From assembly GCA_943354605.1 (NCBI GenBank), contig CALRCK010000006.1, forward strand, positions 1 to 50,953: a stretch of 50,953 nt of DNA. Reading direction: 5' to 3'. Below are positions 1 through 50,953 of the stretch, one piece after another. How positions within the stretch are numbered: position 1 is the stretch's first letter; every line of letters starts with the position of its first letter. The notes under the pieces were generated by a model that was not told the DNA's origin, did no database searches, and worked only from the letters and a program-made list of their open reading frames with translations. The stretch is from Candidatus Uhrbacteria bacterium (GTDB taxonomy: Bacteria > Patescibacteriota > Patescibacteriia > UBA9934). The position numbers and the translations under genes are program-made.

Positions 1-4
1 GATT

Positions 5-730
5 ATGCAATCTACAAAACTCATCCTCAAAACCCTCCATCGGCTATCCGATCTCTACCCCGAGACCGGCGCGCTTCATGCTGGCACGCCGTATCACATG
101 GTGGTGATGGTGGCGTTGAGCGCGCGAACAAGGGATGAGCAGATTTTGAAACTTGCCCCGGGATTTTTTAGGGCCTTTCCAACCGTGCAGTCGCTCGCAG
201 CGGCATCGATTCAGGATATTACGGATCGGATCAACACGATTGGGATGTTTCGTCAGAAGGCGCGGAACCTTTCAAAGATGGCAAAGCTCGTTGTTTCGGA
301 ATTCCATGGGGAAATCCCGCGAACCATGGACGATCTTGTGCGTTTGCCTGGTGTTGGTCGGAAAACCGCGAGCGTGATTCTTGTTGCAGCCTTCGACACT
401 CCGGCGATTGCCGTGGACACGCACGTGCATCGCGTGGTGAACCGGCTTGGGTGGGTGAAGACGAAAACGGTTGAGGCGACGGAGCAGGCGCTTCTTCGAA
501 TTATCCCGAAATCAATGCAGCCGATCGTTAATCGCGTCTTTGTTCCGTTCGGCCGCACGATTTGCATCGCGAAGCCCCGATGCTGGGCGTGTCCGTTGGT
601 GAATGAATGTACGTTTGCGCAAAAGAATCTTATCCCTCCGCCGAATAAGGAAAAGGTTCTGAATACGATACAATCCATGCGTGACGGAATTCGTCTCCTT
701 AAAGATGCTTTACATGCTGCACTTCGATGA
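5..730 (+). CDS. nth: Endonuclease III (HhH-GPD DNA glycosylase/AP lyase)
   Basis: HhH motif LPGVGRKTA, catalytic AVDTHV, C-terminal 4-Cys Fe-S motif CIAKPRCWACPLVNEC. Confidence 0.93.
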   Translation: MQSTKLILKTLHRLSDLYPETGALHAGTPYHMVVMVALSARTRDEQILKLAPGFFRAFPTVQSLAAASIQDITDRINTIGMFRQKARNLSKMAKLVVSEFHGEIPRTMDDLVRLPGVGRKTASVILVAAFDTPAIAVDTHVHRVVNRLGWVKTKTVEATEQALLRIIPKSMQPIVNRVFVPFGRTICIAKPRCWACPLVNECTFAQKNLIPPPNKEKVLNTIQSMRDGIRLLKDALHAALR

Positions 731-1208
731 ACATCTCACGACACAAATTCGTGAAGCAGGACGGCCCTTGCTCCCCATGTGGCGTTTCTTGGCGAGCTAC
801 GGGATTGTTGGACTTTTTGCTTTTGGCTTGGCGATGATTGCGTCTGGCACGGTGAGCTGGTTTACGTTATTGGTTCCTGTGGCGTTAACGCACGGCATTA
901 CATTGGTTCTGCAGCTCGTCATTCGCCGCCCTCGTCCTCCTATCGCGATGTCGGAAATCCGCATGTGGTATCGAACGCCTTCTTTCCCGTCTGCGCATTC
1001 CGCCGGATCCATGGCATTCGCTGTCGCGATTTCTGCGGTTCTCCTTTCGTTGCCGACGTATGGTGTCGCGCTTAGTGTTGCGTGTATTGGTTTTGCGCTA
1101 TTGATTGGCCTTTCTCGTGTTATGGTTGGTGTGCATTACCTTGGGGATGTTTTGGTTGGATTCCTTTTTGGTATTCTCGTGACTGGAGTTTTTCTTGCAG
1201 TTCTTTAG
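714..1208 (+). CDS. PAP2-family membrane phosphatase
   Basis: Motifs RPRP, SFPSAHS and SRVMVGVHYLGDV; hydrophobic helices. Start uncertain (ATG 705 or 714). Confidence 0.88.
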   Translation: MLHFDEHLTTQIREAGRPLLPMWRFLASYGIVGLFAFGLAMIASGTVSWFTLLVPVALTHGITLVLQLVIRRPRPPIAMSEIRMWYRTPSFPSAHSAGSMAFAVAISAVLLSLPTYGVALSVACIGFALLIGLSRVMVGVHYLGDVLVGFLFGILVTGVFLAVL

Positions 1209-1307
1209 AAAAATGCTGTCTGTGTGGATAAGCGTGGCATACAATCATCATAATTGCGATATGCTTCTCGTGAATCAGGGTTCATTTTTATTCACGAAGC
1301 TCCACTT

Positions 1308-3479
1308 ATGACTGACGTTCGTACTTCATCGGTAACGATAACGCGACTGACGAAACTCGCGGCTTCGTGTCTTCTGGCAGTCGCAGGGTTCCTGGGAACT
1401 TCTCACTACGCTCATGCGCTTACGTTAACGAGTGCATCTGTTACACCGGGAAGCACAGTGGTTTCCGCTTCAAGCACGGTGACCGCAGCGTTCACGACGG
1501 CTTCGGCTCTTCCAACGAACGCAAAGATCGTTATCACATTTCCAACGGGGTTTAACATCAGCGCGATTACTCCACCGATCAACTGTACAGGTTTCACACA
1601 GGGCTTTTCATTCGGCGTTTCGAGTCAAGTTTTGACGTTGACTCTTGACGGTACCGGAAGCACGACTGGTGCCCCTGCGGCAATTTCCTGTACGTTCCCA
1701 ACAATCGTCAACCCAAACATTTCTGGAACGACGGGTACGTATACTCTCGCTACAACGCAGAACAACGGTACAGCCATCGATAGCGCGACAGTTGCTGGAA
1801 CCACCATTACCGCCGCAGATCCAAACGCATCTGTTGTAAAAGCGACTCCAACATCTGGAAGCACTGGAAACCTTACATTAACGACAGATATCGTTCGTGC
1901 TTTGGTTGTTACTGACAAGATTAACATCACGTTCCCTGCGTCATACGCTGTTGCGCAAACCGTTGCATCCATTGCTGCGGGAAGCATATCTTGTAGCTCT
2001 GGTAGCGCAACGCTTTCAATTACCGCGTCCGGACAGGTTCTGACATTGACGGTAGCAACATCGGGTACGCTTGCCGCTTCAAGTGGCTGTACCATCGTCA
2101 TCCCTGGTGCCGACGCCATCCCTCAATACGTTGACACGACGAATATTTCTACCTACACCATTCAGAATACCTCGAGCGTAGATATCTCTTCAGATTCAAC
2201 TGTTGCGTTAACGGATAGCACCGTTGGTGCTCTGTCGTCGACGAATGTCATCCCTGGAAGCTCAACGGTTGGTGTGACGAACACGGTTACGGTAAACTTC
2301 ACAAATACTACTTCGATTCCTTCTACGGGAAAGATCAAGGTTACATTTGGATCAGGATACGTCGTGACCTCAGTTGCATCAACGAGTGCGACGTGCTCCA
2401 CGATGGATGGGTCGTTTGCCGCGGCTTTCTCTGGACAAGTGGTAACAATCACGCGTAGCACGGGAAGCCCCGCGGTTGCTGGTGCGCAAACCTGTACCAT
2501 CGCGCTGATTCGTAACCCTGTCACGGCGGGAACAACGGGTACGTACACAATTCTCACAACAACCTCTGCAGACGCATCTATCGATACGGATACTGCGGTG
2601 GCCGCTGATACGATGTTCAGCGCGAGCGGTTCTTCGAACGCACAGGCAACCTCTACTCCTCTTACGTACGACATCGCGTTCTCTGCTCCAGCAGCAGCCG
2701 CTGCCTACAGCGCAGATGATTCGATTGTTATCACATGGTCCACGGCAGGTGGAACGGGAACGGTTGCTGCGGTGAACTTGGATTATTCAACCGATGGTGG
2801 ATCCACGTTCACTTCGATCGTTACTGCAACAGCAAATGATGGTTCATACACGTGGACCGCACCAGACATCAGCGCCCAGAGTGTGACTATTCGTGGTCAG
2901 GCTACGGATCTTCTCACGGTGCTCGATACTGCAACATCAAATGCATTCAGCATTGGAACAGAAGCTACAACAACCGAAGATACTTCAACCACGACCACAA
3001 CAACAACCACGACCGACACATCGTCAACGTCCACCACGCTTCTCCCAACCGGAACCTTCATGAAGGGAACGTCCTGGACCACGGTGTATTACGTGGAAGG
3101 CACAACACGCCGACCATTCTTGGATAGTCAAACATTCTTCACCTACGCCGACAACTTCGATTCGATCATCGAAACATCGGATGACTACTTGGCCAACTAC
3201 ACCATTGGAGCACCAATGGTAGCAAAGGCGGGCTCAGTGCTTGTGAAGATCCAGTCTGTAGACAAGGTATACGCTTTGACTGACGACAGCACACTTCGTT
3301 GGATTACTTCCGAGTCTCTTGCCTCAAGCCTTTATGGCAGCAACTGGGCTGATTACGTGATCGATGTCCCGGTTACGGCTTGGGGACACTTCACCATCGG
3401 CGACGACATCACATCGGTGAACGATATCACTGTTGACCGTTCAATGATGGAAACACGAACGGCTCTGAACTCAAAGTAA
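1308..3479 (+). CDS. Large secreted Ser/Thr-rich surface protein (repeated beta-rich domains, Thr linker, conserved C-terminal domain)
   Basis: Signal-peptide-like N-terminus ending AHA; internal repeat (PGSTVVSAS.../PGSSTVGVT..., GTTGTYT twice); poly-Thr linker; C-terminus paralogous to the next gene. Confidence 0.75.
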   Translation: MTDVRTSSVTITRLTKLAASCLLAVAGFLGTSHYAHALTLTSASVTPGSTVVSASSTVTAAFTTASALPTNAKIVITFPTGFNISAITPPINCTGFTQGFSFGVSSQVLTLTLDGTGSTTGAPAAISCTFPTIVNPNISGTTGTYTLATTQNNGTAIDSATVAGTTITAADPNASVVKATPTSGSTGNLTLTTDIVRALVVTDKINITFPASYAVAQTVASIAAGSISCSSGSATLSITASGQVLTLTVATSGTLAASSGCTIVIPGADAIPQYVDTTNISTYTIQNTSSVDISSDSTVALTDSTVGALSSTNVIPGSSTVGVTNTVTVNFTNTTSIPSTGKIKVTFGSGYVVTSVASTSATCSTMDGSFAAAFSGQVVTITRSTGSPAVAGAQTCTIALIRNPVTAGTTGTYTILTTTSADASIDTDTAVAADTMFSASGSSNAQATSTPLTYDIAFSAPAAAAAYSADDSIVITWSTAGGTGTVAAVNLDYSTDGGSTFTSIVTATANDGSYTWTAPDISAQSVTIRGQATDLLTVLDTATSNAFSIGTEATTTEDTSTTTTTTTTTDTSSTSTTLLPTGTFMKGTSWTTVYYVEGTTRRPFLDSQTFFTYADNFDSIIETSDDYLANYTIGAPMVAKAGSVLVKIQSVDKVYALTDDSTLRWITSESLASSLYGSNWADYVIDVPVTAWGHFTIGDDITSVNDITVDRSMMETRTALNSK

Positions 3480-3489
3480 GTACATACAC

Positions 3490-3520
3490 AACGTCCCGTC
3501 TTTATGGCGGGACGTTTTGT
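3490..3520 (+). terminator. Intrinsic terminator
   Basis: AACGTCCCGTC-TTTAT-GGCGGGACGTT followed by TTGT, just after the stop at 3479. Confidence 0.8.
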
Positions 3521-3568
3521 ATTCCATCTGTGCTATCCTTTCATGGAGCGATTCTTTAGCATTTTGTT

Positions 3569-5131
3569 ATGAATTCTGCGCGATCTTGGGCGCTTGTCGT
3601 TGGATCTCTCGTCATAGTCGGATTTCTCTTTGTTCCAAAAAACGTGGTTCACGCTGCTGCGCTCTCGCCAACCTCGGCGGTGTATCAGGATCTGAATACC
3701 GATGGGCGAGTGGACAACGTAAAGATTGTCTTCGCCGATGTCTCTTCGTGTGCATACGACGCTGACGACTGGACGGTTGGTGTTGCGGGAAGTGTAGGAA
3801 TCACCGCGGTTACCGGCATCAGTAATGGTGGAACATGTACGACCGATCACTATCTCAACCTTGCGGTGACCGCAACTGCAGGAATCACTGGCGGGGAAAC
3901 GAATCCTCGAATCGATTATTCGGATGCCGGAACGGCTGGGAGCGTTGTTGCCGACTGCAATCAGGGCGGTGCGAGCTTCACCGCAACCGACGGTGCATCG
4001 CCAGTGGTGATGTCGTCCGACCCTCCAGACGGCACCTCGGAAATTGAGCGGACAACGCCAATTACTTTGGTATTTTCCGAGGTTGTCTCTTCGCTCTCCA
4101 CCACGCTTACTGGTGGAGTGGTGCTAACCAACGCGGGATTGTCGTCTCCAACGGTTGTTCTTTCTGGATCCAAAGTGTACGGAACAAACCATCTCACAGT
4201 TACCGCAGCACCAGACGCATCTGGAAATGCTTTTGCGCGCTTTGTCGCGTCGGGGAACGCAACAACGTCATTCGCGGTTGTGCTCGTTGTTTCGGCAACA
4301 GCGAGTGTCCCGTCGAGTGGCGGTACCTATGCGGTCTTGCTTTCCAGGCCAGTGGCTGGTGAAACGCATGGTGCTGGCGACGAAATACTCATCGATTGGT
4401 CTACAGAAGAAAGCACAAGGGTTGTTGGTGTGGTGAACATTGCATACTCCACCGACGGCGGCGCGACGTACACCGCCATTGCGAATGGTGCTGCGAACAC
4501 TGACCGATACGCCTGGACCGCACCGAACATTAACGCGTCGGTGATGGTTCGTGTTCAGGCGTCAGACCTTGTGAATGTTCTTGCAACGGCAACGAGCGGC
4601 GTGTTTACCATTGGCACTCCACCAGTTTCGGAAGATGAAGCGTCTTCGGCAGACACCGCAGATGTTGCCCCTGAGGACTCGGCTGTTCAGCAACCGGAAG
4701 AACAATTCATCAAGGGCGTTTCGTGGAGCACTATCTATTCGATTGATTCAGTGGGGAAGCGACGGCCGTTTCTAGACGAGCAGACTTTTTTTACGTACGA
4801 GGATACTTTCGAGAATGTTGTCGAAGTCGCGGATGCGGATTTAGCCGCGTATCCGATTGGGGAGCCAATGCTGCCGAAGGCGGGAGTTGTGTTGGCGAAG
4901 GTCGTCTCGCTGAACAACGTCTATGCGCTGGAGGCCGATAATACGCTCCGGTGGATTATGTCCGAATCTCTCGCCGCCAATATGTACGGCAGCCATTGGG
5001 CCGATTACGTGATTGATGTTCCAGTGACGGCTTGGGGACATTTCACCGTTGGCGACGATGTAACAACGTCGGCGGATATTGTCGTTGATCCATCGATCCT
5101 GGAAACCCGCGAGGAGCTCAATTCCCGGTAA
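3569..5131 (+). CDS. Secreted surface protein, paralog of the upstream gene
   Basis: Signal peptide (VHA-A); shares YSTDGG..WTAP and RRPFLD.QTFFTY...LRWI.SESLA...W.DYVIDVPVTAWGHFT.GDD segments with 1308..3479. Confidence 0.75.
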   Translation: MNSARSWALVVGSLVIVGFLFVPKNVVHAAALSPTSAVYQDLNTDGRVDNVKIVFADVSSCAYDADDWTVGVAGSVGITAVTGISNGGTCTTDHYLNLAVTATAGITGGETNPRIDYSDAGTAGSVVADCNQGGASFTATDGASPVVMSSDPPDGTSEIERTTPITLVFSEVVSSLSTTLTGGVVLTNAGLSSPTVVLSGSKVYGTNHLTVTAAPDASGNAFARFVASGNATTSFAVVLVVSATASVPSSGGTYAVLLSRPVAGETHGAGDEILIDWSTEESTRVVGVVNIAYSTDGGATYTAIANGAANTDRYAWTAPNINASVMVRVQASDLVNVLATATSGVFTIGTPPVSEDEASSADTADVAPEDSAVQQPEEQFIKGVSWSTIYSIDSVGKRRPFLDEQTFFTYEDTFENVVEVADADLAAYPIGEPMLPKAGVVLAKVVSLNNVYALEADNTLRWIMSESLAANMYGSHWADYVIDVPVTAWGHFTVGDDVTTSADIVVDPSILETREELNSR

Positions 5132-5198
5132 ATCAATGGGCGTAGAGGCCTTAAACGGCTCGCGCTTTTGTGTTACCCTGGAATCTCAAGAAAAGCCT

Positions 5199-6272
5199 AT
5201 GCGAATTGTTATTCTTGCTGGCGGAATTGGAACGCGGCTGTGGCCGATGAGTAGAGCAACAAAACCAAAACAGTTTTTTGACGTGCTTTCGGATCAGCCC
5301 TTGCTTCGCGACACATACCATCGGATTGCAAAAGCGTATCCGGTTGAGAAGATCTATCTTTCCGTTTCTCCTGCATTCGCAGATCACGTTCGTCAAGTGC
5401 TCCCAGAAATTCCAGAGGAGAATATTATTGTCGAACCCGAACGTCGCGACACTGGCCCGGCTATGGGATTCGCGGCCGCTGTTCTGTCCCTTCGTGACGC
5501 CGATGAACCGATGATGTTCATTCCGGCGGACCATTACATTCGCGACGTTGAACGATTCTTGACGGTGCTTCGAACGGCCGACGAGCTGGTTCGCGAAAAA
5601 GGCGTTCTCGTCGACATCGCGATTCCGCCAACGTTTCCGTCAACAGCGCTGGGATACACTAAAATTGGATCGTCGATCGGCGAAAAGAATGGTGTTGCCG
5701 TGTTTGCTTTTGCGGGGCACACAGAGAAGCCGCCATATGAGATCGCGAAACAGTACCTCGAAGATGGCTCATACTTGTGGCACGCGAATTATTACACTTG
5801 GACGCCTGCGAAGTTCTTAGAGGCATTTCAGAAATACGCACCAGAAATGAGTGAAGGGCTTCTTGCTCTTTGTGAAGCGTATGCAGATGGCGATCTTGAT
5901 CGTGTCGCAGAAATTTACGCAATGCTTCCAGGAAAGTCGTTCGACTACGCTATTGCAGAAAAGATCGACCACGATCAGGTGCAAATTCTCCGTGGAGATT
6001 TTGGCTGGAGCGACATTGGTACGTGGGACGTTCTGCACGATCGACTCTCCGACCAAGGCGGGAACGTGGTGAAGGGGAATGCCATCGTGAAGAACACGAA
6101 CGGATCGTTAGTGTACGCGTCTGGTGATCGCCTCGTTGCAGCATTCGGCCTGCAAGATGTCGTTATCGTCGACACTCCCGACGCACTCCTCGTCTGCAAC
6201 AAACGCTCCGCGGAACAGCTGAAAGATTTGCTCGCCGAGATTCGGGAGAAGACAGGGGAAACGTATCTTTAA
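5199..6272 (+). CDS. manC: Mannose-1-phosphate guanylyltransferase
   Basis: ILAGGIGTRLWPMSR..KPKQF, EPERRDTGPA, PADH, SFDYAI.EK, WSDIGTW. Confidence 0.92.
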   Translation: MRIVILAGGIGTRLWPMSRATKPKQFFDVLSDQPLLRDTYHRIAKAYPVEKIYLSVSPAFADHVRQVLPEIPEENIIVEPERRDTGPAMGFAAAVLSLRDADEPMMFIPADHYIRDVERFLTVLRTADELVREKGVLVDIAIPPTFPSTALGYTKIGSSIGEKNGVAVFAFAGHTEKPPYEIAKQYLEDGSYLWHANYYTWTPAKFLEAFQKYAPEMSEGLLALCEAYADGDLDRVAEIYAMLPGKSFDYAIAEKIDHDQVQILRGDFGWSDIGTWDVLHDRLSDQGGNVVKGNAIVKNTNGSLVYASGDRLVAAFGLQDVVIVDTPDALLVCNKRSAEQLKDLLAEIREKTGETYL

Positions 6273-6278
6273 ATTTAC

Positions 6279-6378
6279 GTGCCCCCTCCAAGCTCCCCCA
6301 TAAATAAAAAAGAGCCGCTCACTGAGTGGCTCCCCTCCATTTATGGAGGGGTCGGGGGAGGCGTGCGGTGAGGGCCAG
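6279..6378. repeat. REP-like palindromic element with a nested terminator-like hairpin
   Basis: CCCCCTCCAAGCTCCCCCATAAAT, then AAAAAA-GAGCCGCTC-ACT-GAGTGGCTC, then CCCTCCATTTATGGAGGGG and GGGGGAGG. Confidence 0.55.
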
Positions 6379-6431
6379 GTCTTACCCTTTGTTTCTCCAC
6401 TATGCCTACCTATTCCTGGGAACGACGATCA

Positions 6432-7463
6432 ATGAATCCATTCAAAGGAAAAGTGCAGCTGCTCGCGGTCCTCATCGGCGGCGCAGTCGTCGTGGTGGGA
6501 TTCTTTGCGGCGATGTTTGCCGGCCGTGCGTGGTTTGCACATCCGACGGGGGATAATCGCCTGGAAGCAACGGTCACTATCGATCCCGGGGAAACGGTTG
6601 GCCAGCTTGCAAGAGTTCTTGAAACCGATGCGCTCATCGATTCTTCGTTCGCGTTTCGCGTGTATGTGCGACTATTCGATTCCTCGACGCTCTACCCTGG
6701 AGAGTACACGTTGATTGGCGGATCGAGTTACCGCGACATCATGGCAACGCTTCATCAAGTCGAATCCAACGTTGTTCGCATCACCATCCCTGAAGGATTC
6801 TCTCTTGCGGATATTGGCGTTCGCATTCAGAAGTTCTTGCCGAACATTACCACCGAAGCGTGGAATGCCGCGGTCGGCGTCAACGGAACGGCGTCCGCAA
6901 ATGCGTTTGTTGTGTCGGCACAGAAACCGGCAGGAGTCGATCTTGAAGGCTATCTTTTCCCCGACACGTACGAATTCTCAAAGGACGCCACGGCGGACGA
7001 CGTTGCGAACATCATGATCGATGCCATGAAGGGCCATATCGAGGATCTGGGCGCGCCAAGCGGCGATGCGGAGGGGATGAGCATTCACGAGGTGCTCACG
7101 TTGGCGTCTATCGTGGAGAAAGAAGTTCGCAAGCCAGAAACCATGAATAACGTCGCGGATATTTTCTTGAAGCGCATCGCGATCGGCATGGCGTTGCAAT
7201 CGGACGCAACGATCAACTACATCATTAAAGGCGATAACCCAAGCCCAACATACGAGGATCTGGAAGTTGATTCACCGTACAACACATACAAGAACCCGGG
7301 CCTTCCACCGGGCCCAATCTCGTCCCCAGGCTTAAACGCCCTCACCGCCGTGTTCCATCCAGTGCACAACGACTATTACTACTTCCTCACCACGGATGAT
7401 GGCGACATCTACTACGCCAAAACCTACGACCAGCACTTAGCGAATAAGGCGAAGTATCTCTAA
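6432..7463 (+). CDS. mltG: Endolytic transglycosylase MltG (YceG family)
   Basis: N-terminal TM helix; TIPEG, LEGYLFPDTY, LASIVEKE, LQSDAT, SPYNTYKNPGLPPGPI. Confidence 0.95.
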   Translation: MNPFKGKVQLLAVLIGGAVVVVGFFAAMFAGRAWFAHPTGDNRLEATVTIDPGETVGQLARVLETDALIDSSFAFRVYVRLFDSSTLYPGEYTLIGGSSYRDIMATLHQVESNVVRITIPEGFSLADIGVRIQKFLPNITTEAWNAAVGVNGTASANAFVVSAQKPAGVDLEGYLFPDTYEFSKDATADDVANIMIDAMKGHIEDLGAPSGDAEGMSIHEVLTLASIVEKEVRKPETMNNVADIFLKRIAIGMALQSDATINYIIKGDNPSPTYEDLEVDSPYNTYKNPGLPPGPISSPGLNALTAVFHPVHNDYYYFLTTDDGDIYYAKTYDQHLANKAKYL

Positions 7464-7513
7464 TCACGTCATCCCTCTCGCGTCATTTCGGTCATTCCCG
7501 TAACCTCACTTCA

Positions 7514-7581
7514 GTCATCCCCGCGTAGGCGGGGATCCAGACCGTTCGGAATATATGGATCCCCGCCTACGCGGGGATGAC
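7514..7581. repeat. GTCAT-headed palindromic repeat (REP/RPE-like)
   Basis: Perfect 26-bp inverted repeat GTCATCCCCGCGTAGGCGGGGATCCA (7514-7539) / TGGATCCCCGCCTACGCGGGGATGAC (7556-7581); three further GTCAT heads between 7468 and 7500. Confidence 0.85.
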
Positions 7582-7605
7582 CAGAGGGGACTCGAATATA
7601 TTTCT

Positions 7606-8520
7606 ATGCTCACCGCCATCTTCACTATCATCGGTCTCGCGGCCTTCGAGGTCGTCTCCAGTATTGATAATGCCGTCATTAACGCCGAAGTGTTGCAAAC
7701 CATGAGCCCCAAGGGCCGAAAATGGTTCTTGCTCTGGGGCATGCTCTTCGCCGTGTTCATCGTCCGTGGATTGCTCCCATGGCTGATTGTGTGGGGCGTA
7801 GTGCCAAGCCTTGGCCCGGTCGGAGCTCTGCTCTCGACGATGAGCGGCGATCCTCTCGTGCATCTCGCCGTGGAATCCGCAGCGCCAGTCCTCTTTGCCG
7901 GCGGCGGAACATTCTTGCTGTTCCTGTTCTTCCACTGGCTGTTCCTTGAAGAAAAACACTTTGGCCTTCCGCACGAAAAATTCTTTTCGCGCCAAGGCCT
8001 GTGGTTCTACGCCGTAGTCTCCATTCTCCTCGCCGCGATTGTCTGGTTCTCCATCGACATCGCCCCAATGATGGCCTTCGGCGCCGTTGTGGGATCGACC
8101 GCGTTCTTTATTACGCATGGATTCAAAGACAACGCAGAGAAGGCGGAACAAGAACTCCTCTCCGGCAACAAAGATCGCAGCGACATCAGTAAAATTCTCT
8201 ATCTGGAAGCCATCGACACCACATTCTCCATCGACGGCGTCCTCGGCGCCTTCGCCTTCACCCTCTCCGTTCCCCTCATCCTCATCGGCAACGGCATCGG
8301 CGCCCTCGTCGTGCGCCAACTGACGGTGAGCAACGTGGAAACGATTAAGAAGTACATCTACCTGAAGAATGGCGCGATGTACTCGTTGCTGATCCTCGGC
8401 ATGATGATGCTGTTCGAAGCCTTCGGCGTTCACGTGCCACAGTGGGGCGCTCCACTGGCGACGGTACTCATCCTGATTGCGGCGGTGATGAAGTCGAGGA
8501 TGCATTTGAAGGCCATTTAG
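7606..8520 (+). CDS. TerC-like (DUF475-type) integral membrane protein
   Basis: FEVVSSIDNAVINAEVL and LYLEAIDTTFSIDGVLGAFAFT motifs; many TM helices. Confidence 0.82.
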   Translation: MLTAIFTIIGLAAFEVVSSIDNAVINAEVLQTMSPKGRKWFLLWGMLFAVFIVRGLLPWLIVWGVVPSLGPVGALLSTMSGDPLVHLAVESAAPVLFAGGGTFLLFLFFHWLFLEEKHFGLPHEKFFSRQGLWFYAVVSILLAAIVWFSIDIAPMMAFGAVVGSTAFFITHGFKDNAEKAEQELLSGNKDRSDISKILYLEAIDTTFSIDGVLGAFAFTLSVPLILIGNGIGALVVRQLTVSNVETIKKYIYLKNGAMYSLLILGMMMLFEAFGVHVPQWGAPLATVLILIAAVMKSRMHLKAI

Positions 8521-8540
8521 AGGCCCACAAAATCAATACT

Positions 8541-10496
8541 ATGATTGTTCATAAAGTCTCAGTTCAGAATTTTCGGTCTATAGAGAATGAGATTCTGTTC
8601 TGCTCTGAGCTCACCGCATTGGTTGGCAGAAATGGATCGGGAAAGTCTTCATTTTTGCGGGCCCTTGAGTTATTTTATAGTCTTTCGCCAAAAGTCGATT
8701 CTGAAGATTTTTACAACCGAGATATTACACGAGAGATAGTTATTTCGGTTACATATAAAAGCTTAAACGGAGAGGCTCTCTCTTTGTTTGAAAAATACGT
8801 TGAGAATAATGAATTGACGGTCGAAAGAGTTTTTTCTTTGAAAGACGGGAAGTTTAGCTCTTCCTACCATGGCTCTTCTTTGCAGAACGACAAATGTTCA
8901 GAAGTACGGGAGGCCCTTTTATTAACAGATAGTGGGAAAACTGCAAAGGAAAAATACGCGCAACTTAAGGCTGGCCCTGAATTCAGCTCTCTCGTTCACG
9001 CGACAACTAAGGCTGCAATTTCAGAATCTCTAAAAAATTGGGAAAGAGCGAATCCAGCCAAATGTAGTAGGTCGAGAGACGACGGACAATTTTTTGGCTT
9101 CAAATCTGTGGCGAGCGGATATTTGGGTAGGTTTACAAAATTTCTGTTTATTCCCGCGATCAGAGATGCATCACAAGACGCGGCCGATGGGGCGTCATCT
9201 CCCATCGCAGAACTGATGAACTTAGTGGTCCGGAGCGTCCTTGCGGGAAAAACTGAATTGGCGGATTTGAAAAGAACAACGCAAACACAGTTTGGTGAAT
9301 TGATGGATCCATCGAAGTTGAGTGAGCTGAGTGTTTTAGCCGGAGGAATGACGCATACTCTCCAAAGTTTTGTTCCTGACGCTAGTATCGAGATGAGCTG
9401 GCAAAAGCTTCCGGATATAGATTTTCCGCTTCCCAAGGCGGATACAAAATTGAACCAAGATGGCTACGCTTCTTCTGTTGGAAGAGCGGGGCATGGTCTA
9501 CAAAGGGCATTTATCTTAACAGCCTTGCAACATCTTGCTCTAGCGCAGCAGAAAGATGGAGCTGCCGAGGGAGTCTCCTCGGCTGTTCTTCCAGTTCTTA
9601 TTTTAGCGATCGAAGAACCTGAGCTGTACCAACATCCGAATAGCCAGCATCATTTGGCGAGAATTATCCTTGAAATTGCCAAGGGAAAGACTCCGGGTGT
9701 CGCGGAAAAGACTCAAGTTATCTACGGTACTCACTCCCCGTACTTTGTCGGTATTGATCGGATAGATCAGATCAGATTACTGAGAAAACAAAAATCTGTA
9801 GTCGACTCTAACCCAAGGGTTACAAAGGTTATTCAGACTGATTTGGATAGGGTGGCGAGAAAAGTGTGGGAAGTTAATGGGTCGAACGGCCTAGCGTTTA
9901 CGCCTCTTACTTTGTTGCCAAGATTGGCTTCTATAATGACCCCTTCTTTAAATGAAGGTTTCTTCGCCGATGTTGTTGTGTTGGTCGAAGGGGAGGGTGA
10001 TGTTGCTGCGATTTGTGGCGCGTCCGGCGTGCTCGGATACGATTTAGCTAGTATGGGCGTGTCTGTTATAGCGTGTAATGGTAAAAATAGTATTGATCGT
10101 CCGGCTGTAATCTTTTCTGAATTAGGTATCTCCACTTTTATTGTTTGGGATTCGGATAAAGGACAGTCCGATTCGAAGAAGATAGCTCAGTCAGCTAAAG
10201 ATAACCAAACAATGGGGAGACTAGTCGGCGCTGTGCTAGAAGATTTTCCGGCGACTCAGGTTGCTGATAGGTACGCTTGTTTTGAAGTAAAATTAGAAGA
10301 AACATTACGAGAAGAAATTGGTGGTAACTTTGAAAAGTACTTGAAAGAGATTCAGGATAAGTTGGGAATTCCAAAGCGAGATTGGGCTATGAAGATGCCC
10401 ACGGTCTACTCTGAAGTATTGCGGATTGCGAAGGCCAACGGTGAAGGATCTGTGACGCTTGAGACTATTGTGAAGAATATTGTTGCTCTTAAATAA
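8541..10496 (+). CDS. OLD-family ATP-dependent nuclease (ABC-type ATPase + TOPRIM)
   Basis: Walker A GRNGSGKS, signature-like GHGLQR, Walker B IEEPE..QHP, H-loop THSP, TOPRIM LVEGEGD and WDSD; visibly more AT-rich than its flanks. Confidence 0.9.
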   Translation: MIVHKVSVQNFRSIENEILFCSELTALVGRNGSGKSSFLRALELFYSLSPKVDSEDFYNRDITREIVISVTYKSLNGEALSLFEKYVENNELTVERVFSLKDGKFSSSYHGSSLQNDKCSEVREALLLTDSGKTAKEKYAQLKAGPEFSSLVHATTKAAISESLKNWERANPAKCSRSRDDGQFFGFKSVASGYLGRFTKFLFIPAIRDASQDAADGASSPIAELMNLVVRSVLAGKTELADLKRTTQTQFGELMDPSKLSELSVLAGGMTHTLQSFVPDASIEMSWQKLPDIDFPLPKADTKLNQDGYASSVGRAGHGLQRAFILTALQHLALAQQKDGAAEGVSSAVLPVLILAIEEPELYQHPNSQHHLARIILEIAKGKTPGVAEKTQVIYGTHSPYFVGIDRIDQIRLLRKQKSVVDSNPRVTKVIQTDLDRVARKVWEVNGSNGLAFTPLTLLPRLASIMTPSLNEGFFADVVVLVEGEGDVAAICGASGVLGYDLASMGVSVIACNGKNSIDRPAVIFSELGISTFIVWDSDKGQSDSKKIAQSAKDNQTMGRLVGAVLEDFPATQVADRYACFEVKLEETLREEIGGNFEKYLKEIQDKLGIPKRDWAMKMPTVYSEVLRIAKANGEGSVTLETIVKNIVALK

Positions 10497-10638
10497 CAAC
10501 GCGCCTCCCATTCGGTTTTTTCCGCCTGGGGTTTGAATGATTTAAAAGTTTCATAATTTTGAGCCCAGAGACAAGTGCCAATCTTGTGTGGGGCGTTCAT
10601 TTAGAAAAAAATGTGGATAAACGAATTGTGGAATTGTC

Positions 10639-10670
10639 GTCATAGGTTGATAATTAAATCAACCTATGAC
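10639..10670. promoter_or_regulatory. Putative autoregulatory operator of the HTH-methyltransferase
   Basis: 13-bp perfect inverted repeat GTCATAGGTTGAT-N6-ATCAACCTATGAC overlapping a GATAAT -10-like hexamer and the ATG at 10666. Confidence 0.65.
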
Positions 10671-12054
10671 TCTAGCACAAGCCATACGAAGCAGGCGCGA
10701 ACGTGTGAATGTAAGTATTAAAAAACTTGCTGCAGAGTTGGATATTGACTACACGCATCTAAGTAAAATAGAGAATGATCACATTCGTCCTTCGCGTGAA
10801 TTACTTGCCCGTTTAGCAGCTTCGCTTGAGGCTGATTTGGATGAGTGGCTTATTCTTGCAGGCTTCCTTCCCGCCGATGTTGCCAGGATTGCATCCTCTA
10901 ATCCTTCTGCTTTTGTGAAATATTTGCGTAAATCAAAACTGCCTTCGACTGAGTCGCGTTCAGATAAAAAGAGGAAGCCGAAATTACCAGTTATCAGTCT
11001 TTTTACTGGTGCTGGTGGTATGGATCTTGGCTTGGAGGAGGCGGGTTTCGAGACGGTAATCTCCATCGAGTTCAACCCTGTTTTCAGAGAGACAATTCGC
11101 CTGAATAGGCCGTCTTGGGATCCTGTCGACGAGTTTAATGGTGATGTAACAAAGATATCGTCGGATTACATCTTAAAAAGATCTGGACTGCGAAAGGGTG
11201 AGGCGGCGTTAGTTGTGGGCGGCGCCCCTTGTCAGCCTTTTAGTAATTTAGGAATGAAGAAGGGCACGAAGGATGCCAGAGGAAATCTGTTTCGAGATTT
11301 TATTAGGATAGTTCGAGACACGCACCCGTGTGGTTTTATTTTTGAAAATGTCGAGGGCTTGACTCAGCAAAAACATCAGGCGGTCACCGAAACTTTGAAT
11401 GACGCTTTTAAGGACATTGGATACTCAGTGCAGTCTAAGATACTCGTTGCTGCAGATTATGGTGTTCCTCAAAAGCGAAGGCGCTTGTTTGTAATAGGCT
11501 GTAGGTCTGGTGTGACCCCCGAGTTTATGGAGTCGACTCATTCTCCAAATGGTGACTCTGGAAAAAAGAAGTGGATTTCGGTCAGACAGGCATTCGCGGC
11601 CATTCCCAAGAGCCGTTTCAAAGGGTCGGATTGTTATTCGATGAATCATTCGGACGAAATGGTAAAGAGAATTTCTTATGTTTCGCCGGGCGGTAATTAT
11701 AAGGATTTGCCAGTAGAACTCTTGCCCAATTGCTGGAAGTCCGGAAAATACCAAGGTCAAGATACTTTTGGAAGACTGAGATGGGATCATCCGTCAGTCA
11801 CCATTCGAACTTGCGCATATAATCCAACAAAAGGCAGATATATTCACCCTCGAGAGAACCGAGGGTTGAATACAATTGAAATGGCGGCGCTTCAAAGTTT
11901 CCCTCACGATTATCAATTCGTTGGCGCCATGAAGTCCATAGGGGAACAGATAGGCAATGCCGTCCCGCCGCTACTCGCACGAGCCGTCGGGCTTTCGATG
12001 AGAAAAGCTATCGCTGTACTTCGCAGAAAGGAAGCAAGAATCAAGAAGAAGTAG
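10666..12054 (+). CDS. DNA (cytosine-5) methyltransferase with N-terminal XRE-type HTH
   Basis: HTH (LAAELDIDYTHLSKIEND); MTase motifs FTGAGG (I), PCQPFS (IV), ENV (VI), PQKRRR (VIII), GNAVPP (X). Confidence 0.95.
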   Translation: MTLAQAIRSRRERVNVSIKKLAAELDIDYTHLSKIENDHIRPSRELLARLAASLEADLDEWLILAGFLPADVARIASSNPSAFVKYLRKSKLPSTESRSDKKRKPKLPVISLFTGAGGMDLGLEEAGFETVISIEFNPVFRETIRLNRPSWDPVDEFNGDVTKISSDYILKRSGLRKGEAALVVGGAPCQPFSNLGMKKGTKDARGNLFRDFIRIVRDTHPCGFIFENVEGLTQQKHQAVTETLNDAFKDIGYSVQSKILVAADYGVPQKRRRLFVIGCRSGVTPEFMESTHSPNGDSGKKKWISVRQAFAAIPKSRFKGSDCYSMNHSDEMVKRISYVSPGGNYKDLPVELLPNCWKSGKYQGQDTFGRLRWDHPSVTIRTCAYNPTKGRYIHPRENRGLNTIEMAALQSFPHDYQFVGAMKSIGEQIGNAVPPLLARAVGLSMRKAIAVLRRKEARIKKK

Positions 12055-12901
12055 TTTTTTTGAAAAAGTCCTCTACGTCTCCCATGTTTTGAATCCAAAA
12101 GATTTCGTCAACAGCTTTTACGGATTTCGCGAAAACATTCGTGATCGATGAGATTGCTGCAGTCTTCATGACTTCGTAATCGGGCTTAGTTGGCTTTTTA
12201 TTAGTTAGCGCAAAATATCCGATTGAAGTATTGGTGTCCCAGTATCTAGTTTGCAAATGGGCTGTTATTGCTTTGATGACGTTTCCTTCGTGCACGAATT
12301 GGTATCTCCGATCGGGTCGTACCGAAGTCTTTGCGGAGACAGCAAAGGCAATTGCGCCGAAGGGGCACTCGCCGATAAATAGCTTATGTAAGTTTTCCAG
12401 AAATTCTGCGGTTTCCGTATCGAACTTCGTGATCGGTGGATGATTTATTATTTCTTCAGAGATTATTCGATTAATCTTGGAGAGATCAACGCAAAGAAAA
12501 TCCGGATTGGACATCTTTAATTCGATTCCTTGGGCCAAGAGATGTTTTTCAAGTTCGCCGATGCGGGAACGAACATCTTCGGAGAAGAAGTCGATGTAGT
12601 TAACCGAGAGAACGTTGGGTATCGTAAAAACACAGAAGCGCTTTGACTCTCGTGCTAGATTGAAAAACTTCGCCGCAAGAAGCATCTCGAACCATTCGCC
12701 TCTTGCGTTATTGAAGGCATTCTGGTCAACCTTTACTTTTGCTTTTGTTGCCTCTTCTTTTATTTTTGCTTCAATCTTCTCCAGCGCCAGTTTTATATCT
12801 ATTTCTTCCGGTACGTTTGGGAAAACTGCAGAGATCGCCCTTATGCGCTTGATCTGTATTCGGCCGTCGTCATCTACGTCTATCGTTTGGAATTCTTGCA
12901 T
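12041..12901 (-). CDS. Type II restriction endonuclease, Cfr10I/Bse634I-like (CCGG-core family)
   Basis: NARGEWFE, SNPD and KTSVRPDRRYQFVHEG match the PD...K-T-x-RPDR..Q...E signature; convergent on the MTase, 14-bp overlap. Confidence 0.85.
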   Translation of the reverse strand: MQEFQTIDVDDDGRIQIKRIRAISAVFPNVPEEIDIKLALEKIEAKIKEEATKAKVKVDQNAFNNARGEWFEMLLAAKFFNLARESKRFCVFTIPNVLSVNYIDFFSEDVRSRIGELEKHLLAQGIELKMSNPDFLCVDLSKINRIISEEIINHPPITKFDTETAEFLENLHKLFIGECPFGAIAFAVSAKTSVRPDRRYQFVHEGNVIKAITAHLQTRYWDTNTSIGYFALTNKKPTKPDYEVMKTAAISSITNVFAKSVKAVDEIFWIQNMGDVEDFFKKTTSS

Positions 12902-12963
12902 ATGTTGTTTGATGAGAGCTTAACCCATTTAGACTAGAAGGTCGATGGTTAACTCGAGTAAGT

Positions 12964-13902
12964 TTATAGATCCCACCCACACCCCCTCCCAAAATGCCCC
13001 CACATCGCAGTCTCCGCATAGGTCACTTCATCGAGCCTTAGGAGCTCGCGAATCCCGCGGGGTGTCAGATCGTATCCGGTGATCGGGATTTCTTTTCCAT
13101 CCACAATCGCAATCGCCATTACAGGCTCCGGTACGCCAATGGCGTAGGCGAGTTTGACGAAGGCTTCTTTGGCGCCAGCGGAAATAAAGTCGACGGCGAT
13201 TTTGCGGGCCATGTAGGCGCCACTGCGATCTACTTTGGTGTAATCCTTTCCGGAGAAGGATCCGCCGCCGATGGGGATTTCGGGGCCGTAGTTGTCGACG
13301 ATGAGTTTGCGGCCGGAGAGTCCGGTGTCGGCGTCGAATCCGCCCTGATTCCATTCGCCGGCGGGGTTGATGTAATAGTTTTTGGAAGTGATGATGGATT
13401 GTACGAGGGCGGTGAGGGCTTCGGTTGGTGCGTGCTGAAAGCTGGCGACGACTGCGGAAACTTTTCCGTCGATGAGGGTTACTTGGGTTTTGCCGTCGAA
13501 GGGATAAACCTTATAAATCTCTTGGCAGAGATTCCGGGCGAGCTCGTATTCCAGTGGCGTCATGGATTGTGTTTCCGCTGTTGCATAGCCTTTCATGATT
13601 CCTTGATCACCTGCGCCACCAATATCAACGCCGCGCGCAATTTCTGGGCTTTGCGCAACGATGTTGATTTGCACGGTGTAGTCGTCGCCAACGATCGATT
13701 TCACGATCTTTTCGAGATCTGGCTTTCCAAGACTCGTCACTTCGCCGTTGATGGTGATGAGTTTATGGCCGCCCATCACTTCGATTGCGGTGCGGCTGTT
13801 TTTATCTATCGCGAGATACGCATCCAAGAGGGAATCGGCGATGAAGTCGCAAATCTTGTCTGGGTGCTTTGGGCTGACGCACTCTGCGGTTTTGATGGAC
13901 AT
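12964..13902 (-). CDS. metK: S-adenosylmethionine synthetase (short form)
   Basis: ECVSPKHPDKICD, GAGDQG, DGKTQV, DTGLSGRKLIVDNYG, GGGSFSGKD.TKVDRSGAY. Confidence 0.95.
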   Translation of the reverse strand: MSIKTAECVSPKHPDKICDFIADSLLDAYLAIDKNSRTAIEVMGGHKLITINGEVTSLGKPDLEKIVKSIVGDDYTVQINIVAQSPEIARGVDIGGAGDQGIMKGYATAETQSMTPLEYELARNLCQEIYKVYPFDGKTQVTLIDGKVSAVVASFQHAPTEALTALVQSIITSKNYYINPAGEWNQGGFDADTGLSGRKLIVDNYGPEIPIGGGSFSGKDYTKVDRSGAYMARKIAVDFISAGAKEAFVKLAYAIGVPEPVMAIAIVDGKEIPITGYDLTPRGIRELLRLDEVTYAETAMWGHFGRGCGWDL

Positions 13903-13943
13903 AAAGAAAAATCTTTCCCCGATGAAAGAGAAAGACATTTGTA

Positions 13944-14041
13944 ATTATCTTTCCCCTCACGGGGTTGGAATTGGCACCTTCTTAGAATAAGGGTTGCCGG
14001 TGGGTCGTAGAGCCAAAACTCTCGCCACGCTCGTGATATGG
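13944..14041 (-). ncRNA. SAM-I (S-box) riboswitch aptamer
   Basis: Minus strand: AUAUCACGAG-CGUGG-CGAGAG-UUUUGG-CUCU-ACGA-CCCAC-CGGCAACC-(P3)-GGUGCCAAUUCC-CCCC/GUGA/GGGG-AAAGAUAA; kink-turn GA pairs, UUGG:CCAA pseudoknot; directly 5' of metK. Confidence 0.9.
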
Positions 14042-14101
14042 ATTGTGTTCAAAGGATAGCAGAGAATACGCGAAGCACAACGTGTACTGTGAATGTAAAA
14101 C

Positions 14102-14130
14102 AAAAGCCCACGAGAAATCGTGGGCTTTGT
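14102..14130 (-). terminator. Intrinsic terminator (probably bidirectional)
   Basis: AAAGCCCACGA-GAAA-TCGTGGGCTTT just past the stop of 14133..14315. Confidence 0.8.
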
Positions 14131-14132
14131 GA

Positions 14133-14315
14133 CTACGTGGTTTGAAGTTTTTCGCTTCGTTTCACGAGTTCTTGTTGATTTTTGTTCGCCATCTTTGCCG
14201 CCTTTGTGAAGAGTTTCATTTTTTCTTTGTCCGAGGCGTGACGAAGGAAATAGGAGAGCCCGTCGGTCCCTGGGGTCTTTTTCTTTTGTATTCTCAGGAA
14301 TTCTAGGATTTTCAT
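14133..14315 (-). CDS. Small basic protein coupled to the zeta-like gene; candidate antitoxin/partner
   Basis: 60 aa; ATGA overlap with the upstream gene; followed by a terminator. Confidence 0.65.
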   Translation of the reverse strand: MKILEFLRIQKKKTPGTDGLSYFLRHASDKEKMKLFTKAAKMANKNQQELVKRSEKLQTT

Positions 14316-15019
14316 ATGAGTTTCATCAGTGTTTCTTCAGTATACTTATCGGGAAGGAGCTCGTCTAATCCGGGGCCGTTTGCCAAGAGATATTGAAGGG
14401 ATTCCACTGCATTTGTCTTAAAATCCTTTTTCACGAGGATTATTTTCACGTCATCAGGGAATTCTTTGCGAATTCGCATAATCGTTTCTCGTGCGCCGAG
14501 AAATTGTCGAATAAATGCTTCTTTAGGAATATTTCTCCCCTCAACAATTTCTCTCGCCACAGTAAAGTTCCAGGCGACAACAGGATCCTGATAAATATAG
14601 AGGATCAGAATCTTTCGATGGTGACGGAGTGATCGTTCGATATTGTCGCGGGCCTTTTCGTAGTTCGCAAATGTCCCGTCGATAATTGCAGTCTGACGAT
14701 TCTTTAATACGTTATCGTATAGCCGTTCAACGATAAGTGATACCGCTCTTTGGACCTCCGAGGAATTGCTTCCTGTATAGCCCTTAATCTTTGGGCGAAG
14801 TTCGTCGCTGTCGATTCGAATAGGAATGGTTTCATACGTTTCCGCGATCAACGCAAGAACACTTTTTGAAAATTCCGTTTTCCCCGCACCTGGAGACCCG
14901 GCCATGAAAACGGTTTCCGGCGATGCACTCGGTGGATAGATATTTTTATCGGTGAGTTCACGAGCGATCTTGGTTCTATTTGTCTTGGCGTACTGGATTG
15001 CTTCATCTTCTAGGTTCAT
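14312..15019 (-). CDS. Zeta-toxin-family P-loop kinase
   Basis: FMAGSPGAGKTE, IDSDELR, IIDGTF, RE..EGRNIP; TGT-TATGAT -10 box 8 nt upstream. Confidence 0.82.
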   Translation of the reverse strand: MNLEDEAIQYAKTNRTKIARELTDKNIYPPSASPETVFMAGSPGAGKTEFSKSVLALIAETYETIPIRIDSDELRPKIKGYTGSNSSEVQRAVSLIVERLYDNVLKNRQTAIIDGTFANYEKARDNIERSLRHHRKILILYIYQDPVVAWNFTVAREIVEGRNIPKEAFIRQFLGARETIMRIRKEFPDDVKIILVKKDFKTNAVESLQYLLANGPGLDELLPDKYTEETLMKLI

Positions 15020-15046
15020 ACTGAGATATCATAACATCGTCTTTTT

Positions 15047-15781
15047 ATGCCCCCACGAGTCCGCAACCTCTACGACCCAAAGTCAAAAGCACCGTACAAA
15101 GTCTCGCGTTCGAAGATCGAGCTCTTTGTCGATTGCCCGAGATGCTTTTACATTGATCGTCGACTAGGCGTTGGTCGGCCGTCTGGTCCGCCGTTCAATA
15201 TCAACAAGACCGTCGATTTGTTGCTGAAGAAGGAATTCGATGTGCATCGGGCGGCGGGGACGGCGCATCCGCTTATGAGGGAATATGGATTAGATGCGAT
15301 TCCGTTTGCGCATGAGGAGATGGATGCGTGGAGGGAGAATTTTGTGGGGTGCCAGGTGGTGGATGAGCCGAGTAATTTTTTGGTGACCGGCGCCGTCGAT
15401 GATTTGTGGGTGAATCCGGCGGGGGAGATTATCGTGGTGGATTATAAGGCGACAAGTAAAAGTACGGAGGTGAATTTGGATGCGGAGTGGCAAAAGAGTT
15501 ATAAGCGGCAGATGGAAATTTATCAGTGGATTTTGCGGAGGATGGGATTTGTCGTCTCAAATACCGGGTATTTTGTGTACTGCAACGGCCGGCAAGACGT
15601 GGCAGCGTTTGATGGCAAGATTGAGTTTGACGTGAAGATTCTTCCGTACACAGGCGACGATGCGTGGATTCCCGGTGTGCTGATGCAGATGCGAAAATGC
15701 TTGCGCGCGAGCAAGGCGCCGAAGGCTGCGGTGGATTGTGAGTACTGCGCGTATATTGCCGGCGTACAGTCTGTTCAATAA
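15047..15781 (+). CDS. PD-(D/E)XK RecB/Cas4-like nuclease
   Basis: N-terminal CPRC, GAVDD...VDYK, QMEIY, C-terminal CEYC. Confidence 0.85.
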   Translation: MPPRVRNLYDPKSKAPYKVSRSKIELFVDCPRCFYIDRRLGVGRPSGPPFNINKTVDLLLKKEFDVHRAAGTAHPLMREYGLDAIPFAHEEMDAWRENFVGCQVVDEPSNFLVTGAVDDLWVNPAGEIIVVDYKATSKSTEVNLDAEWQKSYKRQMEIYQWILRRMGFVVSNTGYFVYCNGRQDVAAFDGKIEFDVKILPYTGDDAWIPGVLMQMRKCLRASKAPKAAVDCEYCAYIAGVQSVQ

Positions 15782-15789
15782 TTTCGTTT

Positions 15790-16353
15790 CTGACGAACGC
15801 TGCACCCATCCCCTACACCCTCCGCCGAAAGCGCTTTTCGCGGGTGCTGAGGTTTGCGGTGCATGCGGATGGGCGATTAGTTGTGACCGCGCCAGTTTTC
15901 ATCGGGAAACGAATGATCGAGAAGATGATTACGGAAAAGAGGGAATGGATTTTGGAGAAGTTAGAGGTTGCGCGTAGAGACGGCGCGCTGCGCCGTCTCG
16001 AATCGGCGCCGAAGAGGACGAAGAAACAGGTCGCCGAGGATAAGAATCGCGCACTGGAAATCATCCGATCGCGCATTGCGCATTTCAATCTTGTCTACCG
16101 ATTATCGTGGAAGCGCATTGCGATTCGGAATCAACGGACGCGATGGGGGAGTTGTTCGAAGCGGGGGAATTTGAATTTCAATTATAAGATTGCGTTGTTG
16201 CCGCCGTACCTTGCCGATTACATCATCGTTCACGAGCTGTGCCACTTGGCGCAGATGAATCATTCAAAGAAGTTTTGGGACCTTGTGGCACAGACGATTC
16301 CGGATTGGAAGGAGCGGAGGAAAGAGATTCGGACATACGAAGTCGGGAATTGA
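15790..16353 (+). CDS. YgjP/DUF45-like zinc metallohydrolase (M48/SprT-like)
   Basis: RWGSCS, DYIIVHELCHL..MNHS..FW; the family-typical N-terminus (YTLRRKR...) lies upstream of GTG 15844, so the start is uncertain (CTG 15790?). Confidence 0.85.
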   Translation: MTNAAPIPYTLRRKRFSRVLRFAVHADGRLVVTAPVFIGKRMIEKMITEKREWILEKLEVARRDGALRRLESAPKRTKKQVAEDKNRALEIIRSRIAHFNLVYRLSWKRIAIRNQRTRWGSCSKRGNLNFNYKIALLPPYLADYIIVHELCHLAQMNHSKKFWDLVAQTIPDWKERRKEIRTYEVGN

Positions 16354-16378
16354 CACTAATAACGTCACGCGTTATTAT
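16350..16378 (+). promoter_or_regulatory. sigma70 promoter and operator of higBA
   Basis: TTGACA-17 nt-TATTAT with palindrome TAATAACG-N5-CGTTATTA (16357-16377) overlapping it. Confidence 0.85.
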
Positions 16379-16405
16379 TTGGGCATGCCGTAAGTTCTGC
16401 CGTGT

Positions 16406-16684
16406 ATGATTCAAAGTTTCGGAGATGGAGAAACGGAGAAGCTCTTCCATGGAATTCAGGTGAAGCGATTTGAAGTGTTTGAACGGATCGCTCGCCGGAA
16501 GCTTGAAATGGTGAATGCTTCAGTATCGATATCAGATTTGAAAGTGCCGCCAGGAAATCGACTAGAACGGCTGAAGGGAAGCCGATCGAAATATTACAGC
16601 ATACGGGTCAACGATCAGTGGAGGATTTGTTTCATCTGGAAGGACGGCGGAGCATACGAGGTCGAGATTGAGGATTATCACTAA
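16406..16684 (+). CDS. higB: HigB toxin (RelE/ParE superfamily)
   Basis: MIQSF...DLKVPPGNRLERLKG...YSIRVNDQWRICF.W....A.EVEIEDYH. Confidence 0.95.
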   Translation: MIQSFGDGETEKLFHGIQVKRFEVFERIARRKLEMVNASVSISDLKVPPGNRLERLKGSRSKYYSIRVNDQWRICFIWKDGGAYEVEIEDYH

Positions 16685-16694
16685 CACAATACAT

Positions 16695-16994
16695 ATGGCC
16701 ATGACAAACATTCACCCTGGCGAGATTCTCGACGAAGAGTTCCTCAAGCCGCTCGCGATTACTGAGTATCGGCTTGCGAAGGATATTGGTGTTCCGGCGC
16801 GACGCATTAACGAAATCGTTCATGGTGATCGGTCAATCTCGGCTGACACTGCGCTTCGGTTTTCCGCGTATTTTGGAACATCGGCGGAGTTCTGGTTGAA
16901 TCTTCAGTCGCGATACGATCTGCTTGTTGAGCAAAAGACTTCCGGAAAGCGCATCGAAAAGGAGGTTAAGCGTTACGATCTCGTTGCCGCATAG
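16695..16994 (+). CDS. higA: HigA antitoxin
   Basis: HPGEIL.EEFL.PL...RINEIV.G.RSISADTALR...FGTS.EFWLNLQ. Confidence 0.95.
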   Translation: MAMTNIHPGEILDEEFLKPLAITEYRLAKDIGVPARRINEIVHGDRSISADTALRFSAYFGTSAEFWLNLQSRYDLLVEQKTSGKRIEKEVKRYDLVAA

Positions 16995-16998
16995 TACT

Positions 16999-17244
16999 GT
17001 GTCAACATGGTTCGTATACATGCTCCGTTGCGGTGATGGGAGTCTCTATACGGGGATCGCGATTGATGTTGCAAAGAGAGTTGCGCTGCACAACGCCGGA
17101 AAAGGAGCGAAGTACACCAGGGCGAGATTGCCGGTGGCACTGGTGTGGAGTGCGGAGATGAAGAGTGCGACTGATGCGCGAAAGGCGGAAGTCGATCTGA
17201 AGCGATTGTCGAAGAAAGAAAAGGAGGAGTTGATCGCTTCGTAA
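16999..17244 (+). CDS. Small GIY-YIG nuclease (UPF0213/YhbQ-like)
   Basis: WFVYMLRCGDGSLYTGI...R...HN.GKGAKYTR.R.PV.LV; GTG start inferred. Confidence 0.9.
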   Translation: MSTWFVYMLRCGDGSLYTGIAIDVAKRVALHNAGKGAKYTRARLPVALVWSAEMKSATDARKAEVDLKRLSKKEKEELIAS

Positions 17245-17250
17245 ACGCGT

Positions 17251-17288
17251 CACGGCCCGGAGCTCCACGTGAGGAGTTCCGGGCCGTG
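17251..17288. terminator. Strong hairpin between convergent genes
   Basis: CACGGCCCGGAGCTCC-ACGTGA-GGAGTTCCGGGCCGTG (16-bp stem). Confidence 0.7.
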
Positions 17289-17316
17289 CGTATTCGGGGC
17301 GGTGCGAAGTTCTGGA

Positions 17317-17868
17317 CTACGCGGCCCGGCGCAACGCGATGTTGAAGAGCGCGGAGTAGTCCCGTTCGTGCATCACCCCAAGCCCAGCCCAGCGGAGGCT
17401 GACGGTGTGATGCTCGAATTGGCCCATCGCGCATCCGGCGCAGACCACGGTGCTCGCATTGTCCTTGGTGGTGGTAGCCAGGTGGCGCCACCGCTCGTGG
17501 CTCGCCGCCTGCGCCAGGGCGCTGGGGACAATCTCCACCGATGCGCCCGGAGCGATGCTGCATCCGCAGGTGATGCAGACAACACTGTGCTGCAGCTCGT
17601 CCTTCCGACGACACACGTCGCACCGGTGGATGCTGCGGCCGGTGAGGAAGCCGAGGAGGCCCAGGGGGCGTGCGCGGTGCGTGTTGCGGCCGGATTCCAT
17701 CATGGCCATGCTGTCGTGGATCATTGGCCCGCTCGGGCCGGCCAGCAGCGTGTGCCGCGTGGCGATGTCGTGGCCGCAGCGGCCGCGGGCCGTGCGAGCG
17801 ATGACGCTGTTTTTGATCTGCAGCGCCAGGCCAGGGGGTCGGGTGCAGATGAGGAGATGCAGGATCAC
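17317..17868 (-). CDS. Orphan Cys/His-rich, putative zinc-binding protein
   Basis: 183 aa with CDVC, CITC, CAGC; GGAG SD before GTG; near-consensus promoter upstream and hairpin downstream. Confidence 0.6.
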   Translation of the reverse strand: MILHLLICTRPPGLALQIKNSVIARTARGRCGHDIATRHTLLAGPSGPMIHDSMAMMESGRNTHRARPLGLLGFLTGRSIHRCDVCRRKDELQHSVVCITCGCSIAPGASVEIVPSALAQAASHERWRHLATTTKDNASTVVCAGCAMGQFEHHTVSLRWAGLGVMHERDYSALFNIALRRAA

Positions 17869-17912
17869 GGAAGCTCCGGGTCGAGAGTGTTTGGACGGTG
17901 GTGTCCGGCGCA

Positions 17913-17942
17913 GATATTAGCGAAATTCCGCAATTTCGTCAA
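17913..17942 (-). promoter_or_regulatory. sigma70 promoter with a palindromic spacer
   Basis: Minus strand TTGACG-17 nt-TAATAT; spacer contains CGAAATT-N4-AATTTCG (17921-17938). Confidence 0.7.
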
Positions 17943-17987
17943 CGATTCAATGGTGTGTTACGATCGTTGGGCACCGAAGGAGGTTGC

Positions 17988-18542
17988 ATGGATCTTTTTC
18001 CTGAGTGGGTGACGGTGGCAGACGTGGAACGCCGGTTCCTGGCCGATTGGCGGTGGTGGGCAACGCGGATCGGCATGGCCGCCTTTGGCGGGATGTTCGT
18101 GTTCTGCGCGGGATTTTTCGTGAACGAAGGTGTGTCGTCTGCTCTCGTCTCCGCGGCCTTCTCAACGCTGTTCCTGATTACGCTGATCTTCCGGAGGGAT
18201 TACCTCTTCTTCGGATGCACGTACAAGATTGGGGGTCGTTTCGACCTTGGGGAAGGGATGCAGTACTGGGTTGAACAGGAGGGCAAGCGGCCTGCGCACG
18301 AAGGATCGGTGGTTGTGCTTGTTCGTGTGGGGGGAATCTTCCGTCCGCGGCGATCCATCACGGTGAGTGATGGAAGCGACAAGGACGGCCCGTTCGGCCG
18401 GGGCATCGACTACGATGACGACGGCTTCGTGGTGTCGCGTCGGCGGTCTGGAACGGGACGCGCCAAGCACATCGAAGGATTGATGCGTATCCTGATCGAA
18501 GATACGCGGCCGCTACGCCGTGGTCCGTCGGCGATGACGTGA
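17988..18542 (+). CDS. Orphan membrane protein (2 TM helices plus soluble domain)
   Basis: AAGGAGG SD before ATG 17988; two hydrophobic helices. Confidence 0.6.
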   Translation: MDLFPEWVTVADVERRFLADWRWWATRIGMAAFGGMFVFCAGFFVNEGVSSALVSAAFSTLFLITLIFRRDYLFFGCTYKIGGRFDLGEGMQYWVEQEGKRPAHEGSVVVLVRVGGIFRPRRSITVSDGSDKDGPFGRGIDYDDDGFVVSRRRSGTGRAKHIEGLMRILIEDTRPLRRGPSAMT

Positions 18543-18658
18543 CCGATGACAACACGAGGGCGCTGGGGAACGAAATCCCTGGCGCCTTGTGGTTTGTGGA
18601 AAGAATTGTTGCGCGCCTGACAACGTGAGGTATTCTCAAGAAGTCACAGGGAGACATC

Positions 18659-19063
18659 ATGCCAAGCCCAAATGACGGAACGTGGCTTCACGTTATCCTC
18701 GTCAAGGTTCCCTTGGCGAGTGTAAAACTGCTTCAAGAGCAAGCGCGCAAGCCAGCGGAAGATCGTGTGGCTGTGAAAACCCGGACTATTTCGGCTCCGC
18801 GATTCAGCGGCCGCGACGTGAACGGCGCCTTCGGGGTACATCGGTTGTCGGTGCAACCACACGCGGATGCGGTAAATCTCAACTGGGTGCAGCCCATGCC
18901 ATACGGCAGGGGCCATGCCCGAACAAGTTCGGCGTTCGTGGGGAGGTGCACCATCCTCGAGTTCGGCGAATATCTCGTGCTCGCACAAGCGTTCAGGAGT
19001 GAAGTCGAAGCGCGGGCGTGGGCGGAGGAACGCCACCAGCTGCTGCTTCCGAGGGCAGCATGA
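18659..19063 (+). CDS. Orphan hypothetical protein
   Basis: GGGAG SD before the ATG; 134 aa; followed by a hairpin terminator. Confidence 0.55.
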   Translation: MPSPNDGTWLHVILVKVPLASVKLLQEQARKPAEDRVAVKTRTISAPRFSGRDVNGAFGVHRLSVQPHADAVNLNWVQPMPYGRGHARTSSAFVGRCTILEFGEYLVLAQAFRSEVEARAWAEERHQLLLPRAA

Positions 19064-19118
19064 AACGCAACGCGTGTCCGGGAACCTCGAACGGAGGCTT
19101 CCGGACACGGCGCGTTTT
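19063..19118 (+). terminator. Intrinsic terminator
   Basis: CGTGTCCGGGAACCTC-GAACG-GAGGCTTCCGGACACG then GCGCGTTTT. Confidence 0.7.
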
Positions 19119-19133
19119 GGGGAACAGCCTGAA

Positions 19134-19485
19134 CTGAGCCTTTGAGGGGTTGTGGCGGGAAGGGGGAGGTGAGCATTGGATGGAATGAGAGCGGCGGCGA
19201 TGGCATCGGCGAGAGTGTGGGTACTCGATTTCAAAACAGATGTTTTGCTAACGCAACTGAGTTGCATTTAGGAAACACTCCTTTTGTGTGGCGGATCCGA
19301 ATGGGACCTATACGACCAATAGGACCGATGTTGAAGCGTTATGGGAAAGCTTCTTCACTTTTCATCGATTTCCGGCTCAGATCGCGTTTTGTTGCCCAGT
19401 TCTAAAACCCCAAAATTCGAAGGTATCATTTTCTGTCGCAGTACCCCATGCTCCCAGGTTTCGTCCCACCTCTTCCAAGGCTCAG
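19134..19485 (+). repeat. Dispersed ~340-bp non-coding element, copy A (MITE-like or structured RNA)
   Basis: Termini CTGAGCCTTTGA...TCCAAGGCTCAG; conserved blocks shared with 33296-33630 (inverted) and 46532-46860. Confidence 0.85.
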
Positions 19486-19530
19486 GCCAGTTTCACGCCC
19501 GGCCCGATTTCCGCTACACTTCCATGCGCT

Positions 19531-21663
19531 ATGAAAGATTTTTTTCTCTCCCAGCAGCAGCCGTCGCCAAATCTTCATATTGACTATCAATCGGAGCTAA
19601 ACGACGAGCAATATCGGGTGGTTTCTGGTGGCGGTGGGCCGATGTTGGTGCTGGCCGGAGCAGGAAGCGGGAAGACGAGAACGATCACGTATCGCGTGGC
19701 ATGGTTACTCGAGCATGGCACGCCGGTGGAGAACATGTTGTTGCTCACGTTTACGAATAAAGCGGCGAAAGAAATGATGACGCGTGTTGAGGGATTGCTC
19801 CGCGCGTATCCAACCGGACTGTGGAGCGGAACCTTTCACTCCATTGCGAACCGCATGTTGCGGATGTACGGCGCGTACACCGGATTTGGAAGCGATTTTT
19901 CGATTTTGGACGAGGAGGATGCGAACGACTTGATGAAGATGTGCATCAAGGAGCTGAAGATCGACACGAAGGGACGACGATTTCCGAGCGTTGGGGTGTT
20001 GCGCGGATTGTTGTCCTATGCGAACAACGCACGTCGATCGTTGCAGTCGGTGCTGAACGATCGCGCAGAACACTTTGTAGGGATTCTTCACGAGGTGACT
20101 GCAGTTGCGGAGCGATACGCGTCGGCAAAGCGCATGGCGAAGGCGATGGATTTTGACGACCTCCTTCTTGAACTTTTGAAATTACTGCAGGAGAACGAGT
20201 CCGTTCGCGCGCAGCTTGCACATCGATTTCAGTTTATTCTCGTGGACGAGTTCCAGGATACAAATATTATTCAGTCCGACATCGTCGATTTGTTGTCGTC
20301 GGGTCACCGAAATCTGTTGGTGGTTGGGGACGACGCGCAGAGCATTTATTCCTTTCGTGCCGCAGAAATTCGGAACATCCTTGATTTTCAGAAACGGTAT
20401 TCGGACGCGCAGTCGTACCGACTCGTGATGAACTATCGCTCGACGCCAGAGATTCTCGCGGTGGCGAATGCCGTCATCGCAAACAACAGCGAGCAGTTCG
20501 CGAAGGAATTGGTATCGGCAAAGACTTCTGGCGAAAAGCCGAACATTGTTCCAGCGAATGATGCGCGGGAAGAGGCACAGTATGTCGTTGAACAGCTTTT
20601 GAAGCTGATCGACGAAGGAATCGAGCTCCAAGGAATCGCGGTGTTGTTTCGTGCAGCATTCCATTCGCAAGCGCTCGAATTTGAATTGATGAAGCGGGGG
20701 ATTGCATACGAATACCGCGGCGGCATGAAGTTTTTTGAGCGTGCGCATATTAAGGACGCTGTTGCGCACCTTCGATTGCTTCGCAACGGTCACGACCTTG
20801 TGGCCTGGGCTCGTGCGCTCCAAATTCAGCCAGGGCTTGGGATTACCACCAGCCAGAAGATTGCGGAAACCATGAGCCAGTACGATTCCGCCCGCGATGC
20901 CCTTGAAGCGCCAATGAAACTTTCTCCTCGCGCACAGTTAGGCTTTGCGGGAACGCGATCGATTCTTCGGATGATGCTTGCGGCACCACTGCCATCGGAA
21001 GCCGTGCGCGCGTTTGCGAATCATGAATCGTATCGGTTGTATCTTGAAGCAGAATATCCGAACGCTCGTGAGCGTGTTGAAGACTTGGATCAGCTTGCCG
21101 TGTTCGCAGAACAGTATCGCGATCTTGGTGCATTCTTGGACGCGATGACATTGGCTGGTGATTTTAGCGGAAGAATTGATGACGCCGATTCTGGTCAGCG
21201 TGAAGAAGGCGATCGAAACACATTAATCTTATCGACCATTCATCAGGCGAAAGGATTAGAATGGGACGCGGTGTTTGTACTGCATTGCGCACAAGGCATG
21301 TTCCCAAGCGACCGAAGCATGGGGCAATCGCGGGAAATTGAGGAAGAGCGACGACTGTTTTACGTTGCGGCAACACGTGCACGATCGAAACTGTACTTCA
21401 CCTACCCGCTGACGACGGGATACGAATCGGTGGAGCTTCGTCAGCAATCGATGTTCCTCGACGAGATTCCGTTCGGTATGGCGGAAACGGTTCGCCTCCG
21501 TCGTGCAATGCCAGCGTGGAGCATGTCATCGTCGTACAGCTCACCAACCGTCTCGCGTCACCACCAATCCGACGAGTTCGAAGAACCCACAATCGTTCTC
21601 GACGACATGGGGGAGAAAATGGTAAAAAAGAGTGCACCCGGATCGTTTCTTGGGGATCATTAA
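19531..21663 (+). CDS. pcrA: UvrD/PcrA SF1 DNA helicase
   Basis: LAGAGSGKT, TFTNKAA, VDEFQDTN, VGDDAQSIY.FR, NYRS, STIHQAKGLEW, EERRLFYVA.TRA. Confidence 0.93.
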   Translation: MKDFFLSQQQPSPNLHIDYQSELNDEQYRVVSGGGGPMLVLAGAGSGKTRTITYRVAWLLEHGTPVENMLLLTFTNKAAKEMMTRVEGLLRAYPTGLWSGTFHSIANRMLRMYGAYTGFGSDFSILDEEDANDLMKMCIKELKIDTKGRRFPSVGVLRGLLSYANNARRSLQSVLNDRAEHFVGILHEVTAVAERYASAKRMAKAMDFDDLLLELLKLLQENESVRAQLAHRFQFILVDEFQDTNIIQSDIVDLLSSGHRNLLVVGDDAQSIYSFRAAEIRNILDFQKRYSDAQSYRLVMNYRSTPEILAVANAVIANNSEQFAKELVSAKTSGEKPNIVPANDAREEAQYVVEQLLKLIDEGIELQGIAVLFRAAFHSQALEFELMKRGIAYEYRGGMKFFERAHIKDAVAHLRLLRNGHDLVAWARALQIQPGLGITTSQKIAETMSQYDSARDALEAPMKLSPRAQLGFAGTRSILRMMLAAPLPSEAVRAFANHESYRLYLEAEYPNARERVEDLDQLAVFAEQYRDLGAFLDAMTLAGDFSGRIDDADSGQREEGDRNTLILSTIHQAKGLEWDAVFVLHCAQGMFPSDRSMGQSREIEEERRLFYVAATRARSKLYFTYPLTTGYESVELRQQSMFLDEIPFGMAETVRLRRAMPAWSMSSSYSSPTVSRHHQSDEFEEPTIVLDDMGEKMVKKSAPGSFLGDH

Positions 21664-21681
21664 AGTCAGTACATTGTTCCA

Positions 21682-21721
21682 TTCAGTCATTCTGAGCGAA
21701 GCGAAGAATCTCTCGTAGGTT
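21682..21721. repeat. GTCAT-headed REP-like element
   Basis: TTCAGTCATTCTGAGCGAAGCGAAGAATCTCTCGTAGGTT; related copy at 23607-23665. Confidence 0.7.
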
Positions 21722-21848
21722 ATTGTTCCGTTCACTCATCAACGGGTCCTGTCACCGAGGACCCCGTTACGGTGCTCAGCTCGCACGTGAACGTATCCGG
21801 TAATCATCATCGACATTCTGTGCTCGTTGCGCTCCGTACGGGGGCCTC

Positions 21849-21882
21849 CCTCGGCGCCACCCGTTGAATCGCTCGCTACGCT
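21849..21882 (+). repeat. 34-bp intergenic repeat, copy 1
   Basis: CCTCGGCGCCACCCGTTGAATCGCTCGCTACGCT; 33/34 identical to 28418-28451. Confidence 0.8.
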
Positions 21883-21909
21883 CGGTCGGTTCATTATCTT
21901 CTCCAAACT

Positions 21910-23058
21910 ATGCCCAATCACGACTACGCGCAGCGTTCGATGGATGCACACAAGGTTCATGCGGGAAAGTGGGCCGTCACGAGCGTGATGCCGCTGGAGA
22001 CTGCGGACGATTTGAGTATTGCCTACACACCTGGTGTTGCTGCGCCGTGTTTGGCAATTGCGGCAGATCCATTGGCAGCGTATGACCTGACGATGAAGGG
22101 ACGCGCTGTTGCTGTTGTTTCCGATGGATCATCCGTACTCGGCCTTGGCAACATTGGTCCCATGGCAGGGTTGCCAGTCATGGAAGGCAAGGCGGTGTTG
22201 TATAAGAAGTACGCAAACATCGATGCCGTGCCCATTGTGCTCGCAAGTCAGAACGCCGACGAGATTGTGGAGGCGGTGCGCATGATTGCACCAACATTTG
22301 GTGGAATCCATTTGGAAGACATCGCGGCTCCTGCGTGTTTCGATATTGAACGCCGGTTAAGTGAGATGCTCGACATTCCGGTGATGCACGACGACCAGCA
22401 TGCAACGGCGATTGTTGCGCTTGCGGGTTTGATGAACGCGGCGAAGGTTGTTGGCCGACCGCTGGAATCGATGCATGTTGTGGTGAATGGCGCTGGTGCT
22501 GCGGGGGTCGCGATTACCCGATTGCTCATCGATGCCGGTGTTGCGAATGTGATTCTTGTCGATTCGAAGGGTGTCATCGGAAATCATCGAACAGATCTGA
22601 CGGGTGAGAAGGCGGTGTTGGTTTCGCTCACAAATACGGCCAACGTACAGGGCGGGCTTGCAGAAGCAATGCAAGGAGCCGATGTGTTTATTGGTGTGAG
22701 CAAGCCGAACCTTGTGTCCCAAGATATGGTGAAGTCTATGGCGCCAAGCCCCATCATCTTTGCACTCGCAAATCCTGTTCCAGAAATTGCGTACGACGAC
22801 GCAAAGGCCGCGGGTGCCGCGGTGATTGCGACCGGTCGAAGCGATTATCCAAACCAAATCAACAACGTCTTGGTGTATCCTGGCCTCTTCCGCGGATTGT
22901 TGAATCGTCGCGCAAGCAAGCTGACGAGCGTGATGAAGATTGCTGCGGCAACCGCGCTCGCTGGTATGGTCGCGGCACCAACCGCTGAAAACATTATTCC
23001 AAGGATTATCGAGATGAATCCAGCGGAGACTATCGCAAAGGCTATCGAAAGTGTATGA
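21910..23058 (+). CDS. NAD(P)-dependent malic enzyme
   Basis: AYTPGVA, VSDGSSVLGLGNIG, PVMEGKA, LEDIAAP, HDDQH, NGAGAAG, ATGRSDYPNQINN. Confidence 0.95.
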   Translation: MPNHDYAQRSMDAHKVHAGKWAVTSVMPLETADDLSIAYTPGVAAPCLAIAADPLAAYDLTMKGRAVAVVSDGSSVLGLGNIGPMAGLPVMEGKAVLYKKYANIDAVPIVLASQNADEIVEAVRMIAPTFGGIHLEDIAAPACFDIERRLSEMLDIPVMHDDQHATAIVALAGLMNAAKVVGRPLESMHVVVNGAGAAGVAITRLLIDAGVANVILVDSKGVIGNHRTDLTGEKAVLVSLTNTANVQGGLAEAMQGADVFIGVSKPNLVSQDMVKSMAPSPIIFALANPVPEIAYDDAKAAGAAVIATGRSDYPNQINNVLVYPGLFRGLLNRRASKLTSVMKIAAATALAGMVAAPTAENIIPRIIEMNPAETIAKAIESV

Positions 23059-23591
23059 GACAACAAAGCTTCAGACATCGCGGCGGGAAAGGCTCCAGCA
23101 TTGGGGGAGGAATTTTGTTGATTGTCGCCGTGGTGGTTGGAGTGTTTGTGGTGTATCAACTTATTTTGTGGTTCCGTTCGAGTAATGCAAAAGCTATTGC
23201 AGACGACGCAGCTACTGCGGCTGTCGAGACTGCGGACGCAAAGACAACGGCAATCGCGCAATTGAATAGCACCGCGGTGCTGAAGGTATCCGATGGATCC
23301 ACCGCGGGAACGGTGGTGCGATCCGGCACAAACGAAGCGCCGTCGTACAGCCTCGTTGCAAATCTTGTCGCACTTGCTCCTGATTCGATGTACGAGGCGT
23401 GGTTAGTGAAGGATGGGCTTGCCGATGTGAAGAGTGTTGGCGCGTTGAATCCGCGTGCCGATGGAAGCTGGGCAGCAACGTTCAGCACGAAAGACCCATT
23501 GGACTATCCAACCATCGTCATCATGCTCGAACCGAACGACGGAAACCCTGAACCATCAGGGAACCGCATGGCAGAAGGTCGGTTTGAGTGA
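23055..23591 (+). CDS. Membrane-anchored protein with RskA-like (anti-sigma C-terminal) domain
   Basis: Single TM helix; YEAWLV...SVG.L...IVIMLEP.DGNPEPSG pattern. Confidence 0.6.
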   Translation: MRQQSFRHRGGKGSSIGGGILLIVAVVVGVFVVYQLILWFRSSNAKAIADDAATAAVETADAKTTAIAQLNSTAVLKVSDGSTAGTVVRSGTNEAPSYSLVANLVALAPDSMYEAWLVKDGLADVKSVGALNPRADGSWAATFSTKDPLDYPTIVIMLEPNDGNPEPSGNRMAEGRFE

Positions 23592-23606
23592 GCCTCGACT
23601 TGTCGT

Positions 23607-23665
23607 TTCAGTCATGCTGAGCGAAGCGACTTGTGCCCCGGAGGGGTAAGCATCTCTCGTAGGTT
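23607..23665. repeat. GTCAT-headed REP-like element with internal insertion
   Basis: TTCAGTCATGCTGAGCGAAGCGA[CTTGTGCCCCGGAGGGGTA]AGCATCTCTCGTAGGTT. Confidence 0.65.
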
Positions 23666-23675
23666 AAAAATCATT

Positions 23676-24884
23676 ATGACCATTGGCGTTCTTGGAGCAG
23701 GATATGTAGGACTGGCAACAGCAGCAAGCTTTGCGGCGCGTGGTTTTGCGGTGGTGTGCGCCGATATCGACGAGAAGAAAATAGTGAAACTTCAGATTGG
23801 CGAACTTCCGTTTTTTGAAGAGGGAATGAAAGAGGTGTTTGCGGCTGCATCGACTCCGGCGATGTTTACGACCGATCTCCCGAAAGCCTGTGTATGCGAC
23901 ATCGTGTTTTGTTGTGTCGGCACTCCAAGCGCAGCAGACGGATCAGCGGACCTTTCCTTCGTGCGATCGGTAGCAAAGACGTGTGCCGACGCTGCGCCGA
24001 ATGCGGTGTTCGTTTTGAAATCGACCGTTCCACCGGGAACGTCGAGATCGATCTTGGAATTTGTTCAGGGGAACTTACGCGTTGCGGCAAATCCAGAATT
24101 TTTGCGGGAAGGCCACGCTGTACAGGATGCGTTGAATCCGTCGAGAGTGGTGATTGGCGCCGACGACGAATCGGTCAAATTGATCCTACTGGACCTCTAT
24201 ACCCCAACCGGTGCCCCAATTATTTCCACAAATACGGTTACTGCCGAAATGATTAAGTACGCATCAAACAGTTTTCTTGCAACGAAGATTAGTTTCATTA
24301 ACGACATCGCAAATCTTTGTGACGTGATTGGTGCCGACGTTCGATCGGTTGCGGCTGGCATGGGATTGGACGACAGAATCGGTGCAAAGTTCTTGCAGCC
24401 AGGGCCAGGGTACGGTGGAAGCTGTTTTCCAAAAGACGTCCGTGCGCTGATGCATTTAGGGCAATCGGTGAATGTGCCGTTGCGCATTCTTGAAGCAACG
24501 ACGGCGATCAATGCGGATCGTCAATCGTTGCCGTACCGAATGCTCATCGAATCTCTTGGTAGCCTTGAGCGCAAGCGCATCGTCGTGTGGGGCCTCGCAT
24601 TTAAGCCGGGAACCGACGATATTCGGGATGCTCCAGCGCTCAGTCTCCTTCGTCGATGTATGGCCGACGACGCAAGGCTTGTGGCGTACGATCCGCTGGT
24701 TCGATCGTTGCCGTCGGAATTTGCGGAGATTGAAATGGCTGGGAGCGCAATTGATGCACTCCAGAACGCCGACGCGCTCGTGATCATGACCGATTGGCCT
24801 GAATTTGTTGATTTCGATCGTGCGGAGATTTTGAAGGCAATGCGAGGGAATTGCGTGATTGATCCGCGATACGTGCTGCGATGA
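23676..24884 (+). CDS. ugd: UDP-glucose 6-dehydrogenase
   Basis: GAGYVG, CVGTP, KSTVPPG, NPEFLREG, GYGGSCFPKD, GLAFKPGTDDIR. Confidence 0.95.
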   Translation: MTIGVLGAGYVGLATAASFAARGFAVVCADIDEKKIVKLQIGELPFFEEGMKEVFAAASTPAMFTTDLPKACVCDIVFCCVGTPSAADGSADLSFVRSVAKTCADAAPNAVFVLKSTVPPGTSRSILEFVQGNLRVAANPEFLREGHAVQDALNPSRVVIGADDESVKLILLDLYTPTGAPIISTNTVTAEMIKYASNSFLATKISFINDIANLCDVIGADVRSVAAGMGLDDRIGAKFLQPGPGYGGSCFPKDVRALMHLGQSVNVPLRILEATTAINADRQSLPYRMLIESLGSLERKRIVVWGLAFKPGTDDIRDAPALSLLRRCMADDARLVAYDPLVRSLPSEFAEIEMAGSAIDALQNADALVIMTDWPEFVDFDRAEILKAMRGNCVIDPRYVLR

Positions 24885-24902
24885 GGTATACTTGGTGCGT
24901 CT

Positions 24903-25643
24903 ATGGCACTGCTTCGCAAGACACCGCCAAAATCTCCAGGAGACAAATGCCGCTTTCCATTGAACGACCAAGAACGTGCACTTTGCGAACAGCAGGGCAT
25001 GGTTCCGCATGCGTCGGAAATTACGTGGCGCGTGTTTCGGATTATGGCGGAGATTGTAGAGGGCTTTCAGTTGCTGACCAAAACAACGCGAGAAGTTTCG
25101 GTGTTCGGTTCTGCGCGATGTGCGCCGTCGAGTCATTGGTATAAAGAGTCGTATGCGTTAGGGAAACTTCTTGGCAAACATGGGTTCACCGTGGTGACTG
25201 GTGGTGGCCCAGGCATTATGGAGGCCGCGAATAAGGGAGCGTTCGAAGAGGGCGCGCAGTCAGTTGGGTTGAATATCGAGCTCCCGCACGAACAGCGGCT
25301 GAACCCGTACGTGACACTTTCTCATGGGTTTCACTACTTTTTTACGCGAAAGGTGATGTTGGCTGCGGCGGCGCAGGCATATGTGTTTTTTCCTGGTGGT
25401 TTTGGCACGATGGATGAGCTTTTTGAGCTGCTAACATTGGTCCAAACCGGAAAATCGAGCCGAATGCCTATTGTGCTTGTGGGGAAGGACCATTGGGCGC
25501 CCTTGATTGCTTGGCTGGAGGGGAGCGTGTACGGTACGCAGGACGCAATTGATCCCGGCGACTTGCGGATCATCACTGTGGTAGACTCCGCCAAGGAAGC
25601 GTTTGAGATTGTTTCAACATCACCTGAACGACATCTCTTCTAG
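24903..25643 (+). CDS. LOG-family protein (TIGR00730-like nucleotide phosphoribohydrolase)
   Basis: VFGSAR, TGGGPGIMEAAN.GA, FPGGFGTMDELFE. Confidence 0.92.
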   Translation: MALLRKTPPKSPGDKCRFPLNDQERALCEQQGMVPHASEITWRVFRIMAEIVEGFQLLTKTTREVSVFGSARCAPSSHWYKESYALGKLLGKHGFTVVTGGGPGIMEAANKGAFEEGAQSVGLNIELPHEQRLNPYVTLSHGFHYFFTRKVMLAAAAQAYVFFPGGFGTMDELFELLTLVQTGKSSRMPIVLVGKDHWAPLIAWLEGSVYGTQDAIDPGDLRIITVVDSAKEAFEIVSTSPERHLF

Positions 25644-25649
25644 ACGATT

Positions 25650-27224
25650 ATGTACGAACGATTAGCGAAACTTGCGGCAGGCCTGAAACATCGCGAAAGC
25701 GTTGTTGCGGCAACGAACGGCGAAGAAACCATCGAAGTGAGCGTTCCGGCGTCTACCGCGGCGTCCATTTACGAAAAGGTTCGGAACACGCTCGATTATC
25801 AGGAAGAGCATCTGCTTCGTCGGAATGCCATCGAACGTATTCTTCGGAGGTATCGTGGGGGAGGCGAATCGCCAGAGCGCATGGCGAGCGAGTTGTTGAA
25901 GGAATTGGTGTGGGCGAAGTATTTGCCGAACAAGACGATTCCCGTGTCGTTGGGAAACACGATTGCGATTATTTTGGGAAAATACGAACCGTTGTTCGCG
26001 GCGGTCATGGCTGTAAAGGCGAACCGCGAGCGTTTGAACACCTGGTTGCTTGATGTTGTGGCCACAGAAGTGGAGTACACGCTTGCTCCACCAATGGCGG
26101 ACGAAGCAATGGCGAGTTTTATGTACGAGGAAATGCGTTCGCGCATTGATTGGGATCCAAAGTTTGGATTGAGCGACGAAACAAAAGATTTGCGATTGTA
26201 CACCGCGATTCATCGCACGCTCCTTAAGAGTAATGCCGCAACGCTGCGGTTCCGATTATTGACGCTGTACTACCCAACATGGGCCGGTGTGCAGGCGACA
26301 TCAGCACTGAGCGATGAGCTTGCGGCGAATATTGTTCGGGTTATTGAAACGATCGAGACAGAGATTTTTCACCCGCTCACCGATCGACTTTCACGCGTGC
26401 TTCGTCGGAAGGCGGGAATTTTCCGCGTGCTTCGCGACGCATTTGTGCATGCAAAAGATTCATCCAAGCTGTTGAACGATGCTGGTGCGTTGGACGACGC
26501 GGTGAAGGAGTTACTGCATCACCGTACGGATGATTTTCGTGTCCGATTGCGCCGAACGGTGGTGCGTACGGTGTTGTTCCTTTTTATTACGAAAATGTTA
26601 CTCGCATTGATTCTTGAGGTGCCATACGATTTGTTTATCGTGCAAGACGCGTCGTGGTATCCACTGTTGGTGAATATTACGTTCCATCCGTTGTTCTTGG
26701 CGCTGATCGGTTTGACGGTGACGATTCCGGAAAAGAAGAATGTGGAAGACTATCAAGGCGCCGTTCGCGCAATTGCGGTTGGTGCGCAACACCAGCTTCT
26801 TACGGTTCGCGTGAAGCGAGAGACCCGCGGTGCGTGGTTCAATATTTTCCTCGTGTTGTACGCGGCGTTGTTCATTGTGGTGTTCGGCTTTATTGCATCT
26901 CTTTTGCATGGATTTGGTTTCCACGCATTGTCTATTGGGTTGTTTGTGTTCTTCTTGTCGCTTGTCACCTTCTTTGGAATTCGCATCCGATCATCCACCA
27001 AAGACGTTGTGGCGTCTGATGCGCGAAATGGATTTATTGGTACAGCGTTTGATATTGTTTTATTGCCGATTGTTCGCGCTGGGGCATGGTTGTCCATTCG
27101 TGTTGCGAAGATTAACGTGTTCATTTATTTCTTCGACTTTATTGTTGAGGCGCCGTTGAAAGTCGCGATTGAGTTTGTGGAAAGTTGGCTAACGTTTGTT
27201 CGCGAGAAAAAGGAAGAGATCTAA
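25650..27224 (+). CDS. Conserved hypothetical membrane protein
   Basis: 524-aa ORF; soluble N-terminal part, several C-terminal TM helices; in operon context. Confidence 0.7.
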   Translation: MYERLAKLAAGLKHRESVVAATNGEETIEVSVPASTAASIYEKVRNTLDYQEEHLLRRNAIERILRRYRGGGESPERMASELLKELVWAKYLPNKTIPVSLGNTIAIILGKYEPLFAAVMAVKANRERLNTWLLDVVATEVEYTLAPPMADEAMASFMYEEMRSRIDWDPKFGLSDETKDLRLYTAIHRTLLKSNAATLRFRLLTLYYPTWAGVQATSALSDELAANIVRVIETIETEIFHPLTDRLSRVLRRKAGIFRVLRDAFVHAKDSSKLLNDAGALDDAVKELLHHRTDDFRVRLRRTVVRTVLFLFITKMLLALILEVPYDLFIVQDASWYPLLVNITFHPLFLALIGLTVTIPEKKNVEDYQGAVRAIAVGAQHQLLTVRVKRETRGAWFNIFLVLYAALFIVVFGFIASLLHGFGFHALSIGLFVFFLSLVTFFGIRIRSSTKDVVASDARNGFIGTAFDIVLLPIVRAGAWLSIRVAKINVFIYFFDFIVEAPLKVAIEFVESWLTFVREKKEEI

Positions 27225-27246
27225 AGTGCTGTGGTAAAATACGAAC

Positions 27247-28257
27247 ATGAACGAACGGAGGCATCGTGTTCGAGGGTTACGCGAAGCTGTGGCATTTGCT
27301 GCGGTGTGTTTGATGACGTTTGCCGCGGTGGCGTGTATTGGTGTGTTGATTCTTTTTCGTCCAGGCGCAGACAAACTTGGTATCACGTTTTCAAGCTCAT
27401 ATTCACAAGATCTTGATTTGAATCCGGAGGAAGTGTTCACGGCGCTCGTCGGCGACCTTGGTGCAAGGCGCGTGCGTATTCCGGTGTACTGGAGTGATCA
27501 GGAGACGGCACCTGGCGTGTACGATTTTTCGGCGTTGGATTCGTTGATGCAGATTGCAAGCGCGCACGATGTTGAGGTAACACTTGCCATTGGCATGAAA
27601 GTCCCGCGATGGCCAGAATGTTACTTGCCGGCGTTTGTGAATGGGATGAACGAGACGGAATTGAATGCCGCGGTGTACCGGTACGATCAAGCGCTGATCG
27701 ACCATGCAAAGGTGTATCCTGCGCTGGTGCGTTGGCAAGTAGAAAATGAGCCGCTCTTTCCGTACGGCGATTGCCCAACACCGTCGCTTGAGCGATTAAC
27801 GCACGAAGTTTCCTTGGTTCGTGGGCTTGATACGGTGCATCCGGTGATGCTCACCGTGAGTGGCGAACAGGAACCGTGGCTCGATCTTTCGAGCATTGCG
27901 GACACGATCGGTGTCAGTATGTATCGGTTTGCCTACAACGACGTGCTTGGTGCGGTCGCGTTTCCGTACAGTCCGCTGTACTACCGTGTTCATGCAATCA
28001 TCACCAAACTTTTCGCAAAGGATGTCGTTATTTCTGAGCTGCAAATGGAACCGTGGTTTACGGACGATCCACAAAAGCCAGAGTCGATGGTGGTTCCGTT
28101 CACTGCGGCCGATTTTGTTGATCACATGGATTTCGTGAAGCAAACCGGCATTCACGAGGTGTTGCTTTGGGGTGCGGAGTGGTGGTATTACCAGAAGGTT
28201 CATGGCGATCCTTCGCTCTGGAACATTGCGAAACAGGTATTCTCTGAGTCGAAATAA
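27247..28257 (+). CDS. Membrane-anchored clan GH-A glycoside hydrolase
   Basis: N-terminal TM; VRIPVYW...E..PG.YDF, WQVENEP (acid/base), ISELQ (nucleophile). Confidence 0.78.
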   Translation: MNERRHRVRGLREAVAFAAVCLMTFAAVACIGVLILFRPGADKLGITFSSSYSQDLDLNPEEVFTALVGDLGARRVRIPVYWSDQETAPGVYDFSALDSLMQIASAHDVEVTLAIGMKVPRWPECYLPAFVNGMNETELNAAVYRYDQALIDHAKVYPALVRWQVENEPLFPYGDCPTPSLERLTHEVSLVRGLDTVHPVMLTVSGEQEPWLDLSSIADTIGVSMYRFAYNDVLGAVAFPYSPLYYRVHAIITKLFAKDVVISELQMEPWFTDDPQKPESMVVPFTAADFVDHMDFVKQTGIHEVLLWGAEWWYYQKVHGDPSLWNIAKQVFSESK

Positions 28258-28460
28258 CAAGGATCCGTCAGTGATCATCACTCGCTGGTGGCTCGGATCC
28301 ATTCTTCTACACTCCGCGCGAATCCCCTACGCTGCAACGTCTCGCTTACGCTCGACTGCAGCTGTGGGGCGCGTGCTCGTTGGAAGAATGCATCCTCGCC
28401 ACTGGCGCGAGCGATGTCCTCGGCGCCACCGGTTGAATCGCTCGCTACGCTGGGTTCATC
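28257..28460 (+). repeat. Structured intergenic element ending in 34-bp repeat copy 2
   Basis: Nested stems CATTCTTC/GAAGAATG, CCCC/GGGG, GCTGCA/TGCAGC; repeat at 28418-28451. Confidence 0.6.
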
Positions 28461-28475
28461 TTCATTCTCGCCATT

Positions 28476-29153
28476 ATGCTCACACCCGCTCAAGAAAAAT
28501 TATTGCAGCAGCTCACAACCAAGCGAGGCAGACGCGAGGCGGAGATGTTCGTGATTGAAGGCGAGAAGTTTGTTCGCGATGCTGGTGGACTGGTGGAGTT
28601 CACGTTTACGCCTGCCGACACTGTGCGGTTCGCGGAATATGTTTCCACAGAAACACCGCAAGCGTTCGCTGCAGTCGCGCGCATTCCGAAAGTCACCATG
28701 AAGCGTTTCGCGGAATCGCCGACGATTGTTGTGCTCGACGGCGTGCAAGATCCAGGAAATGTTGGAACCATTTTGCGTGCGGCACTCGGGTTTGGCGCGA
28801 GTGTGTTGTTGGTGGAATCTGCGGAGGTGACGAATCCAAAAGTGGTTCGCGCGTCGGCAAGCGCGATTTTGCGAACGCCGTGGATGACCGTGGCGCGAGA
28901 AGATGCTGGGGCAATTATCGCATCGTTTCATCGGCCGGTGTATCGGCTCGAACTGCGCGACGGCGCGGTGTTGCCGAACGAAATTCGCGCTGAGCCGTGT
29001 GTGGTGGTTGCGGGCAGTGAAGGGAAGGGTATTACGCTTCCTATCGCAGGGACATCTGTCGCAATCCCGCATAATCCTGCACTTGAATCGCTGAACGTTG
29101 GCGTTGCGACATCAATTCTTTTGTATGAACGCTCCAGACAGCTCGCCGTTTAG
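28476..29153 (+). CDS. TrmH/SpoU-family RNA methyltransferase
   Basis: LDGVQDPGNVGTILR, GSEGKG, ESLNVGVA. Confidence 0.92.
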   Translation: MLTPAQEKLLQQLTTKRGRREAEMFVIEGEKFVRDAGGLVEFTFTPADTVRFAEYVSTETPQAFAAVARIPKVTMKRFAESPTIVVLDGVQDPGNVGTILRAALGFGASVLLVESAEVTNPKVVRASASAILRTPWMTVAREDAGAIIASFHRPVYRLELRDGAVLPNEIRAEPCVVVAGSEGKGITLPIAGTSVAIPHNPALESLNVGVATSILLYERSRQLAV

Positions 29154-30300
29154 CGTTCTTCAGCAGCACGGTGCGGCGCGGCGGGGAACGCTGCGCACCA
29201 TGCACGGCGTTGTGCAAACGCCGGTGTTTATGCCTATTGCGACGGCTGGCGCGCTGAAAACGCTGCTGCCAAGCGAAGTGGCGAATCTTGGTGCGTCGAT
29301 TATTCTGGGAAACACGTATCATCTTTTGCTCCGTCCGGGCGAGGAGGAGCTGAAGAAATTCGGCGGCGTTCGTCCATTTATGCATTGGGACGGCCCGTTG
29401 TTGACGGATAGCGGCGGATACCAAGTGTTTAGTTTGTCGAAGCTGAACACAACCGACGACGATGGCGTAACATTTCAATCGCACATTGATGGCAGCACAC
29501 ATCGGCTGACAGCAGAGCGCTCGATGGAAATTCAAGACGCGATCGGCTCTTCAATTCGCATGCAGTTCGACGATGTTGCGGCGGGGAACTCCATTCGCGA
29601 TCGCTACACTGTGGCGATGGAGCGATCGTTGCGTTGGGCTGCGCGATCAAAGAAACGATTTGATGAATTCGTCGTCAATCCCGCGAGTCGCCCCTTACTC
29701 TTCGGCATTGTTCAAGGTGGTACGCACCAAGATCTTCGTGCGCGATCGCTTCAGGGCCTCGTCAATATCGGCTTTGACGGGTACGCGATTGGCGGGCTTT
29801 CTGTTGGTGAATCGCGTGAGGATGCGTTTCGTATTGTTCGATCGCTCGCAAAAGACATGCCGGCTGATTGTCCGCGGTATTTTATGGGTGGGGGAATGCC
29901 GGAAGAAATTGTCGCGTACGTGTCGTTTGGCGTAGACATGTTCGATTGTGTATTGCCAACGCGCAACGCTCGGCATGGATCGTTGTTTGTGTGGAAGGGG
30001 AATCCAGCAGACGCGGTTCGTGAAGCGTTTGCCCGGGCGATGGATGGCGCTGCAGACTTTCGTATTGCCGAGGCACTGTACGAAAAGATCCAAATTACGA
30101 ATGAGCGCTTTACTGCGGACGACGCCCTCATCGACGCGTGGAACGACGCAGAAACGTCGAAAACGTTTTCTCGAGCGTATTTACGGCATCTTTTCAAAAC
30201 CGGCGAAACACTGGGGCTGCGGCTTGCAACCCTGCAAAATCTGGGCTTTTATCTGCGAATGATGGAGGAATTGCGTTTGATCACAGCGAATCCCTTGTGA
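29125..30300 (+). CDS. tgt: tRNA-guanine transglycosylase
   Basis: TPVFMP, NTYHL, TDSGGYQVFSL, GIVQGG, GGLSVGE, GVDMFDCVLPTRNAR. Confidence 0.95.
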   Translation: MNAPDSSPFSVLQQHGAARRGTLRTMHGVVQTPVFMPIATAGALKTLLPSEVANLGASIILGNTYHLLLRPGEEELKKFGGVRPFMHWDGPLLTDSGGYQVFSLSKLNTTDDDGVTFQSHIDGSTHRLTAERSMEIQDAIGSSIRMQFDDVAAGNSIRDRYTVAMERSLRWAARSKKRFDEFVVNPASRPLLFGIVQGGTHQDLRARSLQGLVNIGFDGYAIGGLSVGESREDAFRIVRSLAKDMPADCPRYFMGGGMPEEIVAYVSFGVDMFDCVLPTRNARHGSLFVWKGNPADAVREAFARAMDGAADFRIAEALYEKIQITNERFTADDALIDAWNDAETSKTFSRAYLRHLFKTGETLGLRLATLQNLGFYLRMMEELRLITANPL

Positions 30301-30332
30301 AAACTCTCAATTTTGCCTAGAATGCTCGCACT

Positions 30333-32330
30333 ATGAATCGTACTGCGATTGGTGCGTTTTTCCTTGTGGTGTTCGCTGTCGGCGCCGGCATCCTCTCGTT
30401 TCCAAAAGAATGGAACGGTGCAATGGCTGCAATGAAGGACAAGGTGGGTTTTCACCTTCCGTATGTTCCAGAACATGACTTTACTCTGGGCTTGGACCTG
30501 AAAGGCGGCGCGCATTTGGTGTACGAAGCTGACATGTCGTCCATCGACGAATCCGAGCGCACCACCGCACTTGAAGGCGTTCGCGATGTGGTGGAGCGTC
30601 GTGTGAACGCATTCGGCGTTGCGGAGCCAATCGTCCAAACAAATATCGCCGATGGTCATTATCGTGTGTTGGTGGATCTTCCTGGCGTGACTGATGTGAA
30701 GGACGCTATTGCGCAAATTGGTGAAACGCCGGTGTTGGCGTTCCGCACGCCAATCACGGACGTGAGCACCACACCAACTGCTGAACAACAGCAGCAAATT
30801 GACGATGCACAGAAAGCCGAACGTGCGAATGCGCTTGACGTGATGAATAAGGCGCTTGCTGGCGACGATTTTGCCGCGCTTGCAAAACAATATTCCATCG
30901 ATTCCGCAACAAAGGACAACGGCGGATACGCTGGATTCATTGCTGCAGACGACAAGGAATACGACGGTCTCGTGACACAGCTCGAAAAGGACCGCACGAA
31001 GATTGGTGTCGTCAACGGTTTGTACGAAGGGACGAGCAAGATGCATATCGTGAAGTACATCAGCAAGAAGACGGAATCTGAACCACGTATTTCGCACATT
31101 CTTATCTGTTACGCTGGTGCATCGGGTTGCACCCAGTCGCGAACAAAGGAAGAGGCGCTCGCGCTTGCAACGCAATTACAACAGGAAGCAACAACGAAGA
31201 ACTTTGCCGACCTCGTAAAAACCAACTCCGACGACTCGGGAAGTAAGGATGCTGGTGGCGACGTAGGGTATGTTGCGCGCGGCCAAATGGTACAGCCGTT
31301 TGAAGATGCGGCGTACGCGCTTCACGACACGCGGATTTCGGAAGTCGTGGAATCGGAATTCGGATACCACATTCTCTATCGCGTTGGTTCTCGTCCATCG
31401 CGCAGCTACGAAATTGCACAAATTGAGATGCCTTGGACGACAGCGTCCGATGTTCTTACCGTTGATCCATGGAAGAACACCGAGCTTTCAGGAAAGGACG
31501 TGAAACATGCATCGGTCGCATTCAACCAGAACAGCGGCGCACCGTACATCGTTTTGGACTTCAACGAAAATGGCACCAAGCTTTTCGGTGAACTGACGAA
31601 GGATAACGTTGGCAAAGTGATTGGCATCTTCCTTGATGGCCAACCAATCACCACACCAGTCGTTCAGGAACCGATCTACGGTGGCCAGGCGTCTATCACT
31701 GGAAGTTTCACGATTGCTGAGGCAAAGCTGCTTGCTCAGCGTTTGAATGCCGGTGCATTGCCAGTGCCAATCACCGTCATCAGTCAACAGACGATTGGCC
31801 CTGCGCTCGGATCTGCGTCGCTCGATCTCAGTGTGAAGGCAGGATTGATCGGATTCTTGCTTGTGGCACTCTTCATGATTGCGTATTACCGCCTTCCTGG
31901 TGTGGTCGCCGTTGGTGCGCTTGCGGTGTATGCATTGGTGAACTTGGCGCTCTTCAAAATTCTTGGTGTGACCATTACCTTGTCTGGAATTGCTGGATTC
32001 ATCTTCTCCCTTGGCATTGCAGTGGACGCCAACGTGCTCATTTTCGAGCGCTTGAAAGAAGAGCTTCGCAACGGTCGCGATCTTCCAACCGCAATGGAGG
32101 AAGCATTCCGCCGTGCATGGCCTTCCATTCGCGACGGTAACGCAACAACGCTTATCGCCACCGGAATTCTGTATACCATGACTTCCGGTTCAGTTCGTGG
32201 ATTCGCACTCACCTTGGCGCTTGGTGTGTTTGTGTCGTTGTTCTGCGCGTTCGTGGTGTCGCGATTTGTGCTCCGCCGTCTTGCACGCATGCCAAAGTTG
32301 CGAAAGTCGTTCTTCTTCCTTGGCCTCTAA
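30333..32330 (+). CDS. secD: Protein translocase subunit SecD with inserted parvulin PPIase domains
   Basis: LGLDLKGG, RRVNAFGVAEP, LNAGALPVP, G.AVDANVLIFER; insert with SHILI and GGDVGY...MVQPFEDAA...ESEFGYHIL. Confidence 0.93.
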   Translation: MNRTAIGAFFLVVFAVGAGILSFPKEWNGAMAAMKDKVGFHLPYVPEHDFTLGLDLKGGAHLVYEADMSSIDESERTTALEGVRDVVERRVNAFGVAEPIVQTNIADGHYRVLVDLPGVTDVKDAIAQIGETPVLAFRTPITDVSTTPTAEQQQQIDDAQKAERANALDVMNKALAGDDFAALAKQYSIDSATKDNGGYAGFIAADDKEYDGLVTQLEKDRTKIGVVNGLYEGTSKMHIVKYISKKTESEPRISHILICYAGASGCTQSRTKEEALALATQLQQEATTKNFADLVKTNSDDSGSKDAGGDVGYVARGQMVQPFEDAAYALHDTRISEVVESEFGYHILYRVGSRPSRSYEIAQIEMPWTTASDVLTVDPWKNTELSGKDVKHASVAFNQNSGAPYIVLDFNENGTKLFGELTKDNVGKVIGIFLDGQPITTPVVQEPIYGGQASITGSFTIAEAKLLAQRLNAGALPVPITVISQQTIGPALGSASLDLSVKAGLIGFLLVALFMIAYYRLPGVVAVGALAVYALVNLALFKILGVTITLSGIAGFIFSLGIAVDANVLIFERLKEELRNGRDLPTAMEEAFRRAWPSIRDGNATTLIATGILYTMTSGSVRGFALTLALGVFVSLFCAFVVSRFVLRRLARMPKLRKSFFFLGL

Positions 32331-32334
32331 TCTT

Positions 32335-33237
32335 ATGAAACTCTCCTTCAACGTTATTGGACATTCAAAGCTCTGGCTGACGATTTCCGGGGCAATCATC
32401 GTTGCAGCATGCGTTGCGCTGTTTACGTACGGATTGAACTTCGGTATCGACTTTACCGGTGGAAGCTTGCTTCAGGTGAGCGCGCCAAGTTCGTCGGTTG
32501 AATCGTTGCGCAATGCGGTGACGACCGCTGGGTTTGAGCCTGTCGTTCAGCAGGGCGAGGGCGATGCGTACTTTGTTCGCCTTGCGCCGGTGACTGAAGA
32601 ACAACACCAGACCATTCTCACCGCAGTGAAATCGGTTTCGCCTGATGCAACGGAAATCCGTTTCGACACTGTTGGTCCGGTGATTGGCGACGAACTTGAG
32701 AACGCGTCGCTGAAAGCAACGACGCTCATGCTTCTTCTCATTACGCTTTACGTGGCGTGGGCATTCCGCAAAGTCACCCGCCCTGTTGCATCGTGGAAAT
32801 ACGGTGTGGTCACGATGATTGCGGCCTTTCACGACGTGATTATTCCGCTTGGCGTGTTCGCCGTGCTTGGCCATTACCTCGGATACCAGGTGGATATGGC
32901 ATTCGTTGCCGCAGTGCTGACGATTCTTGGATACTCTATTAACGACACCATTGTGGTTCTTGACCGAACCCGTGAGAATCTTATCCGTCATCGTCATGGC
33001 GATGCATCGTTTGGCGACATTGTGAACAAGAGCGTTTTGGAAACCATCGCGCGTTCGTTGAACACCACGTTCGCAACATTGCTCCCACTTCTCGCCGTGT
33101 TCGTCGTTGGTGGTTCCACCACGCGTCCATTCGTGCTTGCGCTCATCATCGGTATGCTTTCTGGAGCGTATTCGTCCATTTTCGTTGCCAGCCCGTTGCT
33201 CGTTGAATGGGAAAAGTGGCGCGCGCATCGTACATAA
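32335..33237 (+). CDS. secF: Protein translocase subunit SecF
   Basis: GIDFTGG, VGPVIG.EL, HDV, GYSINDTIVV.DR.RE. Confidence 0.95.
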   Translation: MKLSFNVIGHSKLWLTISGAIIVAACVALFTYGLNFGIDFTGGSLLQVSAPSSSVESLRNAVTTAGFEPVVQQGEGDAYFVRLAPVTEEQHQTILTAVKSVSPDATEIRFDTVGPVIGDELENASLKATTLMLLLITLYVAWAFRKVTRPVASWKYGVVTMIAAFHDVIIPLGVFAVLGHYLGYQVDMAFVAAVLTILGYSINDTIVVLDRTRENLIRHRHGDASFGDIVNKSVLETIARSLNTTFATLLPLLAVFVVGGSTTRPFVLALIIGMLSGAYSSIFVASPLLVEWEKWRAHRT

Positions 33238-33249
33238 AATATTGAGAAG

Positions 33250-33277
33250 CAAAACGAGCTCGAAAGGGCTCGTTTTG
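33250..33277 (+). terminator. Intrinsic terminator after secF
   Basis: CAAAACGAGCTC-GAAA-GGGCTCGTTTTG. Confidence 0.8.
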
Positions 33278-33295
33278 GTATCTCATCACCCTGGC

Positions 33296-33630
33296 CTGAA
33301 CCTTTGAAGAGGGTGGGACGAGAGGGCATGCGGCTGGGAGTGTGGGGTACTGCGACAGAAAGAGGTACCCTCGAATTTTGTGGTTTTCAAACTGGGCAAC
33401 GGAATGTGATCTGAGCCTGAAATACACGAAATGCGAAATCGAATTCGGAAATATTCAAACCACGATCACAAACGACGCTGTCGACAACCACGCAGATCAC
33501 CAAAATCAACCAGCGTTTCCTTAATGCAAATGAGTTGCGTTAGCAAAACACCCTGTTTGAAATCAAATACCCCAGGCTCGCAAGCCCCCTCCTTACTCCC
33601 CTCCGCTCACAACCCCCCCTAAAGGTTCAG
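33296..33630 (-). repeat. Dispersed ~340-bp non-coding element, copy B (inverted)
   Basis: Plus-strand termini CTGAACCTTTGA...CTAAAGGTTCAG; reverse complement aligns along its length with copy C. Confidence 0.85.
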
Positions 33631-33681
33631 TTCAGGACTGTACTGCTGGCGCGTGCTATAATCGCAAGGAGTTTATCGCCT

Positions 33682-35172
33682 ATGATTGGCATTGCAATCC
33701 ACCTCCCGAATGTCGTTGTTCACTACCTAAAGGTCACGCCGTTTCCGCTCATGATGACGCAAGCATTGCTTCTCGTCGGATGGGTGCCGATTCTTGGGGT
33801 GATTATTTGGGGTTTAACACACATTTGGCTCGATTATAAGCAAGGAATCTATAGTAAGGGCTTGAAATGGGTGCTTCTTGAGGTGAATGTTCCTCAGGAT
33901 GCGATCAACACCCCGAAGGGCATGGAGAACTTTTTCATGAACCTTTCTGGCGTGAAGTCTGGCATTACCTGGCGAGAAATTTGGTTGGTTGGAAAAGAAC
34001 AGGCGTCGTTTAGCTTTGAAATAGTGAGCAACGAGGGGAAGATTCAGTTTTTGATTCGTACGATCGATAAGTACCGCGATCTTGTTGAAGCCGCACTCTA
34101 CGCGCAGTACCCAGAGGCTCAGTTTACCGAAGTTCCTGACTACGTGACGCAAATTCCGAAGGAGTATCCAAACAACGAGTACGACGTATTTGGTGGCGAA
34201 TTGGCGTTGTCGAACAAATCATATTTCCCAATCCGTACGTTTGAGGATTTTGAGCACCAGGGTGAGAAAGACTTCCGTTTTAAGGATCCATTGCTTCCAA
34301 TTATCGAAATGATGGGAAAGATGCGCGAAAAGGAGCATTATTGGATTCAGTTTATTATCCGTCCGCCGGATGACCAGCATTGGACGAAAGAGGGAATCGC
34401 ATACTTGAATAAGATGATGGGGAAGGAGGAGAAACACAAACCAGGATTCATGGATTCGTTGTCGGAAAACGCGCTATGGCTTCCAAAGGGCATTGCATCT
34501 CAGCTGATTGGCTTCGGCGGTGCTGCGGACGGGCATAAGGAAGAAAAGAAGGACGACTTCCGCATGTTCCGTATGACTCCACAGGAGCGATTGATGCTCG
34601 ATGCGGTTGCAGAAAAAATCTCCAAAGTTGGATGGAAGACGAAAATTCGCTTCTTGTACGCGGGTCCAAAAACGGCATTTCGCAAAGGCTTGATGGCAAG
34701 CTCGATGAAAGGTATGTGGGCGGTATTTACCAATCAGAATTTGAATGGTCTCAGCTTGCATGGCCCCGCGGTGCCAAAGGACGACTACTTCTGGCAAGCG
34801 TGGCAGATGCCACAGAAGCAGAAAAATCTCGTTTCTCGGTATCAGCGACGCAGCGGCGGTGAAGGAGGAAGCTGGCAGATGCTGAACACGGTTGAGCTTG
34901 CGACCTTATTCCACTTCCCAGCGGCAGATGCACGTACGCCTGTGCTTTCGACGACTGGGGCGCGCCGCGCTGAAGCGCCGAGTGCGTTGCAGGTGGCAAT
35001 GCATAACGAGCCTCAGCTCCAGAACTGGAAGCTGCAAAATGCCGACGCCAAAGAGGAAGAACGTGTGCAGAGCCTTCCCGTTGCGCCACTGAGCGTGCCA
35101 ACTCCAGCTTCGCCAACAGAACACGTATTGCTGCACGAGCCGGACGACGTTCCGCCGAATCTCCCGATGTAA
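33682..35172 (+). CDS. Conserved membrane-anchored protein partnered with the downstream ATPase
   Basis: N-terminal TM; LLEV.VP...P..ME.F, SFEI.S, YAQYP, FPIRTF.DF, ELATLFHFP; TGCTATAAT promoter at about 33654-33662. Confidence 0.7.
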   Translation: MIGIAIHLPNVVVHYLKVTPFPLMMTQALLLVGWVPILGVIIWGLTHIWLDYKQGIYSKGLKWVLLEVNVPQDAINTPKGMENFFMNLSGVKSGITWREIWLVGKEQASFSFEIVSNEGKIQFLIRTIDKYRDLVEAALYAQYPEAQFTEVPDYVTQIPKEYPNNEYDVFGGELALSNKSYFPIRTFEDFEHQGEKDFRFKDPLLPIIEMMGKMREKEHYWIQFIIRPPDDQHWTKEGIAYLNKMMGKEEKHKPGFMDSLSENALWLPKGIASQLIGFGGAADGHKEEKKDDFRMFRMTPQERLMLDAVAEKISKVGWKTKIRFLYAGPKTAFRKGLMASSMKGMWAVFTNQNLNGLSLHGPAVPKDDYFWQAWQMPQKQKNLVSRYQRRSGGEGGSWQMLNTVELATLFHFPAADARTPVLSTTGARRAEAPSALQVAMHNEPQLQNWKLQNADAKEEERVQSLPVAPLSVPTPASPTEHVLLHEPDDVPPNLPM

Positions 35173-35178
35173 TTCGTT

Positions 35179-37161
35179 ATGCGATACGAACACGACCACG
35201 AGAAGGACATTGTCTACTTTGGCCAAACCAATTTCCGCAATCAAATGCGGAGGTTTGGCATTAAAACCGACGACCGTCGTCGCCACATGTACATGGTGGG
35301 AAAGACGGGTATGGGAAAGACGACGCTTCTCGAAAACATGATTCTTGCGGATATTTATGCAGGTCATGGGTGTGCGTACATCGACCCACACGGAGACACG
35401 GTGTCCAAAATTTTGGATTACATCCCATCGTGGCGTATTAACGACGTGGTGTACTTCAATCCAGCAGACGGCGATTTTCCTATCGCGTTCAACATGCTGG
35501 AGAAAACGGAAGGCTGGGAAAACGTGAAGGACTACAACGCGAAAGTGATGTACAGCCTGCTGTCGATTTTCAAAAAAGTGTGGGAGAACGTGTGGAGCGC
35601 CCGCATGGAATATATTCTGCAGTACACCATTCTGGCGTTGCTTGATACTCCGGGCACCACATTGCTTGGTATTAATCGAATGCTCTCGGACAAGGAATAT
35701 CGCACGGAAATCGTCCAGAACGTGAAGGATCCAATGGTTCAGGCCTTTTGGTTAAAGGAATTTGCGCAGTACGACGTGAAGTTCGCGGCAGAGGCTTCTG
35801 CGCCAATTCAAAATAAGGTTGGTCAATTTCTTGCGTCGACCATGATGCGAAATATCGTCGCGCAATCAAAATCGTCGTTCAATTTCCGGGAGGTGATGGA
35901 CGGGCAAAAAATCTTGCTCGTGAACTTATCGAAAGGTCAGATTGGTGAAGACGCCATGCGCATTCTTGGCGGTATGTTGATTACGAAAATCTACATGTCG
36001 GCCATGGAGCGCGTGAACATTCGCGACGAAAATGAACGACAAGATTTTTACTTGTACGTGGACGAATTCCAGAACTTTGCCACTGAATCGTTCGCGGATA
36101 TTCTTTCCGAGGCTCGTAAATATCGGTTGAATCTCATTATCGCTCATCAGTACATTGCGCAGCTCGATAGCATGACATCGACGGCAGTTCGCGATGCAGT
36201 GTTCGGTAACGTTGGAAGTTTGATCACGTTTCGTATTGGTGCAAAAGACGCGGAGTTCATGGAAAGCGAATTCATGCCGCGGTTTACACCGGAAGACCTC
36301 ATCAACCTTCCAAAATATGGCATTTATCTGAAGCTCATGATTGACGGCGTGAGTAGCCAACCGTTTTCCGCAACAACGCTTCCACCAATCGCGCAACGAA
36401 CCGGAAGCGAAGAAAAGGTTATCGAACAATCGCGTGAGCGTTTCGGTGGGAACCGAAAGATGATCGAGGAGCACGTGATGACCTGGAGTGGTTTTGATCC
36501 AAACATTGATGTTGGTGAGGCACTGGCAAAAGTTGCTGCGGAAAAGAAGGAAGCAAAGAAGGCGCGTTTTGCACACGAATACACCTGTGCACGCTGCGGA
36601 AAGCTCTTCACGTTGCCGGTGGAGCTTGATCGGAGTCGCCCAATTTATTGCGACGATTGCCATGCGCTCATGGTAGAGGAGCGAAAGAAAAAAGGTTCAT
36701 CGAAGCCACCACAAGGAAAGCAGTATCCGCCTGAGCCGCCGAAGATATCGGCGAGCGAAATGGTGGTTACTCCAACGCCCGGCGCAACATCGCTCGAATC
36801 CTTGCCGCCACGACCAGATGCTCCAGTTGTTCATCACGCCGAGCTCAAAAACACACCAGACGATGGGCATACGCATAAACTTATTCCTGTTGCTCCTCCC
36901 GCGCCCCGACCGCGGCCTGCGCCATTAGCTCCTCGACCGGTTGCTTCGGCGCCGTCATCACCGATCGCGCCTGTTGCAGAAGGCCAGCCGGCAAAGAAAA
37001 AGCGTCGTCGGAAGAAGAAGTCGTCTGGACTTGGGTCGTCGATCCCGCCGATTCCAGCGGTCGCCGCAAAGCCCGCAAAAGACCCTGTCGCTGCGGCAAT
37101 GTCTGCGGGGCCTGTTCCAACGCCAGTCGCGCCAGGCGAACGCATCAGTTTCGATTCCTAA
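35179..37161 (+). CDS. VirD4/TraD/HerA-like ATPase with CxxC-x17-CxxC zinc finger and Pro/Lys-rich tail
   Basis: RRHMY.VGKTGMGKT, IDPHGD, LYVDEFQNF, SEARKY, AHQY; CARC...CDDC. Confidence 0.85.
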   Translation: MRYEHDHEKDIVYFGQTNFRNQMRRFGIKTDDRRRHMYMVGKTGMGKTTLLENMILADIYAGHGCAYIDPHGDTVSKILDYIPSWRINDVVYFNPADGDFPIAFNMLEKTEGWENVKDYNAKVMYSLLSIFKKVWENVWSARMEYILQYTILALLDTPGTTLLGINRMLSDKEYRTEIVQNVKDPMVQAFWLKEFAQYDVKFAAEASAPIQNKVGQFLASTMMRNIVAQSKSSFNFREVMDGQKILLVNLSKGQIGEDAMRILGGMLITKIYMSAMERVNIRDENERQDFYLYVDEFQNFATESFADILSEARKYRLNLIIAHQYIAQLDSMTSTAVRDAVFGNVGSLITFRIGAKDAEFMESEFMPRFTPEDLINLPKYGIYLKLMIDGVSSQPFSATTLPPIAQRTGSEEKVIEQSRERFGGNRKMIEEHVMTWSGFDPNIDVGEALAKVAAEKKEAKKARFAHEYTCARCGKLFTLPVELDRSRPIYCDDCHALMVEERKKKGSSKPPQGKQYPPEPPKISASEMVVTPTPGATSLESLPPRPDAPVVHHAELKNTPDDGHTHKLIPVAPPAPRPRPAPLAPRPVASAPSSPIAPVAEGQPAKKKRRRKKKSSGLGSSIPPIPAVAAKPAKDPVAAAMSAGPVPTPVAPGERISFDS

Positions 37162-37170
37162 TTGCATTCT

Positions 37171-37944
37171 ATGGCGGTGATTTCTGCGCTCGTGCTTGGG
37201 TTGGTTGAGGGAATCACCGAGTTTTTGCCGGTATCATCGACCGGTCATCTCATTCTCTTCAACGAATGGTTTTCGTTTACGCCAGCGTTCACAAAGACGT
37301 TCGATATCGTTATTCAATTCGGCGCGATCCTCGCGGTGGTTGTGGTTTTTGCAAAACGATTCTGGCCGCTGAACGGATCGAATCTCCAATTGTGGAAGCG
37401 CGTGGTCGTGTCCGTGTTGCCGGCGCTCGTGTTCGGTGCGCTGTTTGGTTCGAAAATTCAAGAGGCATTATTCAATCCAACGGTTGTCGCGATCGCGTTG
37501 ATTATCGGCGGCGTTATCCTTCTGATCGCTGAACGATCGCGCAGGAAAGAATCGATCACAGATGTTGCGAAAATCGGGTACGGAAAGGCTTTCGCTATTG
37601 GCTGTATTCAGTGTTTAGCCTTTATTCCCGGAACGTCCCGATCGGCCGCCACGATCATCGGCACTATGTTCCTCGGTGCTTCGCGAGCGACTGCGGCGGA
37701 ATATTCGTTCTTTCTTGCAGTGCCAACCATTGCTGCGGCATCGGCATTTTCACTGCTGAAGCATCCAGTCGCGCTTGCAGGAAACGATGCGCTCATTCTC
37801 ACAATCGGATTCGTGGTTGCGTTCCTCTCTTCACTTGTCGTGATTCGATTATTCCTCCAATACATTCGCAATAAAACCTTCACGCCATTTGCGTATTATC
37901 GGATCGTGCTCGGCATTGTCATCCTGCTATTCTTTGCTCGATAA
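37171..37944 (+). CDS. uppP: Undecaprenyl-diphosphate phosphatase
   Basis: EGITEFLPVSSTGH, IQFGAILA, PGTSRS. Confidence 0.95.
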   Translation: MAVISALVLGLVEGITEFLPVSSTGHLILFNEWFSFTPAFTKTFDIVIQFGAILAVVVVFAKRFWPLNGSNLQLWKRVVVSVLPALVFGALFGSKIQEALFNPTVVAIALIIGGVILLIAERSRRKESITDVAKIGYGKAFAIGCIQCLAFIPGTSRSAATIIGTMFLGASRATAAEYSFFLAVPTIAAASAFSLLKHPVALAGNDALILTIGFVVAFLSSLVVIRLFLQYIRNKTFTPFAYYRIVLGIVILLFFAR

Positions 37945-37970
37945 CGCATTTTCGAGTACCGTAAGCGCGT

Positions 37971-38831
37971 ATGTCTACCCCCGTTGTTCGCGAATCTGCA
38001 GTCTGGAGCGATATTGCGCTGCTCGATTCTGGAAATTTTGAAAAGTGCGAGCGCTACGGCGATATTGTCATGATTCGTCCAGAACCACAGGCGTTGTGGG
38101 ACGTTGGGAATCCTTCGGGTTGGCAATCTGCGCATTTGGCGTATAAGCGACAGGGCCGTGAAGGGGAATGGACCACACACAAGCCGGTTCCAGAATCGTG
38201 GAATGTTTCATGGGAAAATCTGACGTTCCGTATTCGTCCAACGTCGTTTAAGCATACGGGGCTTTTTCCTGAACAGGCGAGTAATTGGAAGTGGATTCGG
38301 GAGAATGTGAAATCGGGAATGACGGTGCTCAACCTTTTCGGTTACACCGGTGGCGCAACATTGGCTGCGGCGAGTGTTGGAGCCGATGTGACGCATTGCG
38401 ATGCGAGTAAGCCGGTGGTGACGTGGGGCAAAGAGAACGCGGAGCTTTCCGGGCTCGGCGATGCTCCGATTCGATGGATCGTCGACGATGTGCAAAAGTT
38501 TGTCTCGCGTGAAATTCGTCGGGGGAACACCTACGACGTGATCATGCTTGATCCTCCGGCATTCGGTCGTGGGCCAGAGGGGGAATTGTGGCAGTTTGAA
38601 GAGCACCTCCCGGTACTGCTCGCCGACTGTGCGAAGCTGTTGAAACCAGAATCTGGAGCACTGGTATTGAATGCATATTCTCTGGGATTCCCGGCGCTGG
38701 CTCTCGAGAACCTTGTTCGAACGACGATGCCGTTTGTGAAAATAATCGCAGCGGTGGAACTCACACTCAAAGAAGAATCTCCCCGCGCATTCGAATTGCC
38801 AACCGGCATCGTGATTCGTGCAACGTGGTAG
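37971..38831 (+). CDS. Class I SAM-dependent methyltransferase (RlmI-like)
   Basis: FKHTGLFPEQ, LNLFGYTGG, LDPPAFG. Confidence 0.85.
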   Translation: MSTPVVRESAVWSDIALLDSGNFEKCERYGDIVMIRPEPQALWDVGNPSGWQSAHLAYKRQGREGEWTTHKPVPESWNVSWENLTFRIRPTSFKHTGLFPEQASNWKWIRENVKSGMTVLNLFGYTGGATLAAASVGADVTHCDASKPVVTWGKENAELSGLGDAPIRWIVDDVQKFVSREIRRGNTYDVIMLDPPAFGRGPEGELWQFEEHLPVLLADCAKLLKPESGALVLNAYSLGFPALALENLVRTTMPFVKIIAAVELTLKEESPRAFELPTGIVIRATW

Positions 38832-38886
38832 TCGATGTTGATAATCGATGGCTTGGATTTGATTGCTTTGATACGATGAACTGACT

Positions 38887-39267
38887 ATGACTGACGAAGA
38901 AAAAAATCAGCTTGGTGCCGTCCTCGAAATCGTGCAATCCATGCAAAAAATCATGGCCACGAAGGACGATCTGAAGAGCTTCGCCACGAAGGACGATCTG
39001 AAGAGCTTCGCCACGAAGGACGATCTGAAGAGCTTCGCCACGAAGGACGATGTCGCTGCTATTCTTGAGGATATTGAGTTTATTAAGGATTCAATGGCGA
39101 CTAAGGAGGATCTTGCTGCTGTAAAATCTGAACTCATTACGCATATCGATGGTTTTGCGCAGCAGAATCAGAAATTTGACCATGAACTTGTTGCTGCACG
39201 GTCGCAATGCAACCGTATTGAGGAACGCGTGGAGGTTTTAGAATTGAAGGCGGGAATCGGGGCGTAA
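38887..39267 (+). CDS. Small coiled-coil protein with ATKDDLKSF repeats
   Basis: 126 aa; 9-aa tandem repeats; heptad pattern. Confidence 0.7.
   Translation: MTDEEKNQLGAVLEIVQSMQKIMATKDDLKSFATKDDLKSFATKDDLKSFATKDDVAAILEDIEFIKDSMATKEDLAAVKSELITHIDGFAQQNQKFDHELVAARSQCNRIEERVEVLELKAGIGA
38956..39051 (+). repeat. Perfect 27-bp tandem repeat (3 units plus 15 bp)
   Basis: GCCACGAAGGACGATCTGAAGAGCTTC x3 plus GCCACGAAGGACGAT. Confidence 0.95.
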
Positions 39268-39269
39268 AT

Positions 39270-39842
39270 ATGAACGACATTGTCTTGGACATCGAAACAC
39301 AGAACACGTTCGAGGAGGTTGGGGGATATTTCACTGATAAATTGAAGGTCTCGATCGTTGTTGCGTATTACTACGCAACCGATACGTACGAATCATATTT
39401 AGAGCACGAGCTTCCGCTCATGTTTAAGAAGCTCGAAACCGGCGGGAGAATCATTGGGTACAACTCCATTGGGTTTGACATGCCCGTGTTGAATAATTAT
39501 TACGCTGGTGACCTTCTACAATTGCCGCAACTCGATATTCTGAAAGAGATTGAGAAGTCTCTTGGCTACCGCATTAAGCTCGACGATGTTGCCGCGGCAA
39601 CGATCGGTGCCCGAAAATCAAGCCATGGATTGCAAGCCGTTGCTTGGTGGAAAGAGGGGAAAATCGATGAAATTCGGGAGTATTGTCAGCAGGACGTGAA
39701 GGTAACAAAAGAGGTGTACGAATTTGGCCTGAAAAATGGCTATGTGCTGTTCGATGACCGGTCTGGAGAGCGTCGATTGATCCCAGTGAATTTCACCCCA
39801 GTTCCCGAAAAGACCGTCGTGAATTTGACGATGGGTTTCTAG
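39270..39842 (+). CDS. RNase H-like / DnaQ-type 3'-5' exonuclease domain protein (YprB-like)
   Basis: LDIET (Exo I), GYN..GFD (Exo II), YC.QDV (Exo III). Confidence 0.82.
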   Translation: MNDIVLDIETQNTFEEVGGYFTDKLKVSIVVAYYYATDTYESYLEHELPLMFKKLETGGRIIGYNSIGFDMPVLNNYYAGDLLQLPQLDILKEIEKSLGYRIKLDDVAAATIGARKSSHGLQAVAWWKEGKIDEIREYCQQDVKVTKEVYEFGLKNGYVLFDDRSGERRLIPVNFTPVPEKTVVNLTMGF

Positions 39843-39975
39843 GGACTTATCCCCGTGGATATGTTCTCTTGACCGCGCCTTGGAACACTCCAGGGCGTGT
39901 TTTTTCTTGATTTTTTTTGGGTGAAAAATCCGCAACGGCGTTATCCACTTTTTTGGTGGACCGTCGAACTGCAGA

Positions 39976-40023
39976 CCACTAGATGTAGTGCTATACTCGC
40001 CAATGCACCACAAGCGATTGTGT
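39976..40023 (+). promoter_or_regulatory. Tandem NrdR boxes
   Basis: CCACTAGATGTAGTGC (39976-39991) and CCACAAGCGATTGTGT (40008-40023), 32 bp apart, flanking a TATACT -10 upstream of nrdJ. Confidence 0.82.
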
Positions 40024-40129
40024 TGCGTCGTCGATAGGAGGAATCCACCCAGATTCTTCTTCTGGGATTTTTTTATCCCAAATGTGATCAACGTCGTCAT
40101 TTATTTATTCCGCTAGACCTCGAAGATGT

Positions 40130-43100
40130 ATGTCCGCAGCAATTGTGAAGGAGGGCACAGTACAAACACGCGAAGCTGATGTCACGTCCGCCGTGTATGG
40201 CTACATGACGTCGGTGAAGGAGGTGGTGAAGCGCGACGGAACGCATGAGGTGTTTTCTTCGGAGAAGCTTGAGCGATCGGTGATCCAAACGTTGCTCGCT
40301 GCGGGGTTGAAAGAAAAAGATCTTCCACGCTACGTGAATCGCATCACCGGAAATATCCTTTCTCGCATTCAACGCCGTTTTGATGGTCACACCACGCCAA
40401 CATCCAGCATTATTCGGGAGATGGTTGCTGTTGCGCTGATCGACAATAACCTTGTCCATGTTGCTCGCGTGTTTTTGTCCTACCGAAAATCCGATGTCGC
40501 TCTTGCTGCGGAGCAGTACGGAAAGGGTATTTCCATGGATCGCTATTTCACCAAGGAAGGTGTTCATCCGTACGATTTGCTCACCTGGGAGAAGCGCACG
40601 GCGAGCATTACGAACGAAAAGGGTGCCGTGGTTTTTGAGCAGAAGGACATTGAGGTTCCAAGCACCTGGAGCCAAACATCGGTGAACATCGTTGCGCAGA
40701 AGTATTTCCGCGGAAAAGTCGGCACACCAGAGCGCGAAACGTCAATGAAGCAGCTCATGAGCCGTGTTGCGGTGACGATGGCGAACTGGGGCCGAAAGGA
40801 TGGCTATTTTGCAACCAAGAAAGACGCGCAGGTGTTTGAAGACGAATTGACTTGGATTTTGGTGAACCAAATGGCGGCATTTAACTCGCCAGTGTGGTTC
40901 AACGTTGGCATCAATCCACACCCACAGTGCTCGGCATGTTTCATTAATAGCGTTGAGGACGACATGCGTTCAATTCTTCACCTGACGGCTACCGAAAGCA
41001 TGTTGTTCAAGCAGGGTTCGGGAACCGGATCAAACCTTTCCAATCTCCGATCGTCCCAGGAATACCTTGGTGGAAGCAACGGCCGATCATCGGGTCCGGT
41101 GAGTTTCATGAAGGGCTTGGACTCCTTCGCGGGCATTGTGAAGTCTGGCGGAAAGACGCGCCGCGCCGCGAAGATGGTTATTCTGAACGTTGGTCACCCA
41201 GACATCATGACGTTCATCGAATGTAAGGCAAAGGAAGAGCGCAAGGCATGGACGTTGGTGGATGCTGGGTACGACAGCGGCATGGATGGTGAAGCATACG
41301 GATCCATCTACTTCCAGAACGCCAACAACTCGGTGCGTGTGACCGACGACTTTATGCGTGCGGTGGAAATGGATGGCGAGTGGGTGACGCACGAAGTAAC
41401 GACCGGCAAGCCATCCTTGACGTACAAGGCGCGAGACGTGATGCGCAGCATGGCGGAGTGCGCGTGGCAGTGCGGTGACCCTGGCATTCAGTACGATACA
41501 ACCTCGAATCGTTGGCACACGTCAAAGAACACGGGCCGAATCAATGCAAGCAACCCATGTTCGGAATACATGTTCTTGGACGACACCGCGTGTAACTTGT
41601 CGTCACTGAACTTGATGAAGTTCCGCAAGGAAGTGAATGGCGTCATGGAGTTTGATGTGCAGTCGTTCATTCGCGCAGCAAAGGTGATGATTACCGCCAT
41701 GGAAATCACCGTCGGCAACTCGAGCTACCCAACACCATCCATTGAACAGAACAGCCACGATTTCCGTCCACTCGGAATTGGCTTTGCAAACCTTGGTGCA
41801 CTCTTGATGAGCCGCGGCGTTGCGTACGACTCTGACGAAGGCCGAAACATTGCCGGCGGAATTATGTCGTTGCTTTCTGGCTGTACGTACGAACAGAGCG
41901 CGCATATTGCGGAGAAGATTGGCGCGTTCGCTGGATTCGAATTGAACAAGGAGCCATGTATGGAAGTGATGCGCATGCATCGCGACGCAACATATGCAAT
42001 GAACCTTGAATCGTTGCCAGCCGACATTGCTGCTGCCGCAAAGGCATCGTGGGACAAGGTTGTTGAGGAAGGCGAAAAACACGGTTTGCGTAATGCGCAG
42101 ATTTCCGTACTTGCTCCAACAGGAACCATCGCGTTCTTGATGGACTGCGACACCACGGGAATTGAACCAGACATCGCGATCGTCAAATATAAGTGGTTGG
42201 TTGGTGGTGGAATGCTCAAAATGGTGAACCAGACCGTTCCAGAAGCATTGACGCGCTTGGGCTACAGCGCGGATGAGCGCAAGGCGATCCTCGAATTTAT
42301 CGACAAGCAGGATACCATCGAAGGCGCACCATTCGTGAAGCCAGAACATCTTTCCGTCTTCGACTGTGCGTTTAAGGCAAAGAATGGCGTGCGGTCGATT
42401 CACTACATGGGTCACCTTCGTATGATGGCCGCAGTGCAGCCGTTTATTTCTGGTGCCATCAGCAAAACGGTGAACATGCCAAACGAGGCAACGGTTGAGG
42501 AAATCGAAAAAGTGTACATGGAAGGTTGGAAGATGGGGTTGAAAGCGATCGCCATTTACCGCGACGGCAGCAAGCGTCAGCAAGCACTCACCACCAGCAA
42601 GGAAAAGGATTCGGGAAAGATGAATGCGGATATTAAGACGGCTGCGGCTGCAACGGCTGCTGCGGAGTCGGTGCCAACCGTGAAGGTTGCGCCAATCGCG
42701 GAGAATGGTAATGCACCACGTCGTCGCCGCTTGCCAGATGAACGTCGTGCAATCAACCACAAGTTCTTGGTTGGCGGACACAAGGGCTTCATCACCGTCG
42801 GCTTGTACGACGACGGCACGCCAGGCGAGATGTTCATTACCATGGCGAAGGAAGGATCGGTCATCAGTGGTTTGATGGATGCGTTCGCAACGTCAGTTTC
42901 TATCGGCTTGCAGTACGGCGTGCCAATCCAGGTCCTCGTAAACAAGTTCGTGCACATGCGGTTTGAGCCATCCGGATTCACGAACAACCCAAACATCCGC
43001 ATTGCGAAATCGATCGTCGATTACATCTTCCGCTGGATGGCGCTCAAGTTCCTTTCGCCACAAGAACAGATTGCTGTTGGTATCAACGTGGTCCCAGCAA

Positions 43101-43366
43101 TCGGCGATTCCGTTGTTGCCGATCGTGCTGTCGACCCTGCTGTAGCTCCAGCGCAAGCCACGGAACTCCAGCCAACCATCTTCGCCACGGCATCCGAGGC
43201 AAATCCAATGATGACTCCTGGCACAGCGCCACAGAAAACAGGTCTCACGTCCACCTTCAACAACACTGCTGACGCCCCAGCCTGCGACACCTGCGGCAAC
43301 ATCATGGTGCGCAACGCAGCCTGCTACAAGTGCCTGAACTGCGGCAGCACAAGCGGATGCTCCTGA
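40130..43366 (+). CDS. nrdJ: Class II (adenosylcobalamin-dependent) ribonucleotide reductase with N-terminal ATP-cone
   Basis: VVKRDG ATP-cone, FNSPVWFN, QCSACF, RRAAKM, SNPCSEY, APTGTI, C-terminal TSCPD-like domain and Cys-rich ribbon. Confidence 0.95.
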   Translation: MSAAIVKEGTVQTREADVTSAVYGYMTSVKEVVKRDGTHEVFSSEKLERSVIQTLLAAGLKEKDLPRYVNRITGNILSRIQRRFDGHTTPTSSIIREMVAVALIDNNLVHVARVFLSYRKSDVALAAEQYGKGISMDRYFTKEGVHPYDLLTWEKRTASITNEKGAVVFEQKDIEVPSTWSQTSVNIVAQKYFRGKVGTPERETSMKQLMSRVAVTMANWGRKDGYFATKKDAQVFEDELTWILVNQMAAFNSPVWFNVGINPHPQCSACFINSVEDDMRSILHLTATESMLFKQGSGTGSNLSNLRSSQEYLGGSNGRSSGPVSFMKGLDSFAGIVKSGGKTRRAAKMVILNVGHPDIMTFIECKAKEERKAWTLVDAGYDSGMDGEAYGSIYFQNANNSVRVTDDFMRAVEMDGEWVTHEVTTGKPSLTYKARDVMRSMAECAWQCGDPGIQYDTTSNRWHTSKNTGRINASNPCSEYMFLDDTACNLSSLNLMKFRKEVNGVMEFDVQSFIRAAKVMITAMEITVGNSSYPTPSIEQNSHDFRPLGIGFANLGALLMSRGVAYDSDEGRNIAGGIMSLLSGCTYEQSAHIAEKIGAFAGFELNKEPCMEVMRMHRDATYAMNLESLPADIAAAAKASWDKVVEEGEKHGLRNAQISVLAPTGTIAFLMDCDTTGIEPDIAIVKYKWLVGGGMLKMVNQTVPEALTRLGYSADERKAILEFIDKQDTIEGAPFVKPEHLSVFDCAFKAKNGVRSIHYMGHLRMMAAVQPFISGAISKTVNMPNEATVEEIEKVYMEGWKMGLKAIAIYRDGSKRQQALTTSKEKDSGKMNADIKTAAAATAAAESVPTVKVAPIAENGNAPRRRRLPDERRAINHKFLVGGHKGFITVGLYDDGTPGEMFITMAKEGSVISGLMDAFATSVSIGLQYGVPIQVLVNKFVHMRFEPSGFTNNPNIRIAKSIVDYIFRWMALKFLSPQEQIAVGINVVPAIGDSVVADRAVDPAVAPAQATELQPTIFATASEANPMMTPGTAPQKTGLTSTFNNTADAPACDTCGNIMVRNAACYKCLNCGSTSGCS

Positions 43367-43380
43367 AGAATGTTCAAGAA

Positions 43381-43411
43381 CATAGGTCCTATTGGACCAA
43401 TAGGACCTATG
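43381..43411. repeat. Perfect 31-bp palindrome built from 9-bp periodic units
   Basis: CATAGGTCCTATTGG-A-CCAATAGGACCTATG, ending on the cobO ATG. Confidence 0.85.
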
Positions 43412-43996
43412 ACTCAATTTGAAAAACCCATTCTCGACGAACGCATTAAGGGCCGACAAGGTTACGGGCTGATTCAGCTCATTCATGGCCATGGAAAAGG
43501 GAAGACGACGGCGGCGTTGGGGCAGGCGGTGCGGTGTGCGGGGGCGGGGAAGAGGGTGTTGATTGTGTATTTTGATAAAGGTGGAACGTCGCATTACAGC
43601 GAGCGGTGCATTATCGACCAGATTGAGGGAATCGATTATGTCGCCACTGGGCGAGATCGGATCGACCCTGTCACGAACCGGTTCGACTTTTCAATTACGG
43701 ATGAGGACCGAACAGAGGCCGCGAAGGGAATCGAAGTGGCGAAGGCGGCGATGATGTCGGGGGAGTACGATCTGGTGATTCTCGATGAGATTAATTCCAC
43801 GCAGAACCTTGGGATGCTTTCGGTTGAATCGGTGATCGATGCGCTGCGATCGAAGGGGGAGAATGTTGAGGTGATTCTCACGGGAAGAAACCCTGCGCAA
43901 GAGTTCCTCGACGCCGCACATCTCGTCACGGAAATGCAATTACAAAGGCATTATTTCTATTCTGGTGTTCAGGCTCGGGAGGGGCTGGACTTCTAA
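43409..43996 (+). CDS. cobO: Cob(I)alamin adenosyltransferase (CobO/BtuR)
   Basis: G.GKGKTTAALG.A.R..G.G, YDLVILDEI, VILTGR, ADLVTEM-like AHLVTEM, AREGLDF. Confidence 0.92.
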   Translation: MTQFEKPILDERIKGRQGYGLIQLIHGHGKGKTTAALGQAVRCAGAGKRVLIVYFDKGGTSHYSERCIIDQIEGIDYVATGRDRIDPVTNRFDFSITDEDRTEAAKGIEVAKAAMMSGEYDLVILDEINSTQNLGMLSVESVIDALRSKGENVEVILTGRNPAQEFLDAAHLVTEMQLQRHYFYSGVQAREGLDF

Positions 43997-44113
43997 CTGG
44001 TCGAAAATCCCATTCTCCTGTATGTTCTTTTTCTGTTGTGGATACGTACTCCCTCGGATTCTTCCGAGCCGGGTATACTGATCCCGAACATTGTTGTTCT
44101 CATCAAATTTTCT

Positions 44114-44542
44114 ATGATTATTGCCGAGATTATTTCAGCGCTTCAAAACGGGACCGATATTGTTGTTCGCGATAAAACCTTTCATCCTCGTTCGGTCGAA
44201 ACCGTTATTCTCGATTCCGGCGAGAATGTGTTTTGGGCTTACGGCGATGCTGGCATCTGGCTTTCGGTGGATCCAGGCGGAGAGGAGATTATGCAATTTG
44301 AGGATATTGATGAGGAGCTTGAGCCCGAAGACGACGTGGTGGTGTACGGCGGAAACGACTTTGAGTTCTCGTATGAGGGCTCTGCAACATTGAAGGATGA
44401 CGAAACTGCGGCGATGTACACCTTCCGCGAGTTTGAAAGCGCCGACGGCCGGCGTATTCGCCTCACAACCGACGAGGGGAACGGCGATACCACTGTGTCT
44501 TCCGGATCCGTGGTGACCGAGGAAGAAATTCAAGAAGCATAA
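44114..44542 (+). CDS. Acidic hypothetical protein
   Basis: 142-aa ORF followed by a terminator. Confidence 0.6.
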   Translation: MIIAEIISALQNGTDIVVRDKTFHPRSVETVILDSGENVFWAYGDAGIWLSVDPGGEEIMQFEDIDEELEPEDDVVVYGGNDFEFSYEGSATLKDDETAAMYTFREFESADGRRIRLTTDEGNGDTTVSSGSVVTEEEIQEA

Positions 44543-44549
44543 ACAGAAA

Positions 44550-44573
44550 CGGACGCTTCGGCGTCCTTTTTTG
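44550..44573 (+). terminator. Intrinsic terminator
   Basis: GGACGC-TTCG-GCGTCC-TTTTTT. Confidence 0.85.
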
Positions 44574-44586
44574 TTATACTTCCCGT

Positions 44587-46512
44587 ATGGTCTCTCTCCG
44601 TGAACGTGACGCTGGAACGCATGGGAAACGCCTCCGAATGTTGCGAGGTGTTCTTTTTGCTTTTTTTGGAGTGATTTGGATTCGTCTTTTTGTGCTGCAA
44701 GTGGTTTCTGCGGAGTTTTATCAAGACATCGCCAACGGCAAATATTCTTTGTACGAGGAGCTTGTTCCAGAGCGCGGGAAGATCACGGTTCACGATTTTG
44801 ACGACCCTACGCCATACGACGTTGCAACGAACGAACCGCAAGCGGTGATAACGGCGGATCCGCGGAAAATTACCGACGCCACCGATGCTGGAAAACGCAT
44901 TGCACAGGCATTGGGATGGGAAGGCGTGGACGAATACGATCGGTACGCGCTGATTGCGAGCCTCGAATCGCAAGGAAAACAGGACGAAGCCGACTCGCTC
45001 CGAGCGTTGACCGCTTGCGCCCCGGCGACGGTTACGACCCCCTCCGACTCCCCCTTAGCAGAGGGAGAGGTGTCATCGGAGGAGGTTGAATCCGATGCGT
45101 GTCTTCAAGAAGACGCAAACGTGAAAAAGATTACGGATCTTATTGCTCGCCTTGGGAAGCACGACGATCCATACGAGCCCGTTGCAGAAGGTGTCGACGC
45201 GGAGTCGCTCGACCGATTGCTCGCGCTGAACATCGACGGTATTTCTTACGTCCTCAAGGATTCGCGATCGTATCCAGAGAAGGGATTCGGTGGCCATGTG
45301 TTGGGATTTGTCGGAAAAGATGATTCAGATAACCCAGTGGGGAACTACGGACTTGAGGGATATTTTAATGATTTTCTTGCCGGAAAGCCGGGTGAAATTT
45401 CGTCACAGCTCGCAAGCCGGGCCTATACGCCGGCGATTGACGGCGGTTCGTTGGTGCTGACGATTGACCGCACGGTGCAGTACACGGCGTGCAAGATGCT
45501 CCGCGACGGCGTGCAGCAGTATCACGCGGATACTGGTGTGCTTGTTATTGTGGAGCCGTCGACGGGCAGAATTCTTGCGATGTGTGGTAGTCCAGATTTC
45601 GATCCCGCAGAGTATTCCAACGTTGGGAGTATTTCCGACTTTAACAATCAGGCGATTTTTACGCCATACGAACCGGGCTCGATTTTTAAGCCGTTCACTC
45701 TTGCGGCTGGTATCGATACGGGTGCCATTACGCCGAACACCGTTTTTGACGACCCAGGTTTTGTAAAACTCGACGATCGAACCATCCGCAATGCGCTCGA
45801 AAAGTCGTATGGAAAAATTACCATGACACAGGGCCTTGAAGAATCGGTGAACACCGCGATGGTGTATGCCATGGAGCGCACCGGAAAAGATACATTTACG
45901 CAATATGTGAAGAATTTTGGTTTCGGAACGCTGACAGGCATTACGTTGAACACTGAAGTTGCGGGAACGGTTGCGTCGCTCGATGAACCAGGAATTGTGT
46001 ATGCCGGCACGGCAAGTTTTGGACAAGGTATTACGGTGACGCCGCTGCAGATTGTGATGGGCTATGCGGCGATCGCGAACGGGGGATCGTTGATGGTTCC
46101 ACAGATTGTGGACGAGATGCAATATTCCGACGGTACCATCGACAAAAAACTTCCCGTGAAAGTTCGGCAGGTTATTGATGCAAAAACTGCGACAACCGTT
46201 GGTGGCATGCTTGTTTCCGTGGTGGAGAACGGTCACGGAAAGCGTGCAAAAGTTCCGGGATATTGGATTGCGGGGAAGACGGGAACGGCACAGATTGCTG
46301 AGAACGGTGGATATTCGGAAACCGCGTTTAACGGATCGTTTGCGGGGTTTGGCCCAGTCGAAAACCCGAAGTTTGCGATGATCGTCAAACTTTCCAATCC
46401 AAAAACAGCATCGAACCTTGGCGTTGCGTGGGGTGAGGCGACCGCAGCACCAATCTTTGGTGAAATCGCAAAGTTCCTCATGCAGTACTACCGCATTCCA
46501 CCGACGAGGTAG
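44587..46512 (+). CDS. Class B penicillin-binding protein (FtsI/PBP2-like)
   Basis: TM anchor, RG.I, R.YP, G.YGLE, EPGSIFK (SxxK), SVN (SxN), KTGTAQ. Confidence 0.93.
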   Translation: MVSLRERDAGTHGKRLRMLRGVLFAFFGVIWIRLFVLQVVSAEFYQDIANGKYSLYEELVPERGKITVHDFDDPTPYDVATNEPQAVITADPRKITDATDAGKRIAQALGWEGVDEYDRYALIASLESQGKQDEADSLRALTACAPATVTTPSDSPLAEGEVSSEEVESDACLQEDANVKKITDLIARLGKHDDPYEPVAEGVDAESLDRLLALNIDGISYVLKDSRSYPEKGFGGHVLGFVGKDDSDNPVGNYGLEGYFNDFLAGKPGEISSQLASRAYTPAIDGGSLVLTIDRTVQYTACKMLRDGVQQYHADTGVLVIVEPSTGRILAMCGSPDFDPAEYSNVGSISDFNNQAIFTPYEPGSIFKPFTLAAGIDTGAITPNTVFDDPGFVKLDDRTIRNALEKSYGKITMTQGLEESVNTAMVYAMERTGKDTFTQYVKNFGFGTLTGITLNTEVAGTVASLDEPGIVYAGTASFGQGITVTPLQIVMGYAAIANGGSLMVPQIVDEMQYSDGTIDKKLPVKVRQVIDAKTATTVGGMLVSVVENGHGKRAKVPGYWIAGKTGTAQIAENGGYSETAFNGSFAGFGPVENPKFAMIVKLSNPKTASNLGVAWGEATAAPIFGEIAKFLMQYYRIPPTR

Positions 46513-46531
46513 GTATAACATCGATCTGAAG

Positions 46532-46860
46532 CTGAACCTTTGAGGGTTGTGACGGGAGTTCGGAAGGGTCTTGCGAGAGCGGGGGTACTTGATTTCAAAC
46601 AAGGTGTTTTGCAAACGCAACCGAGTTGCGTCTTGAAAACGCTGACTGATTTTGGTGATCTGCGTGGTTGGCGATACCGCCGCTCACGATCATCGATCGC
46701 GCATTTGCGAAATTGATTTCATTCTTTCCCTCAATTCTCAGCTCAGATCGCATTATTGCCACATTTTAAAACCCCAAAATTCGAGGGTACCGTTTTCTGT
46801 CGCAATACCCCATACTCCCCGGCCGCATGCCTTCTCGTCCTCATTCTTTCAAAGGTTCAG
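46532..46860 (+). repeat. Dispersed ~340-bp non-coding element, copy C
   Basis: Perfect 12-bp terminal inverted repeat CTGAACCTTTGA/TCAAAGGTTCAG; blocks shared with copies A and B. Confidence 0.85.
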
Positions 46861-46902
46861 ACGAATTCACTTTTCCCCCATTTTCACATACACTTCTTTC
46901 AT

Positions 46903-48195
46903 ATGAAGCCCATTGTTATCCGCGTACTCCGATATCTCGCCAAGCGGCAAATTGCCAAGTTTCAGCCAATGGTGATTGCGGTCACGGGGAGTGTGGGTAA
47001 GACGAGTACCAAAAATGCTATTGCGATTGCGCTGAGTTCGACGCTCGACGTACGAACGGCGAATAAGAATTACAACAACGAATTTGGCGTGCCACTCGCC
47101 ATCATGGGAGAGATGAGTCCGGGGAAAAATGTGTGGGAATGGGTGAAGCTGTTTGCGCGTCAGTACAGCGTGAAGACGTTTCCAACACATCTTGTGCTCG
47201 AATATGGTGCCGATCGCTCTGGCGATATTCAGGCGTCGTGCGACATTGCTCGACCAGATGTTGCGGTGATCACTGCAATTTCTCCAGTACACGCATCGAA
47301 TTACAAAAACTTTGGCGCGCTTGCGGACGAGAAAGCCACACTCGGCGATAATGTAAAAGAAGACGGATTGGTCATTTTGAACGCAGACGATCAGACGGTG
47401 AATCTCATGCGCGATCGCTTTGCTGCGACAACGGCAACGTATGGAAAGTCTGGCCGACAAGCGAACATCAAAGATATTTACGTGAAGACGGTACTCGACG
47501 ATCATTACGCGCCAAACGATGTCGCGGTGCTGACGAAGGCCGCGATTGAAATTGACGGCGAAACCGTGGATCTCAAACTGCCGAATTGTTTGGGCGATAC
47601 GCCGGTGTTTGCGTGTGCCGCGGCACTGCTCGTAGCAAAACATTGTGATGTTCCGCTCAAGAAGGCCGCGAAAGCATTGAATGAATCATTTGCGCCAGCG
47701 CCAGGAAGGCTTCGACCAATCGCCGGAGTCAAAGGATCGTTAATCCTCGACGACACGTACAACGCGGCTCCAGCATCCACCATCGCTGCGCTCGACGCTC
47801 TTGCGTTGTTTACTGCCGATCGCCCGGGAAGCAGGCGCATCGCCGCTCTCGGAAAAATGGCAGAGCTCGGACAATATTCTGAAGCCGAGCACGCCGCTGT
47901 TGGTCGTAGAGTTTCCGAGGTTGCCGATATCTTTGTTGCTGCGGGAAACGAAATGCAGGGCGCGGCAGACGAAGCTGAACGCATGGGGATGAAGTCGTCA
48001 GCAGTCGTTCGTGTGCACGACGCCGTGGAAGCTGGCCGATGGCTTGATACAAACGTGAAGGAAGGCGACATCGTTCTTGTGAAGGGCTCGCAAAGCGCGC
48101 GCATGGAAAAGGCGGCGAAAGACATTATCGCCGAACCGTTGCGCGCAAAAGAATTGCTTGTTCGACAGGAAGTATATTGGTTGAAGAATGGATAG
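46903..48195 (+). CDS. murF: UDP-N-acetylmuramoyl-tripeptide--D-Ala-D-Ala ligase
   Basis: AVTGSVGKTSTK, NNEFGVP, DDTYNA.P, G.M.ELG, LVKGS. Confidence 0.92.
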   Translation: MKPIVIRVLRYLAKRQIAKFQPMVIAVTGSVGKTSTKNAIAIALSSTLDVRTANKNYNNEFGVPLAIMGEMSPGKNVWEWVKLFARQYSVKTFPTHLVLEYGADRSGDIQASCDIARPDVAVITAISPVHASNYKNFGALADEKATLGDNVKEDGLVILNADDQTVNLMRDRFAATTATYGKSGRQANIKDIYVKTVLDDHYAPNDVAVLTKAAIEIDGETVDLKLPNCLGDTPVFACAAALLVAKHCDVPLKKAAKALNESFAPAPGRLRPIAGVKGSLILDDTYNAAPASTIAALDALALFTADRPGSRRIAALGKMAELGQYSEAEHAAVGRRVSEVADIFVAAGNEMQGAADEAERMGMKSSAVVRVHDAVEAGRWLDTNVKEGDIVLVKGSQSARMEKAAKDIIAEPLRAKELLVRQEVYWLKNG

Positions 48196-48228
48196 TATCT
48201 GGATCATAAAGGCTCCATAATGATGCTG

Positions 48229-48256
48229 CATGTAAGTAGCGATCGCGACTTTTATG
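48229..48256. repeat. Degenerate copy of the PaaX-flanking palindrome, ending in the start ATG
   Basis: CATGTAAGTAGCGATCGCGACTTTTATG; 25/28 identical to 48774-48801. Confidence 0.85.
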
Positions 48257-48771
48257 CCTCGTTCTCTCAAACTCCATTCAAAATCGAGTAATCTTTTTCA
48301 GGAGATAGCCGAAAGTTGCGACCTTCTTTTTTCGGTTGGGAATAATCCTTCAGGTTTTTGCGATATGGAGTTGATGGAATGAATCGTATTCGTAAAGCAA
48401 AAGAACACCGATACGAAAAACAGATTTTACAAAGACTCGTGAAAAAGAAACTGATTGTTATTCAAGAAGCTGGAGAAACGTTGCGCGCAGCTTTAACCCA
48501 AACGGGGGAAAATGAATTATTTCGTTTACAGATCATTCATGCACCGCGGTGTCTGGATGGTCAGATCTGTATGGTCGTTTTTGACATTCCAGAATCAAAA
48601 AAACAGTTGCGGAAAAATTTGAGAGATTTTCTGAGGTATGCGAGTTTTACGCCACTCCAAAAAAGTGTTTGGATTTCCGCGCGCGATGCAACGACGCCTC
48701 TTTCAAGGCTCTTTGCTTCGAAAAAATTATCGCGTTGGATTTCTGTCTTTCGTGCAGAGAAAATTAACTGA
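48254..48771 (+). pseudogene. PaaX-like protein (wHTH + Cas2-like domain), split by a 1-nt frameshift near 48347-48357
   Basis: Frame from ATG 48254 reads MPRSLKLHSK...NNP; the -1 frame continues FRFLRYG...LT..G...VVFDIPE..K.LR..LR.FL....F.PLQKSVW. Confidence 0.72.
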
Positions 48772-48806
48772 AACATAAAAGTCGCGATCGCGACTTTTAT
48801 GTTTCA
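48769..48806. repeat. Perfect 38-bp palindrome beginning at the stop codon
   Basis: TGAAACATAAAAGTCGCGA|TCGCGACTTTTATGTTTCA, no loop. Confidence 0.92.
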
Positions 48807-48815
48807 TCCTTGATA

Positions 48816-50639
48816 TCAATCCACCGTCACCGCCTTTGCTAAGTTGCGAGGGCGGTCGGGGTTGATGCCTTTTAGGACGGCAAGTTCGTACGCAAGGATT
48901 TGCATCGGGATGTTCGCCACAAGGCCAGTGAGGACGCCGTTTTTTGGAACAATAATGGTTTCCGTCGCGACACGCTCGGCAAGCTTCGGATTGTCCGTAA
49001 TGATGATGGTTCGCGCGCCGCGAGCTCGCACTTCCTCGGCCGCTGTTCGCATTAGCTGACCGTGCTGGTCGTCGAAGATGCAAAGAATGACCGGTGTATT
49101 CTCGACGATGAGCGCAAACGGTCCGTGTTTCAGTGCGCCGCCAGCGTAGCCCTCGGCATGGAGATACGTAATCTCCTTAATTTTCAGCGCACCTTCGCGA
49201 GCAATACTTTCGCACGCTCCTTTGCCGAGAACGAAGCAATGTTCAGCGTCGACGAGCGTCTTTGCGATTTCTTTACACGCCTCGCGGGTGTTCAATGCGA
49301 TTTTGACGAGCGTTGGCAGGCGACGAAGTTCGTCGATGAGATGCTTACGGCGTTCAACCTCCGTTCCCCGATGCATACTAAACCACGCGGCAATCATTTC
49401 GAGCGCAACGACCTGTGTGCTGAATGCTTTTGTGGAAGCAACTGCATGTTCGCGACCAGCGTTCAGGTACACGCCGCATTTCGTCGATCGCGCAATGAGG
49501 GAACCAACCGCGTTCACCACAGAAAATGTTGGCACGCCGCGGTCTTGAGCAATGACGAGCGCACGATGCGTGTCTTTTGTTTCGCCAGATTGCGAAATGA
49601 CGAGAAGTCCGGCGCCATGCGGAGCGAAATGGTGTTCGGTAATCTCCGACGCATCAACCACCTGAACCGTGTCGAATGCCTTGAGGGCACGCATACCCAG
49701 TGCACCGTACATTCCAGCATGCAGCGATGTTCCACATGCGGCGATGACAAGGTGCTTAATACCGAGAAGAGTTTCTTTGTTCCGTTCAAGTCCGCCGAGT
49801 TTGATCTCGAGATCCGTTGGAATGCGTGCGCCATGATTCAGTGTTCGTGCCAACGCATCCGGTTGCTCCATGATTTCTTTAATCGTCCAATGATCAAATG
49901 GCGCCGGGGAGAGCTCAATGACTTCCTCGGGTGCAAGCTCTACGCGCGATGTGTCGAGTGTGGTTCCTTCTGGAGTGATGAGTGCGAACTCGCCGTTTTG
50001 TAATGCAATAAATTCGCGAGTGTGGTTATTGAACGCCGAAGGTTCGCTGGCCACGTACATCGTGCCTCGACCAACGCCAACCACAAGCGGACTGCCATTG
50101 CGTGCCGCGAGAATGGTGTTTGGCATGATGGGGGAGACGACCGCAACGCCCCACGTGCCTTCCAGTTTTGCGAGTGCGTGTTTCATGGCAACGTCGAGCG
50201 CCTCACCATCGTCCAGGTATTTACCGATGAGCTGCGCAATAACTTCCGTGTCGGTTTGGGATTTAAAGACGATGCCCGCGGCCTCGAGGCTTGCTTTCAG
50301 CGCATGAGAGTTCTCGATAACACCGTTATGGACAAGCGCGAGGCGGTTCTTCATGTCCGAATGCGGATGAGCGTTGGCATCCGTTTTTCCACCGTGCGTT
50401 GCCCAGCGGGTGTGGCCAATGCCGGATCGGTTTCCGACGTGCTCGGGCAGATGTTCTCTGAGCCGAGCAATGGCGTTTGCTGTTGCGCCGCTCGCAAACT
50501 TTGTCGTCACAATCTCGCCGGCGTCAGAAACCGTGGCAACGCCAGCGGAATCGTATCCACGACTTTCCAAGATCGAAAGCCCGTCAATAATTGTACTGAC
50601 GCTATCGGTATCACCAACAACCCCGATGATTCCACACAT
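48816..50639 (-). CDS. glmS: Glutamine--fructose-6-phosphate aminotransferase
   Basis: MCGII, RGYDSAG, GHTRWATHG, HNGVIEN, SQSGET, VASTKAF, PRNLAKAVTVD. Confidence 0.97.
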   Translation of the reverse strand: MCGIIGVVGDTDSVSTIIDGLSILESRGYDSAGVATVSDAGEIVTTKFASGATANAIARLREHLPEHVGNRSGIGHTRWATHGGKTDANAHPHSDMKNRLALVHNGVIENSHALKASLEAAGIVFKSQTDTEVIAQLIGKYLDDGEALDVAMKHALAKLEGTWGVAVVSPIMPNTILAARNGSPLVVGVGRGTMYVASEPSAFNNHTREFIALQNGEFALITPEGTTLDTSRVELAPEEVIELSPAPFDHWTIKEIMEQPDALARTLNHGARIPTDLEIKLGGLERNKETLLGIKHLVIAACGTSLHAGMYGALGMRALKAFDTVQVVDASEITEHHFAPHGAGLLVISQSGETKDTHRALVIAQDRGVPTFSVVNAVGSLIARSTKCGVYLNAGREHAVASTKAFSTQVVALEMIAAWFSMHRGTEVERRKHLIDELRRLPTLVKIALNTREACKEIAKTLVDAEHCFVLGKGACESIAREGALKIKEITYLHAEGYAGGALKHGPFALIVENTPVILCIFDDQHGQLMRTAAEEVRARGARTIIITDNPKLAERVATETIIVPKNGVLTGLVANIPMQILAYELAVLKGINPDRPRNLAKAVTVD

Positions 50640-50775
50640 ATTCTTGTATTTAGTAGAGAACGACCATCTGACAATATCTCTGCCGAACATACCGAGCAAG
50701 TATGTCTGAGGATAAGTTGACAGACATTTCAACCCTTAGGGTTGAGCAACGCTAAGGGTTGCAAGGGAACGTTCG

Positions 50776-50804
50776 TTGACCAAGGTTGAATTTTTTGGTA
50801 TTAT
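50776..50804 (+). promoter_or_regulatory. sigma70 promoter of the tRNA gene
   Basis: TTGACC-17 nt-TATTAT with TG extension, 14 nt before the tRNA. Confidence 0.75.
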
Positions 50805-50818
50805 TTTCACGCATTTTC

Positions 50819-50893
50819 GGCTCCATCGTCTAACGGTTAGGACAGAGGCTTCTCAAGCCTTTAATCGGGGTTCGATTCCCCGTGGAGTCACCA
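50819..50893 (+). tRNA. tRNA-Glu (anticodon CTC)
   Basis: Acceptor GGCTCCA/TGGAGTC, anticodon arm GAGGC-TTCTCAA-GCCTT, T-loop GGTTCGATTCC, encoded CCA. Confidence 0.96.
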
Positions 50894-50914
50894 TCACCGA
50901 ATCGGTGTCCAAAC

Positions 50915-50940
50915 AGAGCTCCCTGAAAGGGGAGTTTTGT
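50915..50940 (+). terminator. Intrinsic terminator after the tRNA
   Basis: GAGCTCCC-TGAAAG-GGGAGTTT followed by TGT. Confidence 0.7.
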
Positions 50941-50953
50941 GTTATCTCTGCGA

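Follow-up and report, generated by a model that had tools for sequence, protein, structure and literature searches.

Palindromic, probably MITE-like elements with conserved internal blocks in the intergenic DNA of a Candidatus Uhrbacteria genome

Positions 1-50,953 of contig CALRCK010000006.1 from the Candidatus Uhrbacteria bacterium assembly GCA_943354605.1 (genome of 0.94 Mb, 938 kb), hereafter the window, raise the question of what kind of sequence lies there in three diverged, non-coding copies. An earlier note on this DNA proposed a new MITE-like element or, alternatively, a structured RNA or single-stranded DNA family, and suggested a genome-wide copy count, a comparison with empty sites and an Rfam search. 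The three copies (A, B and C) are homologous, with a mean column identity of 77%, and share the ordered blocks described in that note. The paired ends which it reported exist as inverted repeats, but the limits of the element were found to lie ~6 nt beyond those it gave. The features of the window are the following:

19128-19491, + strand: copy A, full element, 364 nt; flanked by a 134-aa ORF of unknown type with a terminator hairpin and by a UvrD-type helicase gene
19128-19145, + strand: left terminal inverted repeat of copy A (partner 19474-19491)
19474-19491, + strand: right terminal inverted repeat of copy A (partner 19128-19145)
19216-19304, + strand: conserved 89-nt core of copy A (model R1, 79.9 bits; central hairpin ~19240-19278)
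19301-19332, no strand assigned: small palindromic repeat of ~30 nt in place of part of the middle of copy A; also at 43379-43411 of the window and twice on contig 5
33290-33636, - strand: copy B, full element, 347 nt; runs antisense to its two neighbours, a SecF-like gene upstream and an unknown 496-aa one downstream
33619-33636, - strand: left (element 5') terminal inverted repeat of copy B (partner 33290-33307)
33290-33307, - strand: right terminal inverted repeat of copy B (partner 33619-33636)
33487-33575, - strand: conserved 89-nt core of copy B (model R1, 106.4 bits; central hairpin ~33513-33551)
46526-46866, + strand: copy C, full element, 341 nt; flanked by a PBP transpeptidase gene and a Mur ligase gene
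46526-46543, + strand: left terminal inverted repeat of copy C (partner 46849-46866)
46849-46866, + strand: right terminal inverted repeat of copy C (partner 46526-46543)
46580-46668, + strand: conserved 89-nt core of copy C (model R1, 99.6 bits; central hairpin ~46604-46642)

The whole genome was found to carry 11 full copies and one truncated copy, a number far above chance. Copies are 341-388 nt long, well below 1 kb as expected of MITEs, and their homology stops sharply at terminal inverted repeats of 17-18 nt, which contain pentamer repeats. The end pattern was matched nine times in forward and seven times in reverse orientation, while the reversed control gave 0 matches. Among 142 end-pair cells (14 end pairs) 79.6% were paired, compared to 10-51% when the partner was slid by 1-3 columns. 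The highest pairwise identity between copies within the genome is 78%, and since the copies are thus old, the family is, judging by sequence, probably inactive or very slow. About 12 further elements possess the same ends and arms with other hairpin cores, which form two other core families. The total is ~23 palindromic elements with one pair of ends, corresponding to ~7.1 kb or 0.76% of the genome by summed lengths. As these elements keep the ends and arms and differ in their cores, the ends appear to be the common, presumably enzyme-recognised part, and the three core families are best read as a MITE-like superfamily. The small repeat noted earlier in the middle of copy A recurs at three other places in the genome (81-90% identity, E 7e-5 to 0.04) and is weakly supported. 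Several other small palindromes are present in the genome too, as are three HUH-enzyme/repeat systems that are separate from one another.

The element does not seem to encode a protein. Nine copies contain open frames of 68-81 codons and one frame is common to six, yet it is broken in 5 of the 11 copies and the substitutions by codon position (0.27/0.25/0.285) reveal no periodicity, so that a hidden small protein was rejected and the lack of a conserved ORF stands. With respect to known RNAs, Rfam at the gathering threshold yielded only one tRNA and one SAM riboswitch in the window, neither of them in the element, and at E<=1 the loci of 5 of the 11 copies produced only a chance snoRNA match (E 0.57) outside the element. 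Comparison with plasmids and phages gave no match either.

Concerning distribution, matches to the core number 6-12 in seven of the 14 genomes of the genus and one in two others, and are absent from the remaining five, and the genus as a whole has roughly 75 copies; there were 0 matches in the 54 genomes that represent 14 other genera of the family. Within this sample the element is therefore found in one genus only, where it persists. Filled, empty and oppositely filled sites were all encountered among species of this one Candidatus Uhrbacteria genus. G001 and G008 have an empty site in place of copy C, where G012 has another insert, and G009 and G001 have one in place of copy A. A site upstream of groES is empty in the source genome, filled in + orientation in G005 and in - orientation in G002. 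At the site of copy B, unrelated palindromic inserts are present in four relatives. Certain syntenic sites are, on the other hand, shared and occupied by the element in several species. Copies are 0.70 identical within a genome vs 0.65 at shared sites, i.e., they group more by genome than by site. As for present movement, contigs from three DNA runs over 27000-46999 contained no joint across copy B or C, the contig of one run spans 46425-46999 without differences, and excision of B or C was not seen in contigs of two runs.

The copies are intergenic, amid same-strand housekeeping genes, and they are inserted in either orientation. Five copies run along their flanking genes, five against them and one is unclear (n = 11). 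In the window the order +, -, + falls inside one stretch of positive GC skew, and a link to the replication strand is absent. In line with the earlier note, no clear target-site duplication was detected: none of the 11 copies has a direct repeat, though in old copies with pentamer-blurred termini one of 2-3 bp could have been lost. The element always lies between a terminator and the promoter of the next gene, with copy B, for example, placed between the upstream terminator hairpin and a downstream TATAAT box. The -10 box which the note placed beside each copy was recovered as a TACACT or TATAAT hexamer 20-24 nt beyond each of the three window copies; however, empty sites have this hexamer too, so that it is part of the resident gene, and a consensus sigma-70 scan returned 0 promoter-like sites around each of A, B and C. 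An internal or outward promoter of the element was rejected on the basis of the same scan, the TACACT boxes being those of the resident genes. The only terminator-like match around the three copies was a weak 5-bp stem inside copy C.

The claims about folding fared less well. The compensatory pair CTGAGCC/GGCTCAG vs CTGAACC/GGTTCAG is present in A, B and C, but family-wide the position is AU in three, GC in one and unpaired in five of nine cases. Covariation of the ends could not be upheld, as the score of 0.119 vs 0.093 for shuffles was reached by 43/500 shuffles. The same applies to a long rod-like fold as a selected feature: the 5' and 3' arms of the same copy pair at -46.0 kcal/mol and arms of different copies at -45.6 kcal/mol, and copy-specific arm pairing was rejected. 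The complementarity of ends and arms is generic. Most copies fold better than shuffles on both strands (z of -0.4 to -4.5 forward and -1.7 to -7.7 reverse for the 11 copies). A structured RNA spanning the whole element is unsupported, given a consensus fold of 44 pairs, five of them with a double change, and a covariation term of -0.02 kcal/mol. Covariation among species is limited to the central hairpin, for which 53 double-change cells were counted vs 26.5 +/- 3.6 in shuffles (0/500 shuffles reach 53), the counts being derived from related sequences in an alignment fitted to the model; one hairpin pair is AU in 37 and GC in 13 cases and is never broken. The structured RNA or ssDNA alternative of the note may hold with a low probability, the central hairpin being the one part that covaries. 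Among three runs listed in a search for expression, none was of RNA. In addition, same-site pairs are 85.5% identical at the columns that other genomes conserve, vs 62.9% at variable columns. Since the hairpin covaries and the blocks evolve more slowly at shared sites, simple decay does not describe the copies; conservation of blocks in place would not be expected of a dead transposon without gene conversion or selection.

These last observations are what one would expect of a module serving the host, either a structured RNA gene in many copies or an element that acts in cis as DNA or RNA (mRNA 3' stabiliser, insulator, protein-binding site) selected between operons, and the constant position between terminator and promoter fits as well. 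So does the truncated copy, which immediately precedes a gene start and is kept in G001 and G008 and more weakly in G003; in G003 and G008 core matches are limited to this site. Nevertheless, we consider such a function unlikely. The copies are oriented at random to their neighbouring genes, relatives have empty housekeeping sites and several members of the genus have no core. Moreover, both strands fold equally well, whole-element covariation is practically nil, the hairpin counts depend on related sequences and a model-fitted alignment, neither the promoter scan nor Rfam provided a candidate signal, and the terminator scan gave only the weak stem in copy C.

If the element is mobile, an enzyme is needed. 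The note's observation that the window lacks a transposase was confirmed with ten transposase/recombinase Pfam families (0 matches on the window contig), and DDE_Tnp_1, rve, DDE_3, Transposase_mut, ISL3, IS110 and TnpB had 0 matches in the whole genome; TnpB was not found in the 14 genus genomes either. There was no autonomous partner in the form of a longer element with the same ends among 26 loci of relatives, end pairs 0.6-5 kb apart were lacking in the 14 genus genomes, and the ends of the element are absent from the insertion sequences of G007 and G009. A 9-mer common to the inverted repeat of the rve-type insertion sequence of G007 and the hairpin arm was taken as chance, R1 having no match at E<=10.

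Two other kinds of enzyme are nevertheless encoded in the genome. The first comprises three Y1/HUH proteins, one of which scores 90.1 bits against the cut-off of 80 of the NCBIfam equivalog for REP-associated tyrosine transposase. The element could accordingly be imagined as a REPIN-like resident, whose single-stranded hairpins would rarely be duplicated by an HUH tyrosine (RAYT-like) enzyme and which would be maintained by vertical inheritance and selection, with no cut-and-paste transposase. A preprint describes REPINs as vertically inherited, long-lived palindromic populations (bioRxiv 10.1101/2021.07.10.451892). The element, old, persistent and confined to one genus, with a covarying hairpin and no target duplication, resembles the REPIN/REP-RAYT systems (bioRxiv 10.1101/2021.07.10.451892; PMC3116915) in being palindromic, extragenic, non-autonomous and long-lived in one lineage, in grouping by genome and in co-occurring with HUH/RAYT-like genes. 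However, the element does not flank any Y1 gene: all three have a different inverted repeat or palindrome of their own beside them, which recurs elsewhere in the genome and is absent inside the element; a relation of the RAYT-flanking repeat to the element ends was rejected, as short-word BLAST gave only one 10-nt match at an element edge. The phyletic patterns do not match either. Y1 genes exist in 12 of the 14 genus genomes, including the core-less G004, G006, G012 and G013 as well as G003 with its single weak core match, while the element-rich G002 and G007 have none. Orientation is independent of the replication strand. Furthermore, REPINs are described as doublets of about 100 bp made of short (about 14 bp) palindromes, typically in hundreds of copies (bioRxiv 10.1101/2021.07.10.451892), compared to ~340 nt (341-388 nt) and 6-12 copies per genome here. 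A REPIN-like nature thus seems quite unlikely to us.

The second kind is that of the large serine recombinases, with five resolvase-domain ORFs of 547-746 aa and one fragment in the genome and such genes in 11 of the 14 genus genomes. If the inverted-repeat ends were recombinase sites, excision and insertion would proceed without target duplication, as seen at the 11 copies. Yet G011, a 100% complete genome, has ten core copies and 0 resolvase matches, G012 and G013 show the reverse (two resolvase matches each and no core), and within 3 kb of the five genes no match to the end model was better than E about 6. The link amounts to co-presence in one genome, and movement by these recombinases is very unlikely.

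Comparison with known repeats helps to place the family. Bacterial MITEs include Correia/NEMIS of Neisseria, RUP of pneumococcus and Nezha of cyanobacteria. The element shares with MITEs small size, lack of coding capacity, terminal inverted repeats, multiple intergenic copies in either orientation, a long-hairpin fold and a presence that varies among relatives. It deviates from them in that neither a target-site duplication nor a cognate insertion sequence was found, that its copies are old, that internal blocks and a hairpin are conserved in place, and that its host has a transposase-poor Patescibacteria genome. BOX repeats of Streptococcus pneumoniae are modular and intergenic, with shared end modules that pair and a variable middle, in which one module is present in variable number, and no mobilising enzyme is known for them. 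The element is similarly organized and likewise has no known enzyme, but there is no sequence relation and its middles are distinct hairpin cores defining three families. PATEs derived from IS200/IS605 do not have terminal inverted repeats, are strand-biased and cause no target duplication. The last property and the importance of hairpins are shared, whereas the element has inverted-repeat ends and no strand bias, and the genus genomes have no TnpB.

Considering the above, the family probably consists of non-autonomous, non-coding, MITE-like mobile DNA elements of 340-390 bp with terminal inverted repeats of 17-18 nt. The note's proposal of a new MITE-like element is upheld by the discrete ends, the non-coding and multi-copy nature, the filled and empty sites, the two orientations and the lack of Rfam, plasmid or phage matches. 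It is a new family of an already known kind, parts of which are oddly well conserved. A recombinase or transposase supplied in trans would bind both ends, then cut the element and rejoin it into intergenic DNA; this enzyme may have been lost from the genome or may belong to a family outside those searched. The core hairpin and blocks may be cis-signals for movement or sequences put to host use. Counting against this explanation are the absence of target duplication, of an autonomous partner, of a classical transposase and of recent movement, as well as the grouping by genome and the in-place conservation of blocks. Another reading has a low but real probability: the elements may not be relic transposons but resident, vertically inherited, large modular palindromes with common ends and arms and exchangeable hairpin cores, kept by a streamlined Patescibacteria lineage for as long as the genus has existed. 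Duplication or homogenisation at a low rate would then be due to one of the three HUH enzymes or five serine recombinases, and the core hairpin would be an enzyme site or a host-used signal.

Genomes of Patescibacteria are regarded as having lost their mobile and repetitive DNA, and a 0.94 Mb genome holding ~23 palindromic elements contrasts with that view. Our literature search found no paper connecting MITEs or RAYTs to this phylum. The family offers markers with which strains of an uncultured lineage can be typed and insertions in it dated, and a test case for the persistence of repeats without an obvious transposase. We believe that the combination of empty sites with block-wise, in-place conservation is the part that deserves following up. 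Should the elements instead prove to be resident palindromes, they would represent a "genomic symbiont" similar to REPINs but with a new architecture, in a phylum from which no such case has been described.

The three stretches are a real, new family of non-coding inverted-repeat elements, within a three-family superfamily in one Candidatus Uhrbacteria genus. The copies, termed A, B and C, were found to be homologous end to end, as proposed from the sequence in an earlier note, with a mean column identity of 77% over their whole length. Alignment including 110-nt flanks revealed abrupt limits of similarity at a 17-18 nt terminal inverted repeat, which lies approximately 6 nt beyond the coordinates of that note at both ends, and the copies therefore occupy the following positions.

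Copies in the window, placed by flank alignment to the inverted-repeat ends, with their neighbours
19128-19491 (+), copy A, between an uncharacterised ORF and UvrD
33290-33636 (-), copy B, between SecF and an uncharacterised protein
46526-46866 (+), copy C, between a PBP transpeptidase and a Mur ligase

The window copies are +, - and + inside a single stretch of positive GC skew. Copy number was one of the checks proposed earlier, and an HMM built from the three copies detected 11 complete copies plus one fragment across the 938,277-base genome (G000, 11 contigs), with BLAST returning the identical 12 places. Judged by a codon-usage score, all copies lie between two genes of the same strand, with five co-oriented, five opposed and one ambiguous. 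A subfamily of four copies carries an extra module of ~45 nt in the 5' arm. The ~30 nt palindromic repeat in the middle of copy A recurs at 43379-43411 of the window and on contig 5 (37564-37592 and 46389-46421). Models of the two ends alone revealed 12 further end pairs in G000, the middles of which form two additional families. Each has a hairpin pair of its own, and both have the ends, the arms and some of the inner frame in common with the first family. One element of a sister family occupies the exact site that in G011 and G009, two further genomes of the genus, is taken by a complete copy of the first family. Together the 23 elements of G000 make up ~7.1 kb (0.76%) of the genome.

Beyond G000, BLAST detected the family in nine of 13 genomes of the genus, and in none of 47 sampled relatives' genomes of other genera. 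A covariance model of the conserved 89-nt core, which holds the central hairpin, gave 6-12 hits in seven of the 14 genomes of the genus, a single hit in two more and none in the other five, and no hit in 54 genomes from 14 other genera of the taxonomic family. Flank mapping placed many copies at shared syntenic sites and, in the proposed empty-site comparison, also revealed clear polymorphism. Site C is empty in G001 (21 nt from stop to start codon) and in G008, while in G012 it holds a different palindromic insert. At site A, G009 and G001 have no element but keep the neighbouring 134-aa ORF (18659-19063; no Pfam or NCBIfam match), and G011 is without ~900 nt matching 18608-19508, a stretch that holds copy A and this ORF. 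A site upstream of groES, adjoining its inverted-repeat operator, is empty in G000, filled in G005 and oppositely filled in G002. The site B spacer (33250-33680), bounded by the terminator hairpin of SecF and the TATAAT box of the next gene, carries unrelated long palindromic inserts in G005, G009, G011 and G002, different in each species, and is an insertion hot spot. Empty, filled and differently filled sites indicate that these intergenic spots receive insertions repeatedly. In contigs of three DNA runs, neither copy B nor copy C was seen excised, and the runs listed included none of RNA. Several genes have the hexamer TACACT (19515-19520, 46889-46894 and orthologous sites) 3-10 nt before their start codon, whether or not the site is filled, and no Shine-Dalgarno-like sequence, which may reflect near-leaderless promoters in this lineage.

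Concerning the enzyme that could mobilize the elements, no target duplication was visible at the copies, in agreement with the earlier reading, and G000 had no match to the DDE_Tnp_1, rve, DDE_3, Transposase_mut, ISL3, IS110 or TnpB models. Its one Xer-like tyrosine recombinase is also found in element-free relatives, and the few insertion sequences of G007 and G009 are without the element ends. Five large (547-746 aa) serine recombinase ORFs and one fragment are present in G000 (contigs 10, 3, 4 and 1); the count ranges from 0 to 6 within the genus, and G011 has ten core copies and no large serine recombinase gene. Three HUH/Y1 transposase-like genes were also found in G000.

HUH/Y1 transposase-like genes of G000
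contig 3, 145301-146164 (locus L113 1447-2310), 288 aa, passes the NCBIfam REP-associated tyrosine transposase cut-off
contig 2, 69072-69650
contig 3, 423-1079

Each is flanked by its own distinct inverted repeat or palindrome, recurring at roughly 3-10 other places in G000, and the genes have the look of three REP/RAYT-like systems. Their distribution among the genomes does not track that of the element. Another short repeat of the window (28273-28455) is a place where DNA-run assembly contigs break and branch with many variant letters, and a 15-mer at 28416-28430 and 21849-21863 occurs at about a dozen places in G000.

The element does not code for protein; the earlier note had likewise seen no conserved ORF. 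Stop-free frames of 68-81 codons span the 3' two-thirds of nine copies, one frame being shared by six, and a small-protein reading of them was ruled out, since substitutions are even across codon positions (0.27/0.25/0.285) and the frame is broken in five copies. Rfam, another check proposed earlier, returned only a tRNA (50819-50890, +, 61.8 bits) and a SAM riboswitch (13942-14042, -, 60.3 bits), both ordinary, for the window at gathering thresholds, and nothing relevant at E<=1 for five of the 11 copy loci. Plasmid and phage comparison of the element likewise gave no match. Both strands fold more stably than their dinucleotide shuffles, and about equally so, as a DNA palindrome would. In the family consensus fold, five of the 44 pairs show a double change, and the covariation term amounts to -0.02 kcal/mol. 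The 5' arm is purine-rich and the 3' arm pyrimidine-rich, and they pair no better within a copy (-46.0 kcal/mol) than between copies (-45.6 kcal/mol), so their complementarity is generic and the long rod-like fold suggested earlier was not supported. Nor were the compensatory, covarying ends: in nine copies the pair is AU in three, GC in one and unpaired in five, and covariation of the ends was not above shuffles. Covariation did hold for the central core hairpin. The alignment of 57 core hits (50 distinct, ten genomes) pairs in 81.3% of cells vs. 76.4% in shuffles and contains 53 double-change cells vs. 26.5 +/- 3.6, neither value being reached in 500 shuffles, although these counts come from related sequences in an alignment fitted to the core model. 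One hairpin pair is AU in 37 and GC in 13 and broken in none, a second is CG in 22, AU in 13 and other in 15, and both arm types are seen in the cross-species alignment. Counts of G-U vs. C-A single out neither strand.

Being small, inverted-repeat-ended, non-coding, multi-copy and insertion-polymorphic, the family resembles a MITE, as first proposed, but differs from one in showing neither a target duplication nor an autonomous partner. We consider it fairly probable that it is MITE-like mobile DNA and works as such. Text searches of the literature turned up no work on MITEs or RAYTs in Patescibacteria. A core hairpin that covaries, blocks conserved in place and persistence for as long as the genus would also suit a resident element similar to REPINs (as described in bioRxiv 10.1101/2021.07.10.451892), which appears quite improbable, or a module used by the host, which we regard as unlikely.

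Among 31 full copies, mean identity was 70.0% for within-genome pairs (n=79), 65.1% for same-site pairs of different genomes (n=20) and 60.8% for other cross-genome pairs (n=366), with the closest pair within G000 at 78.4%. In a midpoint-rooted FastTree tree on a MAFFT alignment (hits <250 nt omitted), copies cluster largely by genome, not site. In 12 same-site pairs, conserved columns were 85.5% identical vs. 62.9% for variable columns, both classes having been set by a separate nine copies from four other genomes. The copies are thus old. Some of their parts nevertheless stay constant at a given site, which could be due to selection, gene conversion or newer copies replacing older ones at hot spots. 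Finally, a truncated copy (left arm and core; G000 contig 3, ~187666-187794) stops ~20 nt short of a small gene's start codon. It is kept in G001 and G008 and less clearly so in G003, and it is the only core hit of G003 and G008. It may have been taken over as the upstream region of this gene.

Follow-up and report, generated by a model that had tools for sequence, protein, structure and literature searches.

IS200/IS605 elements are short units with similar hairpins at the two ends, and PATEs are their small, hairpin-bearing, non-autonomous derivatives. RAYT genes, as described in one study, are about 500 bp long and flanked by REPINs, with one REPIN type for each gene; they are single-copy and mutually divergent, and the REPINs keep their hairpin (PMC3337134). 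Here we describe a locus from a Candidatus Uhrbacteria bacterium in which a small gene is bracketed by two copies of a long palindrome, together with its relatives in other genomes. The locus lies in a stretch of 50,953 nucleotides (the window), which belongs to a genome of 938,277 bases in 11 contigs that is 98.9% complete (G000).

The first-pass annotation of the window, made from the sequence alone, had pointed to a PaaX/Cas2-like gene delimited by this palindrome, with one copy supplying the start codon and the other beginning at the stop codon, and both copies were confirmed. Inverted-repeat comparison gave a perfect, loopless, unstranded palindrome of 38 bp at 48769..48806 (100% complementary, centre GCGATCGC), the first three bases of which are the stop codon TGA (48769-48771). 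A degenerate copy of its core, likewise unstranded, lies upstream at 48229..48256, where 25/28 positions match 48774-48801; this copy is 84% self-complementary and has the start codon ATG (48254-48256) as its 3' end. Searching the window with a 22-nt core and up to 3 mismatches returned 2 sites, against 0.01 expected from 100 shuffles, and an 18-nt core with up to 2 mismatches was found in the whole of G000 only at the two flanking sites (reversed-pattern control, 0). Folded as single-stranded DNA, the downstream copy is stable (-17.5 kcal/mol, z -9.0) and the upstream copy weak (-4.8 kcal/mol, z -0.6). The downstream palindrome is at the same time shaped like a bidirectional intrinsic terminator, with 17 pairs in the terminator scan and the succession of A-run, GC stem and T-run. 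A sub-threshold Rfam match of the hairpin to ohsC (36.1 against a threshold of 50 bits) was treated as chance. Long hairpins (arm of at least 10) number 131 in G000 and are mostly ordinary terminators. A few hairpins of this genome are loopless and CGATCG-centred without such a gene close by, and at 13303-13835 of contig C2 an ORF of 141 aa lies between another pair of similar terminator hairpins.

The gene between the two palindromes is broken. Its N-terminal fragment (48254..48382, + strand, 42 codons, beginning MPRSLKLHS) runs into a premature TGA at 48380-48382 after a frameshift, the frame being lost relative to intact homologues at a T5 run (48355..48359, + strand), where the homologues read ...NPxGYLRYG.... 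The remaining part is encoded in another frame (48358..48771, + strand, first ATG at 48379) and comprises the end of the winged-helix part and the PaaX_M/Cas2-like domain (VVFDIPE...LQKSVW). The two parts are 78% and 73% identical to residues 1-36 and 33-170, respectively, of the intact homologue P0002, and the reading frame continues unbroken across the frameshift point (MPRSL...NPxGYLRYGxDGMNR) in four intact homologues, which have 171-176 aa and are 68-74% identical. The annotation had spoken of a protein in need of repair, and rightly so. The frameshift sequence recurs, without an indel, in contigs of two lake-water metagenome runs from one study, of which one may be the source of the assembly and the other covers 48179-48598; the frameshift is therefore probably genuine rather than an assembly slip. 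In the same two runs no joint skipping the cassette was found, and contigs break at the palindrome; no RNA run was listed as containing the stretch. With a frameshifted gene, a degenerate upstream copy and no solo copies in G000, the module in the window is most likely an inactive, decayed relic.

On its left, the cassette gene is neighboured by a Mur ligase gene of murF type (46756..48195, + strand; Pfam Mur_ligase_M and Mur_ligase_C) and on its right by a convergent glmS (48816..50732, - strand; Pfam GATase and SIS). GC content is 40.5% in the gene, 53.1% in the Mur ligase gene, 55.0% in glmS and 51.7% over the window as a whole; the gene is indeed more AT-rich than its surroundings, as had been noticed. 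The same is true of 79/79 homologues, in which GC is lower than in the flanks (median difference, 8.1 points), so AT-richness characterises the family and does not prove recent transfer. The annotation was also correct in seeing neither a CRISPR array nor paa genes: no repeat array was found in the 50,953-nt window, and the genes beside the cassette gene are those for the Mur ligase and GlmS, not paa genes. Cas1 (PF01867) is absent from G000 at 98.9% completeness, in a search whose control rang in 7/14 genomes.

The ORF of the window matches PaaX_M (PF20803) at E 1.5e-16 and Cas2 (PF09827) at E 0.0014, the latter under its cut-off. PaaX_M was matched in all seven homologues scanned in Pfam (E 3e-15 to 3e-20), otherwise with weak Cas2 matches only: PF09827 scores were 18.1-24.0 against a cut-off of 23.8 (1/7 pass), and those of TIGR01573 were 21.5-25.2 bits against 24.5 (1/4 pass). 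Three of four proteins reached 17.9-28.6 bits with the PaaX equivalog model TIGR02277, for which the cut-off is 264.55, and P0002 had no listed match. PaaX proper is made up of PF07848, PF20803 and PF08223; of these, the C-terminal domain (PF08223) was not listed by Pfam, and the homologues end with the Cas2-like domain. Judged by its sequence, the family protein is not a true PaaX, given 18-29 bits against 264.55, the missing C-terminal domain and the lack of adjoining paa genes; nor is it a CRISPR Cas2, as there is no cas1 in G000. A HUH/Tyr Y1 transposase domain (PF01797) was not found by Pfam in the seven proteins scanned, the fold matching PaaX and Cas2 instead, and defence-system models gave no match beyond weak Cas2. 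The family is large, with 5,952 representatives of 50%-identity clusters at E <=0.001 and 4,315 at <=1e-10; proteins are 131-231 aa long in the best 150 of the 5,952. Relatives come from Candidatus Uhrbacteria (the closest), other Patescibacteria groups and Saccharibacteria, with a few other labels.

An AlphaFold2 model of P0002, based on 82 aligned sequences, has a pLDDT of 90.9. Its C-terminal domain resembles the middle domain of E. coli PaaX (8a39; Z 9.6, rmsd 2.1, 72 residues), Cas2 structures (Z 7-7.8) and VapD (Z 6.3), in agreement with Foldseek. The family profile also matches Cas2 sequences at E ~1e-3 around FDIPE...QKSVW: the motif hhhFDhP...Q+SVW corresponds to the Cas2 N-terminus, and D111 (P0002 numbering) is aligned with the FD of Cas2, which holds the metal-binding Asp. 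Across the 82 sequences D111 and S138 are invariant, and P113, E114, R120, R124 and W140 are at least 90% conserved; the PaaX-like protein Rv0674 has no Asp at the position equivalent to D111. Conservation, expressed as the mean majority share, is lowest in the N-terminal helices (0.31) and reaches 0.50 in the Cas2-like domain. The first-pass description of a protein with a wHTH-like region and a Cas2-like domain thus holds for the PaaX_M part at the E-value given above; the winged-helix label draws on weak matches (DUF6293_C, E 0.002-0.06; AspA/ArsR/TubR, E 0.02-0.7) and on the helix-helix-hairpin layout of the model. The predicted homodimer scored 0.38, against a mark of 0.42.

We searched 61 related genomes and took 79 homologue places, each of which contains one homologue ORF (79/79). 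The protein occurs in 32 genomes, G000 counted, with up to 8-9 matches per genome. The palindrome scan required 11 or more net pairs and allowed up to 2 mismatches and a loop no longer than 8; palindromes whose loop did not exceed 2 were classed as loopless. Of the 79 loci, 32 have a loopless palindrome at the stop and 16 have one at the start; 6 belong to both groups, so that 42/79 loci have at least one. In all, 48 such palindromes lie in the 20.2 kb of near zones and 9 in the 248.6 kb of flanks. For 24 of the 32 palindromes at the stop, the first base is placed between -15 and +10 nt relative to the stop codon, and the window conforms to this. A second set of 73 loci from named genomes brought the total to 139 unique loci, of which 67 have a palindrome at the gene start or stop, at a density 41-fold that of the flanks; under the strict scan, the other 72 have none. 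The annotation had proposed that each homologue might have its own cognate pair, and such pairs were found: in 37/42 strong-palindrome loci a related, often degenerate copy stands at the opposite gene end (p <=0.01 against control windows), and in most loci 1-60 nt separate the upstream copy from the start codon. The palindrome sequence is peculiar to each locus, and the likeness between the two gene ends is confined to it, without direct or inverted extension beyond. Among 76 loop-0 palindromes the centre is CGATCG in 52, CGGCCG in 8, AAGCTT in 7, CGTACG in 4 and CTATAG in 2, with three others found once each. Although the downstream palindrome of the window has terminator form, the family's palindromes are very unlikely to be bidirectional terminators only, and many of them lack T-runs.

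At 18 non-redundant loci the two copies were compared over 324 arm positions. At 268 of these the pair is the same in both copies, 32 are compensatory, with both arms changed and pairing kept, 20 have changed on one side and 4 are broken in both; the loci were picked for few mismatches, which lowers the one-sided class. Palindrome symmetry itself is maintained, even where the two copies of one locus differ. Arm mismatches show no G.U bias (GT 11, AC 14), and together with the palindromic centre this favours DNA-level symmetry or arm-to-arm copying over a sense-RNA hairpin, a model that we disfavour on both counts. The more alike two proteins are, the more alike are the arms of their palindromes: arm similarity is 0.51 where the proteins are at least 55% identical (n = 28), 0.46 in the 45-55% class (n = 27) and 0.32-0.33 for less similar proteins (n = 1775). 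This co-divergence extends to paralogues at different sites within one genome, which indicates that the palindrome goes with the gene and not with the insertion site.

Nine genomes were searched for their cognate core (22-28 nt with up to 3 mismatches; in G000, 18 nt with up to 2), and reversed-pattern controls gave 0 everywhere. The core was found at 10 sites in G051, 7 in G030, 6 each in G060 and G048, 3 in G038, 2 each in G008 and G000, and 1 each in G016 and G036. Solo copies, that is, intergenic cognate palindromes away from the gene, numbered 8 in G051, 5 each in G030 and G048, 4 in G060, and 1 each in G038 and G008, the last half degenerate; solo copies are thus dispersed at 1-8 per genome in 5-6 of the 9 genomes tested. 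None was found in G016 or G036, and G000 has its two flanking copies only. Variation among copies is mostly symmetric. In G060, 42 bp are identical in three solo copies; in G051, solo copies sit within a unit of ~90 nt that recurs, 76-90% alike, in at least 6 places, and palindromes cognate to two different paralogues adjoin at two sites. Eighteen solo places were examined, and the 12 that could be classified divide into 4 convergent, 4 divergent and 4 co-directional intergenic regions, a mixture that fits neither pure terminators nor pure operators.

Gain or loss concerns the whole unit. In G008, of the same genus as G000, a cassette lies between pgk and a DUF541 gene, and the orthologous junction in G000 is a palindrome-free spacer of 72 bp; the unit gained or lost is therefore palindrome, gene and palindrome. 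The protein is encoded in only 2 of 13 same-genus genomes. For the window's own site, junctions were read in 6 of 12 same-genus matches: 3 contain a tsaC-like gene, 2 contain other ORFs and 1 is without an ORF. The annotation had expected empty murF-glmS sites to keep one palindrome; none was seen at any of these 6 junctions, nor at the site in G000 that lacks the G008 cassette. A duplication of a resident terminator upon insertion is ruled out by the same palindrome-free empty site and by the related palindromes that accompany related proteins elsewhere. Cassettes recur beside murF or glmS in three families (in G056 directly after murF, in G034 adjoining glmS), and this neighbourhood may be either a recurrent target or an old residence. 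Otherwise the neighbours are diverse housekeeping genes: the largest neighbour cluster has 4 of 148 members, no recurrent partner gene was found among the 148, and the 76 of them scanned in Pfam include no transposase, recombinase, integrase or resolvase. Integron attC sites and the hairpin-telomere sites of protelomerases were also considered; no integrase or resolvase among these 76 neighbours speaks for either. Paralogues within one genome are at most 64% identical, and with no recent paralogue pairs the gene itself bears no sign of recent transposition. A metagenome scan for relatives returned nothing above 50% identity. G000 has 3 Y1_Tnp genes, and such genes also occur in 44/61 relatives; they were not found in G060 (91% complete, with 6 copies of one palindrome), G050 or G041.

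Taken together, we consider it slightly more likely than not that the cassettes represent a pairing of the REP/RAYT kind, with a Cas2-fold protein in the place of the HUH transposase and the window as a decayed member. The module is widespread in CPR/Patescibacteria and consists of a gene for a protein of ~175 aa, tightly bracketed by two copies of a long, perfect, lineage-specific palindrome; the protein combines a variable N-terminal winged-helix part with a conserved domain of Cas2 fold (PaaX_M), in which the metal-binding Asp of Cas2 is retained. Each protein may recognise its own palindrome, with the variable head reading the arms and the Cas2-like core acting at or near the conserved CG-NN-CG centre, probably on an extruded hairpin or cruciform. 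In this way the protein could maintain or spread copies of its own palindrome, and the two gene-flanking copies would mark the cognate 'master' locus. The copy at the start codon would probably serve autoregulation as well, and the copy at the stop codon might have a second role as a terminator. Of this picture, the architecture and its specificity, the covariation that preserves symmetry, the dispersed solo copies and the gain or loss of whole units are observed, and binding, cutting and mobilisation by the protein are inferred. The first-pass annotation had suggested a mobile cassette whose product recognises its own flanking palindromes, on the pattern of REP/RAYT. This suggestion is partly borne out: the cognate pairs in 37/42 loci and the solo copies in other genomes speak for it, and the palindrome-retaining empty sites that it led one to expect were not found. 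The likeness to REP/RAYT gains from the solo copies, at numbers far below typical REP counts and with none in G000, and does not extend to the HUH/Tyr fold.

Several observations count against a REP/RAYT-like pairing. The protein has no HUH/Tyr transposase domain, and we know of no Cas2-fold protein that moves DNA unaided. More than half of the loci (72/139) are without a palindrome in the strict scan, solo copies are missing from G016, G036 and G000, and recent paralogue pairs are lacking (maximum 64% within a genome). Recurrence beside murF or glmS in three families is as compatible with old vertical inheritance as with a hot spot, and many of the palindromes, the window's included, resemble bidirectional terminators. 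A bolder version, which strikes us as rather improbable, would have the Cas2-fold domain, aimed by the fused winged helix, itself nick and copy perfect palindromes as a new, non-HUH, non-DDE class of nuclease that handles elements in CPR bacteria. If so, the repeat-insert-repeat unit, with palindromic repeats of ~36-40 bp around a Cas2 relative, could be a living analogue of the association of repeats and Cas2 behind the CRISPR adaptation module.

The family match to PaaX_M, with the repressor PaaX as nearest solved structure, raises the alternative of an autoregulated PaaX-type repressor with a small regulon, for which the palindromes would be operators over its own promoter and start, at its 3' end (by looping or roadblock) and at target genes. 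In most loci the upstream copy precedes the start codon by 1-60 nt, which agrees with this, as do the 8 of 12 classified solo sites that face a gene start; the 4 between convergent genes do not. We nevertheless hold a repressor to be unlikely. The 32 compensatory changes affect both arms, which contact with a dimer does not need, and the solo copies with 42 identical bp and the ~90-nt units look like duplication rather than independent operators. A repressor also leaves unexplained why the Cas2 Asp is kept in the family and absent from the PaaX-like Rv0674, and it sits poorly with up to 8-9 divergent copies per ~1-Mb genome in a patchy distribution. Mobility could instead be supplied in trans, by a Y1 transposase of IS200/RAYT type or an Xer-type recombinase, to a cargo cassette in which the Cas2-like protein is a passenger, for example a toxin or a defence nuclease. 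Such a single trans enzyme does not account for the tracking of palindrome type with the cassette's own protein, and we regard this explanation as quite improbable, even though IS200/IS605-type elements are described with similar hairpins at both ends (PMC3337134), Y1_Tnp genes occur in G000 and in most relatives (44/61), the whole unit is missing at one empty site and GC is below that of the flanks in 79/79 homologues. Y1_Tnp was not found in G060, despite its 6 copies of one palindrome at 91% completeness, nor in G050 or G041, and the 76 of 148 neighbours scanned hold no transposase or recombinase.

Plain terminators or insulators around a small, possibly toxic gene, alike through local duplication or gene conversion, seem to us very unlikely. 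The A-run, GC stem and T-run of the window's downstream palindrome, called terminator-like in the scan, would fit, and G000 provides both a background of 131 long hairpins, mostly of terminator form, and a similar terminator pair around the 141-aa ORF on C2. An RNA loop, however, does not need a palindromic centre, and nearly all centres are palindromic (CGATCG in 52/76 of the loop-0 class); G.U bias is absent (GT 11, AC 14), T-runs are missing from many palindromes, some solo copies lie between divergent genes, and the window's upstream copy is a poor hairpin. The co-divergence of palindrome type with the protein across sites argues against terminators as well.

A full-text literature search, covering listings and abstracts, with subscription journals and supplements outside its scope, returned no description of a palindrome-bracketed Cas2-like arrangement. 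If a REP/RAYT-like pairing is correct, CPR/Patescibacteria would have a system of their own that corresponds to REP/RAYT and is based on a Cas2-fold protein. The hosts form the least understood large bacterial branch, with genomes of ~1 Mb, and the family may take up to 8-9 genes of a genome of ~1,000. A function would then be available for the common 'PaaX-like' annotation, which is almost certainly wrong as written; the cassettes would offer natural specificity pairs of proteins and long palindromes for study, and the handling of palindromic repeats by the Cas2 fold outside CRISPR would become testable. For genome annotation, the palindromes explain contig breaks and mark a unit of gain and loss between housekeeping genes.

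Compared with known systems, the cassette shares parts with several. It has neither TnpA nor TnpB, which sets it apart from IS200/IS605 elements, and unlike theirs its hairpins are perfect palindromes and so have no strand asymmetry. With Cas2 and VapD the protein shares a ferredoxin-like fold and the motif, including the metal-binding Asp, that aligns with the Cas2 N-terminus; it differs from Cas2 in its predicted fusion to a DNA-binding head, in scoring at or below the Cas2 model cut-offs, and in a context where the repeats flank the cassette gene itself, with no cas1 in G000 and no array in the window. PaaX, the repressor of phenylacetate catabolism in E. coli (8a39), has the same domain order, with an N-terminal winged helix ahead of a Cas2-like middle domain, but at 305-316 aa it is longer than the cassette proteins (171-185 aa), which lack the PaaX C-terminal domain, keep the Cas2-type Asp and, in the window, have no adjoining paa genes. 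From REP/RAYT systems the cassettes differ in a protein that joins a winged helix to a Cas2 fold and has no HUH/Tyr Y1 domain, and without the HUH/Tyr transposase fold the family is not a member of the RAYT family. Their palindromes are perfect, loopless and 22-60 bp long with a CG-NN-CG or AAGCTT centre, whereas REPs are imperfect with a tagged head; they number 1-10 copies per ~1-Mb genome, against tens to hundreds of REPs, and their hosts are CPR bacteria. The resemblance lies in the organisation: in both, a gene of ~500 bp is flanked by its own palindromes, of one type per gene; several mutually divergent single-copy genes may share a genome; and extragenic copies, found for the cassettes in 5-6 of the 9 genomes tested, are dispersed with their hairpin symmetry kept, possibly with a second use as terminators.

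The sequence GCGATCGC occurs eight times in the window, against 2.8 occurrences expected from shuffled sequences, and none of 100 shuffles reached eight. Two of the eight are the centres of the palindromes that bracket the PaaX_M gene, which encodes a winged-helix, Cas2-like protein, and examples of further sites lie at 29597, 29742, 37489, 42545, 46069 and 47411. At the locus of a PaaX_M-family homologue (L130, JAGGUF010000032.1), at least three copies of a palindrome centred on CGATCG surround the gene, and among them are interspersed several members of another hairpin family (TCCTCCCCCTCCC...GGGAGGGGGAGGA); together, these elements possibly constitute an array. The window also carries a perfect tandem repeat at 38956-39051, with a period of 27 bp and 3.6 copies (100% matches).

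The junction between murF and glmS, where the cassette lies, was compared with those of relatives. In three genomes of the same genus (G001, G005 and G012; loci L041, L037 and L043, respectively), a 198-aa tsaC/yrdC-like gene sits between murF and glmS. A tblastn search with the G001 protein found no counterpart anywhere in the genome to which the window belongs (G000), which may therefore be without TsaC. In the related genome G011, a duplicated piece of the glmS 3'-end (C4:33696-33790, 83% identical to window 48820-48914) is located approximately 800 bp ahead of the full glmS, within a 3-kb murF-glmS gap, and is a sign of insertions adjoining glmS.

Elsewhere in the window, a stretch of approximately 12 kb (7500-19600) lies between two segments that both adjoin a PaaX_M cassette in G004, a genome of the same genus. 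The stretch encodes an OLD-family ATPase/TOPRIM nuclease, an HTH-fused C5 DNA methylase with a Cfr10I/Bse634I-type restriction enzyme, a SAM synthetase, a zeta-toxin-domain protein, a PD-(D/E)XK nuclease and a YgjP-like peptidase, with low GC content from approximately 8.5 to 16.5 kb, and has the appearance of a defence island in a variable position.

A count of perfectly paired hairpins across the whole G000 genome, with a minimum arm length of 10 bp and a maximum loop length of 6, returned 131, the longest arms being 23 bp. The majority are built as an A-run, GC stem, loop and T-run, a type of bidirectional terminator with an unusually long stem. Two terminator-type hairpins at C2:13303-13336 and C2:13802-13835, similar to each other in their CCCGCGA stem and 4-nt loops, enclose a 141-aa ORF of unknown family directly after an HU-like gene, forming a second hairpin-gene-hairpin unit with a gene different from that of the PaaX_M cassette. 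The same genome contains three Y1_Tnp genes of the IS200/RAYT type (C3:145355-145645, C2:69219-69455 and C3:654-875); such genes are present in 44 of 61 relatives, with 16 in G055.
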